Below are positions 1 to 64,000 of a stretch of DNA of 64,000 bases, piece after piece. Source of the DNA: a virus (taxonomy: Duplodnaviria; Caudoviricetes). The position numbers and the translations under genes were made by a program. A model generated the notes under the pieces. The model was given only the letters and a program-made list of their open reading frames with translations. It was not told where the DNA came from and did not search any database. How positions within the stretch are numbered: position 1 is the first letter of the stretch; each line of letters starts with the position of its first letter. The stretch is from the IMG/VR virus record IMGVR_UViG_3300028392_002123, one strand, 5' to 3'.

Positions 1-2460
1 TCTATGTAAGTCTGGACGGTTGGCACTCAACCAAGCTTTGGCATTAGCTAAATCATCAAATACTTTGCGTGTGACTCCACTGCTGTCAATGACATGATAG
101 CGAACTTCTGTGCTGTCGTCTATGCGCTTACGTGTAACACGTTTAATGCCAGGTTCACCTTCCCTAACTGAACGCATACCTTCATCCACGGCATCGACTG
201 CTTGCCCTAGAGCACTGACACTTTCTTTTTTAGCTGTTTTAGGAAACTGTGTTCTCAGTACCTGTTTTAAAATTGCCTGTGCTTGGGGATTGTTGGCCGG
301 CAACATTTCTCTATCTAAAGCATAATATGCCCATGTAGTATAGCTGTTACTTTCCACAGTATTAACACCTGCACTTATATCCACTGATATTAATCTTGCT
401 ATAGATTTTATTTGTGGAACCAAGGTCACAGTATAAAATTTGTCAACGGCTGTATCCTGTGCTTTTTTCTTTCTATCTTCATTTCTAAATTTAGCAACTA
501 ATTTTGTTTTTGCCAAGTTGCTGTTTGTTTCAATATTGCTTACTGTGTACTGTTTGCCAAACTGTTGTTTTACTATATCTTCAACTGTCTTGCTACGTGA
601 TACATTCCATATGTAGAATTTAAGCACAGGCAACCCTTTTGTTCTAATAAAATTGGCCGCTGTGCTAGCTGTTGTATCGGATGTAATTTCTGGTTTGTCA
701 CCGGCCAGTTTGACCAATTTGGTTTTATATTCATTGGCGTATAAATTAGGATCGCTGGCAATGATCATAGCACGAATAAAACGACCAGCAGTATTATATA
801 TGCCCGAAAAATCTGCTAGGTAATTGCCGCCGGCATGTCTGAAACTAATGTATTTGCCATTGTAACTGATACTGGCAGTATGTTGACGACTATAAGAAGC
901 CACAATACCCTGTAACATTTTTTCATCAACTGTGTTGGTCTGTCTGGGTTTGTCAAATACAGTGGATTGTTTTTTACCTACCTTAGTTTGTATTGCGTTG
1001 TCGTCACTGGTGGCCACTGCCGTGGATAAGTTTTTAGTCACGCTGTCCGCATATCTATTATTCTCACGACCAAAGTAACGTAGTACATACTGATCGCCTA
1101 GGAATACTGCCAACTTCAATACATCTAACTTTTGTGGTATACTGACGTTGATGTGCAGGCCTGTTGAATTATTAGTGTATAATTTAAGCTCTTGTGCTAT
1201 AGTATAAAACTTTTTAAGAGCGTCGATGGCAGTGGCCGCAGGCAATGGTGGGCTGACAATCTCAGCACTACTTTCTGTTTCTTCATCATTGGGAGATAAA
1301 CTTCCATCTGGTTCCACGTACCAATCAGTTAGGTTTTTATCTTCTTCGTGATAGTCATTGAATATGTTTACTTTTGCGCCCATGGCTGCTTGTACTGCTG
1401 TGGCTATTACCTTGGATGCTTTGCTGTAATTTTCATCTTCATCGTAGCTGTCCCAGTAATCGTCATCTTCTTCATCATAGTCATCCAATCTTAATAATTC
1501 CCATGCAGACTCGGGGTCAGTGTAAGTGAATAAATTATTAAAGTTTCTTTCTACTTGTGCTGGTGTTAATCCCAGTGCAAATCTAAAAAGTTGTGGCCAG
1601 CCAATGCGGCTTACCATTCTTAGTTCATTTCCAAGCATTTCTAATCTGCTGCCGCCTCTAGAATTAAAATACATTAAACGGCCTAGTCGATTAGCAAATG
1701 TTAGCTGTGTTTCAATACTTTTATTTGTGGGCATCGGGCCATGTTCTTGTTTATATTTTTTTAGGAATTTTTTTCTGTCTTCTTCGGGAATTTTATAATA
1801 TACTTCAAGCACAGAATCTAGAATACCTGAATTCATATATGCCTTAAATGCTTCCTGCATATTTTTATAACCCTTTGAAGTATCTTTTAATTTAAATACT
1901 GCATCAAAACTCACCGGCTGTAGATTATCAAAGTCTAGATTATCACTGCTGAACGGGCTGTGTTCATCCAAAGCGTCTGCAATTTTCTTAGGAGTCATTC
2001 CAGTATCTTCAGCGTCCTTTTCACTGCCACCCATGTTAACTGTTTCTGCAGGAATACATACTTCAAATTCAAAACCTACTAGCACACCCTTGTCCTGGCC
2101 TGTGCTGATAGCCTTGGCAAATTCTCCAGGATTCATAGGAGCTTCGTCTAGTTCTTCTTCTTTGGTCAATGACTTTAATTTGTTCTGCTTTAACCAACGC
2201 TCGTAGTCTGCTACACTTCTGAATTCTTTCTTCTTAACATTTTGCTTGTCATGTTGATCGAACCAAGATCTCATTTTACTAGTATCTGTTGGATCTTTGG
2301 CATTTTCATCGCCGGCAAAAAAGTCGCGCATGGTTGCCAAGCTGGCTTCTTCAACTGCTTGTCTTAGTGCAGATCTATGGTCATTGTTATTTTCTACAAC
2401 AGGTACCTGAACAGTATCTTCTTTTATTTCTTGCTTGTTTATAAAATTATTAAATCTCAT
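1..2460 (-). CDS. Putative amidoligase (COOH-NH2 ligase-like) mosaic protein, runs off the window start; not in the supplied ORF track
   Basis: Translated in part by hand: starts MRFNNFINKQEIKE at 2460 and contains VGFEFEVCIP, EIVSPP and YTNNSTGLHINVS in the same frame, matching the motifs of the neighbouring paralog. The last codons at the window edge (FDDLANAKAWLSANRPDLHR) are still in frame. Not every codon was checked for stops. Confidence 0.8.
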   Translation of the reverse strand, partial: MRFNNFINKQEIKEDTVQVPVVENNNDHRSALRQAVEEASLATMRDFFAGDENAKDPTDTSKMRSWFDQHDKQNVKKKEFRSVADYERWLKQNKLKSLTKEEELDEAPMNPGEFAKAISTGQDKGVLVGFEFEVCIPAETVNMGGSEKDAEDTGMTPKKIADALDEHSPFSSDNLDFDNLQPVSFDAVFKLKDTSKGYKNMQEAFKAYMNSGILDSVLEVYYKIPEEDRKKFLKKYKQEHGPMPTNKSIETQLTFANRLGRLMYFNSRGGSRLEMLGNELRMVSRIGWPQLFRFALGLTPAQVERNFNNLFTYTDPESAWELLRLDDYDEEDDDYWDSYDEDENYSKASKVIATAVQAAMGAKVNIFNDYHEEDKNLTDWYVEPDGSLSPNDEETESSAEIVSPPLPAATAIDALKKFYTIAQELKLYTNNSTGLHINVSIPQKLDVLKLAVFLGDQYVLRYFGRENNRYADSVTKNLSTAVATSDDNAIQTKVGKKQSTVFDKPRQTNTVDEKMLQGIVASYSRQHTASISYNGKYISFRHAGGNYLADFSGIYNTAGRFIRAMIIASDPNLYANEYKTKLVKLAGDKPEITSDTTASTAANFIRTKGLPVLKFYIWNVSRSKTVEDIVKQQFGKQYTVSNIETNSNLAKTKLVAKFRNEDRKKKAQDTAVDKFYTVTLVPQIKSIARLISVDISAGVNTVESNSYTTWAYYALDREMLPANNPQAQAILKQVLRTQFPKTAKKESVSALGQAVDAVDEGMRSVREGEPGIKRVTRKRIDDSTEVRYHVIDSSGVTRKVFDDLANAKAWLSANRPDLHR

Positions 2461-2470
2461 TGTTATTCCA

Positions 2471-4576
2471 TTATGCCATTACTGGATAAACTTCATAGTT
2501 ACCATCGAAGTTATTTTCTCTTGCCCATAGTGCGGCCAATCTGTTGGCATCAGCCTGACTATTACCCACACCACGGAATCTATATACTTCGCGTCCTAGA
2601 CCATCAACCACTCGCCACTGTCCTGTAAAGTTACCGGCCGGGGATGCATTATTATTGGTACTAATAGTTTGATCATTATTACCAACTGTGCCTGCGGGTT
2701 GTGGATTACTTGCAGGAGCTCCGGTTGGTTCAACTGCCTGGCCGCCAACATGCCTAATACCAAACATAGCAGTGGCCTGTCCGTGTTGCAGGAGATGTGG
2801 ACCCATTCTAATATAATCCTGTAAATGTTCTAATGCTGTTGCATCGTCACTGACAAATCCAGTCGGCACACGTTCTACACTATTACCAGTTAATTTATTA
2901 TAAATTTCATAGCGTGGCGTATTATCTGCTTGATCGTAGGGTCTAACTGGTTTTGCAGTAATGTTTGTAGCATTAGCCCAGTCTGGATATTCTGCTCGTC
3001 CTTTTTCGATAGCTTCTTCTTTGCTGGTAGCAACAACTTCAACACTGGCACCATAGCCAGGACGTCCCACACTCCACCAATATTTTGTACCTGTTGGACC
3101 TTTCTTTAGTTTACGCTGTAATTGTGCTTGTTTGACAAAACTACGTAGTGCGGCCTGTGGCATTTCACCAGCACTATACTTGGCAAAGTATTGAATTGTA
3201 TCTGTTGAATCGTTGCTGGGAGTTAATAATTTATAAAGTTTTTTAGCATATTCTTCTTTGTATTTTGTTTCATCACAGGCGGCATCCAAGGCCACAACAA
3301 AACGCAACAAGGTATTGGTAATATTTCCTTCGTCGGCAGCATACTCTCCCAGCCAATCTCCGCCAGGACTGCGGAATTCAATATATCCTGTTTTTGTGTT
3401 GATACTAGTATATTTGCTGGTAGCTCCACTGTGAATAACTTTGCCAGCCAAGGTCGCTAGACCCTGTTTCATTTTGTCCAGGATAATTGCTACATCATCA
3501 GGGCGTTGAACAATACGTTCTTTGACAATGTCCACAGCACTCTTACAGTATGTATTGCCCAGCCTGCCAAATTTTTCTAGAATGTATTTGTCACCCAACA
3601 ACAATGCTAGTTTCGTATAGTCTAGCTTTTCCATGCTAAAATCAGGAACACTGACGTTGATGTGTAGGCCAGTGCTGTCATTGGTATAACAACCTTTGTT
3701 ATTAGCCCAGTTAACAACTTTGTCCAAGTCCGACAACATTTCATCTAGGGGTAAAGGCGGGCTAACAAATTCCAGGCCGCCGTCACTGCTGTCGTCTGGA
3801 TCTAAACTGCTGTCTGGTTCTACTACATAGTGTCCTGCTTCTCTGCGGCCGCCGTGATATCTATCGCTGGCATTTACTGGACGTCCTATCTCTCGACTAA
3901 ATTCATCTGCTACATCATCAACACTGATACCAGATTCTTGACTATGATAATGCGGCCAATTAATATCATAGTTACTTTCAACATCGGACATATTTTCTAT
4001 GCCTTCGTGTTCCAACCAATCACTTTCTAAGTCAGCATTACTATAAAAATCATCACGGAAATCATCTTCGGCATCTTCGTACCATGGACTAATTTGATCT
4101 TCTATTACTTTGTCCGTGGCCTTGGCAAAATCTTCTTTTGTTGGTTCGGGATACTCGCCGTCTTCATTGTGTTCAAGTTCTAATATACCGGCAATATCTT
4201 CGGCATTGGCGTTTTCTTTTAACCATCGATAAATGACTTCGCTCATGTCCGAATCCCAACGATCGTGTACCTGTTCATCCAGCCATCCATGATAGTCTTC
4301 CTGCATCTTATCGCGAAGACGTTCTACGTCTCTGCGACCATTATAATCACCATCATAGAAAAAATCGTAGGCATCCTGAATACTGCGAATACCTTCGTCG
4401 CTGTCATAGTCTGGCTCAGGATATTCGTCGTTGTCTCCTTGACTGGCACCAGGAACAATCATTTCAAATTCCATGCCAGCACGAGCATCAATGGTAGCGG
4501 CTATTGTTTTTAAATTAGATGGACTCATGTTGATCTCATCCAAGCGTTGTTCGTTGATAACGTCTAATAATTTCAT
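2471..4576 (-). CDS. Putative amidoligase (COOH-NH2 ligase-like) with C-terminal extra modules
   Basis: GMEFEM, DGGLEFVSPP, TNDSTGLHINVS, KYTSIN and IEFRSPGG motifs. Start moved to MKLLDVINE (4576), which gives an ATGA overlap with the upstream stop. Confidence 0.8.
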   Translation of the reverse strand: MKLLDVINEQRLDEINMSPSNLKTIAATIDARAGMEFEMIVPGASQGDNDEYPEPDYDSDEGIRSIQDAYDFFYDGDYNGRRDVERLRDKMQEDYHGWLDEQVHDRWDSDMSEVIYRWLKENANAEDIAGILELEHNEDGEYPEPTKEDFAKATDKVIEDQISPWYEDAEDDFRDDFYSNADLESDWLEHEGIENMSDVESNYDINWPHYHSQESGISVDDVADEFSREIGRPVNASDRYHGGRREAGHYVVEPDSSLDPDDSSDGGLEFVSPPLPLDEMLSDLDKVVNWANNKGCYTNDSTGLHINVSVPDFSMEKLDYTKLALLLGDKYILEKFGRLGNTYCKSAVDIVKERIVQRPDDVAIILDKMKQGLATLAGKVIHSGATSKYTSINTKTGYIEFRSPGGDWLGEYAADEGNITNTLLRFVVALDAACDETKYKEEYAKKLYKLLTPSNDSTDTIQYFAKYSAGEMPQAALRSFVKQAQLQRKLKKGPTGTKYWWSVGRPGYGASVEVVATSKEEAIEKGRAEYPDWANATNITAKPVRPYDQADNTPRYEIYNKLTGNSVERVPTGFVSDDATALEHLQDYIRMGPHLLQHGQATAMFGIRHVGGQAVEPTGAPASNPQPAGTVGNNDQTISTNNNASPAGNFTGQWRVVDGLGREVYRFRGVGNSQADANRLAALWARENNFDGNYEVYPVMA

Positions 4577-7500
4577 TGCGGTTTCTTCCAAGCTTTTGCA
4601 GGAACATTCAGTGTCTTTTCTAAATGTTTAAGCGAAGCATTAATTAATGTATCTGAACTATCGCGTCCCGGTTGCCAGTACCAACGACCACTCTGTGTTT
4701 GTCTTAGTCCCATGGCTTTTAAATCAATGTGACTAAAACTGCCACCGCCACGACCTACATCAAAGAAGTATAGTGTATCAGCAGGATTGCCAGCACTTTC
4801 ATTTTTAGGTTTCTTATGATGCTTTTTCATGTTGATGGCTATAGCGGCCTGCTGTGCGGCATTACCTTCTTCTATGCTTTCATTGGGCACACAGTTATTA
4901 ACTCCGACACCGCCTTTGATCTTAGTGCCTTCTTTGTGCTTGCCTTTCCAGCACTTGGGATCTAATCTTTGTCGAACACTTTCGGCCATGCTGACATTAT
5001 TTTTTAGGTCTTTTGTAATTAACTGTAGTAATTCTTTGGCAGCACCATCGCCCCACTCTAGGCTTTTGATAATAGCGTGTGCGCCTTCCTTGCCTATTTG
5101 TTGAATAATATGCTGTAGTAATTCTCGAGTAACATGTGGTACACCTTTGGCATCACCTTCTGCCTCCGCCACACCCTCGCCTTCGTCTAAGTCCCACACG
5201 GTCCTCAATCCAGATCCGCCGTGATCGCTGAGTAATTCATCAATCATTTCGCTGACATGACTGTCTAATTTATGTTGTGCCGCTAGTCCGGCACGCTCAC
5301 CTTTGGTTACATAGATGCTGGCAACTTTCTTTGCGTTAGCAAAATCTTCGGGTTCATAGCCCAACTCATCGTTTTCAGCTTCATACTCGGGTATGTATTT
5401 TAATATCATTCGACCAATGGTTGGACCAGCATCTGATTCTGCAGTTTTGCCTTGAGCAATATTAGTAATTTGATTTATATCGTCAATTTGATTTGTATTA
5501 CCATTTGCGCCCATGCCTTGCCATACATTGATTTGGTATGCTGGTAGGCCAGTGGCCTGAAGACCGCGATTCATATCGGAAAAATATTTGTTGATGGCTG
5601 ACACGGTTTTAACTATCATAGCAGCCAGTTGCTTTTGATTGTGAGTAGTAAATTCTTTATTGGTATCGAAATACACCTCTGTATAGCCTTGCCCTTGGCC
5701 AGGCTCAACCAAATCCCATCCGTATTTTTGACCAATGACTGTTAATTGTTGTTCAATTCGATCAGGAGTAAATTTTAGGTCTTTTATCAACTGACCTGGA
5801 TCATCGGTGGTAGCAGGCAAGGCTCGGCCATTTACTGTAGCGCCACGAATCCGTTTAGATGGTTGCTCACTGGCATAACTGACTGCAACATATCCACTAA
5901 CAGGATCAGGAGTGTTCTTTTGAATAGCACCCATCATTTTTTGGAATTTTGGATCATCGGTTGCGGCTTCCGCCACACCTTGCTGACCAATTTGTACTAA
6001 CCATTCTAATTCATCGTCAGCATCTTTGACATCAAAGAATTTAACATTAGGAATCTTCTTGGCAGCAAACCATTTGTTGGCTACTTTAACCATAAGGGCA
6101 CGATGTTGTGGATCACGAACATCCGGCTCGTAGCCCCCTGTTAAGTTTGCCCATAACGCACTTGGATTACCATTGCGGTCATAACCTAATAGTTCACGCC
6201 ATTGTTGTTGTAATTGTTGTGGTACATACTGATCTAACTCTGTGTCACTCATCCACTCTTGACCAATGTCAACACCTTCCGCCACATTTTTTTTACCATA
6301 CCGTTGTAGTAAATCTTTACCTGTACTTAATTCAAATGCATCTTTTACATAAGGTCCTAAACGTTCAATAGCACGTTGTTCTATCTTAGGTAAATTTATT
6401 TTAGCATCTTGTATGTTATCATATTCCCCGTATAACACTACTGCACCATCCCAAGCCCATACATAATATTTGCTTGGATCAACATTATACTTACCGCCAT
6501 TAATAGTCTCGATGCCTTCCGCCACACCTTGCTTATAACTTGGTTGTGTAAGTTTAACCGGCGGCGCTTGAACTGCGGCTACTAATAATTTATTTCCAGC
6601 GGCAATAGCATTTTTTAATGCCTCATCTCTACTTGTGGCCACTTGACCAGCATCTTTGAACATAGCAGGATTGCGAACATTTACTGTGGGATTGGGCAAT
6701 GGTTTGTTGTTTATAAAATATTCTTTATTGTTGGCATTTTGTAATATCCACTTGTTTACCTCATACCTATCTTTTAAGAATTGTAGTTTGCCCTCTCCGT
6801 CTTTGCCATCAGTGGGGTCGAGTCCTGACTGAGTCAATTGCTGTAAAAATTTTCCTTGATTTTGTGGATAAGCATCCATATGTTGCACTAACAACCAAGC
6901 CGCATAAGGTGCCGCAGGATATGACCCTTTACCGTCCGCACCTTTGTCAGATAGTATTGTGTTTATATTTTGTTGTATATATGGCCAAACTTTAGCTTGG
7001 AAACCGGCTCGACGAGTAGGATCTTTAAATTGCTGATCTTGATTCATCCAGGCATTAAGTTGTTGTCGAATTTGGTTTGTATTTTGTTCCAAGCCTTCCG
7101 CCACACCTTCTGTTAGATCTTCTGCAGACCATGACTGATAGCTACGGCCATGCTCATCACCACTACGTATCACAAACACGCCGCCGTTGTCGTAGCCGCC
7201 TTCGTCTTCGCCGATTTCCCAGCCAGTGCGAGCCAGTATTTCTTCTATTTTTAACTGTGTGGCTTCGTCACCGTTCCACCACATACGAGCATACTTGTGT
7301 AAGATGTCATCTTCACCGTCACCGCCGCCATTGCCGGGCGCAAATTCATTTAATGAACTTTCACTGACAGGTGCTAGATATTGATCAAATACTTGTTTAA
7401 TTCTTTTTGGATCTGCGGCCCGGGGATAAAGCTGTTTAATAATGCCTAGTCTGCCAGCATCATCTGCTTCGGCATACATTGCACGTACTTGACTGCCGCT

Positions 7501-7959
7501 GTATACTTCTTCACCATTGACATCAAACACATGTTTCTTAGTAACAAACACATAACCGTGCTTGCTCAATGGTTCACATTCTGCAACACTATGAAATGGT
7601 TGATAGTAACCAGGCGTGCCATCTTTTTTGGTATAGGGCATAGGGTCGCGTTCACTGCGAACTATTACTAGAATATCTCTTTCGGGATTGAATTGTTCTG
7701 TGATTTCTCGTGGATTAATTGGCTGACGTACCTGTACAAAAGGATCTACCACGCCTGCTTGCTGTGCTAAAAATTGTTTGGCTTCAAAGGGAATAGGACG
7801 AGTCTTTGTATCATTGCTGGCCGCTACAAAGAACTTGGCATGTGGGAACTCTTGTTTGGCTTGAATATAACTGCTCATGTGTCCTTGATGAAAGGGCTGG
7901 AAACCACCGCCATATACTACGATTACCTGTGGTTGATCTTTTAATTCTAATAAACGCAT
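4573..7959 (-). CDS. Mosaic polyprotein: N-terminal HIGH-motif cytidyltransferase-like domain plus at least 7 unrelated modules joined by VAE-type linkers
   Basis: GGGFQPFHQGH (HIGH motif) at the N-terminus. AAWLLVQHMD resembles DUF6624 (from memory). A CWKGK...NCVP module lies near the C-terminus. GVAEG/NVAEG/GVAEA linkers recur. Confidence 0.75.
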   Translation of the reverse strand: MRLLELKDQPQVIVVYGGGFQPFHQGHMSSYIQAKQEFPHAKFFVAASNDTKTRPIPFEAKQFLAQQAGVVDPFVQVRQPINPREITEQFNPERDILVIVRSERDPMPYTKKDGTPGYYQPFHSVAECEPLSKHGYVFVTKKHVFDVNGEEVYSGSQVRAMYAEADDAGRLGIIKQLYPRAADPKRIKQVFDQYLAPVSESSLNEFAPGNGGGDGEDDILHKYARMWWNGDEATQLKIEEILARTGWEIGEDEGGYDNGGVFVIRSGDEHGRSYQSWSAEDLTEGVAEGLEQNTNQIRQQLNAWMNQDQQFKDPTRRAGFQAKVWPYIQQNINTILSDKGADGKGSYPAAPYAAWLLVQHMDAYPQNQGKFLQQLTQSGLDPTDGKDGEGKLQFLKDRYEVNKWILQNANNKEYFINNKPLPNPTVNVRNPAMFKDAGQVATSRDEALKNAIAAGNKLLVAAVQAPPVKLTQPSYKQGVAEGIETINGGKYNVDPSKYYVWAWDGAVVLYGEYDNIQDAKINLPKIEQRAIERLGPYVKDAFELSTGKDLLQRYGKKNVAEGVDIGQEWMSDTELDQYVPQQLQQQWRELLGYDRNGNPSALWANLTGGYEPDVRDPQHRALMVKVANKWFAAKKIPNVKFFDVKDADDELEWLVQIGQQGVAEAATDDPKFQKMMGAIQKNTPDPVSGYVAVSYASEQPSKRIRGATVNGRALPATTDDPGQLIKDLKFTPDRIEQQLTVIGQKYGWDLVEPGQGQGYTEVYFDTNKEFTTHNQKQLAAMIVKTVSAINKYFSDMNRGLQATGLPAYQINVWQGMGANGNTNQIDDINQITNIAQGKTAESDAGPTIGRMILKYIPEYEAENDELGYEPEDFANAKKVASIYVTKGERAGLAAQHKLDSHVSEMIDELLSDHGGSGLRTVWDLDEGEGVAEAEGDAKGVPHVTRELLQHIIQQIGKEGAHAIIKSLEWGDGAAKELLQLITKDLKNNVSMAESVRQRLDPKCWKGKHKEGTKIKGGVGVNNCVPNESIEEGNAAQQAAIAINMKKHHKKPKNESAGNPADTLYFFDVGRGGGSFSHIDLKAMGLRQTQSGRWYWQPGRDSSDTLINASLKHLEKTLNVPAKAWKKPQ
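5165..7105 (-). repeat. Five dispersed in-frame copies of TGTGGCGGA (plus-strand TCCGCCACA), extended consensus (A)AGGTGTGGCGGA(A/G)G, encoding (G)VAE(G/A)
   Basis: Copies at 5165-5173, 5969-5977, 6278-6286, 6518-6526 and 7097-7105. Spacings of 804, 309, 240 and 579 nt are all multiples of 3. Confidence 0.9.
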
Positions 7960-9233
7960 TATCTTACCTTTGCAAAATTCTCACGGCTAAAGTCAAGTCT
8001 GTCAACTATCTTAACTGCTTCGGTGCCACCTTTGCCCAAGTGGTCAACAATGACAACACCTTCTTCGGGCTTGACATCATAGCTACCATCTGGACGAGCA
8101 ATGAATGTATTTACTTGTCTAATTTTAGCATAGTGTTGCTGTAGTTTGTTCTTGACATTCTGTATACCCAAGAACAAGAAGTAAACATTTTCAATGGCTT
8201 CTTCGTGACTGCGAATAAATGCCAGTGCGCTTTCAGCGGCTTCACGCTTGCGATCCTGTCCTGTCTGTGTTTTTAATTTAGCAATGTCTGCCTGTAATTT
8301 TTCATCAAAGCGATTGATAAAGTTGGCTACATAGCCGCCGGCATTGTCCATCTGTCCTGCACGTACCATTTTATTAACGTCGATTTTAATAGCGTCACGC
8401 ACAGCATGACCAGCAATGGTAGCATCCAACCATTTAAATGTGTCTGTGCCAATGCCCTTTAAGAAGTTACGTAGTTCAGTGATAGCATAGCGTAGATCAT
8501 AGGTTTCATCTCTGGTCAATGTGACACTACCGCTGACATCTTTAATGCCGGCATCTCTATACCATATAAAAGGACTGGTGCCCAAGCCGCTGACGTCGGC
8601 GCCAAAATGTGCTGTCATATCCTGTACAGTAGGACCGCCTGTATAAGTTGTATGGAACACAATGCCCACTTTACAACGACTCATTTTGTCTGCCAATGGA
8701 CCTGCAGGCACAGCATAGGTCAACAGGTTTGGAGTAAATGTAAAGTATGTTTGTCCATCAATGTCCTGGAAGCCGCTGGTACCATCACCTTCGGTCCATA
8801 ATAAATCACCTTGAAGAATTTTATCTCCATAGTTTAAGTCTTTGAGATAGTTAAAAGCCAATTTTAATTTGTCACGTAATGGACCATAGTTAACAACTTC
8901 TCCATTGCGTTCTTTGTTGGGCTTTAAACGATCAACGTCTGAGGGCTTGTATATTCTGCCATCTTTGGTACTGGCAAATATACCTTTGTCGCCCATGACA
9001 AAATAACCTGTTTCTGGATCTGTGCCCAAGAATAATGCAGGACTGCCATCCCATTTTTTAGTGGCAAAATAACGTTGCTCGGTTGTGCCAGCTAATAAGT
9101 TTGTTGCACCTTCGATGTAGTCAATGGCTTCAATGGCACCTTGGTGGCCACGATTCCATATTTCGTCGTCTAAGTGTTCTAAATGGGTGTTTTTCCCATC
9201 TACTGCTTCGGTGATAATTTGATTTATTTTCAT
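7959..9233 (-). CDS. DUF6267-like protein with KxDG nucleotidyltransferase (ligase-like) motif
   Basis: KNTHLEHLDD, TKKWDGSPA, LQGDLLW, FTPNLLTYAVP and EEGVV...KIVDRLDFS motifs recalled from a T4-like cyanophage family that usually sits next to a cytidyltransferase, as here. Confidence 0.7.
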   Translation of the reverse strand: MKINQIITEAVDGKNTHLEHLDDEIWNRGHQGAIEAIDYIEGATNLLAGTTEQRYFATKKWDGSPALFLGTDPETGYFVMGDKGIFASTKDGRIYKPSDVDRLKPNKERNGEVVNYGPLRDKLKLAFNYLKDLNYGDKILQGDLLWTEGDGTSGFQDIDGQTYFTFTPNLLTYAVPAGPLADKMSRCKVGIVFHTTYTGGPTVQDMTAHFGADVSGLGTSPFIWYRDAGIKDVSGSVTLTRDETYDLRYAITELRNFLKGIGTDTFKWLDATIAGHAVRDAIKIDVNKMVRAGQMDNAGGYVANFINRFDEKLQADIAKLKTQTGQDRKREAAESALAFIRSHEEAIENVYFLFLGIQNVKNKLQQHYAKIRQVNTFIARPDGSYDVKPEEGVVIVDHLGKGGTEAVKIVDRLDFSRENFAKVR

Positions 9234-9250
9234 GGGTTTAATTGGAAATA

Positions 9251-9793
9251 TTAAGTATATTTACCTGAATTAAACCAATTAATAAATTTTGCTTCGCCGG
9301 CTTTAAGAGCATCTTCCCAAACAGTACCGGAGTCACCGTCGGCATTGTCGCTGATCCATTTCATGCTGATCCATTTAGTGTTTAGCCTGTCACAGACTTT
9401 GGCAATGGCCCATAGTTCCATGTCCACTATATCGCAGTGGTCTTTAGTCCAATTGTCAGGATCCGTGACAAAGTTATTGCCACTGCCACAGCGTATGCCA
9501 GTTTGGCCGCTGTTGTAATAAAGTATATTTTCGCCCAGCATAAAACCACGTTGACGCAGAGGTTCACAGTTGGCATCACGTTGACATACACTAGCCACAC
9601 TGAGCAGGCCTTGAATGTTTTTAAGTGCGCCCGCGCTACCATAGTTAATGACTAAATCAGGTTGATGTTGAGTTATGGCTTCGTAGGCCATCATTGCGGC
9701 ATTGGATAAACCTACACCTGTGTAGACCACAGGTGCATCAATTAAATCACGGTTTAATTCTTCGGGGAGTGCTACTAGTACTAATGTTTTCAT
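9251..9793 (-). CDS. Nucleoside phosphorylase / MTA-SAH nucleosidase family protein
   Basis: TGVGLSNAA, INYGSAGAL, VDMELWAIAKVC and KWISDNAD motifs. Confidence 0.8.
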   Translation of the reverse strand: MKTLVLVALPEELNRDLIDAPVVYTGVGLSNAAMMAYEAITQHQPDLVINYGSAGALKNIQGLLSVASVCQRDANCEPLRQRGFMLGENILYYNSGQTGIRCGSGNNFVTDPDNWTKDHCDIVDMELWAIAKVCDRLNTKWISMKWISDNADGDSGTVWEDALKAGEAKFINWFNSGKYT

Positions 9794-9911
9794 ATCAGTA
9801 TATATACTGAACAGTCAAATTTATTATTAGTAGCGATTAATGTCTTCGACAATAAAAATTAAAGTATTTAGAAACTCTAATTTTAATTCTTCTAATCTAG
9901 TCTTAGCAACA

Positions 9912-11120
9912 TTATGTGAAGTAGATGTACGGTACATTTTGAGGAGTGCCAGTAGTAATGGTCTTAACTGCCCAGGTTACTCCTGAGTCCGTGCTAACTT
10001 TTATGTTGTTGCCGGCAATTGGTACAATTACTGTAGAACCGTTTCCTATCATTCTTAGATTGGTTGTATAATTGTCACCTGTCCAGGTTGATTTATTTGG
10101 ACTGCTCCAAGATGCTCCGTTATCAGATGAAGTATATGATACGCCATTGTAACTGCCACCACCACACCAGATGACCCAGTTGTTGCCACCACAGTATCTG
10201 ACCTGTGCTTGACCGTTTGTGTTGGTTGTGACCGCAGGACTCAGTGTTGTTGAACTGAATGATGCACCGTTATTGGTACTGCGATTGATAAAAATATTGC
10301 CTGGAGAACCACCACTTGCAGATACTGCAATATACACACCATTACCATAGGCAGTACCACCCTGAACCATGTACCCTGAACTGCTAATGGAACCTCTAGA
10401 TGACCAACTGGTTCCATTGGTCGATGCGTAAACTGTATAGGTACCAGAGTTTGGATTATGTCCTAAAAATTCTGAGCCAGTCCAGGTTATTAATGAAAGA
10501 GTTCCTACACCTAAACTGCTGGCAGTTAGTGTCCAGCTAATACCATTACTTGATGTCATGTGTTGCCAGCCACTGCCAAGCCTATTATAGGCTACCCAAA
10601 GGCCATTGCCGTAGGCAACTGATGATGGTATACTACAAAGATTTGGAAATGCGCCACCGGTGTATATAGGACTGCTGGTAAATGAAGAACTGCCACCCGA
10701 GCCAGAGATCACTAGCGATCGTAATTCTGGATTACCAGAACCATTGGAAGTGGTACACAATATCAATGCAGTACCGCTTGGTCCTTCGTTTACACATTGT
10801 AAGTATGCGCCACCACCATATGAGAAATTGCTTGATGCAATAGATGTAAAATTTACAGCCGTACCCCAAGTCCAAGTTGGTAGAGTTAAAATTTGATAAT
10901 AATTATTATGCCCTGAAGTTGCAAAGTCGATGGTAGCCAGTTTACCCGACGGGCCATTGCTCTTGCCGTAAAAGTCGGCGGCCAGGCGAATAGCACCAGA
11001 TGCAACGCCAGCTAGGCCTCTAGGTACTGCTCCACCAATGCTAATTTGTGCAGTGGTGCTATTACCTAATTCAGTGTTTACATTACCTAATGAAATTGTC
11101 CCGCTGGCTTGTAGTGTCAT
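9912..11120 (-). CDS. Gly/Ser/Thr-rich fibre or receptor-binding-like protein with BNR/Asp-box repeats
   Basis: N-terminus MTLQASGTISLGNVNTELG. SSNGISW, STNGTSW, SSDNGASW and STDSGVTW Asp-box repeats. Start taken at 11120 because the 11156 ATG lies in a predicted hairpin. Confidence 0.6.
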   Translation of the reverse strand: MTLQASGTISLGNVNTELGNSTTAQISIGGAVPRGLAGVASGAIRLAADFYGKSNGPSGKLATIDFATSGHNNYYQILTLPTWTWGTAVNFTSIASSNFSYGGGAYLQCVNEGPSGTALILCTTSNGSGNPELRSLVISGSGGSSSFTSSPIYTGGAFPNLCSIPSSVAYGNGLWVAYNRLGSGWQHMTSSNGISWTLTASSLGVGTLSLITWTGSEFLGHNPNSGTYTVYASTNGTSWSSRGSISSSGYMVQGGTAYGNGVYIAVSASGGSPGNIFINRSTNNGASFSSTTLSPAVTTNTNGQAQVRYCGGNNWVIWCGGGSYNGVSYTSSDNGASWSSPNKSTWTGDNYTTNLRMIGNGSTVIVPIAGNNIKVSTDSGVTWAVKTITTGTPQNVPYIYFT

Positions 11121-11148
11121 AGTAGATCCAAAATAAATGCTCACTAAG

Positions 11149-11240
11149 AACGCCATTCCAGGGCACGACTCCTATAACGTTCTGCCCAGCAGCCGGGCAA
11201 CCCTTTAGTAACGCTAACGTCCTAAGGTAGGGTGTTACTA
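11149..11240 (-). ncRNA. Putative structured RNA leader (three stem-loops) upstream of the Asp-box fibre gene
   Basis: GC-rich intergenic segment. Hand-found pairings: ACCCT/AGGGT enclosing TTAG-GACG/CGTT-A-CTAA; GCCCGG/CTGGGC; AACGTTA/TGGCGTT enclosing TAGG/CCTG. A TAAATA box lies directly upstream. Confidence 0.45.
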
Positions 11241-11241
11241 G

Positions 11242-11247
11242 TATTTA
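11242..11247 (-). promoter_or_regulatory. TAAATA late-promoter-like box (example; others listed under findings)
   Basis: Matches the core of the T4 late promoter TATAAATA and lies directly upstream of the structured leader. Confidence 0.45.
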
Positions 11248-11907
11248 TTCGATTTGGGATCTAAGAAGCTTAATGTATTCTCGAGTTTTGTCTGTGGCCA
11301 CGCCTGTTATTTGAAAAGTAACACGCGGATGATGTCCGGCGTTGGCAGTACTGTGCGGTACATTGTGCCAGTCAAATGTAGTAATATCTCCTGCATGCCA
11401 TTTGTTATAATGAAAGTTTCCATACTCCCAAAACTGACCAGGTTGCCAGTCTGTTAGCTGTATCATTATTCTTATCACACTATCTGGATTTTCAGGATTC
11501 CATTTTTGTAATTTATCTAAATGTAAATTCCATACTTCGCCGGGCTGTTGTACATGAATACGTTCCATGCAATCAGACAAAGCAAATTTTTTACTAATAT
11601 CTCGTAACGACTCGGGTATCTGCCAATTTAAATGTGTAATAGGTAAATCTTTGCTCATACCATGTCGAGTTAGATCGTATTCTTCCGAGGCTAGTTCGTC
11701 ACTGGGACCTTGTACACCTTCTGCTTTATATCCACGTGTGGCCCATGTTGCAGGTTTAGCTTGGGCAATAATGTCATTTAGATCTTCTTGCCATGTAGGC
11801 TGTATATTACCTAGATAAATCACTGTGTCATATTCGGGGTCAATGATAAATTGATCGTGAAAATGATAATTGCTTTTTAATTTACTGGTTTCCCAACTAC
11901 TGTTCAT
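11245..11907 (-). CDS. Cupin-fold 2OG-Fe(II)/aspartyl beta-hydroxylase-like oxygenase
   Basis: HxD motif (WNLHLD) and distal HSTANAG...RVTFQITG. Confidence 0.6.
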   Translation of the reverse strand: MNSSWETSKLKSNYHFHDQFIIDPEYDTVIYLGNIQPTWQEDLNDIIAQAKPATWATRGYKAEGVQGPSDELASEEYDLTRHGMSKDLPITHLNWQIPESLRDISKKFALSDCMERIHVQQPGEVWNLHLDKLQKWNPENPDSVIRIMIQLTDWQPGQFWEYGNFHYNKWHAGDITTFDWHNVPHSTANAGHHPRVTFQITGVATDKTREYIKLLRSQIE

Positions 11908-11908
11908 T

Positions 11909-12889
11909 TTATTCCTTGGTAATGTCTATGTTATTTAACACTGGTAAAAAGGTTGAACGCAATTCTTCTATGTGCTTTTTAAGTCCCTGCGGAGTTAATT
12001 CATTTTCTTCGTAGAACACCACATTCTGTCTGCGCCATTCACGATATTCTTCACTGCGTACAGCTTCTGCAAATGTGCGTTGATACCATTCAATGACGTC
12101 AGCGTCTGTGCCGCGGGGCAATTGAATACTCCAAGCCGCGTAGACATTGATACCTGGTGCCACTGTGTTTAACAAAGGAACATCAGGATACTGTGGCATC
12201 TTTCGTGTGCCAGTGAATCCAATGGCTTTGACCTTGCCTGCTTCTATCAATGGTCTGGCAACTGCAATGGGCATAATACCAAACTCTGTGCCATCTTTAC
12301 CAGAATAACTAGCCACACTGGTCACTGCTGGCAGTGGCCCATTAAATTTAATTGGCTGGACCATGGATTTATTTCCCTGAGCTCGATGCATGAGAAATTC
12401 GTAGGCTGTTCTGTGTGCGCCGCCACCCACTGCTACATTAATGGGTTTTTTAGTTGTATTAATTAATTTAATAAATTCCTGCGGTGTATTAATTGAGCTA
12501 CTTACGTGCGCTACTAATACCAATGGACTTTTTCCCATGGTTAATACATCAATAAAATCATCATATTTAAATTTTTTAACATTCTTTTCCCATATATCAT
12601 TGGTCACATACATGCTCATATGACTGGGCAAGGCAATGGTATAACCGTCTGCAGAACTGTCTGAGAATTTATTTAATGCAATTACGCTGTCTGCTCCGGG
12701 GATATTTTGCACAACATAGTTAAATTTAGGATATGATGTTTTTTGTACAATTTCTGCTAGTTTCCTAAATGCTATTTCATTGCCAGCACCGGGTGTATTA
12801 CCCACAATAACAGTAACTGGTTTAGTGGGTTCCCATGCATGTGCCATTAAACTAATAGATAATGCGAATAATGCCAGTAATTTTTTCAT
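11909..12889 (-). CDS. Bug/TctC tripartite tricarboxylate transporter substrate-binding protein
   Basis: Signal peptide, EPTKPVTVIVGNTPGAG, VQNIPGADSVIA, GKVKAIGFTG.RMPQYPDVP motifs. Confidence 0.85.
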   Translation of the reverse strand: MKKLLALFALSISLMAHAWEPTKPVTVIVGNTPGAGNEIAFRKLAEIVQKTSYPKFNYVVQNIPGADSVIALNKFSDSSADGYTIALPSHMSMYVTNDIWEKNVKKFKYDDFIDVLTMGKSPLVLVAHVSSSINTPQEFIKLINTTKKPINVAVGGGAHRTAYEFLMHRAQGNKSMVQPIKFNGPLPAVTSVASYSGKDGTEFGIMPIAVARPLIEAGKVKAIGFTGTRKMPQYPDVPLLNTVAPGINVYAAWSIQLPRGTDADVIEWYQRTFAEAVRSEEYREWRRQNVVFYEENELTPQGLKKHIEELRSTFLPVLNNIDITKE

Positions 12890-13179
12890 TTTGTGTCCTT
12901 GACTGTGTCTAAATATTCAGCACGACTAATTGTAGTGCCATCTTCTAATATTACTTCACGACCCCACTGGAACATATTCCATATACGATCATGAATATAA
13001 TACATTAATGCGTTAATTGTAAATTGACAGATAAAAATAATGCTGGCAGTTTCAGCGGCGCTGGCACCGGCTCGTGCTACAAAATAAACAATGGCGGCTG
13101 TTGTGCTACCGCCAATAATTCTCCAGCTTATTAATCTTACTATGCTACGACTGCGCCAATCATTGAATTTCTTTTTCAT
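12886..13179 (-). CDS. DUF2061-like small membrane protein
   Basis: RSIVRLISWRIIG and LMYYIHDRIWN motifs with hydrophobic segments. Confidence 0.7.
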   Translation of the reverse strand: MKKKFNDWRSRSIVRLISWRIIGGSTTAAIVYFVARAGASAAETASIIFICQFTINALMYYIHDRIWNMFQWGREVILEDGTTISRAEYLDTVKDTK

Positions 13180-13180
13180 T

Positions 13181-13732
13181 TTATTTCCTAAAAATTAAAT
13201 CTTCTATTTCATCTGGAATCCAGGGCTTGCTCATGCGTTCTGGATGCCATACTATGCCTGCTATATTTCCGTCTATCCAAGATTCGCAGTAGCCTTCAGA
13301 ATCTACTGCCAGTACTGTGGCATTTTTATGCGGTTCAGTTATTTGTAAATTATGATAACTGTTCACTAGGTATGCATCTCCAAAATGATAAACAGTATGA
13401 CTGGTTTCCATGTGTGTTGCACATTCGTCGATTTTACCGCCTAATATATCTGTTAACATGAAACAGCCATGGCAAATGCCTAATATTGGTTTTTGCCAAG
13501 TCATCATTTCTGTGGCTATTTTTAATTCTACGCTTCTGCGTAGAGTACTGTCGTCGCCGCCGGTGATTATCAACACATCCAAGGGATCTGCTAATAATTC
13601 AAAATCCTGATCTACTATATTTGGGATAAAAGTAAGCGTATGATCTTTTAAGTATGAATACCATCCATGCTCAATCGAATCATACGCTCTGCCTTTGTGA
13701 TATAGGATCCTCTGTGTGAGTCCAATATTCAA
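13181..13732 (-). CDS. Class I glutamine amidotransferase / peptidase C26 family protein
   Basis: IITGGDD, PILGICHG (Cys nucleophile), VNSYH and GIVWHPE catalytic motifs. Confidence 0.85.
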   Translation of the reverse strand: MNIGLTQRILYHKGRAYDSIEHGWYSYLKDHTLTFIPNIVDQDFELLADPLDVLIITGGDDSTLRRSVELKIATEMMTWQKPILGICHGCFMLTDILGGKIDECATHMETSHTVYHFGDAYLVNSYHNLQITEPHKNATVLAVDSEGYCESWIDGNIAGIVWHPERMSKPWIPDEIEDLIFRK

Positions 13733-13733
13733 T

Positions 13734-14429
13734 TTACCAACCGTAGGCGTCTGCTACCAATTTTGCACCGTCTGTGTTGGCCACGGTGTTACGGCAAGAA
13801 ATTTCATATAAATCTTTACGCATTTGAGCAACAAGAGTTTCAACGCGGCCAGCATTTTCTTCTGTGATCAATTGCTCTAATTTACGTGCGCCAATTTTGC
13901 TGTGGAAACCTTCGTCCTTGGCAATTTTGCGATAGGCACCGGAGATGAATTCATCTTCAATTGAGTCTGCCATTTGATCCCAAACAGCTTCAGCGCGACC
14001 TTCAGCAACTAACTGATAAGCGGCCAGTGCAACTGGATCTGATTCTGCTTCATACTTGGCCAATAAACTAGCACCTTTGGCTGTGTTAGCTTTAGCTTCT
14101 GCTTCAATGGCGGCCTTAACATCAACTGGCTTACCTTGGATGTGCTCAATGACTTCCTTGACTAAACGGAAGTGTACAGCTTCATCATGAGCTTGCTGAG
14201 TTAATAACTGTAGTTCAACAGGGTCTGCATCTGCACCAAGTTCTGCAACTTGACGGCTGATTTCAACCATGTTCATACGCTCATTGACCATGCGTCCGAT
14301 AAAGTGATCAACTAGCTCTTCTTGGCTAGGCTTGCTGTCAAAGTATTCTTTAACGTTTAATTGGCTAGCTTTGAATAGAGCTTGGTTGTCTTCTACTATC
14401 TTAGCTACGAACTGTTTTGCTGTCAACAT
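13734..14429 (-). CDS. Ferritin-like di-iron protein
   Basis: Helical protein with paired ExxH motifs (HDEAVH, KDEGFH) and intervening Glu ligands. Confidence 0.65.
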   Translation of the reverse strand: MLTAKQFVAKIVEDNQALFKASQLNVKEYFDSKPSQEELVDHFIGRMVNERMNMVEISRQVAELGADADPVELQLLTQQAHDEAVHFRLVKEVIEHIQGKPVDVKAAIEAEAKANTAKGASLLAKYEAESDPVALAAYQLVAEGRAEAVWDQMADSIEDEFISGAYRKIAKDEGFHSKIGARKLEQLITEENAGRVETLVAQMRKDLYEISCRNTVANTDGAKLVADAYGW

Positions 14430-14519
14430 CGCTGACTCCTTAATTAAGATATGCTGTCATATATAATAGTATATATCTGTGCAATCATATTTATTTATCA
14501 GATCTGTGAAAAAAATCCT

Positions 14520-15272
14520 ATGAATACAAAAATTTTTAACTTAATTAAAGAAAATTTACAAATCGCCTTTAATTTACCTAAATATCAGAAAATTTCTGAT
14601 GCCATCGACGAAAATACAGTAGTGGACCAACTGCCTTGGACACCGGCTCGCTATCGCAAATTCAAGGATACCATAGAAGCAGAACTTAGTTTGCCCTGCG
14701 ACTACGTGGGTACCTTGGGCAGTATTGTTGATGATCTCAGTGAACGTTATATCAGTAGATTCTTTGCTGAGATATGGCAACCACGCACTGGAGACTATGA
14801 TTACACAGGATGGGAGTTAGTAGATGAAATTAATAGACAAAATCCTGGCAGCGTTTTGGACGTTGGCTGCGGGTATCACCCATTTAAGGGTAGGATTAGC
14901 AATTTGGTGGGCATCGATCCTTACAATTCCTGTGCTGACTACATGGTGGATATTCTTGACTATAAAGTTAAACCTGCTAGTCACGACATAATTATTGCTT
15001 TGGGCAGTATTAATTTTAACAGTAAAGAAGACATTGAAGCAAGATTTAGTTGCTGTGTGGATTTATTAAAGCCCTTGGGTAAAATATATTTCCGTGCCAA
15101 TCCAGGAATTCCACATAAGACAGGTCCCTATGTGGATATATTTCCCTGGAGTTTTGAAATAGTCAATGAATTTGCTGAAAAATATAATTTAACATTACTT
15201 GAATTTAAAAAAGATAAAAATGATAGATTATATTTTGTTTATCAAAAAATAGAAAAAGAATTAATTTTTTAA
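14520..15272 (+). CDS. Class I SAM-dependent methyltransferase
   Basis: VLDVGCG motif I and IIIALGSINF. Start taken at MNTKIF (14520). Confidence 0.75.
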   Translation: MNTKIFNLIKENLQIAFNLPKYQKISDAIDENTVVDQLPWTPARYRKFKDTIEAELSLPCDYVGTLGSIVDDLSERYISRFFAEIWQPRTGDYDYTGWELVDEINRQNPGSVLDVGCGYHPFKGRISNLVGIDPYNSCADYMVDILDYKVKPASHDIIIALGSINFNSKEDIEARFSCCVDLLKPLGKIYFRANPGIPHKTGPYVDIFPWSFEIVNEFAEKYNLTLLEFKKDKNDRLYFVYQKIEKELIF

Positions 15273-15836
15273 TTTACTAATTCTTTTTTTAATAATTTTA
15301 ATCACAGAATCAGCTTGTAACACTTCATAATGATTGTAGTCTATTTCTACTAATTCCATGTCCACGTGATGTCGCTGACTGGCTATGGTAACAACACCAT
15401 CGTTGGCTTCTGCGATAAAAGGACTTTGCCCTTTAACTGTTACAACATTACACCAAGGGTGCTGAATCTTAATTCTGTCGGCCTGCTTCATAGCCCACGA
15501 ACTAGGGCCTATATCACGCATAAGTCTACTAAAAGGTAAGAAGAATTTGGCAACTTCCGCAACTTCGGCGCCTCCGTAGGGTGTGCTTAGTGTAACAGCC
15601 CCTAGAACTTGATCTGGCATGGCATTGGCCAAGTGTAGCGAATATATGCCGCCTAGACTGTGTGCCACAAATACCATGTCCCGAACATCTTTTAGTTGTT
15701 CCAGCATGTCCTTTAAGTTATTTTCAAAGCCGTTGCGACTATCGTAGTTAATGTCTATGCCCGCACCCAGTTTGCTTCTAATATAGTTAAAGCTTTCGCT
15801 GGTCGCGCTGGCGCCGTGAATATATACTAATTGCAT
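15261..15836 (-). CDS. Alpha/beta hydrolase (lipase/esterase-like)
   Basis: YIHGASA, AHSLGG nucleophile elbow, STPYGG, NDGVV and NHYE motifs. Confidence 0.8.
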   Translation of the reverse strand: MQLVYIHGASATSESFNYIRSKLGAGIDINYDSRNGFENNLKDMLEQLKDVRDMVFVAHSLGGIYSLHLANAMPDQVLGAVTLSTPYGGAEVAEVAKFFLPFSRLMRDIGPSSWAMKQADRIKIQHPWCNVVTVKGQSPFIAEANDGVVTIASQRHHVDMELVEIDYNHYEVLQADSVIKIIKKRISKLKN

Positions 15837-16035
15837 TTAATACCGTCCTGACGCAAGTACAATCTTGCAGATATGTTCCAATCTTTCTATGTGTTCATAG
15901 GCACGCCATGGACTTGTATCAATGGCAACTACACCATGTCCTTTGATGCCCACAATGTCATAGGAAAAAGTCGCGAAGGCCGACACCTTTAAATTCTATT
16001 TCAGAACCCTTGACGTGTGAAAATTTTGTAGTCAT
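15837..16035 (-). pseudogene. Chimeric relic: 25-codon N-terminal fragment joined out of frame to the C-terminus of a class II aldolase/adducin-like gene
   Basis: AAGGAG RBS, then MTTKFSHVKGSEIEFKGVGLRDFFL* (16035-15958). A shifted frame with no start gives YDIVGIKGHGVVAIDTSPWRAYEHIERLEHICKIVLASGRY* (15962-15837). Confidence 0.6.
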
Positions 16036-16051
16036 TGACAAAACTCCTTGA

Positions 16052-16897
16052 TTAATCGTTACTGGCACCGGCGCCGCACTTAGCACGTTTGGCATTGGTT
16101 AATGCGCCAAAATCTACTGGCCATTCTTGACCTGGTTGTAGTTCTCGAGCGTTGGCAGGGAAAGCATACTTAACACCGGCAGTCTGCATAATCTGTGCCA
16201 CAGGCATGCGGAATTTAGTTAAATCATTGCCCAAGTTAGGATATGGAGCTGTGTGTGGGAATGCCCAACCTGCAATTTCATTGGTTTGATTATTGATAAC
16301 AATTTTGTAGAATCCGTGCGGTACAACTACGCCATTGCCAATCTTTTTATCAGTAGCATCATAGACACCGCCTACATAAACTGTGTAGCTTTGATTGCGT
16401 TGTACTGCCCATCCACGTACACTTGTTTCCAATAGTTTCCAAATGCCACGATTTAGGCTACCAGCCTGCGGGCTCATATTAGTCATTAAAAAGCTTTCAA
16501 ACTCTACTTGAACGTCCCATGACAAATCGCCATCTGGACTCATGTGCCCTTTATCATAGCCAGTACCTGCGTAATCGTCGGGACGGGCTCCTCCTGGAAC
16601 TGATTGATCAGCAACAAAAGCATTAGTGCGAGCGACACAGCCGAGAGCGTTTTGAGGTAGTAGTTCATAGGTTACATATTTAGGTAATTTGGCAGCGGCA
16701 TCGTAGCCTACCAAGTATGCTTGACGACAAATAGGCTGTACGCCTGCTGTCTGTGGAAAACCGTAGGGTGCATGTACCTTGCAGGTCTGTGGATCCTGTG
16801 GCGGCCTTTGTGTCCACGCAACAGCATTGCCAAATCCCACCGTTACTAGTAGGATTAAAATTAGTTGTTTCATTGATTTCATTTTGTTTACTTCCAT
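16052..16897 (-). CDS. Secreted DNA/RNA non-specific endonuclease (NucA/EndA-like)
   Basis: Signal peptide, YDKGHMSP (DRGH-like), FLMTNMSPQ and LNRGIWKLLE motifs. The true start is probably one of the downstream Met codons. Confidence 0.85.
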   Translation of the reverse strand: MEVNKMKSMKQLILILLVTVGFGNAVAWTQRPPQDPQTCKVHAPYGFPQTAGVQPICRQAYLVGYDAAAKLPKYVTYELLPQNALGCVARTNAFVADQSVPGGARPDDYAGTGYDKGHMSPDGDLSWDVQVEFESFLMTNMSPQAGSLNRGIWKLLETSVRGWAVQRNQSYTVYVGGVYDATDKKIGNGVVVPHGFYKIVINNQTNEIAGWAFPHTAPYPNLGNDLTKFRMPVAQIMQTAGVKYAFPANARELQPGQEWPVDFGALTNAKRAKCGAGASND

Positions 16898-17523
16898 ATG
16901 ACCATTTTAAACCTTTCCTTAGGTATGCCAAAATAATCGCATTTCCAATCGGACTGTGCGAAGAATTCCAAGCTGTGCCATTTATCTTTATATTTAATCA
17001 GATTCTTCGCGGCATCCTGCCAATCTATGTTTAATAACACAGGTTCTATTTTATTTTTAATGGCTGTAATTTCTTCATAGCTGAAACTGTCCCATTCCCA
17101 GTGTAGTATTTCAAATGCATTACCCGCGCGATCCACATAGTCCATGCTGAAATCTAGACCCCATTTAGAACGTATATTAATTATTTTATGAATTAAAGGC
17201 AGTGATTCTGCCCAATACTTTAATTCAGCCAAGGCTGGCCCTGTGTAACCCTTGCGTTCAAATAATAAACTGTGATTTAATACAGCGCCTTCTATTACGT
17301 TGTACTGTGTAAACCAGTCTTGTTTAACAGCACGAATATGATCCCTGTGTAATCTAGGCTTGACATAATTACTGTAAGCATAGTGCTGTTCTAGCACAGT
17401 TAAATCGTAGCCATTTTGATCAAATAGATCTAAGTCTTCTTTAGTGGGAATGTACACTAATTTTTTAATTGGTTTATCCCAGAAAGCCTGGGGATTAAAT
17501 TCATTATTTGTTACGGATAACAT
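16888..17523 (-). CDS. Hypothetical protein
   Basis: 211-aa ORF in the operon, no recognised motif. Confidence 0.6.
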   Translation of the reverse strand: MLSVTNNEFNPQAFWDKPIKKLVYIPTKEDLDLFDQNGYDLTVLEQHYAYSNYVKPRLHRDHIRAVKQDWFTQYNVIEGAVLNHSLLFERKGYTGPALAELKYWAESLPLIHKIINIRSKWGLDFSMDYVDRAGNAFEILHWEWDSFSYEEITAIKNKIEPVLLNIDWQDAAKNLIKYKDKWHSLEFFAQSDWKCDYFGIPKERFKMVIWK

Positions 17524-17529
17524 TTAATT

Positions 17530-18873
17530 TTATTTATTTTTACCGCGGCGCATGTTCATTTGCCAACGTGCCAGCTGTCCTTTACGACCCGATGCATGAC
17601 TGGCCTTTTCCAGTTCGGCCATGGTGGCATGTTTGGGTATGCCATGACGAACGCTGTCTCCGGGGCGACCCGGGCCTTTGCCATCCGCAAAGTTTTCCTC
17701 TACACCCGGTTTTTTAACAGGACTCCAGTGGAACACAGTCATGCCCATACTGGGATATTCTTCCGGTTGCCACTTTGCACCCAGTATGTTCTGTATCACA
17801 GGAACAAAATACCGACGATATAAGCTGGCACGGTTATCACCTTTGGCAGTAAATGATACGCCAGGTGGACGAGCTTTGGCCATGTATTCAGGCAACTGTC
17901 GTTTAACAATATCAAGAACTGTGCTCAATATTTTCACTGTTGATCGGCTGGCACTTGTGGCCTGGCTTGGTGTGTCGTAATTGCCATTCACAGCAAATGT
18001 GATGTGCAAGGTGTCATTGAATTCACTGCGATCAAAGAACACATCTACCCAGTGGCCATCCACAGTGGCATGAAACAGACTGCGCTTTCGCTTGCGATTG
18101 GGCTTGTATTCAGCAGGTGCATTGCCCAGCTCAGTGATGGGCTCAACAGCAATCCAAGCCATGATATCGGTCTTGTTCAACAACTCGGCCGCGGCCCATG
18201 CTCTATGATTACCGTCTAAGATATAATTATTAGAATCTAAGACAATAGGATGTTTATCTATATAATGTAAACTGTGTTCTCCGGCATGTTCTGGATCAAT
18301 ATACATAACACGATTATAAGGATCATCGGTTTCACTGCCTTGTTCTTCATCATTGTATTCTTGATCGGGTATATGTATATCGGCCAGTGGCACACGTTTT
18401 AATTCATATTCTGGATATTTCATTATCAAGTTTTTTAAAAACCCACCACCCTGTTGGTCCTTGGGATGTATTTTACTTACATAACTCCATACTTGTTCAG
18501 CTGAAGCAATCTTAGTAGATATAGATGTTTCCCACACGCGAACATCTTCGCCTTTGTGCTTGTTCCAGAATCCTGCGCCTGCATCAGTTTGATCCCAGCT
18601 ACGCTGTATTTTGTAACCTTGGCTTTTAACAAAGTCATACATTATTTTAGCAATTCCTTGATTACGGAATTTTTCTTTGACAAATAAATCTTGGGGATCT
18701 AATTCCCGACCGTCGCCGATGTTAAATGTAACATGCCCTAGTTCGTTGCCCCAAGTTGAATCAAGTGCATTTACAAACAGTTGGCCATTGTCCTTGACCA
18801 TTCTGAATTGCAGGCCTTCAAAATCTTGTAGTTTACCCTGCTCACGTTCAACTATAAATTCATGTGCTCTCAT
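17530..18873 (-). CDS. Mosaic protein: GNAT acetyltransferase, ParB/Srx-like domain, unknown module and short basic tail
   Basis: FRNQGIAKIMY..AGAGFW (GNAT) and IVLDSNNYILDGNHR (ParB-like) motifs. Linkers VWE, ITE and VEE. N-terminus MRAHEFIVE. Confidence 0.7.
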   Translation of the reverse strand: MRAHEFIVEREQGKLQDFEGLQFRMVKDNGQLFVNALDSTWGNELGHVTFNIGDGRELDPQDLFVKEKFRNQGIAKIMYDFVKSQGYKIQRSWDQTDAGAGFWNKHKGEDVRVWETSISTKIASAEQVWSYVSKIHPKDQQGGGFLKNLIMKYPEYELKRVPLADIHIPDQEYNDEEQGSETDDPYNRVMYIDPEHAGEHSLHYIDKHPIVLDSNNYILDGNHRAWAAAELLNKTDIMAWIAVEPITELGNAPAEYKPNRKRKRSLFHATVDGHWVDVFFDRSEFNDTLHITFAVNGNYDTPSQATSASRSTVKILSTVLDIVKRQLPEYMAKARPPGVSFTAKGDNRASLYRRYFVPVIQNILGAKWQPEEYPSMGMTVFHWSPVKKPGVEENFADGKGPGRPGDSVRHGIPKHATMAELEKASHASGRKGQLARWQMNMRRGKNK

Positions 18874-20798
18874 CTGCTGGCCACCTTAATAGGTTCTCCT
18901 GGCTTGACATGCATGGCGGCCTGCCAATCTCGTGCTTTTTGTTCACGATTTTTTTGTCCTTTTAAGCCAGGATTAATATTCTTTGTAACTTGTTTTGTAT
19001 TGTTAAAACTCTTAGTTCTAGGTCTAACAAACTGTATCCAATACCATATACTGCTCAGCGCGGCCGCTGTGGGTGTGGCCACTATTTCAGGTTTGGCAAC
19101 AAAATCCACAGGATGATTAATAAATTTAGAAATCCACTCTCCGGCTTTTTGATAATTATATTTTCCAGTTAACTGCAAATATCCTCGGCCATGATATTTT
19201 GCGCCATCGCCGGGTTTGTCGTTGCCCAATATTTTGGCCTTGGCTGGATTAAATCTTATATCATATTTCTTTGCAAATTGTTCAGGAGTGCCATATTCAT
19301 TCATGGTGTTAAAGTTATCACTTTCATGAGCACACTGAGCCATAAATGCCGCTAACTCTGCGGGATTTTTAATAAATTGTTTGGCCCATTTTAATAAAAA
19401 ATCTACCTTGGGATTATTAGCCACGGACTGTGGTTTAGTATCTGTTTTTGCCTGTGCGCCCAAGGCGCTTACTGTGGCGCCTCCGGCCATGCCTTTAAGG
19501 AATCCTCTGCGATCAATGTCTTCCCCTACATCTTGTTTTATTCTTACTAGGTCAAATCCAATATGGTCACCGGTATCATGTACATTTTTTAATTGATATC
19601 CCCAGGATGTAGCATAACGTTGAAGTAACTTTGAATATAAACTAATTCTACTGTCTTTTCCTTGTTCTTCGCCTTTGGCGCCGGTAAATGATATAAATCT
19701 CGGCTGTTCTTTTGTCGTTAGAAATTCTTGTATGGCACTTAATACTGTGGCAAAGATTCTCTGTGAATCACCGTCGCCAGTTGCATCTTGACTATTGTTT
19801 CTCCAAAATTCAACGGTGTACACATCATCATCTTCTTTATTGAACATGATACTTAAATTAGAACCGTCTGGTAATTTAGTATACGCATCGTGGTCACCAA
19901 ACTCCCCGTGTTCCCATTGAAGCGGATAGGGCTGATTAAAGGCTTCCTCCAGACTTTCAGGAGTCCAGGCCATGTTTTTACTGCCCTTGACTGTGGGTTT
20001 GAATCCCTGTCCCTTATAGAATTTTGTCAGTTTGGCCTGGCTTACCTGTCCTTTGTCCCAGGGATATAGTGTAAGACTTATATTATCTTCTCGGGCCAGC
20101 CGCTGTAGTTCCGCCATGGCGCGAGTACCCACTCCTTGACGCAGAGGATATGCTTGAAACCATTTGACTTCCACAGCATCTTTTTTGCTCATGCTGGGCA
20201 CTAGATCAAACATGGCAAACTGTTGTTGTTCACCTTCGCCCCATACCATAATATGATTATTTTGAAATGTATGCGGATACAAGTCATAGACCTTTTTAAT
20301 CCAGTCTTTGGCACGTTGAGGTACTGTTAGTTTTATAGTGTCTTCGGCTACATCATGATTCAGCGAATTTGCCAACTGAGATATAGGAACTCCCGCGGCC
20401 TTGTAACCACGTGCTATACGAGCAATATAAGTTTTACGAGGTCTAGTGCCTTCTAAGTGTTCTCTAGTCGCCGGAGTCATAGTGTACAATTCTGCTACAA
20501 CTTTATTGCCGTCAACGTATACTGGCACAGTTTTTCTATCATATAAATGAGGATAACCTTCTGTACGATCTAGTTCGGCCAACATATTTCTGTCCAAGGC
20601 CCATAGTACTCCTACAACTTCTTGACCTGCTTCGGGACGCACATTAGCATATTGAAACATTTCATATTCAAAGTTTTTAAGCACAGCGGTGCCTACAAAA
20701 TCAGCACCACGCATTATCTTAGGATCTGTTAGCATGCCATATGCAAAATAGTATATGGGTACTGCACCTGCTTCTATTAGAAAATCACTGGCTTTCAT
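18870..20798 (-). CDS. Mosaic protein: gamma-glutamylcyclotransferase-like, GNAT, unknown module, and Tat-signal GH19 muramidase/chitinase-like domain
   Basis: YFAYGML..LDRTEGYP (GGCT), PLRQGVGTRAM..KFYKGQGF (GNAT), AAFMAQCAHES..YHGRGYLQLTGKYNY (GH19). Linkers VAE, LEE and VGE. Start MKASDFLIE with ATGA overlap. Confidence 0.75.
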   Translation of the reverse strand: MKASDFLIEAGAVPIYYFAYGMLTDPKIMRGADFVGTAVLKNFEYEMFQYANVRPEAGQEVVGVLWALDRNMLAELDRTEGYPHLYDRKTVPVYVDGNKVVAELYTMTPATREHLEGTRPRKTYIARIARGYKAAGVPISQLANSLNHDVAEDTIKLTVPQRAKDWIKKVYDLYPHTFQNNHIMVWGEGEQQQFAMFDLVPSMSKKDAVEVKWFQAYPLRQGVGTRAMAELQRLAREDNISLTLYPWDKGQVSQAKLTKFYKGQGFKPTVKGSKNMAWTPESLEEAFNQPYPLQWEHGEFGDHDAYTKLPDGSNLSIMFNKEDDDVYTVEFWRNNSQDATGDGDSQRIFATVLSAIQEFLTTKEQPRFISFTGAKGEEQGKDSRISLYSKLLQRYATSWGYQLKNVHDTGDHIGFDLVRIKQDVGEDIDRRGFLKGMAGGATVSALGAQAKTDTKPQSVANNPKVDFLLKWAKQFIKNPAELAAFMAQCAHESDNFNTMNEYGTPEQFAKKYDIRFNPAKAKILGNDKPGDGAKYHGRGYLQLTGKYNYQKAGEWISKFINHPVDFVAKPEIVATPTAAALSSIWYWIQFVRPRTKSFNNTKQVTKNINPGLKGQKNREQKARDWQAAMHVKPGEPIKVASR

Positions 20799-21250
20799 TT
20801 TCCATAGCCCCAATGCTTTTTGCCATTTTTACGGTGCTTTTTAGATTTCTTAATTATTTGATCTGGTTCACCAAAGTCTACTTTAATCACACGACCAGTC
20901 TTGGGATTCTTTGTATAGACTTTAATTTTTTCTTTTTTCTCAATGACAGTTTCTTCACCCATGTGTTTAAAATACTGTACTTCTCGTTCACGCTTTTCAG
21001 CACCAGCATGAGTAGGATACTTACCCAAATTTTTACCAGTTTTTTTGCTTTTTAATTCCCAGCCACCTTTGACTTTGACAATATGTTCTAGCAGAGTCAT
21101 GTCATTTCCCGGAGATTCGACTATGTATGTTGCTATATGAGTTGTTTTATTGATGCCAACAATAACTGTTTCGACAATAGTGCCGTTTATGTTAAATTCT
21201 AAAATATCGCCAATTTCTGGCTGGCCAGTATCAACTTCGTTTAATCGCAT
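20795..21250 (-). CDS. Small basic mosaic protein, possible head-internal protein
   Basis: Starts MRLNE at 21250, downstream of the terminator/TAAATA element. Lys-rich modules follow LLE and GEE. Confidence 0.55.
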   Translation of the reverse strand: MRLNEVDTGQPEIGDILEFNINGTIVETVIVGINKTTHIATYIVESPGNDMTLLEHIVKVKGGWELKSKKTGKNLGKYPTHAGAEKREREVQYFKHMGEETVIEKKEKIKVYTKNPKTGRVIKVDFGEPDQIIKKSKKHRKNGKKHWGYGK

Positions 21251-21253
21251 AAT

Positions 21254-21287
21254 AAAAAAACCCTTGCTAGTATTATTTAGCAAGGGT
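21254..21287 (-). terminator. Rho-independent terminator with a TAAATA box embedded
   Basis: Perfect 10-bp stem ACCCTTGCTA/TAGCAAGGGT with 8-nt loop, followed by a T-run on the minus strand. TAAATA at 21279-21274. Confidence 0.75.
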
Positions 21288-21315
21288 CTGCGAGTTTAAA
21301 ATAATCTGTTAGATA

Positions 21316-21588
21316 TTATTTTTTAGCTGTAGTTTGATAAGCTTTTAGCACGGCTTCGCCAAATTTAACATAGTCAAACTTAACGGCATTTTGATATGCT
21401 TCGTTGGCCTTTGTAGACAAAGTTGTAACTGTGTCTGTGCCTAGCTTAAACATATTTTTTGTATAATTGGTTTCGGTTTCAACCAAGTTGATCAAAGATT
21501 CTTTAACGGAATCATTGGTAACAAAAGTATTAACTAATTGTTTTTTACCGTTTTGTACGGTGTCGATAACTGAGTCTGCTGTAAACAT
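21316..21588 (-). CDS. Phasin-like protein
   Basis: 90-aa amphipathic helical ORF (MFTADSVIDTVQNGKKQLVNTFV) resembling phage phasin-family annotations recalled from memory. Confidence 0.45.
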   Translation of the reverse strand: MFTADSVIDTVQNGKKQLVNTFVTNDSVKESLINLVETETNYTKNMFKLGTDTVTTLSTKANEAYQNAVKFDYVKFGEAVLKAYQTTAKK

Positions 21589-21709
21589 AATGTTCTCCTT
21601 AATTAAGCAAGTTTAATAATATGACTCTATCTTAGACGTCATTGTTTATTATAACATTACTTATGCGGCAATGCAACATTTTATCAGTAGAAATACTAGT
21701 GTTTGGTCA

Positions 21710-22111
21710 CTAATTTTTGTGTAAATCAATCAAAATCTGTTTGACAACATCTTTGCCCAACGGATCTTTGCGCTTGACGCTACGGCAAAGAGCACTGAAC
21801 CATACCCTGGCCGCTGTTTCCGGACTGTGCTCGTTGTCATCTATTTGATCATCATCTAGATAACTGGAAAATTTATTGATATACGCTTGGTGCAATCTAA
21901 GTTTAACGCTGTCGCCCACAGGAACCTGATTATTAACTTTAAGCAGGATAACAATGGCAGTGGCTTGATCCATTAGTTCGTCGTTCCATACAAAAGTATC
22001 GCCGGCTACATGCGCTGGCCTACCGCTGAGTTTACTGATCAACTTGGCTTCATTGACATTAGTAGCCAAGATCTGTGTGGTCGAATTCATAGTTAATATC
22101 CTCTTTGTCAA
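21710..22111 (-). CDS. Hypothetical protein
   Basis: ORF track. The start may be downstream (22090). Confidence 0.5.
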   Translation of the reverse strand: MTKRILTMNSTTQILATNVNEAKLISKLSGRPAHVAGDTFVWNDELMDQATAIVILLKVNNQVPVGDSVKLRLHQAYINKFSSYLDDDQIDDNEHSPETAARVWFSALCRSVKRKDPLGKDVVKQILIDLHKN

Positions 22112-22673
22112 TGATTTCTAAAAATTTATCGGGATCCATGACATATCCATAACCCACATATTTGGCATATCTTGCAAGAAAAGCTTTGCTGTCAAAGTAA
22201 TTTAAACACAGTCTATGATTACGTGCATCGTCGATGCCCGGTCCGTATACCGTTAGATCTTTGTGTACAGCCACTTGACAGCAGGTAAAATCAAAAGCGG
22301 CAAACACTGAATCTAAGTTGGGATAATAAGCACGTCTGATCAACTGCACTTTATGATCGCCCACTTGATAAGTTGTGGCATTTGCGCTGGCAAAAGTTTC
22401 GTAGAGCCCGTTGCCGAAATCTTTGATGAGTCTTGTTTCAAGTTCTTCAAACTGTGCTCGACTACTAAACCAAACATCAATGTCTGCAAAATTTCTTTCG
22501 CCCAAGGCCAATTGTCGGCCTGCACCACCTGCAATCCACGGCCCGAATTGGGGCGCGGCATGTTCTAATATTACATCAACAATGTTCTCTAGGGTGGGTT
22601 TTCTTTTTGGTGTTGAATGTGGGTTATCGGCAAGCCAGTTATCAATGGCATTATTGAGTTGATCGAAATTCAT
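22059..22673 (-). CDS. Pol-beta-superfamily nucleotidyltransferase (CCA-adding/poly(A) polymerase head-like)
   Basis: WIAGGAGR..ADIDVWF (GG...DxD) and FDFTCCQ motifs. Confidence 0.7.
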   Translation of the reverse strand: MNFDQLNNAIDNWLADNPHSTPKRKPTLENIVDVILEHAAPQFGPWIAGGAGRQLALGERNFADIDVWFSSRAQFEELETRLIKDFGNGLYETFASANATTYQVGDHKVQLIRRAYYPNLDSVFAAFDFTCCQVAVHKDLTVYGPGIDDARNHRLCLNYFDSKAFLARYAKYVGYGYVMDPDKFLEIIDKEDINYEFDHTDLGY

Positions 22674-22803
22674 TTTTCTTTATCAAATAATATAGTTTAA
22701 CATAGTAAGCGAACTGCCGGGGGTGGTGCTCAAAGTTGGGTAAACTGTCTCCAAACATTACCACCATTTCATTGTAAATTTTTAATATTTCATCATTAGT
22801 CAT
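22651..22803 (-). CDS. Small hypothetical protein
   Basis: MTNDEILKIY...; start moved to 22803 to limit the overlap with uvsE. Confidence 0.45.
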   Translation of the reverse strand: MTNDEILKIYNEMVVMFGDSLPNFEHHPRQFAYYVKLYYLIKKNEFRSTQ

Positions 22804-23812
22804 TGAGCATATTTGCAAGACTAAAACTAGCAAGGTTTTTGCCTTTACTTTCACACATAATATCTGCCCATTCGTTATGGGTCAGGGCCCAACGATTAAC
22901 AGCATCATTCCAATAAAAATTGCTGTGCGCTCGTAGCTTGCCTTTTTTATAGCCACTTTCCATCAAGGATGTAAGAGCGGGTAGCTGTGATCCGGAATGG
23001 CCGACAAGTACATCTTCCCTACTAACGGAATAGTGTATAGTAGGCCTAACGCCGCGCCAACTATCAATAACCTTTTTAATACGATCATCAGTGTTTTCAA
23101 TATATTCTCCAGTTTTAATCCAATGATGGTGAATATCAAGTACCAAGGCACAAGTATCTACCAATTCTAAACTATCTTCAATGCCCCAGGAAATTTCGTC
23201 GTTCTCAATGGTAAGACAATTACGTGCTTCTACACTGAGACGTTTATGTGCCGCCCTAATGCCTGCTGGCCCACGTCTTCCGGCGATATGTACATTAATC
23301 TTAAAGTCCTGGAACGACTTTCCGTATCCCATCCAGCGAACCATATCCGCATGATATTCAAACTCCTCTATACTACGTTCAACTATTTGATCAGATTCGC
23401 TAGCCAAGACGCAAAACTGCCCAGGATGAAAACTAAGCTTGACGCCATTAGACTTAGCACTCCCGCCAATGACGCCAAAATTTCTGCTACAATAATCAAC
23501 AACATCAGGCCTACGCCAAAAATAACTCCAACTGGGTTCGGTATAAGCAGGTAAAATATCACTGCTAAGACGAACCATCCTAAGATTTTCTTCAAGATTT
23601 CCTACCTTTTCAACTAGCAAACGTGTTGCTTCTATGTTCTGGACCATTAAGTCCCATAGCTTTTGTTCAGCAACTTCTTTAGTTTGCCTATTTAGCCATG
23701 TGATAGTGGTCGTACCAGTATTGTACTTTTTACAATCGTCCTTGGGTTTAATCCCATTGACCTGTGCAGGATGATCAATCCATTTGCAAGCGAAACCAAC
23801 TTTTTTAGTCAT
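22796..23812 (-). CDS. uvsE: UV DNA damage repair endonuclease
   Basis: GFAC, VRLSSDILP, LSFHPGQF, LTIENDE, VLDIHHH, HYS and DIMCESKGK motifs. Confidence 0.9.
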   Translation of the reverse strand: MTKKVGFACKWIDHPAQVNGIKPKDDCKKYNTGTTTITWLNRQTKEVAEQKLWDLMVQNIEATRLLVEKVGNLEENLRMVRLSSDILPAYTEPSWSYFWRRPDVVDYCSRNFGVIGGSAKSNGVKLSFHPGQFCVLASESDQIVERSIEEFEYHADMVRWMGYGKSFQDFKINVHIAGRRGPAGIRAAHKRLSVEARNCLTIENDEISWGIEDSLELVDTCALVLDIHHHWIKTGEYIENTDDRIKKVIDSWRGVRPTIHYSVSREDVLVGHSGSQLPALTSLMESGYKKGKLRAHSNFYWNDAVNRWALTHNEWADIMCESKGKNLASFSLANMLND

Positions 23813-23832
23813 AGTGTATTGTACACTATATT

Positions 23833-24210
23833 TTAATTATTGTCAATAAAAGATTTATAAATAACCCATTTTCCCGAACAATATTCGTGGGCACCTTTGT
23901 GTACTTTCCAATTTATTTTGGACAGCATAGATTCGGTATTACCGTAGGTAAAAGTTATTTCTGCTTGGTCCCCGGCCATCAATTTATTTCTAAACTTGGA
24001 ATCCAACATCACACTCATTGCCTGCTTTGAGTCTTGAATAAATTCGATGCCAATTGGTGTTTGAGTAAGCCATTGGGGTAACATACTAAGAATGAAGCCA
24101 CCTTGAACAACACCCTGTACGCTGTGTATAGGTCCGTTATCTCCGGTTAATTTACCAAAATTATCCACTTGTTCTTTGGTAAAACTTAGGGGTACAGTGG
24201 CAGTCTTCAT
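23833..24210 (-). CDS. MaoC-like hotdog dehydratase
   Basis: FGKLTGDNGPIH and VVQGGF motifs. Confidence 0.65.
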   Translation of the reverse strand: MKTATVPLSFTKEQVDNFGKLTGDNGPIHSVQGVVQGGFILSMLPQWLTQTPIGIEFIQDSKQAMSVMLDSKFRNKLMAGDQAEITFTYGNTESMLSKINWKVHKGAHEYCSGKWVIYKSFIDNN

Positions 24211-24238
24211 AACTGTATTTAAATTAACAGTTCTTAAA

Positions 24239-24808
24239 TCAACGAATAAATTTATAGCCCATGCGTTCTATTTGTTCTAGAACGAATTCCACTGTCTTGC
24301 TGTGATCCTTTTTGTAGGGACCACTGAGTGCTTCCCAAGGGCGAAGTGCAGGATGTGTTTTAGCACTTTCATCTAATCTCATACCAAAATTCCAACCTTC
24401 GGAGACCATAGTATCAACCCAACGTTGATGTTGCCACTTGTTGTAATTTTCCGATATTTGTTTTCTATCTTCACCATTGAGTTTTAAATCAACGAATTCA
24501 AAAGATTCATCAATGATACCCATGCTACTTTCTATGTCAAAGTCATCGTCGGGAAACATTTCTTCGCAGGCCAAGGCCAGTTCGTCTCCGACATCTGCGG
24601 TAATGTCATCTTCTAGTCTAATGTCATAGCAATGTTGATAGCCATCATTGTTTTCATCATCTAAATGATAAAGAACTACTACGTCGTCATCGTCTGGTTC
24701 AACGTCTGCATATTCTTCCACCATGGTAATGAAATCACGTACTTCCTCGGAAGAAAGTACGCGACTTAAACAGATTCTAAAATAATGTTCGAATTCTTCT
24801 ATTTCCAT
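24239..24808 (-). CDS. Acidic protein with C-terminal RyR domain
   Basis: HQRW..EGWNFG..D..KTHPALRPWEAL pattern typical of RyR domains. Confidence 0.7.
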   Translation of the reverse strand: MEIEEFEHYFRICLSRVLSSEEVRDFITMVEEYADVEPDDDDVVVLYHLDDENNDGYQHCYDIRLEDDITADVGDELALACEEMFPDDDFDIESSMGIIDESFEFVDLKLNGEDRKQISENYNKWQHQRWVDTMVSEGWNFGMRLDESAKTHPALRPWEALSGPYKKDHSKTVEFVLEQIERMGYKFIR

Positions 24809-24819
24809 GTGTGTACTTA

Positions 24820-25488
24820 TTAGGCCGCACCAGCAACCTTCTCTTTAGTACGACCATAAGCCGCAATACCAAGAACAGCACCCATGGCCACGTGGAATAG
24901 TCCGGCACCTTGCAGGGTCAGTGGTTGCCATTGATTGGTAACACTACCATGACTTAGTGCTTGTAACACACTCCATAAAATTGGAAATATAGTAAAGTCG
25001 CAGACACAGACCATCATGTACATCCAACCCATAACTGGACGCCATTTTTTGTTGATCCAATCTGTGTTGTCATTGGCCACTAAAACATCTGCACCCTGTG
25101 CGGCATTACTGCCGGCCGCAGTTAAATTTTGTTGTTGTTGAGGTACCCCATTGTTTGCCACGCTGCCACCAAATCCTGTGGAGCTACCTGTGCCAAAGCC
25201 ACCGGTTGATCCGGAGTTGCTTGACCCAAACGCTGACGTTCCAGTTCCTGTACTATTACCAAAGCCGGTGCCAGCGCCAAAGCCTCCTGCTGACGGTTGG
25301 CCAAATGCTGAAGCGCCGCTTGGTGCGCTGGGTGTTGTTGACGTTGCATTACTTGATCCTCCTAGTGAGCTGTAATCAGTTGTAGGAACAGTACCCGAAT
25401 AAGAAGATTGTTTAATCTGTGGTAACTTAGAGTGATCTAAGTTAGGATCATCTTTTGGATCACTGTCATCATCATTCATTCTTGCCAT
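24820..25488 (-). CDS. Holin-like (3TM/GTA-type) membrane protein with Gly/Ser/Phe low-complexity N-terminus
   Basis: DWINKKWRPVMGW and LGIAAYGRTKEK motifs with two hydrophobic segments. Confidence 0.55.
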   Translation of the reverse strand: MARMNDDDSDPKDDPNLDHSKLPQIKQSSYSGTVPTTDYSSLGGSSNATSTTPSAPSGASAFGQPSAGGFGAGTGFGNSTGTGTSAFGSSNSGSTGGFGTGSSTGFGGSVANNGVPQQQQNLTAAGSNAAQGADVLVANDNTDWINKKWRPVMGWMYMMVCVCDFTIFPILWSVLQALSHGSVTNQWQPLTLQGAGLFHVAMGAVLGIAAYGRTKEKVAGAA

Positions 25489-25498
25489 TTTTTATTCC

Positions 25499-25903
25499 TT
25501 AATCTATTACCCGTTGTAATGTTATATAGATACTGTATGTAGCACTAGTTGCACTACCTATCTTACAAACGATATTCAAAGATTGACCATCTGAACTAAG
25601 TTCAATGTCTCCATCAAAGTCTTCTTCAAATATATCTTCTATTTTAGTAATATTGTTGCCAGCAATAGTTCCTCGTTGTTGTTTAGCAAAACGTTTACCT
25701 GTTGAATCAACTGCCAGTACTTTCATATCATAAAATTCTGTGCCAGCTATTTTAATATTACCTTCAAATCTGTCTCCGGCTGATGCATCTGCGCCGTTGC
25801 ATACAGCAGTGAGAACAACTTGCCTTGCGCTGGTAGCAAAGCCTGCGCCAACTTCAAAAGCATTTGATGTAGTTCCTGATATATTATTAAATTGTTTAGT
25901 CAT
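25499..25903 (-). CDS. Hypothetical virion protein
   Basis: Beta-rich ORF co-transcribed with fibre genes. Confidence 0.45.
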   Translation of the reverse strand: MTKQFNNISGTTSNAFEVGAGFATSARQVVLTAVCNGADASAGDRFEGNIKIAGTEFYDMKVLAVDSTGKRFAKQQRGTIAGNNITKIEDIFEEDFDGDIELSSDGQSLNIVCKIGSATSATYSIYITLQRVID

Positions 25904-25913
25904 AGGTTATCCA

Positions 25914-28523
25914 TTATACGTATGTTAGTTTAATAGTTATTAAACCAGTGGCACCAGAAACACTATTTAAATTTACAACTACATCGATATAATCGTCAGT
26001 TAAATAATTCGGGTCGATGGTATATGTTGCTGTGCCAGATAATTGACTATCCGAGGTATGCATAAACAACTCATTATTTAAAGATGTTCCAAGGCTAATC
26101 GTACTGGGCTGTAATTTTGAAGTTACTCCGGTAACCGTTATAACAGCATTTTGGCCCGGGGTGCCAAGAAACGAACCAGGTATTGTTAGTGTTTGACCTT
26201 GACTGTGGCCACTACCTCCATTTAATGGTATTACAGATAATGTAAATGTTTGATTATCATAACTAACTCTGAAAGTAGCATTACCGCTGGTCCAAGTAGG
26301 AGAACTTACTGTTACTGCTGTGGGTACTGTATAAGTTCCTGGGGGATAAAAGAAAGCAGATCCTGAAGCACCGCCTGGTTGTTGTTGATATACAGGTTGG
26401 TCGAATGTTATTAAATACCAATTACCATAACTATACACCTGCTGAACAGCAGTGATATGAACTGCGCCTGGTGCAAATAAAGAAGTATAACTGCCGCCCG
26501 TAGCACCAACAACAGTCCAATTGGCAAAATTTGTTAACATATCACCTGTTGTATCAACGAGAGGACTGATCAATGCTTGATACGCCGTACCGTAAAGACT
26601 ACCCTGCTGAGTTCCGTACGCACCTTGAATTAAATTTGGATCACTTGGAGTTGGTGCAGTAAAGCTAGGGTTATATGCTACACTAACTGAATTAATAATA
26701 CCAGAGATTCTAGCCGGCTGTGCATTTTCAACATCAACGCCAATGTTTAATATTTTTCTTCCTGCACTAATTGCTCCTAAATTAATTGTGCCACTGGGTC
26801 TAGTTGCTAGATTAATAGAAGTTACAAGAGTTCTTGCGTCTGTTTCGTCACTGCGCTGATTACTGTGGCGTAACCAAGCAGAACCGTCCCATACATAAAT
26901 TGCCCAATCACCATGACCTGCGTCTAATACATAGGCTTGATCTCCTGGTAGCGGGTGTAATGCATCTCTAGATTCTATTGTCGGCACCATTGTAAGTAAA
27001 CTCGAACGTAGGCCTTGTTCAACATTTAAGCCAATTGCATAACGACCATTTTGTCCACTTAGCACACCAGCAGTACTTAAAAATATGCCCTGAGTGTCCA
27101 GCAATGTCATTGGGCCGCCATCGTCTCTGTACAAACGTAACGCACTGGTTGTTGTATTGGCAGGCACGCTTTCTGCCAAACTAGAAATACTGTTTGAACC
27201 TGCAAATTTATTTCCCTGTAAGTCATTGTTTAGATTAACTATGGTAATCGCATCACCTGCGTTCTGTCTTAGAATTATATTTCCGCTTTCATCTAAACTT
27301 GCAACCAAATCTGGTATATTGGCCGCATTGATATCTGCTACCATGTCCACTGCCGCTGCCACTGTTGGATCTCCGTATGTTGCTGAACCTGATGTTGTTG
27401 TTATAAAATTTACAGTAACACCATTAATACTTGCACTAAAAGGAACATAACCAGCTATAACACCCAAGGCACTACCGTTGGCTGCAATGTCGCTGGTAAT
27501 TATGTTAGCGGCACCTACTTTTATTGCTGTTATTTGTGTAGTTGCAGTCACAGCATTTATCTGAGTTATTGCTTCGTCTAATGTGTACGTGCCGGTGCCT
27601 GAACCCATCAATGTTATAGGCATTCTATTAATCTGTATAGTATCACCGTCTATGCCTGTGGGGTCTATACCAGTGCCGGTTGTTATAGTAGGAACAGCAT
27701 TGGAGATTTTAATGAATATTGGTTTATTAGATGCCGGATCTATGGTTAATACGCCAGATCCATCTACACTGGGATAAATGTAGTCCCCGATATCTCCCGG
27801 CAAAGTTGGAGCAAAATCGATGATACCATTGGAAGGTCGTAGTATAAACTGATTCGGACCTGGTCCTGCATATACTACTGTGCCAATGAATTTTTTTACA
27901 TTATTTGCATTTGTTATTTCAAAATTTTTATTTTCAATTGATATAGGATCGCCTTGTACAAAACCATGATTAGTTTTTTCTAATATATAATTGGTCAGTG
28001 GATTCATGTATTGGAATCTACTTTGTACATCACTGAAAAAGTTAACACTACTGCCGCCAGGTATAGGATCTAACATAGGCAAGCCTAGTTCATTTATTTG
28101 GAAGAATACCACTGTACCCGGAGTACCGAATAAGCCAAAACCTGTTGGGTCTCTAAATGTATTATAACGAAGTCTATCTTCTACTACAGCAACCAACGAA
28201 GTGTCGGTTTTAGAATTAATGCTTATTATTTCAAGTACTTTTCCGTCTTGGGAACCGGCAATAAAGTCTCCTACCTCGATATCATGCCCTGTAAAGCTAT
28301 AAGGTGTTCTAGTTAAATTACTGCCATGACCCACAGGAATTATAGTAAAACTTACTTCCCATTTATAAGCCTGTGGGTTAGTGCCGCCACTCCAATATGG
28401 ATCAGTGGCATCGTTGGCATATGGCCACAATGCAACCGGCCTAAAACTATCTGCAGAACCAGTTAGAACCTTAGGCGGTTTATTAATGCCTATAAAACTG
28501 GTTTTCCATGCATTAATTGACAT
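25914..28523 (-). CDS. Large virion structural (tail/baseplate-associated) protein
   Basis: 869 aa, Thr/Gly/Asn-rich, directly downstream of a collagen-like fibre gene. Confidence 0.55.
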   Translation of the reverse strand: MSINAWKTSFIGINKPPKVLTGSADSFRPVALWPYANDATDPYWSGGTNPQAYKWEVSFTIIPVGHGSNLTRTPYSFTGHDIEVGDFIAGSQDGKVLEIISINSKTDTSLVAVVEDRLRYNTFRDPTGFGLFGTPGTVVFFQINELGLPMLDPIPGGSSVNFFSDVQSRFQYMNPLTNYILEKTNHGFVQGDPISIENKNFEITNANNVKKFIGTVVYAGPGPNQFILRPSNGIIDFAPTLPGDIGDYIYPSVDGSGVLTIDPASNKPIFIKISNAVPTITTGTGIDPTGIDGDTIQINRMPITLMGSGTGTYTLDEAITQINAVTATTQITAIKVGAANIITSDIAANGSALGVIAGYVPFSASINGVTVNFITTTSGSATYGDPTVAAAVDMVADINAANIPDLVASLDESGNIILRQNAGDAITIVNLNNDLQGNKFAGSNSISSLAESVPANTTTSALRLYRDDGGPMTLLDTQGIFLSTAGVLSGQNGRYAIGLNVEQGLRSSLLTMVPTIESRDALHPLPGDQAYVLDAGHGDWAIYVWDGSAWLRHSNQRSDETDARTLVTSINLATRPSGTINLGAISAGRKILNIGVDVENAQPARISGIINSVSVAYNPSFTAPTPSDPNLIQGAYGTQQGSLYGTAYQALISPLVDTTGDMLTNFANWTVVGATGGSYTSLFAPGAVHITAVQQVYSYGNWYLITFDQPVYQQQPGGASGSAFFYPPGTYTVPTAVTVSSPTWTSGNATFRVSYDNQTFTLSVIPLNGGSGHSQGQTLTIPGSFLGTPGQNAVITVTGVTSKLQPSTISLGTSLNNELFMHTSDSQLSGTATYTIDPNYLTDDYIDVVVNLNSVSGATGLITIKLTYV

Positions 28524-28532
28524 TTATATTCC

Positions 28533-32828
<4,296 letters not shown>

Positions 32829-32829
32829 A

Positions 32830-33198
32830 TTATATACTCAACATAACTTTTGTTATATCACCTATTGATGATGTGTCTGACAGATAACTGCGGGTTTTTC
32901 TAAATCTTAGTAAAACAAAATTACCTGAAAAACTAAAGCTTTCTGTTCCTATCTTTGGAGTAGTATATTCCTTGTAAGGAATATTTCTATGCATCCATAT
33001 AGGAAACCAGTCTGCTTCGGTTGGATCTAATTCTAGTGTTCCTTCTATTTGTATTCTTCCGATAAAGTTGTTAAAACTAACTGCAAGCGTTTGGAATCCG
33101 TCTCTGTAACCATAGTAACCATCACCTCGTAGGGGATTACTAACTTGATCAGGTTGTCCGTTACCCAACATTAATGTTGCAACTGTTAAATTATTCAT
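32830..33198 (-). CDS. Hypothetical virion protein
   Basis: ORF at the head of the fibre operon. Confidence 0.5.
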
Positions 33199-33365
33199 GT
33201 TTTCTCAACTTCTACTACAACAGAATCTCCAACTAGTTCCTGAGCTACTTGCTCTAGGGCTTGTTGAATATCAGCACCAGCGATTCCGCTGTGTGTGTCT
33301 GCATCGCTGTCTTTAACGATTTTACTGAATTTAATGATAATTACATCTTCTATGATCTTAGCCAT
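33195..33365 (-). CDS. Small hypothetical protein
   Basis: MAKIIED start with GGAG RBS, downstream of a TAAATA box at 33389-33384. Confidence 0.55.
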   Translation of the reverse strand: MAKIIEDVIIIKFSKIVKDSDADTHSGIAGADIQQALEQVAQELVGDSVVVEVEKT

Positions 33366-33392
33366 GTTGCCTCTCCAATACAATATTTAGCC

Positions 33393-33424
33393 AAAAAGAA
33401 AGGCGCAAACGAAATTGCGCCTTT
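33393..33424 (-). terminator. Rho-independent terminator
   Basis: 10-bp stem AAAGGCGCAA/TTGCGCCTTT (33399-33424) followed by a T-rich tract on the minus strand, just past the stop at 33443. Confidence 0.75.
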
Positions 33425-33442
33425 GCAAAACAGAGGATTATA

Positions 33443-34183
33443 TTATAATTCTGATACTAAAACTGCTTCTTCTACATGGGATACATACTCGTTTAGCCGT
33501 AATTTTGCCATCATCAAATCTATATCTTCATTGAAGTACACAGCTAGAGTTGTATTAGAAGTGCGCCAACTTGGCTTTTTATTCAATGTGTTTAGATTCA
33601 TGGCAAAGCACAATTCTAAGCCCACATTAGTTTTAGCCCTGTGCTCGTCGGGATACGTATCTTCCAGCCAAACTCTAAAATTGTACAGTTCTTCTTTTCT
33701 AAATTTAGCAGTATTTTTAATATACAGTTTGTATCTATACTGCTTATTAAACAGGCTTTTTCGAACACGGATTTTGTTGTCAATTTCCATGTACTCTGCA
33801 TGTTTGGGATTTAAAGGTCTGTATAACATTATAATATTAGAAACGATGCGATCCCTCAGCATCAATTCTAAGATTAGATTATCATTGAAGTACAAATTTA
33901 CAGTACAGCCTTCTTGCCTTATGCGATAGTCTAGCTTAGATTCTTGATATTCGTCGAGGATATTTCTAATAATACTAGTAATTTCAACATTGACATTATA
34001 ATAGTTAGAACGCCTTGCCCGCCAATTGTAATGACCGTTATTAATAAACGAAGTGCTGGCCTTTTCTTTGACTGCTTCAAACTGTAGCTTATGAGTATAC
34101 TTTTTATAAAAACTCTTTTGAGGAGTTCTTATTACAATATGGTTGGGTATTACCACTAACTCATTGGAATTCATAGTCTTCAC
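33443..34183 (-). CDS. Hypothetical protein
   Basis: 246-aa ORF overlapping the clpA stop. Confidence 0.55.
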   Translation of the reverse strand: MKTMNSNELVVIPNHIVIRTPQKSFYKKYTHKLQFEAVKEKASTSFINNGHYNWRARRSNYYNVNVEITSIIRNILDEYQESKLDYRIRQEGCTVNLYFNDNLILELMLRDRIVSNIIMLYRPLNPKHAEYMEIDNKIRVRKSLFNKQYRYKLYIKNTAKFRKEELYNFRVWLEDTYPDEHRAKTNVGLELCFAMNLNTLNKKPSWRTSNTTLAVYFNEDIDLMMAKLRLNEYVSHVEEAVLVSEL

Positions 34184-36353
34184 CGTTATAAGTTATTTTA
34201 ATGTTAACCCCCGACAGATTTTCAAAGACAATTTTCTTACTCAATGGCTTTTTAATTTTTTCTGCAATAATACGCTTCATAGGTCTTGCACCCATTTTTT
34301 CATCAAAGCCGTCTTCGATAAGTTTCAGTATTGCACCATCATCTAGTTCCAATGAAATATTCTTGGGTTCTAACAATTCGTTAATTTCGTTGATAAATTT
34401 AATTACAATCGGACGAATCATCGGTTTATCAAGTTTATTAAATTCGATGATAGAATCTAATCGATTTCTAAATTCCGGAGTAAAGTGTTTATTAACTGCT
34501 TCGATGCTGGCATTGCTGTTAGTACTGTTATCAAAGCCAATTTTATTTCTTTCACCTTCTCTTGCGCCCAAGTTAGAAGTTAGGATTAAAATAATGTTTC
34601 TGCAACTAACAGTTTTTCCACTGCTACTGGTCAGCATACCATTGTCCATAATGCCCAATAAGATATTAAGCACATCAGGGTGAGCTTTTTCAACCTCGTC
34701 TAAGAGCAATACAGCATTGGGTGTTTGTTCTAAGTCATTGATTAATTTGCCTGCGCCGCTGCCGCCTTCACCGTAGCCCACATAGCCAGGAGGTGCACCA
34801 ATCAAGCTGGCAACTTTATGACTTTCTATGTATTCACTCATGTCATAGCGTAATAGTTCCATGCCCAATACATTGGCCAGTTGTTGCGCTAGTTCAGTTT
34901 TACCAACACCTGTTGGACCAACAAACAAATAACTTCCCAAGGGTTTGGTTAGCTCCTTTAAACCTGCTTTACTGATATAAACAGCATCTAATAGTTTTTC
35001 CACGGCCTTGTCCTGCCCGAAAACTTTGGTCTTAATGTCGTGTTCATAGTTCACCGGCTTGTATTCGTTGAGCACTTCCATTTGTTCGATGGGTACCCTG
35101 GCTTGTTCGCTTACTTCTTTCTTGACCTGGTCAACAGTTAGGAATTTATCTAAGGCATCTATTTTTATCTTGGCCATGGCACTATCTAAAACATCCAGTG
35201 CTTTATCGGGCAAATATTTGTCGTGCATGTGTTTAACAGTTAAATCCACACAGGCATCGATGGCCAGGGTATCTACTTCAACTCCATGATAAAATTCATA
35301 TTGATGAATACTGCAATGTAGCATATTTTTACAGTCTTCAGGACTCATTTCATCTATGTCTAATTTAGTAAAACGACGAGCCAACGCACGATCCGGTTCA
35401 ATTGATTCCCTGTATTCTTCATAGGTAGTACTGCCAATGATTTGAATTTTTCCCTTGGTTAATGCTGGTTTGATCAAGTTTGCCATGTCTGTACTGCTTG
35501 ATCCTGCGGCACCTGCGCCAACAATGGTGTGTATTTCGTCAATGAATAAAATGACATTGTCTCTATTTTCTAGTATATCAAATACTTGTTTGACACGTTC
35601 TTCAAAATCTCCTCGATACTTAGTACCGGCCATTAATGCGCCCATGTCTAGATTATAGATAATATGTTCTTTAATTGTACCAGGAACATCATCTTCAACG
35701 ATACGTCTAGCCAAGCCTTCAACAATGGCAGTTTTACCTACCCCTGGATCTCCTACTAGGATTGCATTTTTCTTTTTACGTCTAGCTAGAATTTGTACAA
35801 GTTTTTCAACTTCCTCACTGCGGCCGATCAGCATGTCTATTTCTCCTGCTTCGGCATCTTTGTTTAAATTGATACAATATTCTTCTAGAACTTTTTCTTC
35901 TAATTTAGATTTTTTAGTTTCCACACGTTCCATTTTACCAATACTTTCCAGGAAAGTGTCTTTGGTAACGCCGTGTTCGTGCAGATAAAAATATGCATGA
36001 CTATGTTTTTCACTGAGAATACTTAACAGCATATCAGGCGGACTAATAGAAGCTCTTCCATTAAAAATAGCCTGGGTAAACGCACGATTGAATGAGCGTT
36101 CTAACGTCTGTGTTTTTCTGGGTTTAGTCAGTCCTGGGACAACTAGATCCTCAATGCCTTCTAAGAAATTTGTCAAGTCTTCTACTATTGGTTCTGGGGC
36201 AACGCTCATGACTGACAATGACTCTTGGATATCTTTGTGTTCTAATAGAACCAAAGTTAAATGTTCCAAAGTAACATATTCGTGTTCTTTGTTTAATGCC
36301 AAGCGAAATGCTTTTTCGACAATTTCGTTAATTTGTTGTTTATCTTCTTCCAT
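34161..36353 (-). CDS. clpA: Clp protease ATP-binding subunit, ClpA-like
   Basis: Clp N-domain (HEYVTLEHL), Walker A motifs GDPGVGKT and GPTGVGKT, RYDMSEY, LIGAPPGYVG, GARPMKR. Confidence 0.92.
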   Translation of the reverse strand: MEEDKQQINEIVEKAFRLALNKEHEYVTLEHLTLVLLEHKDIQESLSVMSVAPEPIVEDLTNFLEGIEDLVVPGLTKPRKTQTLERSFNRAFTQAIFNGRASISPPDMLLSILSEKHSHAYFYLHEHGVTKDTFLESIGKMERVETKKSKLEEKVLEEYCINLNKDAEAGEIDMLIGRSEEVEKLVQILARRKKKNAILVGDPGVGKTAIVEGLARRIVEDDVPGTIKEHIIYNLDMGALMAGTKYRGDFEERVKQVFDILENRDNVILFIDEIHTIVGAGAAGSSSTDMANLIKPALTKGKIQIIGSTTYEEYRESIEPDRALARRFTKLDIDEMSPEDCKNMLHCSIHQYEFYHGVEVDTLAIDACVDLTVKHMHDKYLPDKALDVLDSAMAKIKIDALDKFLTVDQVKKEVSEQARVPIEQMEVLNEYKPVNYEHDIKTKVFGQDKAVEKLLDAVYISKAGLKELTKPLGSYLFVGPTGVGKTELAQQLANVLGMELLRYDMSEYIESHKVASLIGAPPGYVGYGEGGSGAGKLINDLEQTPNAVLLLDEVEKAHPDVLNILLGIMDNGMLTSSSGKTVSCRNIILILTSNLGAREGERNKIGFDNSTNSNASIEAVNKHFTPEFRNRLDSIIEFNKLDKPMIRPIVIKFINEINELLEPKNISLELDDGAILKLIEDGFDEKMGARPMKRIIAEKIKKPLSKKIVFENLSGVNIKITYNGEDYEFQ

Positions 36354-36436
36354 AGGCCTTCAGTCTAAAATTTATAGTGTATTGTAACACTACAGATATT
36401 TAACTGTCAAGACTTATTCTTTGAGTTAGTAGTTAA

Positions 36437-36703
36437 TTACTTGCCAGCTTTATCAAAAATTTCTTTTTGAATGCCATACCATTCAATCCAAGTATCTAAT
36501 TTAACAGCACATTCGTAGTAGGCAGTATAATTGTTTACCACAGTTTTGGTTAGTTCACTGAACACCGTTGTTTCGGTTGGTATAGTCTGTAACTGTGGAC
36601 ATTTTACTTTGATAACATCGGGTGCATCTGGAAATTTAGTAGTCACAGGAACAGGACTAGCACAACCCGCCAACGCAAGAACTAATAATAAAGAATATTT
36701 CAT
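36437..36703 (-). CDS. Outer-membrane spanin (Rz1-like lipoprotein)
   Basis: Lipobox LAGC, Pro-rich, adjacent to the i-spanin-like gene. Confidence 0.65.
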   Translation of the reverse strand: MKYSLLLVLALAGCASPVPVTTKFPDAPDVIKVKCPQLQTIPTETTVFSELTKTVVNNYTAYYECAVKLDTWIEWYGIQKEIFDKAGK

Positions 36704-37143
36704 TTTGCTTCCTCTACAGTTTTATTTAATGCGGCCGCATTATGCGCCTTGACCACAGGAGCAGGTACAGGACAGGTATTGTCAAGTTTTGTAATTTCTC
36801 TATCAACATATTTAACAACTTCACTGCCAGGGATTCGAACTAGTTCTAATTTTTTAACAACTCGTTCTACAATTTTTACATTTTGTTTTTGACTTTCGGC
36901 CTCTGCTTTTGCTAACTTAGTTTCTACTTCTTTTACTTTAAGTTGCCAAGCATCATAGTCTGCAAGTCCGCCTTCGAGATATACTCCTAAAGATAATATA
37001 AGAATACTACAGACCTGAATAGCCAATCTATATGGCGCAATTTGAGGAATAAATGTCAAAACAAATCCAACAATTATTCCTAATATGCCGGCAATTACTA
37101 CTAAATGAATTGCCCAGTTAGGCAATATAGATAATATCCACAT
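36700..37143 (-). CDS. Inner-membrane spanin (Rz-like)
   Basis: N-terminal TM segments, coiled coil, C-terminal CPVP. Confidence 0.6.
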   Translation of the reverse strand: MWILSILPNWAIHLVVIAGILGIIVGFVLTFIPQIAPYRLAIQVCSILILSLGVYLEGGLADYDAWQLKVKEVETKLAKAEAESQKQNVKIVERVVKKLELVRIPGSEVVKYVDREITKLDNTCPVPAPVVKAHNAAALNKTVEEAK

Positions 37144-37146
37144 ACG

Positions 37147-37371
37147 TTATCCTTTGTATCTAAAAGTTATTCTGCCCTTGGTTAGATCATATGGGCTCAT
37201 TTCCACTTCCACTCTATCAAGATTTAATATATTGATATTGTGTTTTCTTATCTTACCGCTGATCACTGCGGTTATTACTACACCTGCATCTTTTAGTTTA
37301 ACCCTAAATGTTGCGTTGGGCAAACATTCAATTACTTGACCTTCCAGTTTAATTAATTCTTCTTTGCTCAT
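37147..37371 (-). CDS. infA: Translation initiation factor IF-1
   Basis: [53 protein letters not shown]. Confidence 0.93.
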
Positions 37372-37889
37372 CAGTAATTTAATAAAAATTTGAACCTAGA
37401 TTTAATCGACTCTTCTACTGCCTTTTGTTCTAGTTCTTCTGGCGTTTGGCCGTAAGTTGTGGGGTCAACATTAATGTGCGCGGCAAATGTTTCTTCATCG
37501 AAAGGTAAAGCATTCTGCAAGTCACTTGTGATAAATTTCCAATTTTTGATGGCACTTAATCTTTTGCTGTCATTCAAAATATCTTGTATGCTGGTAAATG
37601 CATTTGGATCTCTTTTTAGTTCGACATAAATTAAGTATCTGCCTTTGTCGTCGGTGGCAGGACTGACTTCAACATCTTCAAATTCTGCCACACCATGTTC
37701 GATGAATAGTGCAAGATCATTGGCAGGTTTTTGATCCTTAACCGGTATGGCTAAAACAATATAATCTCGATCTTCACCTAGTTTTGTTTTATGCATGTCA
37801 ATCATGACTTCGTCATAGACTAACCATTGTAGATCACCTTCGTGAAGGCTTTCATTAAGTTTGTTGTTCTTTGTTCTCGTCATTGGCAT
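37371..37889 (-). CDS. Hypothetical phage protein
   Basis: ORF track. The start may be slightly downstream. Confidence 0.55.
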
Positions 37890-38397
37890 TACCTTTTGCG
37901 GCTTCGTCGTCGTTTAAGTTTTCGTCATAGGCATTGGATACATCTTCCATGTCTACTTTTCCGCTACTTGTATCTACTTTGTCGGTTTGCATTTCGTCTA
38001 CAAAGTGACGTGGCATAGTTATTTTAACAACCCATACAGGAGCTTCTAAAATCTTAGCTTTTAATCTGCCGCGGTCATCTACTTCGTAGTCGTCATCGCC
38101 TTTAATTTTACCCACGTATTTTAGAATTTCTTTGCCGTACCAAACTTTACAGCCGTGGTCAACGAGACGTTCAGCACCTGCAGGATCTGGCATCATTTTG
38201 TAGGGATACATTAGTGTAACAGTGATCCAATATCTGTCAATTTTTGGACCATCGACAATTTCGCCTTTTAGCCAATTGTCAAATACATAAAGATCTAAAT
38301 TATCTAATGTACGCTCAAATTCCATGAGAATGTCCAAGACATTATCACTGCTAAAAGCCGTGTCCAAAGTGGTATATATTGTGTCGATATCAATCAT
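37855..38397 (-). CDS. Hypothetical phage protein
   Basis: 180-aa ORF preceded by TAAATA at 38408-38403. Confidence 0.6.
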   Translation of the reverse strand: MIDIDTIYTTLDTAFSSDNVLDILMEFERTLDNLDLYVFDNWLKGEIVDGPKIDRYWITVTLMYPYKMMPDPAGAERLVDHGCKVWYGKEILKYVGKIKGDDDYEVDDRGRLKAKILEAPVWVVKITMPRHFVDEMQTDKVDTSSGKVDMEDVSNAYDENLNDDEAAKGNANDENKEQQT

Positions 38398-38421
38398 GCA
38401 TATATTTAGCCGCAGATTTAA

Positions 38422-40044
38422 TTATCTTACTGTGGACTTTAATCTAGGATAAACCGCCCCAGTTGCGGGTCTAGTGCCATAGTTTTGTTTAGGAAATGTA
38501 GCACCTATACGTGTTGACGATAATAAATTGTAGATTATATCCGCTCTTGGGCTACCCAAACCTGTGGCCGCATCCCAGCCTGTTGTGGCCGCATAGCCAT
38601 TAACGCTACCTAAACCATGCCATGAATAGTTATTATAGCCCGTAGTAATATCTGTTACTGTATTGCTATTTCCATATAATAAAGTCATTAATTCACCGAA
38701 CTGTATTCTTCTTCCTAACAATTGATTTAATCTAGCAAATACTCCAGCAAGAAATGGCGCAGCCGCGCTGGTACCGCCATTTTGATTTAAACTTCCATTT
38801 ACATAAAAAGTATATCCAGTATAAGGATCTGCAGGTGCTGATATATCTGGAACACCTCTTCTGGTAACTACTGTGGGACTGCCTGTTTGTCCAGATTTAT
38901 TATATGTTGTGTAATATAAAGTAGGACTTGCTTGCCAAGTTGGCCTAGAGCTATAAGTGCTGATACCACCACCGCTGCCAGACCATACAGTTTCTGTGTT
39001 TAATGTGTTATCATTATTTAAAAAAATACTGGTCCCGCCGCTGGCAATTACATACTGACTACTAGCGGGATATTCTGCCTGCCAATTATTCCCGCCATCA
39101 TCGCCCGAGGAAAAAAATGTTAAAATACCTTTAGCAATACAAGACTGAAATGGCACGGCCAGATAGTCGCTGATATCTCCACCATATCCCCAGCTAACAG
39201 TTAACACACTGGGATTGTTTACATTGTCATTGGCAATGGCATTTACCATGTCGTAGAAACCTTGACTAGTATTCGGAGCATAATAAACTACTATTTTTGC
39301 TTTTGGCGCAACGGCGCCTGCACAATAAATATCCATCATTGTTTCAGCATCGCTGACTGTGGTAAATGTTGCACCATCTACAGAATAGTTTGTAACTGTG
39401 GGAGGTGTTAGTCCTACTTGTGTAAATGTTCTATTCACATCGGATTGATTCCATCCGCTACCTTGGAATTCTATGATTGCAATAGTTTGGCCTGCGCCGT
39501 CCCCTGCAGGAACTCGATATGCAGTGGCAACTTGAAGCGGGGTCACTGGATATTTGCTAGGATACGTGTTTGGAGCCGGACTAGGATCTGCATCACTGAC
39601 AGAAAAATTTCTAATTCTTGGTTGTACAGTAAGAGATTCATCAAATCCTAATACTAATTCTACAACAGCATCGATTTCTAAGGGAACAGTTATAGTGTCT
39701 TCATGAGTAAGATATGTTCTTGGACCATCGGTGACTGTTAATAATTGAATTTTGAAAAATGTATTGAACTGTTTAACACTACCTTCTATTTTCACCACAG
39801 CCATACCTTTATCGGATTCAACAACCAGTAATAAATTAGACCTTGCCCACTGCTCTACTAATTCAATTTCATCTTCAAGCGCACCAAATTGATAAACATA
39901 TTGATCATGATCTAATACCGGCTGTGTACCTGCAATAACACCGTCTGTATATTCTTTAAGAGTCATTCCGTTTTCATGTTTATCCCTTCGAAGATACACA
40001 CTGATAATTATTTTTTCATTTAAGTCTGCTAGAATAGATTGCAC
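38422..40044 (-). CDS. S53 (sedolisin/kumamolisin-like) serine peptidase with prodomain
   Basis: ETMMD (Glu/Asp), SSGDDG (oxyanion Asp), GGTSAAAP (Ser), RRGVPDISA and GWDAATGLGSP motifs. No signal peptide. Confidence 0.9.
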   Translation of the reverse strand: MQSILADLNEKIIISVYLRRDKHENGMTLKEYTDGVIAGTQPVLDHDQYVYQFGALEDEIELVEQWARSNLLLVVESDKGMAVVKIEGSVKQFNTFFKIQLLTVTDGPRTYLTHEDTITVPLEIDAVVELVLGFDESLTVQPRIRNFSVSDADPSPAPNTYPSKYPVTPLQVATAYRVPAGDGAGQTIAIIEFQGSGWNQSDVNRTFTQVGLTPPTVTNYSVDGATFTTVSDAETMMDIYCAGAVAPKAKIVVYYAPNTSQGFYDMVNAIANDNVNNPSVLTVSWGYGGDISDYLAVPFQSCIAKGILTFFSSGDDGGNNWQAEYPASSQYVIASGGTSIFLNNDNTLNTETVWSGSGGGISTYSSRPTWQASPTLYYTTYNKSGQTGSPTVVTRRGVPDISAPADPYTGYTFYVNGSLNQNGGTSAAAPFLAGVFARLNQLLGRRIQFGELMTLLYGNSNTVTDITTGYNNYSWHGLGSVNGYAATTGWDAATGLGSPRADIIYNLLSSTRIGATFPKQNYGTRPATGAVYPRLKSTVR

Positions 40045-40045
40045 A

Positions 40046-42049
40046 TTAAGCCTCTAATGGTAGGTATGTTATTGCCACTGTAATAGCAGTAGTGCTATTG
40101 CTGTTGTTGGTAATTTTTAAATATGCACTAGCGTTTGGTATTGGGTCATTGTTAAACCCTATTACAGCTGGAGTGAAATATGTTGTAGTAGCTGTCGTTG
40201 AAATTGTTTCTGCTAGAACACCACTACCTGGAGTTGGATCTGTTGATATAGTTCTACTAGCATCTGCTGTTCTTGCGGCTAGACTAGAATATACAGTGAC
40301 CCATGCCCCAGCAGTGACTTGTATGCTATACAAAGCATAACCAGTGGCAGCGGTCACTAATGTACTATAACTGGCTCCAGGAGCAAGACTTGGTGAGGCA
40401 TACGACACAGTTCTTCTACTTAATAAGTTATTTGAACGAGTAGTATTAACCCATTGCTGTGTATTGCCGTTGTATGTTAAATATTGTCCATCGGCTACTT
40501 GTGTAAGTGTTACATCTAATAATTCATCTAATACTGATGGAATAGTTGGTTTATTTGTTAAGTTATTGTAATTAATACCAGCTGTTGGACTGCTAAATGT
40601 AATTCCGCCAGTTGAGTCACCACCAAGTACAACTGTAGATCCTGCCGCACCCATTATGTGTACATCGCCGGTGCTAGCAATTTGAATTCCACTACTACCA
40701 ATGGTTATGTTTTGCGCCGCAACTTGTCCAAACGATACTGTAGTATCATCCTTGAGAATAAAGAAATCGCCTGGCGCAAGTTTTGATGTATCTGCAACAA
40801 CCGGTTTATTGCTTAAATTATTATAATCTGTTGTTCCTGCAGGACCAGCATCACCTGTATCTCCTTTTGCGCCAGTGGCTCCTTGTGGGCCAGCAGGTCC
40901 TTGAATACCTTGTGGGCCAGTATTACCTGTATCCCCTTTTGGACCAATATCGCCTCGATCTCCTTTTGGACCAATATCGCCTTGATCGCCTTTTGGCCCA
41001 GTATCTCCCTTGTCACCTTTGAGGCCTTGCTCACCTCGCGGCCCGGCAACGCCTTGTGGACCTGGAGCTCCTTGAACACCAGTTGCACCAGTTGCACCAG
41101 TATCACCTTTTTGTCCTGTTACAGGGCCAACATCTGCCCATAAAGTTCCAGTCCATATCCATACATGTCCATTATATTCTGCAATGTATGCATCACCTAT
41201 AGCACCAGTATATGAATGATTTAAATTAGTGTAATCATATACAACACCCACTAATCTAGCAAATACTGCTTGTTGACCTTGTTCGCCACGTGGACCTGTG
41301 TCCCCTTGAGGCCCACGTTCTCCTTGTATGCCTCGAGGTCCTTGAATACCCTGCGGGCCCTGAGCACCATCTGCTCCAGCTGTACCCCTAGCACCGGCAA
41401 CTCCGCGTGGTCCCGGAGCTCCTTGGGGACCTTGCGGGCCGCGTGGCCCTTGTGCGCTGGCACTCCAGTGTAGATTTCCCCGGCCGTCGGTTGTTAGTAT
41501 ATTACCAGGCGAACCTCCGCCCAATCCAAGCATAGAAGCATCGTCGATGATAACACGACCCTGTGGATTTAAATATATATTACCATTGTCAAAGCTTTTT
41601 ATTACATTAATTTCTAATTCGCCGCCGGGCGCAATAGCCGCACGTCCTATTAGTCCATTGCCGTCATTGACTCCAAATACTAATCTGGATCTAATCATAC
41701 CCGGTCTGTCAGGATTATAACTGTCTAACAAAGGAGCTTCTATTTCATCGATAAATGTGGAAATAAAAGAAGCGCCTAGATATTGATGGCCATCAAAACC
41801 TTTGGTTATATATGAAGAAATAACATCGTTGGGTTCTAGTATTTTTGGATTGCCAATAGTTCCCCTGCTTCTCTTAGTCAATAAGGTTGCGCCTGTAGTT
41901 ATATTATCATCTATGCTTATAGTACTAACTAATGCGCCGGTACTGACGTCCCATTTTAACTCAGAATTAGCATTTTTTGACGGCGATAAATCTGTACCGT
42001 TATTAGCATACCAGCTTAGATCGCCCATAGTTCCGTTATAAATTGTCAC
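40046..42049 (-). CDS. Collagen-like fibre protein
   Basis: Two G-X-Y tracts separated by a WIWTGTLWADVGP knot; [12 protein letters not shown] repeats. Confidence 0.8.
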   Translation of the reverse strand: MTIYNGTMGDLSWYANNGTDLSPSKNANSELKWDVSTGALVSTISIDDNITTGATLLTKRSRGTIGNPKILEPNDVISSYITKGFDGHQYLGASFISTFIDEIEAPLLDSYNPDRPGMIRSRLVFGVNDGNGLIGRAAIAPGGELEINVIKSFDNGNIYLNPQGRVIIDDASMLGLGGGSPGNILTTDGRGNLHWSASAQGPRGPQGPQGAPGPRGVAGARGTAGADGAQGPQGIQGPRGIQGERGPQGDTGPRGEQGQQAVFARLVGVVYDYTNLNHSYTGAIGDAYIAEYNGHVWIWTGTLWADVGPVTGQKGDTGATGATGVQGAPGPQGVAGPRGEQGLKGDKGDTGPKGDQGDIGPKGDRGDIGPKGDTGNTGPQGIQGPAGPQGATGAKGDTGDAGPAGTTDYNNLSNKPVVADTSKLAPGDFFILKDDTTVSFGQVAAQNITIGSSGIQIASTGDVHIMGAAGSTVVLGGDSTGGITFSSPTAGINYNNLTNKPTIPSVLDELLDVTLTQVADGQYLTYNGNTQQWVNTTRSNNLLSRRTVSYASPSLAPGASYSTLVTAATGYALYSIQVTAGAWVTVYSSLAARTADASRTISTDPTPGSGVLAETISTTATTTYFTPAVIGFNNDPIPNASAYLKITNNSNSTTAITVAITYLPLEA

Positions 42050-42202
42050 GATGTTATCCTTATTATCAATTAATACATTAAGTACTTTATAGAACTATTT
42101 ACCAAAATTTTAGGTATAAAACTGGTTCTTTTTGATCATCGTGTAAATATCTTTGTGAAGCTGGTCCATAACAAGTCTAGTACTCCTTTAAGGAGAACAG
42201 AG

Positions 42203-42925
42203 ATGACTAAAAAGCAACGAAAGGTTCTTGCCCCGCAAGACCCTGCTACAGTTTTGCACATTGAAAAATTTAGAAAAAACAGACTACACAGAGTAGAGAT
42301 CATTCCGAAAAACCTCAGACAAGAAGACTATCTTGTAGAACTCGAGGACAATAATAAACACATAGTATTTGCAATAGGCCCAGCTGGCACGGGTAAAACC
42401 CTGCTGGCGTGTTTACTTGCGATTCGTGAGTTTAAAGCGGGTAATATAGATAAAATTGTTATCACTAGACCCGCAGTTAGTGTTGATGAACAACACGGAT
42501 TTTTACCAGGCACTTTAATAGAAAAAATGGCACCTTGGACACGCCCTATTTTTGACGTGTTCGAAGAATATTGGAATCCCAAACACATTGAAAATATGAT
42601 TGAGGAAAATGCCATCGAAGTTGCTCCACTGGCCTACATGAGAGGAAGGACTTTCAAAAATGCCATCATCATAGCAGACGAAATGCAGAATGCAACCCCA
42701 AGCCAAATGAAGATGTTGCTGACACGCATAGGAGACGGAAGTAGAATCTTCGTCACTGGCGATCTAGCACAACATGACAGAGGCTATGAAGAAAACGGAC
42801 TACGAGACTTTATACATCGATTAGCTAGTTCACGAACTAGTATGATTGGATGCGTAGAGTTTGAACAGCAGGATGTCGAACGTCATGCTGTAGTAGCCGA
42901 GGTATTGAAAATTTACGGCGAATAA
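42203..42925 (+). CDS. phoH: PhoH family ATPase
   Basis: GPAGTGKT, ITRPAV, GFLPG, LAYMRGRTF, DEMQN, LTRIG and GDLAQHD motifs. Start MTKK with GGAG RBS. Confidence 0.93.
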   Translation: MTKKQRKVLAPQDPATVLHIEKFRKNRLHRVEIIPKNLRQEDYLVELEDNNKHIVFAIGPAGTGKTLLACLLAIREFKAGNIDKIVITRPAVSVDEQHGFLPGTLIEKMAPWTRPIFDVFEEYWNPKHIENMIEENAIEVAPLAYMRGRTFKNAIIIADEMQNATPSQMKMLLTRIGDGSRIFVTGDLAQHDRGYEENGLRDFIHRLASSRTSMIGCVEFEQQDVERHAVVAEVLKIYGE

Positions 42926-42928
42926 GTA

Positions 42929-43522
42929 TTAGGCAACTGGACCAGCTACCACTATTTCGTAGATTTCTTTCCAATTCTTTACCCTAGGAATTTCTGGATG
43001 TTCAAAGTCCATGTTATGTCCGTGTTCCATTAGAATTGATTTCAAACCTACACGATTGCCGGCAACAGCATTGTCTATTTTATCTTCAATCCAGTAATAT
43101 CCTCGATCTTGATATTTTGACAAAACTGCATCCTTATCAGCACCAGTGTCTAAAAAGATAAATTTGTCAAAGGCAGTTTTTCCAAATAGCTTCTTAAGGT
43201 TCATTTTTCGTAGCTCTTGTGCATTTTTATCTTTGCTTAGACTAGTTATACAATGAAATACATAACCATGCTCTTCATGCAATCGTTTAATATAATACAT
43301 GGCATCACGTAAAGGAGGAAGAAATCCTATACTTGCAGATTCATTGAAGATCTTAATTAATTTTTTACCTTGTTCTCGATCGATTCCATATCTTAGTCCG
43401 ATATCGTATTTTAATTCTCCGCCTTGAACTTTGTTAAAACCATGTGTTTGTAAATAGATATCAAAGGCATATTCCCAGTCTAGTAGTACGCCATCTGCAT
43501 CGGTTAATATAATCTTATTCAC
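42929..43522 (-). CDS. HAD-family 5'-nucleotidase-like protein
   Basis: LTDADGVLLDW (DxDG) and WIEDK motifs. Confidence 0.75.
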   Translation of the reverse strand: MNKIILTDADGVLLDWEYAFDIYLQTHGFNKVQGGELKYDIGLRYGIDREQGKKLIKIFNESASIGFLPPLRDAMYYIKRLHEEHGYVFHCITSLSKDKNAQELRKMNLKKLFGKTAFDKFIFLDTGADKDAVLSKYQDRGYYWIEDKIDNAVAGNRVGLKSILMEHGHNMDFEHPEIPRVKNWKEIYEIVVAGPVA

Positions 43523-44463
43523 GTTAGTCCTCTACGTAGTCTGTCAAGTTTAACAATGGTAGCACTTAGGTTAATTTCCGGATCTGAACACATGCTGTGA
43601 TTCACCATACCTTCTTTGAGAATGATAATAGCCAAATCTTGTACATCCAAGTCGTCACTCCAGAAATTTAAATTACGGAATAAGAATTTAAAAACTTCTT
43701 CGTATTCTTCAAGGCCAATCTTTTTACAGATCATTTCTCTGGCTTGACGAATATTTCCATTTTGAAACATAGCAATAGCTTCTAGCTTCCATTCGCTGGT
43801 ATCAGTGCCAGAGCCTGCATTAGGCAATACCAGTGTGCCACCTCGACTATACTGTTGTGCTGTGTTAATTGCTTTGCGTAAATCTGGATAGGTTGCTTTA
43901 ACAAAACTGGTCAAAGTATCTACATCAAACTCACAGCCTTCGTCTGCTAAAATCTGTCCCACACGCACAGTGAATTCTGTTTCATCTAGCTGATGGAATG
44001 CAAAGCCCTGACATCTGCTGTGTAGTGCAGGCATGATTTTATGCGGCATATTACAGGTAAGAATAAAACGTGCCACCATGCTGTATTGTTCTAGCATGCC
44101 ACGCAATACTCCCTGTGCCGTTGGACTTAGATAGTCTGCTTCGTCTAGAATAATAACACGATAATCGCCAAAGGCCATGCTCTTACAAAAGTTACTGACT
44201 TTGTCACGAAGATTTTCTGCTCCTGTTTCGTGACTGGCATTAATGAACATGATGTCAGCACGTTGTACACCTAGCTCGTTGCATAGAACTTTGGCCAGTG
44301 TAGTTTTGCCTGTTCCTGGACTGCCGCTTAACAGTAAATGAGGAATATTTTTATCTTGAATCCAACCCTCAACCATGAGTTTTTGGCTGGGATCAATCCA
44401 AACGTAATCTTTAATAGTGGCGGGTCTATATTTCTCGACCCAGAGATAGTTTTGTGAAGTCAT
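43519..44463 (-). CDS. Clamp loader small subunit (RFC / T4 gp44-like)
   Basis: LWVEKYRP, GSPGTGKTT, INAS, ILDEAD, SRC and YPDLRKAIN motifs. Confidence 0.92.
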   Translation of the reverse strand: MTSQNYLWVEKYRPATIKDYVWIDPSQKLMVEGWIQDKNIPHLLLSGSPGTGKTTLAKVLCNELGVQRADIMFINASHETGAENLRDKVSNFCKSMAFGDYRVIILDEADYLSPTAQGVLRGMLEQYSMVARFILTCNMPHKIMPALHSRCQGFAFHQLDETEFTVRVGQILADEGCEFDVDTLTSFVKATYPDLRKAINTAQQYSRGGTLVLPNAGSGTDTSEWKLEAIAMFQNGNIRQAREMICKKIGLEEYEEVFKFLFRNLNFWSDDLDVQDLAIIILKEGMVNHSMCSDPEINLSATIVKLDRLRRGLT

Positions 44464-44499
44464 GTTTTATTATAAAGGATTTAAAGGGAAATGTCAATT

Positions 44500-44871
44500 T
44501 TAGCGAGCGCCAAAATCTTCGGGGCGATGAGCAGAACTGCTCGTGTCAAAACTTTCGCCAAACATTGTATCATCGGGTTTTTCCGGAGCAACTGCTAGGA
44601 TACCTTCGGGATCAATTTTTTGGAATTTGAATACTTTGCCATTGTCGTCTTTGATTTCAATGGTCATAGTCCAGCGGCCGTGTTCGCAGAGAATCCAATC
44701 GTCGGCCTTGACATCTGTGATATCATCTGCTACTTGCCATACTCGACCCCAGCGTGGGCGAATACCTTCTAATTTACCATTATCGTCTTTGAGAATGATA
44801 CCACTTTTGGTAACACGCTCGCCTTGTTCTAGTACAGCAAATATATTGCCTGGTAATGGTTTAATTTTCAT
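44500..44871 (-). CDS. GroES-like co-chaperonin
   Basis: IKPLPGNI..TKSGIIL..RWGRVWQV pattern. Confidence 0.7.
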   Translation of the reverse strand: MKIKPLPGNIFAVLEQGERVTKSGIILKDDNGKLEGIRPRWGRVWQVADDITDVKADDWILCEHGRWTMTIEIKDDNGKVFKFQKIDPEGILAVAPEKPDDTMFGESFDTSSSAHRPEDFGAR

Positions 44872-45216
44872 TTAAAATTCCTTGTTTGTATTTCTTGCGT
44901 CTAGTTCTGTGAGATATTCTACACTACCGTCGCTGTAAGTAACTTCTGTTCTAGTAATCCCATCAATGCCAACTACTTCTCTGCGTTTTATTTCTGTTTG
45001 AGAAGGATTTAAATTTACTGTTGTTGATGCAGTCATATTAGCATCATGGAACTTATTTGCAATTTCCTGCGCTGTTGCTACAATCTTTCCTCCAGCGCCT
45101 AACATATCACCACGTGCATTTCTAGGTGCGTTGCCCACTGCGGTTGTTGTGCCTCTGGATGCAGAGAATGCCTGCATGTTAAATTCTCTCCCTTTGGCTG
45201 TTCTGTGTTTGCTCAT
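44872..45216 (-). CDS. Hypothetical protein
   Basis: ORF track, in operon. Confidence 0.55.
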   Translation of the reverse strand: MSKHRTAKGREFNMQAFSASRGTTTAVGNAPRNARGDMLGAGGKIVATAQEIANKFHDANMTASTTVNLNPSQTEIKRREVVGIDGITRTEVTYSDGSVEYLTELDARNTNKEF

Positions 45217-45686
45217 TTTAAAAATTCCTTAATGTCTAAATTATATTTAAGACTGTTGACTCTGTGTATGCCCAGCAAATACAAACAATAACTGGCCACA
45301 CTACTGCCTCGTCCGACTCCATAGATAACATCATTTAATATAATAACTTCGCTGAAGTATGCTAAAAATCTTAATAGGTCAAACAAATCTCTTTCTTCGA
45401 ATAATTCTAATTCTTCATTGACCCGATTAACTTGATCTTGATTACTACATTTATCCAGCAAAAATTGTTTTATATCCAAGCTTTTATAAGGCTCGGGTAT
45501 ATTCCAAGATAAGTTATCTTCTGCCAGTGTAAATGGATTAGTCAATTTATTAGACTTACAATTTTTATCAAACTGATTCCACATTGAAATATTACTGGGC
45601 AATATTTTTACTTGCCTTTGTTCTAATAACAATTCCACTAGGTCGTCGTCGCTGACAAAAGCAAATCCCTGTTCATTTAGAAACAT
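45213..45686 (-). CDS. Stand-alone fragment homologous to DNA polymerase III alpha (DnaE)
   Basis: RVNEELELF..LLRFL..YGVGRGSSVASYCLYLLGIHRVNSLKYNL matches the DnaE GxGRGS region. Start taken at MFLNEQG. Confidence 0.75.
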   Translation of the reverse strand: MFLNEQGFAFVSDDDLVELLLEQRQVKILPSNISMWNQFDKNCKSNKLTNPFTLAEDNLSWNIPEPYKSLDIKQFLLDKCSNQDQVNRVNEELELFEERDLFDLLRFLAYFSEVIILNDVIYGVGRGSSVASYCLYLLGIHRVNSLKYNLDIKEFLK

Positions 45687-45687
45687 A

Positions 45688-45909
45688 TTATCCGATGCTA
45701 ATGAAGTTGTCAAATTTATCATCTGGGTTATTTGTATTTTGTACTTGTCTGAGTTCAAATTGAGCAAGACGGCACTCTTCTAACATAAAGTTGAACTGGC
45801 CAAGAATTTGTGGATTTGCGCCAGCTCTTATTGCAACGTTTAGTTTTTTCAAAAGAGTTTTTTCTTGCTCTATTAAAGAATTTAGTTTAGTTTGATATTC
45901 GTCGGCCAT
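45688..45909 (-). CDS. Small coiled-coil hypothetical protein
   Basis: ORF track. Confidence 0.5.
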   Translation of the reverse strand: MADEYQTKLNSLIEQEKTLLKKLNVAIRAGANPQILGQFNFMLEECRLAQFELRQVQNTNNPDDKFDNFISIG

Positions 45910-46236
45910 TTAAAAATTCACGCTTAATCCACAACCGCAGGATCCTTTTATGTTGGGATTAACAATAGTTAACTTACTGTTAAGTCCATCTTTTTGCATA
46001 ACTATCATACTTGCAAACATCTTATCTGCTGTGGATTTATTCAAGTATAACATATTGTCCTGCGTAAGTCTAATACTAAATTCACCAGTTTCTTCGTCTG
46101 TGGTAGTCCATCGATATTCATAACCATTACAGCCGCCATCAACTAGCTCTAAGTGAACGTGTTTCTTCCCGTCATTTTTGATCATGTCAGAAATATACTT
46201 TGCGGCCGCTGTGGTTACTTCAATAGGATGAATCAT
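45910..46236 (-). CDS. A-type Fe-S carrier (IscA/SufA/ErpA family)
   Basis: GGCNGYEY and NPNIKGSCGCGLS (CxGC) motifs. Confidence 0.85.
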   Translation of the reverse strand: MIHPIEVTTAAAKYISDMIKNDGKKHVHLELVDGGCNGYEYRWTTTDEETGEFSIRLTQDNMLYLNKSTADKMFASMIVMQKDGLNSKLTIVNPNIKGSCGCGLSVNF

Positions 46237-46541
46237 GATTTTAATAGAACTTTGATTAAATCTGCTTTAACTGCACGAGCCTTAACTTCAAGTCCACGCT
46301 CTTGTGCCAGTGCCAATAATTCAGCTTTGGTTTTCTTTTCCAAATCTGCTTTCTTAAAACTAGGTTTAACTTCTAGTACAGTTGTTGTAACCGCTTCTGC
46401 TTTTTCAACAGGAAGAACTACAGGTACATCTGCAACGGCTGTTGGAACAACAGCAACTTCAACTTTATACGGTGCTTCTGGAGCCGTAGGTGTTTCAGCG
46501 GTCTTCGCGCCAAATATCCATGTCATCATTTTCTTGATCAT
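46233..46541 (-). CDS. Hypothetical protein with C-terminal SAP/Rho-N-like helix pair
   Basis: LEKKTKAELLALAQERGL..KADLIKVL. Confidence 0.5.
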   Translation of the reverse strand: MIKKMMTWIFGAKTAETPTAPEAPYKVEVAVVPTAVADVPVVLPVEKAEAVTTTVLEVKPSFKKADLEKKTKAELLALAQERGLEVKARAVKADLIKVLLKS

Positions 46542-46860
46542 AATTATAAATTCCCATTTCTAGTCTAGATTCTTCGCTGATCCTGTCCGGTGTCCAAGCA
46601 GGATCAAAGACTACATCTAATGATGTTGTTCTACTTGTATTTAACATCGTACAAGCATTTTCTACCTGCAGCCGTACTTCAGCGGGTATTTCTTCAGCAC
46701 TTGGACAGAAAGCACTGGTCAATGTCATTATAATTTTAACGTCGGTGTCGGTTACTGTTAACTCGTAAAACAGTCCCAAGTCCCATATATTAACTGGAAT
46801 TTCAGGATCGTGAACTGTTTTTATATTTTCAATAATTTGTTCTCGGAGTTGATCATTCAT
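46495..46860 (-). CDS. DUF59/SufT-like Fe-S assembly protein
   Basis: VHDPEIPVNIWDLGL, MTLTSAFCP and VFDPAWTPDRIS motifs. Confidence 0.88.
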   Translation of the reverse strand: MNDQLREQIIENIKTVHDPEIPVNIWDLGLFYELTVTDTDVKIIMTLTSAFCPSAEEIPAEVRLQVENACTMLNTSRTTSLDVVFDPAWTPDRISEESRLEMGIYNYDQENDDMDIWREDR

Positions 46861-47264
46861 AGTGTTTTCATTTTCTCCAGGAGATTGGCTACTCCGTTTT
46901 GTCTACCCATGGACAGCAATGGTGCTAGTCCAATCTGTTCCAGTGATTTGATGCTAAAGCTTTGTCTTTGATTATTGTCTGCTTGATTATACCAATCGCA
47001 GATCATCGACGCAATACCTTGTACGATTAAACTTTCCCCGTAGCAGTAAAAATTATTATCTATACGCTCTAGCCATAGGTTACTAGTACATCCTTTAACC
47101 AAATTAGATTCTAGTAATTCCACTTGGAACGCAGGCCTAGCTATTGCTCCATATTCAATGATCCAATCATATTTGTCCAGTGATTCTTCTAGGTCGAATA
47201 AATCACTAAACATGTCTCGAAAGTCTAGCATAGATTCCTCCCAGTTTATCGAATACTGTTTCAA
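46857..47264 (-). CDS. sufE: SufE-like sulfur acceptor
   Basis: LVKGCTSNLW, ESLIVQG and LSMGRQNG motifs. Confidence 0.8.
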   Translation of the reverse strand: MKQYSINWEESMLDFRDMFSDLFDLEESLDKYDWIIEYGAIARPAFQVELLESNLVKGCTSNLWLERIDNNFYCYGESLIVQGIASMICDWYNQADNNQRQSFSIKSLEQIGLAPLLSMGRQNGVANLLEKMKTL

Positions 47265-48393
47265 TTTCCGAATATGTAGTATAACATGCCCAACTAATTC
47301 TCAACATGCCAGTTGTACCCAGGGCAGTTAATAATGGCTGAGCACATAATTTACCACTGCGAACCATTATATTGCTAGCATCCAGCATCATGGCATAATC
47401 CTCTACTTGACCAAATTTAGGTATTAAACTAATTAGGCCACTGTCACATTGTGATGTTGCAATAAACTGCTCCGATGATATATGATCATTAACAAATGAT
47501 GCCATGGTACGATCGTGTGATTCTATTTCTGTTTGATTGGCCATTAACCAATCGATTAATTTAGGCAAGGTATATATGGCCGCAAGATTTTGTGTGCCAC
47601 TTTCAAATCTAGAAGCATCCTGAGTCCATGTAGCACCAGTATTGCTGACATTAAGTACAGAGCCGCCACCCGGATGCACAGGCGGATACAACTTCCATAT
47701 AGGATCAATTAATAATGTACCTAATCCTGTGGGCCCATATATTTTATGCCACGACCATGCAACAAAATCAAAGCCATTATAGTCGATGTTACGTTTGCTG
47801 ATAATTTGTGCGGCATCGATTACAGTTGTGCAGGCATAGGTATGTGCTATTTTTTTAATTCTATCCAAGTCATTGACTTTGCCTAATACATTGCTGACAG
47901 CACTGACTGCAATAATTTTACAACCTGCAGAATCTTGTTTGACCTGTTGTTCTAATGCGTCTAAATCTAGTAGTCCAGTGGGATCTAAGTTAATGTCAAT
48001 GATATTCCATCGTCCGGCATCCAGAGCCAATTGTCTAAAAGGTAATGTCAAACTATGGTGACTGTCGATTCCTAGATAGATATTACCACCTATCATGGCA
48101 TTATTAATTAGTTGCACAGCATCATATAAACCTTGACTGGTACCGCTGTTGAAAACAACACGATCACAGGGATCTTTTATGCCCAGCCATTCGCCTATTC
48201 GAATTTTAGATTTAGAATATTCCAAGTCTATTAGTGTACCCATACTGTGTCCACTACGATGAGCATTGGATTTAAATTCCAACATAAAATCTCGCTGATC
48301 ATCTGCAACGGAATAATATGTTTGACTAGTGGCCGCAGAATCCAAATATACTATGTCTGGTCTGCGTTTAAAAAATGGAAAATTTTCACGCAT
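47206..48393 (-). CDS. sufS: Cysteine desulfurase, SufS-like
   Basis: YLDSAATSQ, SNAHRS, IDAAQ, SWHKIYGPTG (PLP Lys), FESGT and RSGKLCAQP (catalytic Cys) motifs. Confidence 0.88.
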   Translation of the reverse strand: MRENFPFFKRRPDIVYLDSAATSQTYYSVADDQRDFMLEFKSNAHRSGHSMGTLIDLEYSKSKIRIGEWLGIKDPCDRVVFNSGTSQGLYDAVQLINNAMIGGNIYLGIDSHHSLTLPFRQLALDAGRWNIIDINLDPTGLLDLDALEQQVKQDSAGCKIIAVSAVSNVLGKVNDLDRIKKIAHTYACTTVIDAAQIISKRNIDYNGFDFVAWSWHKIYGPTGLGTLLIDPIWKLYPPVHPGGGSVLNVSNTGATWTQDASRFESGTQNLAAIYTLPKLIDWLMANQTEIESHDRTMASFVNDHISSEQFIATSQCDSGLISLIPKFGQVEDYAMMLDASNIMVRSGKLCAQPLLTALGTTGMLRISWACYTTYSEIETVFDKLGGIYARLSRHV

Positions 48394-48847
48394 TATCTAA
48401 TAAACTCTGTTTAATCATTTCTTTGTAATCAACAATACCTCTACTGCTGAGGTAATACTTATCTTCTGCTTTTAGTGTTCCTAGTGCATTGCCATGTGTT
48501 GCAATGATATTACTGTTGGCAATAAACATTTCTGGCCTTGCTTTGATAACACTTTTGTCAAAGGGCCAACTGCGAATTTGAATGTCAGTTTCAACCCCTT
48601 CTACATCCTTGGGTACTATTAAATTACAAACACAGTCCACTGAAGCTTTATTTTCTGCAAATACATATATTTTTATTTTGCTTTTACTAAAGGGCAGTGG
48701 ATCTATTTTGATATTAGCTGTACACGATCCTTTAGTCTGAATAATATAAATGTCAATGGTCTGTAACTTTTCCGTGGAAAAGGTAGTAAAATGCATGTCG
48801 ATATTTTCCATGTCTTCGCAGACACGTTTAACGTTTAATAGACCCAT
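48386..48847 (-). CDS. Short SufD-like protein (C-terminal beta-helix part only)
   Basis: RPEMFIA..ATHG..G..YYLSSRGI resembles the SufBD C-terminus. 153 aa, located between sufC and sufS. Confidence 0.6.
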   Translation of the reverse strand: MGLLNVKRVCEDMENIDMHFTTFSTEKLQTIDIYIIQTKGSCTANIKIDPLPFSKSKIKIYVFAENKASVDCVCNLIVPKDVEGVETDIQIRSWPFDKSVIKARPEMFIANSNIIATHGNALGTLKAEDKYYLSSRGIVDYKEMIKQSLLDNA

Positions 48848-49490
48848 TGCTTAATTCTATTTGATTACTGCTGTATAAATCTTGTAGTTCTTTGTCATGT
48901 GTTACTAATAACACACAGCCGTTATTTCTAATTTCTGTGACTAAATTAATAATTTTTTCTCTACTAGATTGTTCTAGGCCAGAATCTGGTTCATCTAGTA
49001 AAAGAACCTTGATACCATTTTTAAGTAATACTACCTGTGCTAACTCGTTTTTCTTACGTTCGCCGCCGCTGGCACCGTCATTGAACGGCCGCTTCTCCCA
49101 GCCTGCGGGCAGGCCAATCCAATTGAATATTGATTTAGTAATTTTAATTAATTCACTGGTGCTACCTGCTACGTTTTGAGATTTTTGTATTTCTTTAAAC
49201 AGAGTCATGGTATTAACACCATTTATAGTCGGAGGCGCTTGATGAGACATAAAAACTCCACCACGGCTTCTTTCATAGCAGGGCAAGTCCAACAATTCTT
49301 TGTCTCCTAGTTGAATACTGCCTGTGGCTGTAATGTCTGGTCTTCCCATGATGGTGTGCAACAATGTACTTTTTCCACTGCCGTTTGATCCTGTGATTAG
49401 CAGACATTCTCCGTAATTTACAGTCACGGATAGATTGGAAATAATTTCCTTGTCTCCAATTTTAGCTGACAGATTTTTTATTGTTAACAT
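48828..49490 (-). CDS. sufC: Fe-S assembly ABC ATPase SufC
   Basis: GSNGSGKSTL, FNDGASGGERKKNE and LLDEPDSGL motifs. Confidence 0.85.
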   Translation of the reverse strand: MLTIKNLSAKIGDKEIISNLSVTVNYGECLLITGSNGSGKSTLLHTIMGRPDITATGSIQLGDKELLDLPCYERSRGGVFMSHQAPPTINGVNTMTLFKEIQKSQNVAGSTSELIKITKSIFNWIGLPAGWEKRPFNDGASGGERKKNELAQVVLLKNGIKVLLLDEPDSGLEQSSREKIINLVTEIRNNGCVLLVTHDKELQDLYSSNQIELSNGSIKR

Positions 49491-49716
49491 TAATTTTATT
49501 TTCTTCTAGTACAGGCGCAATTCTTTCCAACTCTTCTGGGTGAGCATAACGCACTTCTTTCATACCCGACCAACTATCTTCGGTGAAAACTCTCACGGGT
49601 TTCCAATATTTGTGTACAATATTATTCACTATAACTATAGCAATAACAAACACAATAAAGCCCAAGGCTGTTAGTATACTTCCGGCTAAAAATACTGCCG
49701 CTTGATCCATATCCAT
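49462..49716 (-). CDS. Small membrane protein
   Basis: One hydrophobic segment, inserted between sufB and sufC. Confidence 0.5.
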   Translation of the reverse strand: MDMDQAAVFLAGSILTALGFIVFVIAIVIVNNIVHKYWKPVRVFTEDSWSGMKEVRYAHPEELERIAPVLEENKINVNNKKSVS

Positions 49717-51131
49717 TATCCAATACTCCCTTCCATTGTTACTGATAATAATTTATTTGCCTCGGCCGCAAACTCCAAAGGCAATGTGTTCAACACACTA
49801 CGACAAAATCCACTAACGATTGCACCTGCGGCGCTTTCTGGATCCAGTCCTCTTGACGTCAAGTAATATAACTCTTCGTCACTGACACGGCCTGTTGTGG
49901 CTTCATGTTCTACTTGAGCAGTTTCATTTCTACAATCTGTATAAGGGATTGTATTTGATCTGCTATTATTTCCAATCATCAAACTGTCGCATTGTGTAAA
50001 ATTACGAGCATTTTTAGCGCCGGGAGTCATACGAACCAGACCTCTATATGTCATCGTGCTATTACCCAAGCTGATACCTTTACTGATAATTTTACTACGA
50101 GTGTTGGCGCCAATGTGAATCATTTTTGTACCAGTGTCAGCCTGTTGTCTACCACGAGTGACAGCCACTGAGTAGAACTCACCTGTTGACCCATCACCCT
50201 GAAGGACGCAACTGGGGTACTTCCAGGTAATGGCTGATCCTGTTTCCACCTGAGTCCAACTAACTCTGCTTTTGGCTCCACGACATTGGGCACGTTTGGT
50301 GACAAAGTTGTAGACTCCGCCGATACCGTGCTCATCTCCTGGGTACCAGTTTTGTACAGTTGAATATTTAATCTCTGCCCTGTCAAGGGCAACAAGTTCG
50401 ACCACTGCGGCATGTAACTGATTCTCGTCACGTTGGGGTGCTGTACATCCTTCCAAGTAAGATACATAACTGTCCTTGTCTGCTATAATTAAGGTGCGTT
50501 CAAATTGACCGCTACCAGCACTATTAATTCTAAAGTAAGTGCTCAACTCTAATGGGCATCGTTTGCCTTCTGGAATATAAACAAAACTGCCATCACTGAA
50601 TACTGCCGAGTTAATACAGGCAAACCAGTTATCGCCCTGAGGTATAACTGAGCCTACATATTGTCGTACTAGATCAGGATGATGTTGTACTGCTTCGTTA
50701 AAACTACAAAAGATAATGCCTTCTTCTGCTAGTTTCTCTTTGTATGTTGTGCCAATACTAACGCTGTCAAAGACTGCATCAACAGCAACACCTGCTAACT
50801 TGGCACGTTCTTTTAAAGGGATACCCAACTTTTCAAAGTCATCCAGAATTTCCTGTGGTACTTCATCGAGACTTTTAAATTGTTTCTTAGGTCGACTGTG
50901 ATAGTAAATGTTGTCGTAGTCCGGGCGTGTGTACTTTAACTCGGCCCAGTCAGGCTCAGTCATTGTAGATAGTTTGGCTAGTGCATTAAGCCTGAATTCA
51001 AGTAGCCATTCGGGTTCATTGTTTTTAGCACTGATTATACGAACAGTATGCTCGTTCAAACCTTTACCGATTAATTCGGTGTCAACATTAGTAACCCACC
51101 CTGCCAAATATTCGTGTTCTAGTTCATTCAT
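49716..51131 (-). CDS. sufB: Fe-S cluster assembly protein SufB
   Basis: [65 protein letters not shown] and EHEAT motifs. Start at MNELEH. Confidence 0.95.
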
Positions 51132-51331
51132 TGTTTTATTATATCGAATATGTTGCCATATTCGTATCTTGTCCAATCATCCATATCTACATAAGTGTTA
51201 ATACACCTACGATATATTTTCTTTAACCATACTCGTTCGCCGCTGACAGTTTTAACTGGCCTCCAAGCAAACCAAATATCCCAGGGCATAACTTCTATTT
51301 TTCTAGCAACATTGCCTATAGGATCAAACAA
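51128..51331 (-). CDS. Small hypothetical phage protein
   Basis: ORF track; WFAWRPV motif. Confidence 0.5.
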
Positions 51332-51661
51332 TTATTGCCACCTTAACATAAACATCATCTTATCTTCTTGACTATCAAACTCAAGAAGCATGCCGATTAG
51401 TTTACATTGTACACTACTTATAGCACACCAGTCAAATATATTTTGCTCATTATCAATCCAAAATTTTGGATCGCAGATTAACAGCAAAGGTTTTTGACCT
51501 AAATTAGCATGTGCGTCAACAAATTTTATGCCCTGATCTTTTAACATTTTATGTGCAATATCGGCATGCTTGAGTACTTTGACAAATCTGTCGCCCTGCG
51601 CTTCTTCTACCCAAATCTCCCAACACAATTTACTAGAATTAAAATAAGCATAGGGGTTCAA
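51332..51661 (-). CDS. Hypothetical protein
   Basis: ORF track; ends FMLRWQ. Confidence 0.5.
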   Translation of the reverse strand: MNPYAYFNSSKLCWEIWVEEAQGDRFVKVLKHADIAHKMLKDQGIKFVDAHANLGQKPLLLICDPKFWIDNEQNIFDWCAISSVQCKLIGMLLEFDSQEDKMMFMLRWQ

Positions 51662-51662
51662 G

Positions 51663-51902
51663 TTAGCCCCATTTTAATTTATAAACAAAAGCATCTTGAT
51701 CTGTTAGCTTGGCTCGAATAGCGTATCTGTATCCGTAGGCCATATGATCAATAGATTGATGGTAAACAGGTGTTTCTACAGCGTGTTCCATCACCCATTT
51801 ACCAGCATCACTGTTTTGCCAATCCCACAAAGGTTGGGCCGCATAGATTTCCGGATCTTCTACGTCACCAACCATAAATGTATGGACAGTTATCACTAAC
51901 AT
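51663..51902 (-). CDS. Hypothetical phage protein
   Basis: GDVEDPEIYAAQP..W; ends YKLKWG. Confidence 0.55.
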   Translation of the reverse strand: MLVITVHTFMVGDVEDPEIYAAQPLWDWQNSDAGKWVMEHAVETPVYHQSIDHMAYGYRYAIRAKLTDQDAFVYKLKWG

Positions 51903-52222
51903 TATTTAAAAATAATCAAAGCCATCAAACAGGCCTGGATAAAAAATCCAAATCCAATGGTAACAATGTTTAAGATATCTTTTTGAATTGTTGATTTAAC
52001 AAAAAATAAAAACAATCCCGACCATGCCAGTAATACTAAATCCACAGGCGGCGTCTTTTCAGTTAGTCCTGTTAAGATTGCCATCAAGGTAGGTATAGTA
52101 GCAAGGTGTAATAAGATTACTGCAATCCATCCTGTGGTCTCTGCACTAATTTTAGTAAAATGTTCTGTGAATGTTGTTTGAATAGAATTCAAAATTTCAT
52201 TGAGATCAAATTTAAATTTCAT
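51902..52222 (-). CDS. Small multi-pass membrane protein
   Basis: Three hydrophobic segments. Confidence 0.55.
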   Translation of the reverse strand: MKFKFDLNEILNSIQTTFTEHFTKISAETTGWIAVILLHLATIPTLMAILTGLTEKTPPVDLVLLAWSGLFLFFVKSTIQKDILNIVTIGFGFFIQACLMALIIFK

Positions 52223-52827
52223 TTTTGCTTTCCTTTATTAGGTTTCGTTTCTGTTGCTACAACTACTACCTGTTTAGTATAGTTGCTGGGATTATCACTG
52301 TAAAAAATATGAGCACCTACTTTGGCCACACGTTCTTTGTTCCATTGAGGATTTACATATTCAGCATGATAATACATGGCATTTTGCAAACTAGGTAATC
52401 TAAATCCTTCTAGTAAAACCTTTTTTGCCGCTTCCATACTTTGATCATATGCTTCTTTATTTTTTGGTTTTATCCCGGCCTTGCCTTCGCAATACCAACT
52501 AAATTGACAAAGGACTTTGTCGTAGACTATGTTTTTTTGATAAACCACTTTGCAAATGTCACCGGGAAACTTGCCACTCTCGGCTCGATTCAGCGTTACT
52601 TGTGCAACAGCGGCCTTACCTTCAAAAGGCTCATAACCAGCTTCGTGGTATATGTTTTGTGCCAAACAGTCTAATTGCTTTTCTCTCACTCCAGCAGTTA
52701 TACTAGTTGGCCTCATTTTTTCAGCAGTACGTAAATTGTTCATCTTATACTCATAGGTAAAATTGATGATCCAACATACTAGGATCAATCCTAGCAATCC
52801 TGCTATTAGTTTCATGATGCGTATCAT
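52219..52827 (-). CDS. SleB/Hydrolase_2 cell wall hydrolase
   Basis: CLAQNIYHEAGYE..GKAAVAQVTLNR, CQFSW, AMYYHA and GAHIFY motifs. N-terminal TM segment. Confidence 0.88.
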   Translation of the reverse strand: MIRIMKLIAGLLGLILVCWIINFTYEYKMNNLRTAEKMRPTSITAGVREKQLDCLAQNIYHEAGYEPFEGKAAVAQVTLNRAESGKFPGDICKVVYQKNIVYDKVLCQFSWYCEGKAGIKPKNKEAYDQSMEAAKKVLLEGFRLPSLQNAMYYHAEYVNPQWNKERVAKVGAHIFYSDNPSNYTKQVVVVATETKPNKGKQK

Positions 52828-52936
52828 AGTTTTAAACCTCCTTTACGCAGTTATATATAATAGGCGATTAACACTTTTGCACCTAGGCAAAAGTACTATT
52901 ATAACAGCCTATTTGTAGAAAGTCAATTAAAACGGT

Positions 52937-54988
52937 TTACTTGCTAGTAGCACGGTAAACTCCGTCCCAATCTTTTGGTAAATCAACTGACTTCATTTCT
53001 TTGCAACGCTCTATCCAATTTTCATAATAATGGTTCATTTGTCCGTCAAATTCTTCCATTAGGTTGTTGCAAAGTTCGATAGCCGCATCGAATCGTTGTG
53101 TTCGATACTCAGACAACATTGCATTGTGAGTTTCTCTGGCTATTAGATAACCTGGCATCGCGCCGGCATCTGTTATCAACACGGTGTGTATATTAACTCC
53201 TTCTTTCTTGCCTTTAACGGCAATACAATCTAATTCTAAAGTAAAGAATTCATCCTTTACATATTCAGCAGTTTTCGTACCAAGTACGATTCGTACACCG
53301 TACGGTTTACTCTGGCCCTCCAGTCTGGAAGCCAAATTAACACCGTCACCGAGGCAAGTATAGTCAAAACGCTGATCACTTCCCATATTACCCACCACAA
53401 CAGTATCACTATTAATTCCAAGACCCATACCAAAAGCTGGTATGCCTTCTGCTGTAACTTCTCGATTAAATTCATCCAAACTCTCCAACATCTGCAGGCC
53501 TGTGCGTACTGCATCTTTAGCATGGTTGCCATTGTCTAATGGTGCATTCCAAAATGCCATTTGTGCATCGCCTATATATTTGTCTAATGTACCTTTATTT
53601 TCTAAAATCTTTTTTGTCATAGCAGTCATATAACGATTCATAATTTTAGTAAGTCCTTGTACATCCTTGCCATAGTGTTCACTAATTGTGGTAAAGCCAC
53701 GAACATCAGTGAACATAATACTTAGCTCTCTACTCTCGCCGCCCAGCTTTAATAACTCAGGCTGACGTTGTAGTTGTGCTACAAGATCTGGACTTAGGTA
53801 AGTTCCAAACTGTTTTTTAATCTGTTGTTTTTGTAAAAACTCACTTACAAACTTGACCCCGTAAGCATGTAAAGCAACCAAAATAATGCCGCTGACCAAC
53901 AAAGTGGAATCAAGAAGATAAAGATAATTTGAATAAGCAAACTTACTGCCGACAATAGAAAGAGCAACAATAGCAACAGTACTAGCAAGTCCAAGATAAG
54001 TCCACCTTGTTAAAAATAATAAAATAATACCCGCTATTAATATAGCAATTATTTCTGCGCCATCTGCCCAGTCGGGTCTTTGTATTATAACACCGTTGGC
54101 CAAAGTTGCTATAACCGCGGCCTGCACATGATGCGGAAATACCGCACCTATGCTCGTTGGCAAAGGATTACTAATGCCTGCGGCTGTTGGTCCTACTACA
54201 ACAATGGCACCACCAAAGTCTTTGGGCAAATCAGTCAATGACACAGATTTACTTTGCTGACTCCAATCAATCCATACGCGGCCTAAATTGTCTGTGGCTA
54301 TAGGACCAAACTTTGGAATACGCATTTTTTCAACACCACCTTCAAATAGCTTGACTTGAAAAGTAGAATCCCCAGCGGCAACACGCAACGTCTCTAGGCT
54401 TAATCCTGGGTATAACTTTTCGTTGACAGCAACCACCAGGGGTACACGACGATTAACACCATCTACTTCCGGTAATGTGTTTACTATGCCCACACCTGCG
54501 GCATTATTTTCTAATTGCGGTATGTTGGCAATCAATCCAGGATATGTGACTATTTGATCCAACCATTCGGGATTTAATACAGCACTACCTGGCACACGTG
54601 GATTATTTTTATTTTTAGAATTAGGTATACTGACTAAGACAACAGGATAGTTTTTAAGTATGGCGCCAAGATCCCTATCTCCACCAGTACGATCAGGCTC
54701 AGCCATAAGCACATTGAGAACAACAAGGCCAGCGTTGCGATGATACAGGTCTTCAATAATTTCAGCATAGTTAACCCTCGGTAACGGCCATTGGCCTAAT
54801 TTATCCAGTGCCGCTTCATCTATATTCACTGTATAGATATTGTTTTCTGTTTGTGTTTTTCCAGCGATCAATGTATCGAAATAACGCAGTCTTACACTTT
54901 CAACAAATGTAGGATCTGCGATTCTTATACCTAACACCAGCACAAGGGTTATTAGTGCTGTCCACGGACTTAGCAATATTTTTTTCAT
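52937..54988 (-). CDS. CHASE2-domain class III adenylate cyclase
   Basis: CHASE2 (IDEAALDKLGQWPLPR, DGVNRRVPL), 3 TM segments, then MFTDVRGFT, DKYIGDAQM, FDYT..GDGVNLASRLE (Lys/Asp adenine specificity). Confidence 0.92.
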   Translation of the reverse strand: MKKILLSPWTALITLVLVLGIRIADPTFVESVRLRYFDTLIAGKTQTENNIYTVNIDEAALDKLGQWPLPRVNYAEIIEDLYHRNAGLVVLNVLMAEPDRTGGDRDLGAILKNYPVVLVSIPNSKNKNNPRVPGSAVLNPEWLDQIVTYPGLIANIPQLENNAAGVGIVNTLPEVDGVNRRVPLVVAVNEKLYPGLSLETLRVAAGDSTFQVKLFEGGVEKMRIPKFGPIATDNLGRVWIDWSQQSKSVSLTDLPKDFGGAIVVVGPTAAGISNPLPTSIGAVFPHHVQAAVIATLANGVIIQRPDWADGAEIIAILIAGIILLFLTRWTYLGLASTVAIVALSIVGSKFAYSNYLYLLDSTLLVSGIILVALHAYGVKFVSEFLQKQQIKKQFGTYLSPDLVAQLQRQPELLKLGGESRELSIMFTDVRGFTTISEHYGKDVQGLTKIMNRYMTAMTKKILENKGTLDKYIGDAQMAFWNAPLDNGNHAKDAVRTGLQMLESLDEFNREVTAEGIPAFGMGLGINSDTVVVGNMGSDQRFDYTCLGDGVNLASRLEGQSKPYGVRIVLGTKTAEYVKDEFFTLELDCIAVKGKKEGVNIHTVLITDAGAMPGYLIARETHNAMLSEYRTQRFDAAIELCNNLMEEFDGQMNHYYENWIERCKEMKSVDLPKDWDGVYRATSK

Positions 54989-55533
54989 AGGCTAAAAGGT
55001 AACCAAATTCCTTGACCTAACAAAAGAATACCCACAACAGCAACATATAAACTTACCTTATACATCTTATTGTTAACTGCAAGAATACTGGCAGATAATA
55101 AAACGATTGCTAGTTGGAATGCCATGCTGGCAAATGTTAACCATGGGCTGTGTTTACTAGCTTCATCTCTGGCCTTTTCATAGCCCTGGGCCTTGGCCAA
55201 TAATTCTTTTTTACCTTCACCTTTTTCAGGATCAGTTTCATAGCGATCAATTTTTGCCTGTAGTTTTTCAGCCTTGACTCGTTCACCGCGAGTTATATAG
55301 TCATCACGCTGACCCTCGGCAATGGCCTGTTTGATAGATTTGGATTGAAAAAATGCGTATGTGTCTGTGGCTTTTAGTGTATTCTTTAATACAGCACCAC
55401 TGAAACTATTAGCAAAGTAAGTAGTAATAGCCATGAACAACGCCATAATAACAATGACTAATCCGGCTTTATCTTTAATTAATGCTTCGCGTTCGCTACG
55501 AGACAACGGTTTATCTAATTTTACTTCTGACAT
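54985..55533 (-). CDS. DUF4337-like membrane protein
   Basis: TM segment, AFFQSKSIKQ, coiled coil, two C-terminal TM segments. Confidence 0.7.
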   Translation of the reverse strand: MSEVKLDKPLSRSEREALIKDKAGLVIVIMALFMAITTYFANSFSGAVLKNTLKATDTYAFFQSKSIKQAIAEGQRDDYITRGERVKAEKLQAKIDRYETDPEKGEGKKELLAKAQGYEKARDEASKHSPWLTFASMAFQLAIVLLSASILAVNNKMYKVSLYVAVVGILLLGQGIWLPFSL

Positions 55534-55535
55534 GA

Positions 55536-55652
55536 TTAATCCTTTTTAAATGCGGCCAATACTTTTGCCTGAATGTTTTTTGCAAACTGTGGCTGAGGAA
55601 AATTCCAACCTATAAAAGCACCCAGTGCTAACCAAAATAATGTTTCTAACAT
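55536..55652 (-). CDS. 38-aa membrane peptide (below ORF-track cutoff)
   Basis: GGAGG RBS, MLETLFWLALGAFIGWNFPQPQFAKNIQAKVLAAFKKD*. Confidence 0.55.
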   Translation of the reverse strand: MLETLFWLALGAFIGWNFPQPQFAKNIQAKVLAAFKKD

Positions 55653-55699
55653 AATTGTACCTCCCTAAAATATAAAATATTTACCAAAAACTTATTTGA

Positions 55700-56002
55700 C
55701 TACAGCTTAACATTGGCTTTTGGCTCTTTTTTCGTAGTTTTACTGTTATTCCCTGCACCTAGTACGCAGGCCGCAGATTCATTGAACTGAATCAGAGTCC
55801 AAGACTTGGTCTCTTCATTGACCAATAGTGCATATTTACTAACGGTGTCCTGTCCGGTCCAAATTGGAAATTCTCCGTATGTTGTAGTAAGAGGTCCAAT
55901 AATATTGGTAGGCGTATCACATATCAATTCTTTATCTACTGTTACGGGGTTTGGGTAAGCCAAAACAGGTAATAGTAGAACACAAGCTAATAATTGTTTC
56001 AT
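55700..56002 (-). CDS. Small secreted hypothetical protein
   Basis: Signal peptide, two Cys, AAGGAG RBS. Confidence 0.55.
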   Translation of the reverse strand: MKQLLACVLLLPVLAYPNPVTVDKELICDTPTNIIGPLTTTYGEFPIWTGQDTVSKYALLVNEETKSWTLIQFNESAACVLGAGNNSKTTKKEPKANVKL

Positions 56003-56024
56003 TGTGTTCTCCTTAGAAAAGTAT

Positions 56025-57161
56025 TTATTGCCCTTGATTCACAGTAATCTTAGCACATCCGCCGGCCGAAGCACAGTTACTGGTAATCGAATAAAATTGT
56101 TGTGTATTACCGCTTTGGGTTAAACTCAAGTCTTGTGCTAGCCCTGACAGACTAACCTTGGCCATATGACCAGCACTTCCCTGTTGAGTAATGTCAACAT
56201 TTTTATTGCCTCCACTTAGTGTAACTTCGGCATAGTGACTGCCACTATCCTTTTGCTGGATAGCAACTGTGTTGTTACTGTCTTGAATATTAACAAAGGC
56301 ACCTTTACCGCCGCCGGTACTTTGCTGAATAATGTTAACAGTATTATTATTACCCGATATATTTGTTTCTGTATAGTTTATTTGAGTGGATGAATTTCCT
56401 CGTTGGGTAATAGTAGTATTATTAGAAGAGCCGTTGCCGTTGTATTCAACATAATTTTGCTTGGTTCCCGACTGTTCTACTGTAATAGTATTTGCATTGC
56501 CTATTTGATCAATATATACTTTACTATCATTAGTTGTGCGAGAAGAGAATCCTAAAACCTTAGACATATTTGCAGTAGTTGCATTAAACGGTGAAGCACT
56601 ACCTCCGCAACATAAAGGTGGCGGCCCGGCCGGCTGTGCTGTTTGACCAGCGGCCAAGGGAGTGGTACTACCATTGGCGGCATACGCATTGACCTGAGCG
56701 GCTGTTGGATTCAATGTACCAGTCCACGTAACCCCGGCTGATCCAGATAGTCCAGTGGTCATACTGAATAGTTGACCAGTGTTATTATCGTTGCCTACAA
56801 AAAAGAAAAAGTCGTTGCCCATGTTAATAATATGCCCAGTACCCATGTTGTCTATGGCAGTACCGTTACTTCTGTAGTGTACAGCCAGCCAAGGATTGCC
56901 AGCGTCCTTTTGCGAGTTATCAATGAATGCTATGTAGTCGCCTGCGGCCCAAGTTATGCGGCCGCTGGTCCAGGGAATTTTGTATGCTGTGCCTGGATTC
57001 TTACTGTAGATTTGACAAGTGGTAGTGTACATACAAGCACTGACATTCCACTGACTGTCTGCAATTTGTGCTTGGCCAAACTTTAAATCAACAAGCCCTG
57101 TTGCTTGTCCAGTGGAGCATAGTGCAAATAATAAAAAAAATATTGATAAAAATCTTGTCAT
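56025..57161 (-). CDS. Secreted two-domain protein with C-terminal curlin-like repeats
   Basis: Signal peptide. VYIDQIGNANTITVEQSG, NNTTITQRG, NTVAIQQ and VDITQQG repeats follow a Pro/Cys linker. Confidence 0.7.
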   Translation of the reverse strand: MTRFLSIFFLLFALCSTGQATGLVDLKFGQAQIADSQWNVSACMYTTTCQIYSKNPGTAYKIPWTSGRITWAAGDYIAFIDNSQKDAGNPWLAVHYRSNGTAIDNMGTGHIINMGNDFFFFVGNDNNTGQLFSMTTGLSGSAGVTWTGTLNPTAAQVNAYAANGSTTPLAAGQTAQPAGPPPLCCGGSASPFNATTANMSKVLGFSSRTTNDSKVYIDQIGNANTITVEQSGTKQNYVEYNGNGSSNNTTITQRGNSSTQINYTETNISGNNNTVNIIQQSTGGGKGAFVNIQDSNNTVAIQQKDSGSHYAEVTLSGGNKNVDITQQGSAGHMAKVSLSGLAQDLSLTQSGNTQQFYSITSNCASAGGCAKITVNQGQ

Positions 57162-58258
57162 CTTCTTAATACACCGTTATTTTGTTTTATATAAACACTA
57201 TTCCCACCACCACCTGCTCCAATTAATTCACTGGCACTGGCATCATCATGTACAATAGTTATTGATGTATTAGATTCATAGCCCTGTGTTTTTACTTCGG
57301 CATAATGATCTGTGTTAGAACGAAAGGCGATACCTTTACCTTTTAACTGAATGTCACTGGCATCTGGATTTGTCCAACTTATACAGATGCCAGTACTTGG
57401 ATTACAGCCTGTTTTTCCTGCGGCCTCAAGTAATGCTAAGATTCTAGCACGTTCGATGTCATCTGCAGATTCTTTAACTCTCTGCGCTAGTCGCCTTGCG
57501 GCTTCTGATTCAATTTCTGCATCTAGCTCTTCTTTCTTTGTGCGACCAGTATTATCACGTATAGCACGTTCAACTTCGTGTGGCCTAACAAGAATTAAGT
57601 TATTATTAATTTTACTTTCTAGTGTATTGATAACCACAGGTGCTGTTGGTCTACTGTCAAAGCTGGTAATATAAGTTGCTTCAAATGCTTTGTCTAATGT
57701 AACTACACCTGCGCCATTAGAAACAACGATAGCTCCTACTTTACAAAGATTTTCTTCTAATTCGTATTTCTTTTGCTGGCTTTCGTCTTTACAACTAGGT
57801 AAAAGAACAACTAGGCTCTGTCCCGTTTCGTCCACTGTCATTGAAAAGTCTGTGCCACGAACAGCAATGTTAGCAGTGGGTGTGTTAACTGCAACTTGTT
57901 GCGGATTATTTTTAGCAATTTGTCCACTGGCATAACGTACTGTGCCCATGGTTACTTTCATGGCCAGTTTGCCGGCATCTGATTTTTTAGGATCGTAGAC
58001 AAAGTCGTCAATGACTAATTTAGAGTTTTCGGTTATTTTAACTTTGGTATCGTCTTTGAATGTAATATTACTAGAACAAGCCTGTGTCAAATATGTGTCC
58101 ATACTTTCTATGCTTGCACCTTTAAGTCCTGGAGATTTATTTTTTCCTCTTAGCACTTCACAGGCAGATCCTTTATTGTCTGCTACAACACCAATACTAT
58201 CGCCGGCAATGGCGATAGTATTTTGTAACACTAAAAGAAAGAGAAATAATCGCCACAT
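57158..58258 (-). CDS. Secreted FecR-domain protein
   Basis: Signal peptide; ITFKDDTKVKITENSKL, GTVRYASG, TPTANIAVRGTDF (FecR domain). Confidence 0.85.
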   Translation of the reverse strand: MWRLFLFLLVLQNTIAIAGDSIGVVADNKGSACEVLRGKNKSPGLKGASIESMDTYLTQACSSNITFKDDTKVKITENSKLVIDDFVYDPKKSDAGKLAMKVTMGTVRYASGQIAKNNPQQVAVNTPTANIAVRGTDFSMTVDETGQSLVVLLPSCKDESQQKKYELEENLCKVGAIVVSNGAGVVTLDKAFEATYITSFDSRPTAPVVINTLESKINNNLILVRPHEVERAIRDNTGRTKKEELDAEIESEAARRLAQRVKESADDIERARILALLEAAGKTGCNPSTGICISWTNPDASDIQLKGKGIAFRSNTDHYAEVKTQGYESNTSITIVHDDASASELIGAGGGGNSVYIKQNNGVLRR

Positions 58259-58261
58259 GAA

Positions 58262-59068
58262 TTACCTCACAATGGCAGTTGCCGCTCCGACAATAGCAGT
58301 ACTACTTGTTCTAACTGTTATAGTATTATTGCTACCTGTTGTTCGAATATCCACAGTAGTATCATTCATACCCTGTTGTTGAGTTGTAATGCTGTTAAAA
58401 CTACCAGCAATAACTTCCTTTAAATTATGACCATTGGCACCAGCTGAGTCAATCTGTTGAATATTTAATACGTTGCTGTTACCTGTGATACTAATATCAC
58501 TTACACCATTTGAACTTTTCAATTCTTTAGTGATTTGATTTAAATTTCCAGTTATCGATATAGTACTTGTAATATCATTGCCTACTAACTGTTGAAGTAC
58601 TAAATTGGTATCTCCAGTTATTGTTTCTGTCACTGTGTTACGCAAATTACTAGCATTATTAGTGTCTCCAATAGAGAGTCTAGTTAAATTGTTGATCCCA
58701 GTGACAGTACTAGAATATGAATTGTTATTACCTTGGATATTATATTGTGCTCCATTACCATTGCCATGTTGTATCAATGACAGCGTATTAGAACTGCCTG
58801 TAATTGTAGCATAGTTAGTTGAGCTAGGTGCTGCCGGTGCAACAGTTGTAATGCCGCTGGCGGATATCGAATTTGTGGCAGTTGATGCTGTTCCTCCAAC
58901 GTTGTTGGTGCCACCGACTTGTTCAATAGTAACCGTATTACTATTACCGACTTGTTCGATATAAACTTTATTTGGGCCTGTTGCAGATTGTGCAATAGCA
59001 TACGCAGTTGCAGTAGAAAGTGCAAGGCCAACTAAAGTCATTGATAACATCTTTGTCGCTTTTTTCAT
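58262..59068 (-). CDS. Curlin-like (CsgA/CsgB-type) repeat protein
   Basis: Signal peptide; VYIEQVGNSNTVTIEQVG, LSLIQHGNGN, IQGNNNS and ITGNSNVLNIQQ Q/N-rich repeats. Confidence 0.75.
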   Translation of the reverse strand: MKKATKMLSMTLVGLALSTATAYAIAQSATGPNKVYIEQVGNSNTVTIEQVGGTNNVGGTASTATNSISASGITTVAPAAPSSTNYATITGSSNTLSLIQHGNGNGAQYNIQGNNNSYSSTVTGINNLTRLSIGDTNNASNLRNTVTETITGDTNLVLQQLVGNDITSTISITGNLNQITKELKSSNGVSDISITGNSNVLNIQQIDSAGANGHNLKEVIAGSFNSITTQQQGMNDTTVDIRTTGSNNTITVRTSSTAIVGAATAIVR

Positions 59069-59216
59069 TTTATAACATAGATAGATTATTTTTTCTCTAC
59101 CTAAGCCCCTGGGTTAAACCCTGTTACTTACCCTGTTTATTTTGCCAGGGTGTGTGATTTTCGTACCACACACTACACAAGCAAGATCCATGCAAGAATT
59201 TTTCTTAAATCCATGC

Positions 59217-60329
59217 TTACTTAGAACCATCTTTTAAATACCTTTTTAATTCTGACCCTTTATCTTTTTTGTTGTCAACGGCCGAACTTTCTGTTTTGTT
59301 TCTTCCATCATCTTTTGGCTTGCTGGGCTCGCTCTGTGCGGATGAATCAGTGGGCTCTGCAACGGTGGCGGATGTTTTTGAGGTTTGTGTTTGAACCAAC
59401 TCATTTTTCTTCTCCTTGATTAACGGAACATCTTCTGTGTTAGAAATTGTCACAGGTCTTTCAATATGCTCTGGTAATGGCGGCATTTTTACCGCAGGTT
59501 TTTCTTCCTGGAAAGCCCAGTGGCCTTTTCTCACACCTTCTTGTATGGTATTAATCACCGCGGCTTGAACTGCTACATCAATTGCTTTGTTTATACTTTC
59601 ATTAATGCTACCGCCAATTTCTCCTTCAAGAGCAGTGGCATTTGCACCTAAATCTGTTCCGTCACCTATAAATCTTAATAATGTAATTTTATCCATATAG
59701 CTTAATACAGTTTTAGTTACCGTGGTTGTTGTTAAAATTTCTCCTGTGGCCACACTGACTGTACGCAATGTAACTGTGACAGTATCACTTTGATATTGTG
59801 TGCTGGCTCCTATGCCGAATATACGAACACCTGATCCACCTGTTAATGTATTGCTATCATAGCCAACTATGCCGCCTTCAATGATGATACCTGCAAACAC
59901 CATTGGTGGTAAAGGTTTAGCATCTTTACCTTGATATTGTTCACGGGCTTGTCTAATCATTTGACGCTCTTTGATTAGGTTATCCAAGCCAACACGTTCC
60001 AATACCATGAACCATCTTGCATCACCGGCTTCTTGTAGTGCCCTAATAAGATAACTTTCAGCACCCTGTGTAACTGCTGAACTTAAACTGGCAATGTTAG
60101 GCATTGACTTGCGTTGGCCTGTCTTATCTGTAAATCCATAAACAGCCACAGCGATTGGTCCGCCAGCAGGGGGTGCTAATTTATTCTGTTCCTTTTTCAA
60201 AAACTTACTAGTTTCTATAACGGGTTCATCAAACTGATTACCAGTCATTTTTTCTCTAACTGCGGACCCAGTGGCACACCCGGTTAAAATTGCTACTACG
60301 GCCAAGGATAAAACTGTTCTTTTCATCAT
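59217..60329 (-). CDS. csgG: Curli secretion channel CsgG-like lipoprotein
   Basis: Lipobox LTGC; AVYGFTDKTGQRK, SAVTQGA, WFMVLER.GLDNLIKERQMIR, IIEGGIVGYDSN and LRTVSVATGEIL motifs. Confidence 0.9.
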   Translation of the reverse strand: MMKRTVLSLAVVAILTGCATGSAVREKMTGNQFDEPVIETSKFLKKEQNKLAPPAGGPIAVAVYGFTDKTGQRKSMPNIASLSSAVTQGAESYLIRALQEAGDARWFMVLERVGLDNLIKERQMIRQAREQYQGKDAKPLPPMVFAGIIIEGGIVGYDSNTLTGGSGVRIFGIGASTQYQSDTVTVTLRTVSVATGEILTTTTVTKTVLSYMDKITLLRFIGDGTDLGANATALEGEIGGSINESINKAIDVAVQAAVINTIQEGVRKGHWAFQEEKPAVKMPPLPEHIERPVTISNTEDVPLIKEKKNELVQTQTSKTSATVAEPTDSSAQSEPSKPKDDGRNKTESSAVDNKKDKGSELKRYLKDGSK

Positions 60330-60339
60330 TTATATCTTT

Positions 60340-60831
60340 TCATATCTTAAATGCCGCATATGGCATTGTTAATTCTGTGTAATTGTTTGGATTATTCATA
60401 TCTACTATTCGAACAACAATGTTATTTCCAACAATACTCCAAGTAATGTTTTGTCCACCGATGTCAATATCTCCGCAAGGACCTCCAACACTCAATGGGG
60501 TACAAGTTGGAGCACTAGTAGTTGATCCAAACAAACTGTCACTGATACGTTTTGCTAGTTCACTGTAAATTCTTGTTTCTAAACTAGCTTGAAATCTTGC
60601 CTGTGGGGTGTTTGCGGCATCTCTTTCAGCGGCCGCTTTTAAAGCATCTGCCGCTGCCTTATTTTTTTCTTTTTGCTGATCTTCTAGTTGTTTAATAGTC
60701 AGCACATGACTACTATATCCAACGCCACTAAACGCTGGACTATTAAAACTATGTTGCAATTCAGCTGAATACGCATTTGTTAAAATTGACAAAATACCTA
60801 TTAGAATCATAGACTTTTTCATACGAGACAC
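60340..60831 (-). CDS. csgF: Curli assembly protein CsgF-like
   Basis: Signal peptide; ELQHSFNSPAFSG (CsgF N-terminus) and FQASLETRIYSELA motifs; directly upstream of csgG. Confidence 0.75.
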   Translation of the reverse strand: MSRMKKSMILIGILSILTNAYSAELQHSFNSPAFSGVGYSSHVLTIKQLEDQQKEKNKAAADALKAAAERDAANTPQARFQASLETRIYSELAKRISDSLFGSTTSAPTCTPLSVGGPCGDIDIGGQNITWSIVGNNIVVRIVDMNNPNNYTELTMPYAAFKI

Positions 60832-60963
60832 TCCTTAATTATATTTACAGTCTTAGTTAGTGGTGTAATACACAAGTTTAATCATTACAACCCTTAGTAT
60901 TAAGTACTCAGTTTATTGATTTCAAAAAACATCTAAATAGCTATAGTTAACTAGGAGACAGCC

Positions 60964-61599
60964 ATGGAATTTCTTTTTGATTTCACAGATGAAAAACTTG
61001 CAAAATGTATAAGCAAGAATAAAGATCCACACAGTTGGTATGAAGCATTGGCAGAACAACTGCCTAAATTTTATATAGTTACACCTGCAAGGGTTGCAGG
61101 TTTTATCAGTCAATGCCAACACGAAAGTGCTGATTTTACTATACTAGAAGAAAATTTAAATTATGGATGGAAAGGCCTACGCGGCCTATTTGGAAAATAT
61201 TTTCCCAATGACGATCTTGCCAAGCAGTACGAGCGCAAGCCACAGTTAATTGCCAACAAAATTTACAGCGGCAGAATGGGCAATGGGCCAGAAGCTACCG
61301 GAGACGGATTTAAATTTAGAGGTCGTGGCATATTACAAATTACAGGCCGCAGTAACTATACACAATGTAGTAGAGACTTATTCGGCGACGATACTCTAGC
61401 TGACAATCCAGATTTGTTAACTGAACCAGAATACGCTATTTTAAGTGCCTGCTGGTTCTGGCACAAAAATAGATTAAACGATATCTGCGACAAAGGCGAT
61501 GTAGTGCTACTCAGCAAACGAATCAATGGTGGTACCATTGGCTTAGAAGATCGTATACATCACTGGAACCAGTGTTTACATTCTTTCGAAAGTCAATGA
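60964..61599 (+). CDS. GH19 endolysin
   Basis: RVAGFISQCQHES, ENLNY, RMGNG, FRGRGILQITGRSNY and INGGTIGLEDR motifs. Confidence 0.9.
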   Translation: MEFLFDFTDEKLAKCISKNKDPHSWYEALAEQLPKFYIVTPARVAGFISQCQHESADFTILEENLNYGWKGLRGLFGKYFPNDDLAKQYERKPQLIANKIYSGRMGNGPEATGDGFKFRGRGILQITGRSNYTQCSRDLFGDDTLADNPDLLTEPEYAILSACWFWHKNRLNDICDKGDVVLLSKRINGGTIGLEDRIHHWNQCLHSFESQ

Positions 61600-61600
61600 G

Positions 61601-61882
61601 ATGTCAGATGTATTCAAGATTATCGGTGATCTAGGATTTCCTGTAGCTGCCGCACTGGCCGGCGGCTACTTTGTATATCTAACTATTAAACTGTTACTAC
61701 AAGGTGTATTAGGTAGTATCAAAGGTATGGCTGGTATTATTACAGCCCTTGACAATCGTGTAAAAACTATGAACCACGACGTGATTCGTATTGATACTAT
61801 TGTATCCAACGCACTGGGCTTGAGACCCGATGTAGACCGTATTGCTCGAGCAGACGGCAAAAATGATGCAAGGCGTGACTAA
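61601..61882 (+). CDS. Small membrane protein, paralog of 63486..63830
   Basis: GFPV...TM...LDNRVKTMNHDVIRID. Confidence 0.6.
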   Translation: MSDVFKIIGDLGFPVAAALAGGYFVYLTIKLLLQGVLGSIKGMAGIITALDNRVKTMNHDVIRIDTIVSNALGLRPDVDRIARADGKNDARRD

Positions 61883-62097
61883 TGGAATATACTATTACAA
61901 TTAATCTAGTCTACGTATTATGGGCATTGGCTGTAGTCATATTATTTTATATCTATATAAACGACAACAGCGACGATCGCCTAACTCAAATGCGTCATGA
62001 CGTTGAAATGAGAAAAGAATGGTTTGGCATGTTAGCTGAACAGAATAAACAAAAGGCCAAGAAGGCAAGTTGGAATAATACTTATAGACGATCATGA
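61882..62097 (+). CDS. Small membrane protein
   Basis: N-terminal TM segment. Confidence 0.5.
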   Translation: MEYTITINLVYVLWALAVVILFYIYINDNSDDRLTQMRHDVEMRKEWFGMLAEQNKQKAKKASWNNTYRRS

Positions 62098-62315
62098 AAC
62101 AATACTATGTTTTAACACAGAATCCAGAATTTTTATCTGTACTTAAATTTATTAAAGAACATAAACTAGAATTTGAAGCACATATAAATCGAACAAGATT
62201 TTGGATATCTAATAAAGAAGTAGAATTGATGTTGTTATTAAAATGGGGTAATAATGTTGGAGAAGTATCTCCAAACGAAGACCTTGTTACTGGATATGGA
62301 TATATCGAACTATGA
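62094..62315 (+). CDS. Small hypothetical protein
   Basis: ORF track, overlapping start/stop with neighbours. Confidence 0.5.
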   Translation: MKQYYVLTQNPEFLSVLKFIKEHKLEFEAHINRTRFWISNKEVELMLLLKWGNNVGEVSPNEDLVTGYGYIEL

Positions 62316-62494
62316 ATAAAATGATTGTAGAAGAAACAACAGAACAAAATTCCGAGCAGTGGATATGGAGCAACAAAGATCTACGTAAACATTGTATGGT
62401 TGCATTTGGTTTTGGAATTTTTGTAGGCACATTAATTGGCTACGAATGGGCATGGCGCCCTGTTGTAGACTGTGCAAGGTACTTGGTGGGATGA
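62312..62494 (+). CDS. Small membrane protein
   Basis: One TM segment. Confidence 0.45.
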   Translation: MNKMIVEETTEQNSEQWIWSNKDLRKHCMVAFGFGIFVGTLIGYEWAWRPVVDCARYLVG

Positions 62495-62497
62495 TAC

Positions 62498-62680
62498 ATG
62501 ATACACTACGACTACATCTGGGATCTATATCCAAACTATATGTTATTAGATGAAGAATTAAACATTGGCGGCCTGGGATGGAAAGAAGGCGATTACTTTA
62601 AAATTGAAAAGGTAAATGGTCGTATGATGCTACGTAAAGTAGAAAAAATTGAAGCATTCTTAATATGCGGGAATGAATAA
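62498..62680 (+). CDS. Small hypothetical phage protein
   Basis: LGWKEGDYFK motif. Confidence 0.5.
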   Translation: MIHYDYIWDLYPNYMLLDEELNIGGLGWKEGDYFKIEKVNGRMMLRKVEKIEAFLICGNE

Positions 62681-62692
62681 AGGTGTAGGGTA

Positions 62693-63466
62693 ATGGATCC
62701 AATTACCCTATTCGCCATGGCTAATACTGCTGTAGCGGCAGTAAAAAAAGGATGCCAATTATACAAAGATATCAAAGGTGCTGCCGGAGATGTTAAGGCC
62801 GTACTCAAAGACCTTGACGAACAGTTTCATAACAATCATAAAGACAAGCCTGCCACAGTTACGCAACGCAACGCTTACATAGAAGAAAAAAATCGTGTAA
62901 TAGAACTAAACAAACGTGGCGGCGAAACAGCAGGCATCTATACAGAAATAGGTGAACATCTAGGCACATACTACGATAACTTAAACAAGTGTATGGCTAT
63001 TTTTGAAGAAGAAGAACGTCGAAGTCGAACTGAAGTATACACCGGTGATGCTAGCCTAGGCAAACGGGCACTACAACGTGTTCTAATGAAAAAACAATTA
63101 GAACAAATGGGTACCGAGCTACGTGAACTAATGATTTATCAAAGTCCGCCTGAACTAGGTGCGCTGTATACTGAAGTCGAAGAGATGATGAAAATCATGG
63201 GTAAGGAACAAAAAACTTTACTAACTAGACAAATACAAAAACAGGCTGTACAAGACGCAAGACATGCGGCACGTATGAAAAAGCTAAGAGATGAAGCCAT
63301 ATATGGTATTTGTATTTTAATAATAATATTGGCCATGGGCGGTATGTTTATGTGGGTGGCATATGATCGTCAACAAAAATATCCTCAATATGGAGATGAG
63401 TTGTTCCCAAAAAGTGAAAAACAGCGACGATTAGAAGCTCAACCTCAGATCTATGTGGGCAGGTAA
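62693..63466 (+). CDS. Coiled-coil protein with C-terminal TM segment
   Basis: MDPITLFAMANTAVAAVKKG N-terminus; TM segment near the C-terminus. Confidence 0.6.
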   Translation: MDPITLFAMANTAVAAVKKGCQLYKDIKGAAGDVKAVLKDLDEQFHNNHKDKPATVTQRNAYIEEKNRVIELNKRGGETAGIYTEIGEHLGTYYDNLNKCMAIFEEEERRSRTEVYTGDASLGKRALQRVLMKKQLEQMGTELRELMIYQSPPELGALYTEVEEMMKIMGKEQKTLLTRQIQKQAVQDARHAARMKKLRDEAIYGICILIIILAMGGMFMWVAYDRQQKYPQYGDELFPKSEKQRRLEAQPQIYVGR

Positions 63467-63485
63467 ATAAAAAGAGGAGCAAATA

Positions 63486-63830
63486 ATGGATGTAGTAGAA
63501 CTAGTAAACAAATATGGATTTCCAATAGTCATGGCTGTTGGCATGGGATTTATTATCAAATACGTGTGGGAATGGGCCACCAAAGAAGTCAAGCCAGTGA
63601 TCAGTGATGCCAATACTGTGCTTATTGCTCTAATCGATCGTATCCGTATGCTGGACAATGATTTAATTCGACTAAATCAAAAGGTTAATACTGTGTTAAC
63701 TATTCGTGGCAAGATGATTGAAAGTGATCGTGTTATGGAAACTGCTATTGTAGAAGCACAGGCCAATGTCAAGTTTCACGACGCCATGGATGAAGCTGAT
63801 AATATCAGCAATAAAAATAAAAAATCTTAA
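63486..63830 (+). CDS. Small membrane protein, paralog of 61601..61882
   Basis: YGFPIV...TM...LIDRIRMLDNDLIRLN. Confidence 0.6.
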   Translation: MDVVELVNKYGFPIVMAVGMGFIIKYVWEWATKEVKPVISDANTVLIALIDRIRMLDNDLIRLNQKVNTVLTIRGKMIESDRVMETAIVEAQANVKFHDAMDEADNISNKNKKS

Positions 63831-64000
63831 AGTTTTTTAAGAATAGGTACAATCCACTTAGCAACATCAAATTCATACCATGCGTGACTGTCATGTTCCC
63901 GACTGGGAAATGCATGATGATTATTGTGTAATGCTCCTGATCCCTGCCAGGTTATCCAACTATACCATGTGATATTTCTGCTGTTATCTTTGGTGTCAAA
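63827..64000 (-). CDS. Membrane fatty-acid (acyl-CoA) desaturase, C-terminal part only
   Basis: Translated by hand: FDTKDNSRN..GSGALHNNHHAFP..WYEFDVAKW, the third His box of delta-9-type desaturases. Confidence 0.8.
   Translation of the reverse strand, partial: FDTKDNSRNITWYSWITWQGSGALHNNHHAFPSREHDSHAWYEFDVAKWIVPILKKL

Follow-up and report, generated by a model that had tools for sequence, protein, structure and literature searches.

T4-like leaders and recurrent Glu-ending joints in mosaic enzyme genes of uncultured jumbo phages: candidate head-internal cargo

A 64,000-nt stretch of tailed-phage DNA (IMG/VR record IMGVR_UViG_3300028392_002123; hereafter the window) holds two clusters of genes for apparently unrelated enzymes which nevertheless open with similar short leaders and carry similar words at internal positions. 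This raises the question of what common signal, if any, these proteins share and at which level it acts. A preliminary description of the DNA had proposed that they are packaged polyproteins, cut during head maturation into separate effectors that are injected with the DNA.

Seven genes with short leaders

The window contains seven such genes (A to G), all on the minus strand. Their N-termini are exactly those given in the preliminary description, and the ATG starts are identical in the JGI gene calls for the same contig (Ga0114964_10000001 of JGI 3300010157). The first cluster comprises gene A (1..2460, 821 aa, with its 3' end just past the window start; leader MRFNNFINKQEIKE, 2419-2460), gene B (2471..4576, 701 aa; leader MKLLDVINE, 4550-4576), gene C (4573..7959, 1128 aa; leader MRLLE, 7945-7959) and the DUF6267 gene D (7959..9233, 424 aa; leader MKINQIITE, 9207-9233). 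The second is formed by gene E (17530..18873, 447 aa; leader MRAHEFIVE, 18847-18873), gene F (18870..20798, 642 aa; leader MKASDFLIE, 20772-20798) and gene G (20795..21250, 151 aa; short leader MRLNE, 21236-21250); it follows tail-fibre genes encoded on the same strand, the clusters being otherwise flanked by metabolic-type genes. TAAATA boxes are present 30 nt upstream of gene D (9258-9263) and, on the minus strand and within a terminator-like hairpin, 29 nt upstream of gene G (21274..21279). Both are possible T4-type late promoters; the T4 late promoter consensus TATAAATA is not enriched, and the shorter box is suggestive only.

Regarding their domain content, Pfam supports the previously assigned amidoligase (genes A and B), cytidylyltransferase-like NTase (gene C), and GGCT and GH19 (gene F) domains. 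The GNAT assignments in E and F reach Pfam scores below the cut-offs only, and the label 'ParB-like' found no Pfam support, including in a search with split modules. The split modules of A to G yielded no new Pfam families, and no peptidase domain was detected by Pfam in either the full proteins or the split modules.

The loose leader pattern M[KR]..[LIV]xE within 16 residues is present in 7/7 of these genes and in 3/67 other ORFs of the window, a circular comparison, since the leaders themselves served to select the set. Independent support comes from related IMG/VR and JGI sequences, where runs of unrelated genes open with M-[KR]-[AS]-x-E-F-[ILV]-x-E. Leaders are 5-14 residues long, including short forms such as MRLxE, and 26 distinct leader genes were counted in the window, the complete relative G001 and ten further relatives (L001-L010), with near-identical leaders on unrelated proteins. 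In G001 alone, 7/424 ORFs open with MRA[STN]EF[IL]xE or MKINEIINE. Within the gene D family the leaders vary, and end in [LIV]xE immediately before the conserved core KNTHLEH. GH19 proteins provide an internal control: the leader is found in 9/10 cargo-type homologues and is absent from the lysis-cassette-type GH19.

In T4, IPII and IPIII open with MKTYQEFIAE and IPI with MKTFKEF...ITE (NC_000866), and these sequence comparisons support a common leader, resembling the T4 capsid-targeting sequence (CTS), on unrelated enzymes. The DNA upstream of the leader genes is unlike and the synonymous codons of the leaders vary, which indicates selection on the leader protein.

Internal joints coincide with module borders

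Inside these proteins a second word, x-Q-G-V-A-E-[GA], recurs at sites 43-440 aa apart. The 120 mosaic homologues hold 169 copies of GVAE where 2.6 are expected and 117 copies of QGVAE where 0.15 are expected, the latter an excess of roughly 780-fold by count ratio. The two signals tend to occur together, leaders being found on 22/53 ORFs with GVAE and on 50/572 ORFs without it.

Gene C, in which an NTase module (residues 1 to about 200) is followed by about seven more modules, carries five [GN]VAE sites on the minus strand: G-V-A-E288 (7096..7107) and G-V-A-E481 (6517..6528), both encoded by GGT GTG GCG GAA, N-V-A-E561 (6277..6288, AAT GTG GCG GAA), G-V-A-E664 (5968..5979) and G-V-A-E932 (5164..5175). 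None of the 255 homologues of gene C that we found covers more than 35% of it, and 45% of 240 internal BLAST HSP ends are no more than 6 residues away from a joint Glu of gene C (random-site p = 0.0005). When mosaic pieces were aligned globally to full-length C with MAFFT, the recurring joints drew one another together and scrambled the result, and a collinear sub-region was used for folding instead. In the resulting AlphaFold model, sites 561, 664 and 932 lie at pLDDT minima of 24-35, each adjoining a folded domain, the latter two within low-pLDDT linkers. A Foldseek search of the model against the PDB returned nothing below E = 1e-3 and only weak glutamine-synthetase-like rows.

More broadly, the relatives encode hundreds of mosaic proteins with NTase, amidoligase, GNAT, GGCT, lysozyme, RNA-ligase-like, Zeta-kinase-like, RelA/SpoT-like and sigma-region-4 modules, and a given module may be either fused or a stand-alone gene with its own leader. 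The gene C junction S-L-N-E205|FAPG (7345..7356, minus strand) aligns with the stand-alone N-terminus MRLRE|FAPA of relatives. Of the three junctions of gene E (minus strand), VWE115 (18529-18537), read as VWE|TSISTKIAS, resembles stand-alone MKAHEFVVE|SVKTAS, and ITE248 (18130-18138), read as AVEPITE|LGNAP, resembles stand-alone MRAEEFLIE|LGNAP; the third is VEE393 (17695-17703). The reverse case is also encountered, the leader of gene E resembling an internal WEPISE|R of a 2017-aa protein. In gene F, GGCT is followed by VAE152 (20343-20351), a GNAT-like module, LEE285 (19944-19952), a DUF6934-like module, VGE426 (19521-19529), and finally a Tat-like signal (19449-19520, minus strand, directly after VGE426) and GH19 (about 18924-19367, minus strand); here PESLEE|AFNQPY matches stand-alone MRASEFITE|AFDQPY. 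Both amidoligase modules directly follow an LDE, as had been described (LDE106 of gene A, 2143-2151; LDE14 of gene B, 4535-4543; minus strand). Across such junctions an aliphatic P3 and the P1 Glu are kept and P2 is free, as illustrated by a recurrent C-terminal module opening with NFADG, which is preceded by VEE, VAE, LNE or VWE.

The preliminary description had linked domain borders to [VLI]-x-E words in general. What is distinctive is where the sites lie and GVAE as a particular word. Overall, generic [LIV]xE is not enriched, amounting to 1.41% in these proteins and 1.39% in the other ORFs of the window.

These data also bear on the trivial explanation that the motifs share no common signal and reflect chance resemblance or misplaced start codons. 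By chance, a loose [LIV]xE is often met within 15 residues, as in 3 of the 67 other ORFs, and the unraised motif density would fit this explanation as well. It is contradicted by the near-identity of the 26 leaders on unrelated proteins, by the excess of QGVAE and by the agreement of the JGI starts; with the HSP-end result above and the codon results below, we regard it as refuted, with a probability close to nil.

The joint word at the DNA level

A feature which the preliminary description had overlooked is that the main joint, QGVAE|G, is conserved in nucleotides as well, and in rare codons. The DNA word CAA GGT GTG GCG GAR GGC is codon-fixed, with GGT in 92/96, GTG in 76/96 and GCG in 75/96 cases compared to usages of 0.43, 0.18 and 0.11, while VAE sites in the relatives' scaffold protein use ordinary codons. 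Copies of the exact 17-mer occur in over 120 IMG/VR stretches, frequently with more than one copy in a stretch. In bacterial genomes the 17-mer gave only single scattered matches, a good number of them in high-GC taxa, which we estimate to be about what chance would give, and a literature search for QGVAEG retrieved no phage paper. The word is frame- and strand-locked, 196/212 copies reading G-V-A, and the following Glu is kept in 192/196 copies with its third base varying at background rate.

Two simple accounts of this conservation were rejected. A frame-independent DNA site is at odds with the frame and strand lock. An internal translation start at the joint GTG was likewise dismissed, since the sole SD-like stretch, AAGGT, lies immediately against the GTG and the downstream residues provide no start context.

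A codon-fixed joint is not sufficiently accounted for by a protease site alone, which does not predict fixed synonymous positions, and this counts against a reading of the genes purely as cleavable cargo. It rather suggests a second, DNA-level role in module shuffling, or some other constraint; the most plausible reading is that modules are shuffled by in-frame recombination, of which the joint is either the instrument or the product. In the strict form of this idea the joints would act at the DNA level only, as sites of in-frame recombination, or would be flexible linkers whose uniformity is due to frequent module exchange; the proteins would act uncut as multi-domain polyvalent proteins, whether packaged or not, and the leader would be a conserved N-terminal family tag. 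The rare fixed codons, the abundance and repetition of the 17-mer, the position of module borders at the joints and the frame lock, as in-frame shuffling needs, all agree with it. Furthermore, PMC5512222 describes some polyvalent proteins as delivered unprocessed. However, the Glu is retained with a freely varying third base, and other junctions ([VL]-x-E|NFADG) keep P3 and P1 only, with different codons and P2. Internal junctions are moreover homologous to N-terminal leaders, the leader DNA is conserved no further than the protein requires, and the Tat-like signal beginning at residue 427 of gene F is sensible only after cleavage. We accordingly consider this strict form unlikely.

A combination of both roles is possible, and we put it forward tentatively: QGVAE|G may be dual-purpose, that is, a prohead-protease cut site as well as a frame-locked 12-18-nt recombination joint. 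If so, any two cargo genes could recombine in frame, the protease would separate the modules later, and each shuffle would still give working parts, providing uncultured jumbo phages with a built-in combinatorial kit for injected effectors.

Head module of relatives and comparison with known systems

The phages concerned, about 340 kb in size, are uncultured jumbo phages from freshwater and stand well apart from Tevenvirinae. Searching the phage collection with the window for near-identical DNA gave no match, and tblastn against the collection gave only weak or partial matches for C (an uncultured phage record) and B (RsoM2USA, Atu_ph07) and none for E; no isolate with close homologues was found in this collection. 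The clamp loader is 53% identical to that of PA5oct.

Related genomes carry a gp21-type protease inside a T4-like head module. Peptidase_S77 scores above the cut-off in five relatives (G001, G002, G003, G006 and G008), and their protease aligns with T4 gp21, keeping the conserved blocks with the His and Ser that we take to be catalytic. The gene order is portal, core, protease, scaffold and major capsid protein (MCP); the MCP is of gp23 type and has L-x-E|S/N at the position of T4 gp23 LTE|A. One relative (G007, 343 kb, rated 99% complete) with leaders and joints and no S77 or gp23 was dismissed as a counter-example, its head module being cut off where the contig ends inside a pre-portal gene.

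Taken together, we find it reasonably probable, by analogy with T4 and from the sequence features described, that the products of these genes are carried inside the head of a T4-superfamily jumbo phage, with CTS-style targeting and prohead-protease cutting of mosaic effectors. According to this model, the leader would act like the T4 CTS and bring the protein into the assembling prohead core, where a gp21-type protease would cut after the leader Glu and at exposed [VLI]-x-E sites between modules, chiefly x-Q-G-V-A-E|G/A. The modules thus freed (NTase, amidoligase, GNAT, GGCT, GH19 lysozyme, RNA-ligase-like DUF6267 and many unknowns) would be ejected along with the DNA and may have an early, host-directed function. 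The polyprotein proposal of the preliminary description is supported in part, by the shared leader, the junction pattern, the occurrence of modules as either fused or stand-alone genes and the protease and head module of relatives; generic [VLI]xE enrichment and the 'ParB-like' label found no support, and packaging, cleavage and injection are predicted from these features.

Several observations weigh against this model. The cargo clusters are placed among metabolic-type genes and not within the head module, the generic motif is not enriched, and a Tat-type signal after VGE426 of gene F is hard to square with simple cytoplasmic injection. In addition, the known CTS cargo of T4 consists of small inhibitors plus Alt and includes no multi-enzyme chains.

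Some of these points would suit polyproteins that are not head cargo and are cut in the cytoplasm of the producer cell by another Glu-directed protease, in which case the leader would serve as a pro-peptide or in regulation and the products would act late, for instance a Tat-exported GH19 as accessory lysin. In two stand-alone GH19 genes as well as in gene F, Tat-like signals come directly after the leader or a putative cleavage site, the neighbours of the clusters are metabolic-type genes, and packaging itself is inferred. Set against this are the closeness of the leader to the T4 CTS, the combination of P1 Glu and aliphatic P3, a signature of gp21-type proteases such as the relatives encode, the lack of a protease domain in A to G by Pfam, and the finding that T4 gp21 acts inside proheads (PMC5694885). 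Cytoplasmic processing of this kind appears quite improbable to us.

Returning to head-internal cargo, a close parallel is T4 itself, whose CTS and gp21 processing have been described (PMC3012670, PMC5694885, PMC12373910). As in the T4 internal proteins, a short N-terminal leader of near-same sequence (EF[IL]xE) with an aliphatic-x-Glu end is common to unrelated proteins, the cargo genes are variable and clustered, and a gp21-type protease and a gp22/gp23-type head belong to the lineage, as read here in relatives. IPI, IPII, IPIII and Alt of T4 reportedly carry the CTS and are processed by gp21, in work attributed to Mullaney & Black (1996) and Repoila et al. (1994). Unlike the small inhibitors of T4, the proteins described here are large enzymes in chains of up to about 8-15 modules, whose fixed-consensus joints (QGVAE|G) would release several products and are also fixed at the codon level, and the system is known from sequences of uncultured phages far from Tevenvirinae.

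Packaged multi-domain effectors have already been published as 'polyvalent proteins' (Iyer, Burroughs, Anand, de Souza, Aravind 2017; PMC5512222). In that paper they combine 2-15 unrelated effector-type domains with rampant shuffling, and packaging and delivery along with the DNA are predicted for them, built-in zincin-like peptidase (MPTase) domains, frequent and not universal, being invoked for processing; in its text, 'amidoligase' is absent and 'prohead' occurs once. The present proteins likewise join several unrelated effector-type domains (lysozyme, GNAT, NTase-type) and are extensively shuffled among relatives. In contrast to polyvalent proteins as portrayed there, they have no peptidase domain by Pfam, and are predicted to be processed in trans at conserved joints and to use a T4-type targeting leader.

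In phiKZ, 201phi2-1 and SPN3US, inner-body or ejection proteins are cut by gp175/gp245-type proteases, at AXE (SPN3US) or SXE (phiKZ), and their propeptides often exceed 100 residues (PMC5694885, PMC7411985, PMC10052503). Many of the proteins inside these heads are processed by a prohead protease related to gp21, with cleavage after Glu and sometimes at several sites, as is predicted here, and the propeptides are likewise thought to target them to the prohead. Our system differs in a P3 of V/L/I, leaders of 5-14 residues and, in relatives, a gp23-type MCP, and phiKZ-like phages are not known to have a codon-fixed joint or enzyme mosaics of this kind.

PeSLs, mobile regulatory cassettes of T4-type genomes, are reportedly intergenic promoter/stem-loop cassettes located between genes. 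PMC2839356 presents them as short conserved DNA words at T4-type module borders and proposes recombination-driven shuffling. Unlike PeSLs so presented, the joint word lies inside ORFs, is frame-locked and encodes a likely protease site.

If our model is true, the T4 CTS mechanism would extend from small inhibitors to enzyme polyproteins, a strategy familiar from RNA viruses and, to our knowledge, not described for tailed phages. The codon-fixed joint would be a concrete case of sequence-guided in-frame domain shuffling, and the leader could be used to tag proteins for packaging when phages that do not belong to the T-even group are engineered. The leader and QGVAE|G rules would, finally, make it possible to read straight from metagenomes which proteins uncultured T4-superfamily jumbo phages inject.

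Leaders and internal junctions

Seven minus-strand genes of the window, A–D at 1-9233 and E–G at 17530-21250, had been described as starting with short leaders that end in [LI]-x-E, and as encoding candidate virion cargo polyproteins that would be cut during head maturation, as T4 internal proteins are by gp21. Their starts were confirmed and are identical in the JGI gene calls; every long ORF of window 1-22000 lies on the minus strand. A loose leader pattern was detected in 7/7 of these genes versus 3/67 of the remaining window ORFs, a comparison that is circular since the genes were picked for their leaders. Across eleven related IMG/VR loci, successive, mutually unrelated genes occur in runs that all carry leader-type starts (e.g. 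MKANEFITE, MKAHEFVVE, MRASEFITE, MRATEFITE, MRANEFLIE, MKSSEFITE and MRSTEFIRE), and in the complete 367-kb relative G001 such starts are found on 7/424 ORFs. As the upstream DNA of 26 distinct leader genes is unrelated and their synonymous codons vary, it is the peptide that is conserved, and not a DNA cassette. The consensus M-[KR]-[AS]-x-E-F-[ILV]-x-E is almost the same word as the starts of the T4 internal proteins (NC_000866), of which IPII and IPIII begin with MKTYQEFIAE and IPI with MKTFKEF...ITE. Among DUF6267 homologues, encountered in many T4-like phages, the leader varies in length and is typically closed by [LIV]-x-E directly ahead of the conserved core KNTHLEH; residues 1-16 are disordered in the AlphaFold model of gene D.

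We regard the sequence alignment of junctions with leaders as the most telling result of the analysis. Internal [LIV]-x-E junctions of the window proteins align with the leaders of stand-alone genes in relatives: SLNE/FAPG of C with MRLRE/FAPA, VWE/TSISTKIAS and AVEPITE/LGNAP of E with MKAHEFVVE/SVKTAS and MRAEEFLIE/LGNAP, respectively, and PESLEE/AFNQPY of F with MRASEFITE/AFDQPY. The converse was also seen, the leader of E itself (MRAHEFIVE/R) aligning with internal WEPISE/R of a 2017-aa protein. In addition, VEE, VAE, LNE or VWE stands directly ahead of a recurrent 55-residue C-terminal module starting with NFADG; at these sites P3 and P1 (the Glu before the putative cut) are constant and P2 is free, as would be expected for a T4-type protease site. 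The copy at E residues 394-447 (window 17530-17694, minus strand) is basic and starts with NFADGKGPGRPGDS; this module forms the C-terminal end of many unrelated candidate cargo proteins, with 85-91% identity in the closest relatives.

Acidic prohead-core proteins in the head modules of relatives G001 and G003 (loci L015 and L017) have leader-like starts of their own (KFEKLIDLIINE and KFEQLIE), and T4 gp67 starts with MEGLIE, which hints at a shared core-assembly signal.

Protease, head module and genomic setting

Peptidase_S77 scored above cut-off in five related genomes (G001, G002, G003, G006 and G008), and in G001–G003 its neighbourhood comprises portal, core, protease, scaffold and major capsid protein (MCP). 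The relatives' enzyme aligns with T4 gp21 and retains the His and Ser of the conserved blocks, which we take to be the catalytic residues. The G001 MCP is of the gp23 type, and the MCPs of G001–G003 carry L-x-E followed by S or N where T4 gp23 reads LTE/A, presumably the cleavage position in T4; their scaffolds hold 20-26 [LIV]xE sites. G007, considered as a genome with leaders and internal joints but without the protease, was set aside since its contig stops inside the pre-portal gene and the head module is thus absent from the assembly.

PHROG and Pfam scans recognised tail fibres, a ClpA-like ATPase and a clamp loader in the window, which point to a large tailed phage; the clamp loader is 53% identical to that of the Pseudomonas jumbo phage PA5oct. 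A DNA search found no close DNA relative among deposited phages. The source is a 340-kb JGI contig from a lake metagenome. The leader-gene clusters sit outside the head module. TAAATA boxes, which precede genes G and D by ∼30 nt, are the sole hint that the clusters are expressed late. The ATG of gene G directly follows a GC-stem/T-run terminator hairpin (window 21250-21315, minus strand) whose loop contains CTAAATAATACT, and no Shine-Dalgarno sequence is visible there.

Codon-locked joints in mosaic proteins

Protein C contains [GN]-V-A-E-[GA] five times, and large proteins of related loci repeat the joint word x-[EKQ]-Q-G-V-A-E-[GA]. A search with C returned 255 homologous proteins, none covering more than 35% of it, in which module combinations keep changing: the NTase is joined with Zeta-kinase-like, sigma region 4 or RelA/SpoT-HD modules, and GGCT, LysM, amidoligase and GNAT modules also occur. 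In the best 120 of the 255, GVAE was observed 169 times (2.6 expected) and QGVAE 117 times (0.15 expected), with up to 10 joints per protein and 43-440 residues between copies. Proteins richest in joints bear leaders of a second class, M-x-[IL]-x-[DEN]-[LF]-F-[ENT] (MIITNLFES, MILNEFFES, MNIHELFEA, MFALDLFNT), present in related loci L001-L004 and L009 and proteins P0129-P0176.

The preliminary description placed domain borders at [VLI]-x-E words. This holds at the joints of C, as BLAST HSP ends cluster at each of the five, with 45% of the 240 internal ends no more than 6 residues from a joint (random-site p = 0.0005). The density of generic [LIV]xE is not raised in A–G (1.41% versus 1.39% in the other ORFs). 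The AlphaFold model of C, covering residues 470-1040 on a collinear alignment, places a confident domain at 684-924 and sites 561, 664 and 932 at pLDDT minima of 24-35. Of all modules, residues 684-924 (window 5188-5910, minus strand), an alpha/beta domain, are shared most widely, with 34 homologues; this module matched no Pfam family, and fold search gave weak, glutamine-synthetase-like rows only. The block of candidate cargo genes runs on beyond the window start (L037 19243-21275), where SLVAE/G occurs near residue 36-40 of a 252-aa gene and MRLLE opens a 437-aa gene.

The joints are also conserved at the DNA level. In the window and first relatives, Gly, Val and Ala are spelled GGT (22/22), GTG (17/22) and GCG (17/22), codons with genome usages of 0.40, 0.17 and 0.07. 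Two more distant contigs share this preference, as do 96 further joints from 80 IMG/VR loci (GGT 92, GTG 76, GCG 75; CAA for Gln 38/38). VAE is spelled GTG-GCG in 31/43 cases inside GVAE versus 6/62 elsewhere, and the G001 scaffold VAE sites use ordinary codons. The exact 17-mer CAAGGTGTGGCGGAAGG is present in >120 IMG/VR stretches, frequently several times per stretch; in bacterial genomes it gave scattered single matches, at about chance level by our own estimate. Of 212 copies of the 9-mer GGTGTGGCG, 196 are read as G-V-A, and 192 of these 196 have Glu next, in a codon whose third base is as variable as the background. This frame-locked reading and the fixed codons mark the joint as a coding element with synonymous sites held constant, which a protease site alone does not require. 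Rare-codon pausing or another constraint at the level of translation may act on these codons; we prefer a reading in which the joints would be sites of in-frame module recombination, so that present joints would mostly be young copies of one word or be kept uniform by exchange.

Encoded enzymes and overall reading

Within residues 424-450 of gene F (window 19449-19529, minus strand), the VGE426 junction is directly followed by a Tat-type signal (RRGFLK, h-region, AQA), and GH19 comes after it; stand-alone genes in two relatives (L138 and L156) keep the order leader, Tat-like signal, GH19, with the starts MRATEFVTE-MDRRGFLRG and MRASEIIAE-DLTRRGFLG. A second GH19-type lysozyme (window 60964-62097, plus strand), called by similarity to a GH19-matching ORF of L148, lacks a leader and precedes two small hydrophobic ORFs; it is probably the true lysis cassette and as such provides an internal control for the leader.

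Processing of T4 internal proteins tagged with a capsid-targeting sequence by gp21 is textbook knowledge (PMC3012670, PMC5694885), and the leader has been used to find many ip genes (PMC12373910). Packaged multi-domain 'polyvalent proteins' are already published (PMC5512222); in the text searched, 'amidoligase' is absent and 'prohead' appears once. Many inner-head proteins of phiKZ-like phages are cut after Glu (PMC5694885, PMC7411985, PMC10052503), although at AXE/SXE motifs and often behind long propeptides, whereas the leaders here are short and end in [LIV]-x-E. A full-text literature search found no QGVAEG in phage papers. We would thus file the system under T4-type targeting and processing, here acting on mosaic enzymes whose modules are linked by one fixed joint with locked codons.

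Overall, the cargo-polyprotein proposal is borne out in part: leaders, joints, junction-leader matches and the relatives' protease speak for it, while generic [LIV]xE sites and the 'ParB-like' label, which has no Pfam support, do not. On the strength of these sequence comparisons, we judge it fairly probable that the mosaics are head-packaged cargo, cut by a gp21-type protease at leaders and joints, with the modules ejected together with the DNA. In gene D (window 7959-9233, minus strand; DUF6267), 27 homologues all keep K-W-D-G (K60-G63), and the long structural matches of its model (mean pLDDT 81) are RNA ligases only (1xdn, 5cot, 2hvq, 1s68 and 6n0t; middling Z of 6.5-7.6 over 179-205 aligned residues), so that DUF6267 resembles RNA ligases of the Rnl2/REL1 type. 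If so, a possible role of leader-tagged D at entry would be the repair of cleaved RNA from host or phage.

Follow-up and report, generated by a model that had tools for sequence, protein, structure and literature searches.

The window, a stretch of viral DNA of 64,000 nt, features a gene, P0001, in which five short linkers separate a series of unrelated modules (Table 1). The sole Pfam match in P0001 is CTP_transf_like at aa 15-101, and database relatives of the protein match single modules, one at a time. The relatives of module 1a cover aa 11-200 only, and this module ends at a decayed junction, PVSE/S (7357-7371). In L027 and L030 the aligned position is a GVAEG-SLNEF linker, and in P0005 and P0017 it is a VAE linker at residue 202. 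Module 1b also starts another ORF in L009, and the relatives of M4 are 76-96% identical and occur at many positions with VAE on either side. AlphaFold2 models were made of M2 and M5, folded separately. A fold search with M2 gave no match, and Foldseek gave only weak glutamine-synthetase-like or cyclase-like matches for M5 (E ~1e-3, low TM-scores). In both models the two linker ends have a pLDDT below 50, and the linkers are thus predicted to sit between folded domains, in disordered stretches. The mini-modules of the C-terminal region at 4877-4972 and 4798-4872 recur at more than 40 loci with 80-89% DNA identity and in varying order. GenBank phages contain no near-identical DNA, and a protein search there gave one weak nucleotidyltransferase match.

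Table 1. Features of the polyprotein locus, in window coordinates.
Feature	Coordinates	Strand	Remarks
Polyprotein gene P0001, 1128 aa	4573..7959	-	single open frame; leader and nucleotidyltransferase, then unrelated cassettes
Linker 1, E-G-V-A-E-G, aa 284-289	7093..7110	-	GAA GGT GTG GCG GAA GGC
Linker 2, Q-G-V-A-E-G, aa 477-482	6514..6531	-	CAA GGT GTG GCG GAA GGC
Linker 3, K-N-V-A-E-G, aa 557-562	6274..6291	-	AAA AAT GTG GCG GAA GGT
Linker 4, Q-G-V-A-E-A, aa 660-665	5965..5982	-	CAA GGT GTG GCG GAA GCC
Linker 5, E-G-V-A-E-A, aa 928-933	5161..5178	-	GAG GGT GTG GCG GAG GCA
Module 1a, HxGH-type nucleotidyltransferase, aa 1-200	7360..7959	-	MRLLE at start; Pfam PF01467
Module 1b, no function assigned, aa 201-288	7096..7359	-	separate occurrence in other proteins
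Cassette M2, predicted helical domain, aa 289-481	6517..7095	-	AlphaFold2 mean pLDDT 81
Cassette M3, recently exchanged with another phage, aa 482-561	6277..6516	-	98.8% identity to L009
Cassette M4, aa 562-664	5968..6276	-	relatives in dozens of proteins
Cassette M5, predicted alpha/beta domain, aa 665-932	5164..5967	-	AlphaFold2 mean pLDDT 74
C-terminal region, several mini-modules, aa 933-1128	4576..5163	-	decayed junctions MAE/S (4978-4992) and IEE/G (4864-4878)

The word TCCGCCACA occurs five times in the window, at 5165, 5969, 6278, 6518 and 7097, against an expected count of 0.28, and none of 100 shuffles reached five. All five copies lie within P0001 and are read in frame as GGT/AAT GTG GCG GAA/GAG, then G or A, which corresponds to the peptide (G/N)-V-A-E-(G/A) and the spelling xxT GTG GCG GA. 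The linkers at 6514 and 7093 share an identity of 17 nt, AAGGTGTGGCGGAAGGC on the coding strand. Among the Ala codons of the window GCG is the rarest (7.9%), and GTG is the second-rarest Val codon (15.9%). None of the remaining 11 VAE tripeptides of the window is spelt GTG GCG; the VAE at 20343-20351 is GTA GCC GAA, and a VGE at 19521-19529 is GTA GGG GAA. Over the 26 in-frame V-A-[ED] sites of the window, the probability that at least five are spelt GTG GCG is 1.6e-5. When the 8-mer was counted in any frame under a whole-window synonymous shuffle, the mean was 1.4 and 23 of 2000 shuffles reached five (P ~0.01); this result is less extreme because Gly-run and Trp-Arg codons also make the 8-mer, and the in-frame test was used instead as the relevant codon null. 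A first-pass annotation of this DNA had described five copies in one gene, cassettes of 268, 103, 80 and 193 codons between them, a long match between the copies at 6514 and 7093, an atypical use of GTG GCG, and other spellings for the VAE and VGE near 20345 and 19521. It had also proposed a count of the motif against a codon-shuffled null, which is given above for the window. These observations were correct, and the repeat is confirmed in a stronger form than that annotation gave it, with the use of GTG GCG departing widely from background both in the window and across phages.

The same word is common to more than 100 other phage contigs in IMG/VR. It is always on the coding strand, its copies are direct repeats, and the spacing between neighbouring copies is divisible by 3 in 121 of 145 cases. 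Of 55 GVAE occurrences in loci selected via protein similarity, 42 have the spelling GGTGTGGCGGA. The counts per linker codon across phages are 58/59 for GGT, 61/81 for GTG, 57/81 for GCG and 43/46 for CAA, and the codon at -2 ends in G, giving a shared junction spelling of ~17-19 nt, xxG CAA GGT GTG GCG GAA GGC. An open scan of IMG/VR for CAAGGTGTNGCNGAAGG determined that the two N positions are G,G in 104 of 145 matches, while GA and AG account for 8 each and each remaining variant for at most 7. The linker variants are mostly one G-to-A step from a single template. Third-position identity among linkers is 0.64-0.69, including where the flanking cassettes are unrelated. The exact DNA spelling of the linker is therefore conserved at silent sites, beyond the encoded peptide. 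A 354-kb relative features 7 copies, all inside 3.7 kb, and none elsewhere in its genome. A Chi-like hotspot was considered and is not supported: sub-words of the linker show just the general G-rich bias of coding strands, and the full word occurs in these genes only.

Comparison of the window with L009, an otherwise unlike phage, revealed that a 259-nt stretch carrying M3 is 98.8% identical between the two, with unrelated flanks. The identity is bounded inside the linkers, with its left edge in linker 2 and its right edge in linker 3, and it is the sole strong DNA match of L009 to the whole window. Among the ends of short high-identity matches, 38 of 158 are no more than 15 nt from the word, where 1.5 would be expected. 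Additionally, the locus was compared with assembled metagenome contigs of four freshwater runs, each with its own study code. Loose ends of contigs accumulate at linker edges in all four runs taken together: at 7109 for linker 1, with joints at 7082-7093; at 6513-6515 and 6533 for linker 2, in all four runs; at 6279 and 6286 for linker 3; at 5987-5988 for linker 4, with a joint at 5968; and at 4867 and 4964 in the C-terminal region. Contig depth over M2 reaches ~300 against 3.5-5 for its flanks, and depth spreads ~100-fold between cassettes. Some contig joints appear to skip cassettes, and their interpretation as deletions was rejected; one side of these joints is only 20-25 nt, the linker itself, and they therefore show foreign flanks.

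Module order and content are far from invariant across relatives. The syntenic ortholog of P0001 in L001 has only 287 aa, 2841 database relatives carry P0001 modules at any position with match ends at linkers, and 192 sampled internal cassettes fall into 160 families, in which different neighbours are nearly as many as members. The first-pass annotation had read the DNA word as a site at which modules are exchanged, and this reading is supported by the sequence comparisons, with the breakpoints falling at the repeat rather than away from it. The breakpoint pattern further suggests that the word itself may promote recombination. The likening of the site to an integron holds as an analogy only: neither an integrase nor an attC-like fold was found at the loci and junctions described below.

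The VAE linker resembles the sites of the T4 gp21 family, and a role as a protease site is suggested by this likeness. Proteases of the gp21 family cleave on the C-terminal side of the Glu in a tripeptide motif (PMC5694885, PMC9026906). No gp21 homolog is present within the 64-kb window, and Pfam and PHROGs reveal no peptidase domain in P0001. Three relatives of ~350 kb, G001-G003, share an ATPase ortholog with the window (45-49% identical) and all encode Peptidase_S77 of the gp21 family; the word is present 7 times in G001, once in G002 and not at all in G003. The candidate processing protease is a separate gp21-type enzyme, seen in relatives only and outside P0001. The T4 capsid targeting sequence is MKTYQEFIAE (PMC8442874), an N-terminal leader of ~10 aa with hydrophobic-x-Glu at its end. 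The N-termini of genes neighbouring P0001, MKINQIITE, MKASDFLIE, MRAHEFIVE and MKLLDVINE, resemble it; P0001 itself has only the shorter leader MRLLE, which 8 of the examined relatives retain.

The reading that we consider moderately probable is that P0001 encodes an effector polyprotein that is packaged in the head and cut by a protease, and that its linker doubles as a joint for short-homology recombination. P0001 would be the cargo polyprotein of a giant freshwater T4-like phage, built from a short, putatively head-targeting leader, the nucleotidyltransferase and a chain of unrelated cassettes that would fold independently. Since the junction peptide (K/E)-Q-G-V-A-E-(G/A) appears to fit the hydrophobic-x-Glu sites of T4 gp21-type prohead proteases and is predicted to lie in a disordered stretch, the chain would probably be packaged in the head, split by cleavage into individual small proteins and injected along with the DNA. 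If any two junctions recombined, the reading frame would be preserved and the resulting domains would be intact, and the word could for this reason act as a universal short-homology joint, whereby single cassettes may be gained, lost or passed between co-infecting phages by the general recombination machinery of the phages. The junction spelling is common to this gene and to hundreds of such genes in other phages, and it would stay uniform because consensus-flanked cassettes keep moving and each exchange re-creates the consensus joint. Selection for functional chimeras alone could also put breakpoints at junctions. Homology of 11-19 nt is short for homologous recombination, and turnover, or second-order selection, can hold silent sites only weakly; a constraint acting directly on the DNA or RNA would be a simpler explanation of the equilibrium at these sites.

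One such constraint would be a function in the mRNA or in translation, e.g. a pause of the ribosome that gives each module time to fold ahead of the next one; breakpoints would then lie at the linkers only because other chimeras do not function. GCG, GTG and the AAG at -2, a minor Lys codon, are minor or rare codons here, the RNA includes a sequence similar to a Shine-Dalgarno core, AGGUG, and four GG runs can be read off the sequence if Gly follows (GG-UGU-GG-C-GG-AA-GG). The silent identity of the linkers is also at an equilibrium that is independent of relatedness. However, the word uses GGT, the commonest Gly codon, and CAA in nearly all linkers, so it is not a cluster of rare codons. GGA would give the better Shine-Dalgarno match, yet it is outside the five commonest codons at that position, and linkers that end in Ala and lack the fourth GG run still keep GTG GCG. 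The variants are mostly single G-to-A steps, not alternative slow codons, and the five junctions have no common RNA structure, with z-scores from +0.75 to -2.1 and differing folds. RNA structure, a G-quadruplex and a Shine-Dalgarno-like pause were each set aside as unsupported by the codon counts and the junction folding, and a translational reading of the spelling is judged unlikely.

The word could instead be the core of a dedicated cassette-mobilising system, in which cassettes are excised as circles or copied and are inserted by an enzyme at any linker, although we regard this as improbable. If such a system existed, hundreds of injectable mini-proteins would form a library common to the whole community of freshwater phages, pluggable in frame into any carrier gene, which amounts to an integron for protein domains. 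In its specific form this reading makes the word the recognition site of a dedicated enzyme, i.e. a site-specific recombinase, a homing-type nuclease or a nickase, that excises and inserts the cassettes in a truly integron-like manner within a reading frame, possibly as mini-circles; we consider it quite unlikely. The conservation of the exact ~17-19 nt spelling, rather than of a general property such as GC content, speaks for such an enzyme, as do the placing of every copy as a direct repeat on one strand and the clean move of a cassette between genomes as unlike as the window and L009. Mini-circles, which form when neighbouring motifs recombine, are known for cassettes bordered by promoter-early stem-loops (PeSL) (PMC2839356). 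Against this, the recurrent neighbours of 42 multi-linker loci include no integrase, recombinase or homing nuclease (the genes recurring there are ferritin-like, DUF6267, PolB and dCMP deaminase), and no such enzyme is found among the window ORFs scanned. Inspection reveals no dyad symmetry in the word, the five junctions do not fold alike, and neither circle nor deletion junctions turned up in the metagenome contigs.

That the identity reflects shared descent only, through recent duplication of one linker and its hitch-hiking with cassettes, and that the word itself has no role, is very unlikely. The commonest variants are one transition off the consensus, as decay from an ancestor predicts, but the flanking cassettes are unrelated. 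Homologous adjacent cassettes approach saturation at silent sites, with identity falling to 0.41-0.59, while the linkers hold ~0.65 regardless of their flanks, and phages that share an enzyme of only 27-33% identity still carry the intact word. Finally, it is hardly credible that assemblers fused different phages at a short repeat: the window and most of its relatives are metagenome assemblies, but a repeat of at most 17-20 nt is below the usual assembly word length, cassettes with differing flanks recur across many independent samples and studies, and the reading frame is kept at every junction, something that chimeric joins would not ensure.

If the reading as a packaged polyprotein with recombining joints is true, it would be a natural counterpart of exon shuffling in prokaryotic viruses. 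One universal in-frame joint would make unrelated small proteins interchangeable parts, and would probably also mark the cut points of the head protease. This would account for the very diverse sets of injected proteins of giant phages and for the movement of a single protein between unrelated phages without its neighbours. The 17-mer would provide a sequence handle for metagenomes, with which hundreds of mini-proteins, candidates for host takeover or counter-defence, could be found and catalogued. Linker sequences as sites of modular exchange are reportedly an old idea of Botstein's, which would become directly testable with this joint.

No published description of a shuffling phage polyprotein with such a linker was found in the literature; among the matches listed, those to the linker peptide are to alpha-synuclein only and are coincidental. 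The locus resembles integrons in its arrays of unrelated cassettes, its recurring site in one orientation and its very large shared pool. In contrast to integrons, the cassettes here are in-frame protein segments, not genes, and the site is translated; an IntI-type tyrosine recombinase is absent from the neighbours of the 42 multi-linker loci and from the scanned window ORFs, and the five junctions lack an attC-like hairpin.

Polyvalent proteins of phages and conjugative elements (Iyer, Burroughs, Anand, de Souza, Aravind 2017; PMC5512222) carry two to fifteen domains with differing activities on a single polypeptide. P0001 joins the nucleotidyltransferase to at least six unrelated modules that have their own relatives. 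The likeness extends to the extensive mosaicism of unrelated domains in one phage polypeptide, to a multi-enzyme gene cluster (amidoligase, GGACT + GH19, GNAT, nucleotidyltransferase), and to the proposed delivery with DNA and processing by a peptidase. The usual processing peptidase of polyvalent proteins is a zincin-like MPTase (PMC5512222), whereas Pfam reveals none in P0001. The polyvalent concept concerns domain architectures; neither 'linker' nor 'shuffl' occurs in its text (PMC5512222), and a nucleotide-conserved universal junction is not part of it.

The T4 internal proteins IPI-III and Alt feature a capsid targeting sequence and are processed by gp21 (PMC9026906, PMC8442874, PMC5694885). 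The leaders of the neighbouring genes resemble MKTYQEFIAE, that of P0001 being MRLLE only, and the putative cut after Glu in hydrophobic-x-Glu and the putative ejection into the host would follow the same scheme. T4 cargo consists of single proteins that are cut once beside the leader (PMC8442874), whereas here one leader would carry at least six cassettes with internal release sites, and the site is conserved as DNA.

Likenesses in the mode of exchange come from T-even adhesins and from PeSL. In the T-even tail-fibre adhesins, exchanges lie in or near the glycine-rich motifs of gp38 and the motifs of gp37 (PMC3157838, citing Tetart et al. 1996, 1998); there, as here, conserved coding motifs part variable segments and exchanges give in-frame chimeras. 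The gp38 motifs are the structural core of a single domain, in fixed order, and the single-segment deletions tested gave no viable phage (PMC3157838), whereas the domains of the present locus are autonomous, unrelated and free in order and number, with a predicted disordered linker as the joint. PeSL shuffle modules in T4-type genomes (Arbiol et al. 2010, PMC2839356; Comeau et al. 2014, PMC4122927): their copies recombine so that units are added, deleted or replaced, no dedicated recombinase is known, and the authors liken them to integrons (PMC2839356, PMC4122927). In both cases a short repeated motif borders variable units and breakpoints lie at the motif, here at the edges shared with L009, at 38 of 158 match ends and at contig ends. 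A PeSL is an intergenic regulatory element, an early promoter with a terminator hairpin, that moves whole genes, whereas the present joint is coding, lies in frame, is translated as GVAE without a stem-loop and moves domains within a gene. Precedents for recombination at conserved motifs thus exist among T4-type phages (PMC2839356, PMC3157838).

The window contains five copies of the linker word TCCGCCACA compared to 0.28 expected, and none of 100 shuffles reached that number. The first-pass annotation had placed all copies in one gene, and this was confirmed by their location in the minus-strand ORF of the polyprotein P0001, where they read in frame on the coding strand as xxT GTG GCG GA(A/G), encode (G/N)-V-A-E-(G/A), and delimit segments of the reported lengths of 193, 80, 103, and 268 codons. 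Two of the copies share 17 identical nucleotides, AAGGTGTGGCGGAAGGC. GTG GCG had also been described as atypical for this genome, and codon counts from the 59 long ORFs of the window bear this out, as GTG accounts for 15.9% of Val codons and GCG for 7.9% of Ala codons, and none of the remaining 11 VAE tripeptides has the linker codons. Given the 26 in-frame V-A-[ED] sites in the window, the probability of at least five GTG GCG spellings is 1.6e-5. The VAE at about 20345 and the VGE at about 19521 are spelt with different codons, as had been noted. The sole other near-copy in the window, GGTGTGGCAGAAT, encodes H-G-V-A-E-F within a 172-aa protein (residue 67) and could be a decayed junction of a two-module protein or a chance occurrence.

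Positions of the linker word, the cassettes, and neighbouring genes in the window
Feature	Position (nt)	Strand	Details
Block of at least six neighbouring genes	1-21283		ORFs 1-2460, 2471-4591, 7959-9233 (DUF6267 gene), 17530-18873, 18870-20813, 20795-21283
ORF with all five TCCGCCACA copies	4573-7959	minus	P0001, 1128 aa
TCCGCCACA copies	5165, 5969, 6278, 6518, 7097		
Two mini-modules	4795-4985		RQRLDPKCW...NNCVPNE, about 32 aa, two Cys; AAQQAAIAINMKKHHKKPK, about 25 aa, basic
Cassette M3	6277-6516		
Cassette M2	6527-7096		
ATPase gene	34161-36353		730 aa, double-AAA+
Near-copy GGTGTGGCAGAAT	37682-37694	minus	in ORF 37371-37889
Cyclase-like gene	52937-54988		683 aa

Among 1.8 billion representative proteins, a profile-free search returned 2841 relatives, each matching a single module per alignment, with match ends that fall at the linkers (query 283-483, 556-669, 657-936, and 11-200). 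These relatives are 100-1400 aa long, contain as many as nine VAE linkers, and carry the modules at any position. Over 259 nt, cassette M3 and a segment of the IMG/VR locus L009 are 98.8% identical; the identity begins at AAGCAAGGTGTGGCGGAAGGC and ends directly after AATGTGGCGGAAG, the flanks on both sides are unrelated, and M3 is the sole strong DNA match between the whole 12.6-kb locus and the whole 64-kb window. Counting only distinct ends of short inter-locus matches with at least 85% identity, 38 of 158 match ends fall no more than 15 nt from the word compared to 1.5 expected. Contigs from four freshwater runs, each with a separate study code, were placed on the P0001 gene, and their loose ends cluster at linker edges (6513-6515, 6533, 7109, 6279/6286, and 5987/5988), with additional loose ends at the decayed junctions (4867 and 4964). 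Adjacent cassettes differ in contig depth by as much as about 100-fold, therefore the cassettes are present in other genomes too. The summed contig depth of M2 reaches ~300 compared to 3.5-5 in the adjoining gene parts (runs X1-X3), and M2 must also be carried by numerous other genomes that are more abundant in these lakes. The syntenic ortholog in the locus L001, located between DUF6267 and amidoligase genes, is a 287-aa protein that features the transferase and one different tail. The 192 internal cassettes of 128 distinct linker-bearing ORFs fall into 160 families, and in multi-member families the distinct neighbours are nearly as numerous as the members. The comparison of homologous loci and the placement of breakpoints, both named by the first-pass annotation, and the mapping of metagenome contigs all point to exchange of modules at the repeat.

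The spelling of the linker was compared in 56 IMG/VR loci picked by protein similarity, with codons ignored. Each locus has at most 7 copies of the 9-mer TGTGGCGGA, all on the coding strand, and the 48 distinct instances nearly all encode (Q)GVAE(G/A), with surrounding sequence that varies case by case. In loci picked this way GVAE is spelt GGT GTG GCG GA(A/G) in 42 of 55 distinct cases and the linker consensus is xxG CAA GGT GTG GCG GAA GGC (GGT 58/59, GTG 61/81, GCG 57/81, CAA 43/46); a final G is favoured at the -2 codon too, where 14 of 16 Lys codons are AAG. An open IMG/VR scan for CAAGGTGTNGCNGAAGG matched at least 120 loci, and among the 145 distinct matches listed the N,N positions are G,G in 104; G,A and A,G account for 8 each, and no other pair exceeds 7. 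Spacings between neighbouring copies are divisible by three in 121 of 145 cases, cassettes range from 43 to 793 codons (mostly 50-80), and the GC content of multi-copy contigs is 35-47% in all. In G001, a 354-kb relative, the linker 10-mer occurs seven times on one strand, all inside 3.7 kb, and is absent elsewhere in the genome; two other relatives of roughly 350 kb have one copy (G002) and none (G003).

Since all junctions share the reading frame and about 17-19 nt, a crossover between any two of them would give an in-frame chain with intact domains. T4-type phages are known for intense recombination. Units of these phages are shuffled at short conserved motifs without a dedicated recombinase, as reported for PeSL cassettes, including mini-circles (PMC2839356), and for the conserved motifs of adhesin genes (PMC3157838). 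With these precedents, and because no recombinase was found among the recurrent neighbour genes of multi-linker genes, no common fold across the five P0001 junctions, and no dyad symmetry in the word, general short-homology recombination at the junctions is the most economical mechanism for cassette movement, and the uniform spelling would arise because consensus-flanked cassettes are those that continue spreading. The same three observations make a dedicated enzyme that recognises the word less likely, and the integron comparison of the first-pass annotation holds as an analogy. A role of the word in mRNA or translation is less consistent with its mixed codon use, in which GGT and CAA are the commonest codons and GCG and AAG are rare; GGA would better fit a Shine-Dalgarno-like pause, yet it is outside the five commonest codons at its position, and Ala-ending linkers lack the fourth GG run of a possible quadruplex, yet retain GTG GCG. 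Plain descent as the cause of linker identity is contradicted by the third positions of the linker G, V, and A codons, which are identical in 0.64-0.69 of pairs both next to wholly unrelated cassettes and next to homologous ones whose own silent sites are near saturation (0.41-0.59). This independence of relatedness, together with the cross-phage counts, upholds the silent-site conservation noted earlier and shows that the spelling is kept at an equilibrium beyond mere inheritance. An assembly artefact is contradicted by the consistent reading frame and by recurrence in different samples.

At the protein level, AlphaFold2 models of M2 (aa 276-492, mean pLDDT 81) and M5 (aa 652-945, mean pLDDT 74) feature compact cores and linker-bearing ends that are both below 50, and the linkers are therefore predicted to sit between independent domains. 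The T4 head protease motif is L/I-x-E. Proteases of the gp21 family recognise a short motif and cleave on the C-terminal side of its Glu; the motif is A-x-E in SPN3US, with analogous Glu-ending motifs in phiKZ, 201phi2-1, and T4 (PMC5694885; PMC9026906). G-V-A-E followed by G/A fits such sites. Peptidase_S77 is encoded by all three of the roughly 350-kb relatives, with many word copies only in G001, and no such protease is encoded in the 64-kb window; cleavage, packaging, and injection of P0001 are therefore inferred.

The window is a piece of a large phage genome with tail-fibre genes, PhoH, a gene family common to Pelagibacter phage HTVC008M and Methylophilales phage Melnitz, and an ATPase whose orthologs in the IMG/VR genomes G001-G003 are 45-49% identical. 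The metagenome runs that contain window DNA are freshwater. The ATPase matches the PHROG 'ATP-dependent protease' (E 7e-239), and its G001 ortholog (G001:C1:140540-142702) is about 5 kb from linker-bearing genes. The product of the cyclase-like gene (683 aa) shares 38-41% identity with Melnitz and HTVC008M genes that carry an adenylate/guanylate cyclase annotation, and it gives the best pointer to the broader relationships of the phage. The P0001 gene is located in a block of multi-enzyme genes that encode amidoligase domains (two genes), GGACT and GH19 (one), GNAT (one), and DUF6267. Several of these genes, and at least six neighbouring genes in all, begin with leaders (such as MKINQIITE, MKASDFLIE, MRAHEFIVE, MKLLDVINE) similar to the capsid targeting sequence of T4, MKTYQEFIAE, a peptide removed by the head protease (PMC8442874; PMC9026906). 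The block is a candidate set of proteins that are packaged in the head and injected. The leader of P0001 itself, MRLLE, is kept in relatives. The DUF6267 and polyprotein genes overlap by one base at 7959, which suggests translational coupling, and the pair is kept in L001 and a further locus, L020.

The two mini-modules at 4795-4985 are the most widespread cassettes found; they match over 40 phage loci, where the DNA is 80-89% identical and their order and neighbours vary. The position of the decayed IEE/G junction in the window is often occupied by a full GVAE linker in other loci. Additionally, a 106-aa database protein, P0120, shares 97% identity with the C-terminal 103 residues of P0001 (aa 1026-1128) and may be a free-standing terminal module or a truncated gene call.

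In protein class P0001 matches the polyvalent proteins that Iyer et al. described in 2017 (PMC5512222). It lacks their typical peptidase domain, and neither linkers nor DNA-motif shuffling are mentioned in that account. A literature search found no published account of this linker. The closest functional model for P0001 is T4 cargo with a capsid targeting sequence, which unlike the P0001 chain consists of single proteins with one cut each. PeSLs and adhesin motifs are the closest recombination models, but the former are regulatory elements between genes, and the latter form the fixed core of a single domain. Polyvalent cargo, protease sites, and motif-mediated shuffling are familiar components; their fusion in one DNA-conserved junction common to many phages is, as far as found, undescribed.

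Follow-up and report, generated by a model that had tools for sequence, protein, structure and literature searches.

A conserved twin-arginine-type signal behind a glutamate junction in a phage polyprotein, and a possible two-step address for its GH19 enzyme

How does a segment that resembles a bacterial export signal come to lie in the interior of a phage protein, directly in front of a cell-wall hydrolase, and could it work there? The question is raised by a 64,000-nucleotide stretch of DNA from a virus of the Caudoviricetes (IMG/VR record IMGVR_UViG_3300028392_002123), which was analysed as a whole and is called the window below. On the minus strand, positions 19449-19529 read V429-G430-E431|D432, with D432 opening the segment DIDRRGFLKGMAGGATVSALGAQA (D432-A455), the first 24 residues of a GH19 cassette; K456 and the GH19 domain follow. 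An earlier note on this DNA had described the stretch at 19520-19449 as lying behind a glutamate and ahead of a GH19 domain, and it is indeed found there. The note took the stretch for a twin-arginine (Tat) signal that cleavage after the glutamate would unmask.

The segment is part of a gene at 18870..20798 (minus strand; 642 aa plus stop in the ORF list and its translation), the middle one in a run of three genes whose starts and stops, as read from the sequence, overlap as ATGA. The upstream gene (20795..21250, minus strand) encodes 151 aa that open with MRLNEV, and the downstream gene (17530..18873, minus strand) encodes 447 aa with the leader MRAHEFIVE. Residues are numbered here in the 647-codon frame that begins at the TTG at 20813, in which the signal starts at D432 of 647, equivalent to residue 427 of 642; the true start is probably the ATG at 20798, which gives the 642-aa form. 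This form, P0002, is identical on four contigs, the longest of 340,548 bp. Because P0002 occurs on several contigs, and because dozens of independently fused forms are known among its relatives, an assembly artefact or false fusion is ruled out.

The putative cassette order of the polyprotein, as read from its sequence, is leader, GGCT, GNAT-like, DUF6934-like and then signal plus GH19 as the fourth and last cassette. The N-terminal leader MKASDFLIE (20772..20798, minus strand) is capsid-targeting-like and ends in L-I-E, and the GGCT cassette begins at A15, directly after the Glu of the leader. The GGCT module itself (GGACT/AIG2; aa 22-143; 20385..20750, minus strand) is matched by Pfam PF06094 at 3.7e-14 and by PF13772. 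The middle module (aa 159-290; 19944..20339, minus strand) has no match in a Pfam scan of the polyprotein; it looks GNAT-like from its motif LRQGVGTRAM, and GNAT domains occupy the equivalent position in relatives such as P0006. The third module (aa 295-425; 19539..19931, minus strand) is predicted to be folded, with block-mean pLDDT mostly 80-94 across P0002 residues 290-420, and is termed DUF6934-like on the strength of a weak Pfam match (18.1 bits) and a match to phrog_16075 (2e-12).

The Tat-type signal (19449..19520, minus strand) begins with the D432 codon at 19520, carries R435-R436 at 19506-19511 and ends in a signal-peptidase-type site, A453-Q-A455|K456, at 19446-19457. Its D-R-R-G-F-L-K agrees with the Tat consensus [S/T]-R-R-x-F-L-K, save that Asp rather than Ser or Thr precedes the arginines. 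The core of the h-region is MAGGATVSALG; counted through AQA|K it is MAGGATVSALGAQA, 14 aa with a Kyte-Doolittle mean of 0.9. The earlier note had cautioned that the h-region is short and weakly hydrophobic, which is accurate, and such h-regions are typical for Tat signals. In a search of the whole protein, the Pfam TAT_signal model (PF10518) aligns to aa 432-452 with 18.6 bits, under its cut-off of 22.7. The fragment that starts at D432 passes the curated cut-offs of both PF10518 (23.7 bits vs 22.7) and TIGR01409 (19.2 vs 16.7). The segment is internal, starting at residue 432 of 647 rather than at the translated N-terminus, and would be N-terminal solely after a cut at E431.

Within the window, this is the sole instance in any long frame of RR.F[LIVM] followed by a hydrophobic tail. 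No other signal-like segment occurs in the roughly 4,300 aa of the window's leader-bearing proteins, and the GH19 domain behind this one is the only module with a periplasmic substrate in that set. The junction and the Tat segment have a predicted pLDDT below 50, between domains whose block means are mostly 80-98. A predicted complex of E. coli TatC with the signal fragment scored 0.00, which is evidence neither for nor against recognition.

The motif is not due to chance, because it is conserved in relatives: RRGFL is invariant in 43 distinct relatives and always stands straight after Glu. All 43 match TIGR01409 with an E value of 0.01 or better, and 34 of them match PF10518. Ser or Thr precedes the arginines in 35 of the 43, and AxA or VQA is found about 22 aa past them in 35 of 41, with the other six having no clear small-x-small peptidase site. 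Conservation of the RR motif had been named in the earlier note as a check on its reading, and across 30 aligned cassettes of about 45% identity RRGFL is invariant and the E-D pair at least 90% conserved.

Some of the relatives are stand-alone proteins of 211-226 aa, in which the signal and GH19 cassette come right after a 9-aa leader. They read MRAxEF[IV]xE|DMSRRGFL, so that the RR lies at residues 12-14 of a presequence of about 35 aa, and the closest relatives in viral contigs (70-76% identity) are of this stand-alone kind. The signal could be an evolutionary relic of a Tat-exported GH19 gene that was fused behind other modules and is functionless in the long form; the evident shuffling of cassettes also fits. 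We consider this improbable. RRGFL does not vary in over 25 long forms, although the modules in front of it are highly diverse; the h-region and in most cases the AxA site are kept as well, even where GH19 identity falls to about 40%, and there are no decayed copies.

The junction V429-G430-E431|D432 (19518..19529, minus strand; E431 codon at 19521-19523) is a candidate protease site, cleavage at which would lay the signal bare. Among 96 aligned relatives, 90% or more have a Glu at this P1 position (E426 of P0002). The 43 junctions represent 21 unrelated upstream contexts, and [VLIMFT]-x-E lies directly in front in 19-20 of the 21. It had been asked whether RRxFL after [V/L/I]-x-E precedes periplasm-acting domains in relatives; it stands ahead of GH19 across those 21 contexts. 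Two more candidate cut sites can be read from the sequence. V155-A156-E157|D158 (20340..20351, minus strand) lies between GGCT and the next module, within a segment of pLDDT below 50 (137-159 in P0002 numbering), and L288-E289-E290|A291 (19941..19952, minus strand) borders a low-confidence stretch just before the folded DUF6934-like domain.

Relatives carry the cassettes in different orders, and the boundaries fall precisely behind a Glu; modules lie downstream of GH19 in 13 of 239 relatives. In P0200, the GGCT cassette comes after GH19 and begins at the same residue as here (LNE|AGEMPIYYF vs LIE|AGAVPIYYF). In P0129, the GH19 cassette is mid-protein, flanked by VAE|, LAE| and IAE|, with an amidoligase downstream of GH19. 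No peptidase domain, an embedded zincin-like metallopeptidase included, was found in the polyprotein by Pfam and PHROG scans.

A free N-terminus might also arise without a protease if translation began internally, just before the arginines, so that the one mRNA also yielded Tat-GH19 as a protein of its own. A Met stands two residues before RR in 12 of the 43 relatives, where a start would give a textbook MSRRGFL signal; that codon is ATG in 10 of 24 viral-contig copies examined, and the window has GGGGAA 4 nt upstream of the corresponding Ile codon. That codon is ATT in the window, and no ATG, GTG or TTG start lies directly before the Tat segment. In the viral-contig relatives it may also be TTA (8), ATA (2) or CTC (1), and one protein has Phe. 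Internal initiation as a general mechanism is rejected because so many copies carry no start codon before RR; it would also leave the conserved Glu and the hydrophobic residue at P3 unexplained. As an account of the present gene it is very improbable.

The leader MKASDFLIE resembles a T4 capsid-targeting sequence (CTS) in being N-terminal, about 10 aa long and ending in [L/I]-x-Glu. The T4 sequence itself we take to be MKTYQEFIAE, and the likeness of MKASDFLIE to it is judged on that basis. The neighbouring genes and most relatives begin with leaders of this kind, commonly MRAxEF[IV]xE, and the stand-alone relatives belong to gene clusters that share the leader, not to a lysis cassette. Proteins fused to the T4 CTS enter the head, are cleaved there and reach the host (PMC9026906), and prohead proteases cleave C-terminal to Glu (PMC5694885). 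The gp21-type protease (PF03420, Peptidase_S77) is encoded in four of the five large cassette-bearing contigs, including both that are rated complete. It was not found in the three closest viral contigs, which are fragments 11-38% complete and thus uninformative in this respect.

With moderate confidence, we regard DIDRRGFLKGMAGGATVSALGAQA as a real, selected Tat-type signal in a polyprotein from which the head protease frees the GH19 piece, to be exported by the Tat system of the next host. Packaging, cleavage, ejection, Tat export and the purpose of the GH19 enzyme we infer as follows. Acting like the capsid-targeting sequence of T4, the leader MKASDFLIE would bring the polyprotein into the core of the prohead. 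A prohead protease of the T4 gp21 type would then cleave after Glu at the [V/L/I]-x-E junctions, V-G-E431|D432 among them, to produce a 216-aa piece with the Tat signal as its new N-terminus. On ejection the pieces would pass with the DNA into the next host, where the cytoplasmic enzymes would remain in the cytoplasm and the GH19 piece would be recognised by host TatABC and exported to the periplasm. Signal peptidase I would trim it after AQA455, and the GH19 domain could act on peptidoglycan early in infection. The reading in the earlier note, of a Tat signal unmasked by cleavage, is favoured by the sequences and models considered here, namely the conserved RR motif and junction, its predicted lack of folding, the stand-alone forms, the proteases of relatives and a separate endolysin described next.

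The GH19 peptidoglycan-hydrolase domain of the cassette (aa 462-640; 18894..19430, minus strand) is matched by Pfam PF00182 with 39.6 bits vs a cut-off of 25.5, by GH19 endolysins in the PDB down to an E value of 3e-20, and by PHROG endolysin families. Its pLDDT is 95-98. The catalytic pair, E497 (19323-19325) and E506 (19296-19298), is spaced by nine residues and does not vary among 96 relatives. The window encodes a second GH19 protein at 60964..61599 (plus strand), of 211 aa, leaderless and signal-less. This paralogue is only 28% identical to the cassette domain and 49% identical to a GH19 protein encoded directly upstream of a spanin pair in the related contig G004. By orthology to that spanin-adjacent endolysin, it is likely the lysis endolysin, and a spanin pair is encoded elsewhere in the window. 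Because this separate endolysin is present, the cassette GH19 is rejected as the lysis endolysin.

According to the earlier note, Tat signals function at an N-terminus and nowhere else. This is too strong, since Sco2149, an actinobacterial Rieske protein, makes use of a twin-arginine signal in its interior (PMC3471235). For that reason, use of the signal uncut, or in the producer cell, has to be weighed, with the signal internal in the long forms or near-N-terminal in the stand-alone forms, the leader serving as n-region and the enzyme aiding lysis or wall remodelling late in infection. The presequence of the stand-alone relatives has a normal Tat layout, and the conserved AxA site could by itself free the GH19 domain. 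The cassette nevertheless lies in clusters of leader genes rather than in a lysis cassette, and the lysis role appears to be filled by the leaderless GH19 protein. Moreover, the same leader opens genes without any signal, and neither the Glu nor the P3 hydrophobic residue, both conserved over 21 upstream contexts, is needed by a Tat n-region. Finally, in the 13 relatives with modules after GH19, those modules would have to cross the membrane too, and the two that have been identified, the GGCT of P0200 and the amidoligase of P0129, are of cytoplasmic type. Taken together, these points make use of the uncut signal unlikely.

A further alternative gives the Tat system no part. The Ala/Gly-rich segment would be a membrane-insertion or anchor element of an ejected head protein that aids DNA entry, and the arginines would merely obey the positive-inside rule. 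The lytic transglycosylase gp16 of T7 helps DNA to cross the wall and the inner membrane at entry. For polyvalent phage proteins, the suggestion has been made that their lysozyme domains break through peptidoglycan at invasion (PMC5512222). At the equivalent position, most relatives (about 150) have a different, non-RR signal-like segment of similar Ala/Gly composition, E|GW[KR]DW.... However, the RR-type segments keep more of the Tat consensus than positive charge requires, as is seen in the invariant RRGFL, the frequent Ser or Thr and the uniform TIGR01409 matches. The h-region also lacks the length and hydrophobicity that a stable span would need, and the peptidase-type site is mostly conserved. 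A role in membrane insertion is unlikely.

The RR-type and E|GW[KR]DW-type segments are interleaved on the GH19 tree. The E|GW[KR]DW... segments may, quite tentatively, be viewed as Sec/SAR-like export signals. The layout kept in many related phages suggests a two-step address code, first to the phage head and then to the host periplasm. In its general form, as a code on virion cargo that combines a CTS leader and Glu cuts with Tat- or Sec-type re-export of an injected enzyme, this is a possibility that we put below an even chance. The same reserve applies to the proposal that re-export of an injected enzyme by the translocase of the new host is a route of effector delivery undescribed for any phage. 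A literature search that combined twin-arginine with endolysin, prohead protease or virion returned no account of such a design.

The nearest known systems each share part of this layout. The internal proteins of T4 (IPI, IPII, IPIII and Alt) likewise begin with a short leader whose last residues are [L/I]-x-Glu, and they are encoded in clusters of leader-bearing genes. Genes of the gp21 family occur in contigs related to the window. They are cut C-terminal to Glu and enter the host with the DNA (PMC9026906, PMC5694885), as may be the case here. The T4 proteins differ in being single, small and cytoplasm-acting, whereas the present polyprotein strings together unrelated enzymes, one of them with an export signal. 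We know of no T4-type internal protein with a Tat or Sec signal, and a literature search for one found none.

The bipartite presequences of thylakoid-lumen proteins are comparable as an analogy only, given that the organism differs and the sequences are not homologous. They too carry address signals in series, and removal of the first by a protease exposes a second of twin-arginine or Sec type (PMC10267391); here, RR-type and non-RR signal-like variants occur at one position. Their protease is the stromal processing peptidase, where here it would be a prohead serine protease; the compartment reached first is the stroma rather than the phage head followed by the host cytoplasm. Sco2149, a dual Sec-Tat substrate, is a natural case of a Tat signal away from a free N-terminus (PMC3471235, PMC5449189). 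There the RR stands ahead of the final span of a membrane protein inserted by Sec, and no cleavage ever frees it. In the present protein, by contrast, soluble enzyme modules make up the upstream part, and the junction resembles a protease site.

Secreted and SAR endolysins are phage muralytic enzymes that reach the wall through the host export machinery by means of a weakly hydrophobic, Ala/Gly-rich export segment. The cassette resembles them in joining such a segment to a muralytic enzyme. They are lysis enzymes with the segment at a true N-terminus and use Sec, unlike the Tat-type segment here, which starts at residue 432 of 647 in a cargo cluster; the likely lysis endolysin of the window is the signal-less protein at 60964-61599. 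Polyvalent proteins also combine disparate enzymatic domains in one polypeptide, commonly with lysozyme domains, and are expected to enter along with the DNA and then to be split into units (PMC5512222). Their processing is ascribed to an embedded zincin metallopeptidase, and none was found in the present protein; the text that describes them uses neither "signal peptide" nor "twin-arginine" and assumes that the lysozyme domains act from outside at invasion (PMC5512222).

If the proposed cleavage and export are correct, signals that stay hidden until the head has matured would decide to which host compartment each piece of injected head cargo goes, a new principle in phage biology akin to the bipartite presequences of chloroplast lumen proteins. 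Host Tat would then be able to take up a protein made in another cell. Tat moves folded proteins after translation, which fits such uptake. The presence of peptidoglycan hydrolases within cargo polyproteins, beside cytoplasmic enzymes, would be explained, and giant freshwater phages would be expected to remodel the host wall at an early stage. Signals of this kind would also give an independent, sequence-based handle on cut positions in uncharacterised polyproteins.

The source is a giant, uncultured T4-like phage. A megablast search of 17500-21300 against cultured phages gave no match, and an exact 41-mer from the window was not found in the viral contigs. The T4 late-promoter word TATAAATA occurs once in the window vs about seven copies expected by chance, which is uninformative. 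A tblastn search of cultured phages gave matches to the GH19 domain in other contexts only, with none of this design. These include a tape-measure-like protein of 952 aa from E. coli phage IME392 and a baseplate-region protein of cyanophage S-B68.

The open reading frame of the cargo polyprotein (18870-20813, minus strand) runs for 647 codons from a TTG, the frame used for residue numbers here; its start is most likely the ATG at 20798, which gives the 642-aa form P0002 (numbers five lower), recorded on four contigs, the longest of 340,548 bp. Pfam places a GGACT/AIG2 domain at aa 22-143 and a GH19 domain at aa 485-599, with a weak DUF6934 match at aa 341-401 and, when the whole protein is searched, a sub-threshold TAT_signal match at aa 432-452. 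PHROGs concur, with endolysin or chitinase families at the C-terminus and gamma-glutamyl cyclotransferase at the N-terminus. With a slash marking each proposed cut, the text reads RIKQD-V429-G430-E431/D432-I-D-R435-R436-G-F-L-K-G-MAGGATVSALG-A453-Q-A455/K456-TDTKPQSVANNPK, followed by GH19 with its catalytic Glu residues E497 and E506. The coordinates 19520-19449 assigned to the Tat stretch by the earlier note match the translation exactly. When the fragment beginning at D432 is searched, Pfam TAT_signal scores 23.7 bits (cut-off 22.7) and TIGR01409 scores 19.2 (cut-off 16.7). The D432 element is the sole instance of RR.F[LIVM] plus a hydrophobic tail in all long frames of the 64-kb window, and the only signal-like segment in the leader-bearing proteins of the window (about 4,300 aa).

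In the AlphaFold model of P0002, residues 423-456, which contain the junction and the signal, fall below pLDDT 50 between two confident domains, residues 290-420 (block-mean pLDDT mostly 80-94) and 457-635 (pLDDT 95-98). The N-terminal third is modelled poorly because few sequences cover that region. The DUF6934-like module (19539-19931, minus strand), confidently folded with block means mostly in the same 80-94 range, lies directly 5' of the GH19 cassette in the window protein and in many relatives (PF22028 co-occurs), and may be the hydrolase's partner or inhibitor.

Two large searches returned 43 distinct proteins in which the same Tat-like element precedes GH19. TIGR01409 matches all 43 (E <=0.01) and Pfam TAT_signal 34 of them. 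Conservation of the twin arginines, on which the earlier note had made its proposal depend, is complete: R, R, G, F and L do not vary across an alignment of 30 cassettes sharing about 45% identity, in which the E-D before the motif is conserved to at least 90%. The signal is thus unlikely to be a relic, given a motif that is invariant across more than 25 long forms. A small-x-small site lies about 22 residues past the RR (30 AxA and 5 VQA among 41), usually with Lys next. Ala makes up 38% of the h-region and Gly 20%, and we agree with the earlier caveat that this region is weakly hydrophobic, a property in keeping with Tat signals.

The RR element is always preceded by Glu in the 43 proteins and is never itself the N-terminus of a Met-started protein. 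Its main junction register is [V/L/I/M]-x-E/D-[I/M/L]-[S/T]-R-R, with [L/V/I]-x-E/[I/V]-D-R-R as an alternative. The junctions fall into 21 groups by unrelated upstream sequence, and [VLIMFT]-x-E stands immediately before the element in 19 of these, or in 20 if LEE/ID is placed in the second register; the pairing of RRxFL with a preceding [VLI]-x-E ahead of GH19, raised as a check on the first reading, is thus borne out in slightly widened form. Outside GH19, the only nearly invariant positions in a 96-sequence whole-protein alignment are Met1 and the junction Glu. An internal translation start at the signal is unlikely, since the window has ATT at that codon and many relatives have TTA, ATA, CTC or a codon for Phe.

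The nearest viral-contig relatives (70-76% identity) are stand-alone proteins of 211-226 aa that read MRAxEF[IV]xE/DMSRRGFLGALG...AQA/K, and their genes sit in runs of which every member opens MRAxEF[IV]xE. In the window, the leaders are MKASDFLIE on the cargo polyprotein and MRAHEFIVE on its 3' neighbour, and leaders of this kind open several further long proteins of modular build. In T4, the internal proteins bear a capsid-targeting sequence of 10 aa, in which positions 8 and 10 control gp21 cleavage; phage heads package proteins fused to it and deliver them into host cells (PMC9026906). For related prohead proteases, the cleavage point is without exception on the C-terminal side of a Glu within a short motif (PMC5694885). 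The gp21 protease family PF03420 is found in four of five large cassette-carrying contigs, including both of those rated complete (374 and 524 kb). The cargo polyprotein shares its kind of leader and the proposed Glu cut with the T4 internal proteins, which, unlike it, are not known to bear an export signal.

The modules 5' of the signal vary greatly among relatives (DUF6934, GNAT, DUF6886 or none), and extra modules follow GH19 in 13 of 239. In P0200 (397 aa), the leader is followed by a signal-like segment, GH19 and then GLNE/AGEMPIYYFAYGMLTDP, a GGCT cassette that begins at the same residue as the one right after the leader in the window protein (DFLIE/AGAVPIYYFAYGMLTDP). The two share the start E/AG.(V/M)PIYYFAYGMLTDP, and cassette order is permuted between P0200 and window positions 20385-20798. 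In P0129 (1,765 aa), the RR-GH19 cassette lies mid-protein, with NTVAE/ before it, RLAE/G..VIAE/ after it and an amidoligase further downstream. A cytoplasmic enzyme 3' of an exported domain is sensible only given cleavage of the polypeptide at these Glu sites. It is possible that the signal is used uncut in the producer cell, given that stand-alone forms have RR near the N-terminus and that internal RR signals can function, as in Sco2149 (PMC3471235), but the modules downstream of GH19, the position of the cassette in leader-gene clusters and the existence of a separate endolysin argue against such use.

From the observed anatomy and conservation, we infer a pathway in which the GH19 cargo is cut in the head, ejected and exported by Tat; it is the best-supported reading, and we give it an even chance of being right. 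The leader would carry the polyprotein into the prohead, where a gp21-type protease would cleave after E14, E157, E290 and E431. The pieces would leave the head together with the DNA, and the host Tat system would export the GH19 piece via its newly free Tat N-terminus, with trimming after A455. Tat acts after translation and is therefore apt for a protein that arrives ready-made. An early periplasmic muramidase could possibly serve for wall loosening, cell enlargement or exclusion of other phages. Thylakoid bipartite presequences, whose Tat or Sec signal is uncovered by a protease (PMC10267391), offer an analogy only. We found no description of a hidden-Tat-signal cargo design in the literature, and the terms "signal peptide" and "twin-arginine" are absent from the text of the polyvalent-protein paper (PMC5512222).

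About 150 GH19 relatives (P0014-P0259, from loci L014-L084) carry G-W-[K/R]-D-W and an Ala/Gly-rich run right after the Glu, often with an AxA-like end, as in LEE/GWKDWVAGAALGAAALSPQAADA/K; other relatives have LysM or other hydrophobic runs at the signal position. The mean best 12-residue Kyte-Doolittle value is slightly higher for non-RR segments (1.75) than for RR segments (1.55). On the GH19-domain tree, the RR label, although somewhat noisy, requires at least four changes over branches with good support, meaning that the two kinds of head segment were swapped several times. Two unrelated export-like segments in one position suggest that its role is export or membrane entry, and the G-W-[K/R]-D-W segment appears to be a Sec- or SAR-like equivalent of the Tat cassette. 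A membrane-insertion element independent of Tat fits these non-RR relatives but leaves the invariant, full Tat consensus unexplained. Like the proposed cassette, SAR and secreted endolysins use host export, with the difference that the signal sits at the N-terminus of the lysis enzyme. At L014, L015, L018, L023, L025, L042, L044, L062 and L074, a basic run comes right after the leader (MRAHEFVTE/KKRKRK...), followed by the GWK-GH19 cassette.

Four relatives searched have one or two GH19 genes each, and no GH24 lysozyme match was found in the complete relatives. The second GH19 of contigs G004 and G006 (209 aa, without leader or signal) lies directly 5' of two genes, one for a protein whose N-terminus holds a membrane span, the other for a small lipoprotein; such an order is standard for endolysins and spanins. 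Each of the three has an orthologue in the window: a 211-aa GH19 without leader or signal (P0260; 60964-61599, plus strand; 49% identity to the spanin-adjoining endolysin), a 147-aa spanin-like protein that has a membrane span at its N-terminus (36700-37143, minus strand) and an 88-aa spanin-like lipoprotein with lipobox LAGC (36437-36703, minus strand), whose gene overlaps the previous one. P0260, which shares just 28% identity with the GH19 of the cassette, is the likely lysis endolysin, and the cassette enzyme is rejected for that role. The P0260 gene adjoins a curli-type cassette about 24 kb from the spanin-like pair, which, unlike that of G004 and G006, has no endolysin gene directly 5'.

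Related GH19 domains also occur in cultured phages, in a 952-aa tail protein near sheath and tail genes of E. coli phage vB_EcoM_IME392 (L005) and in an 839-aa protein adjoining gp26-like baseplate genes of Synechococcus phage S-B68 (L089); these are tail components rather than head cargo. In the window, three leader-bearing genes (21250 to 17530) are joined by ATGA stop-start overlaps at 18870-18873 and 20795-20798, suggesting translational coupling. A GC-rich hairpin of 9 bp (CCCTTGCTA...TAGCAAGGG) and its T-run (21250-21290, minus strand) form a structure that ends 3 nt 5' of the ATG of the first gene and contains TAAATA inside its loop.
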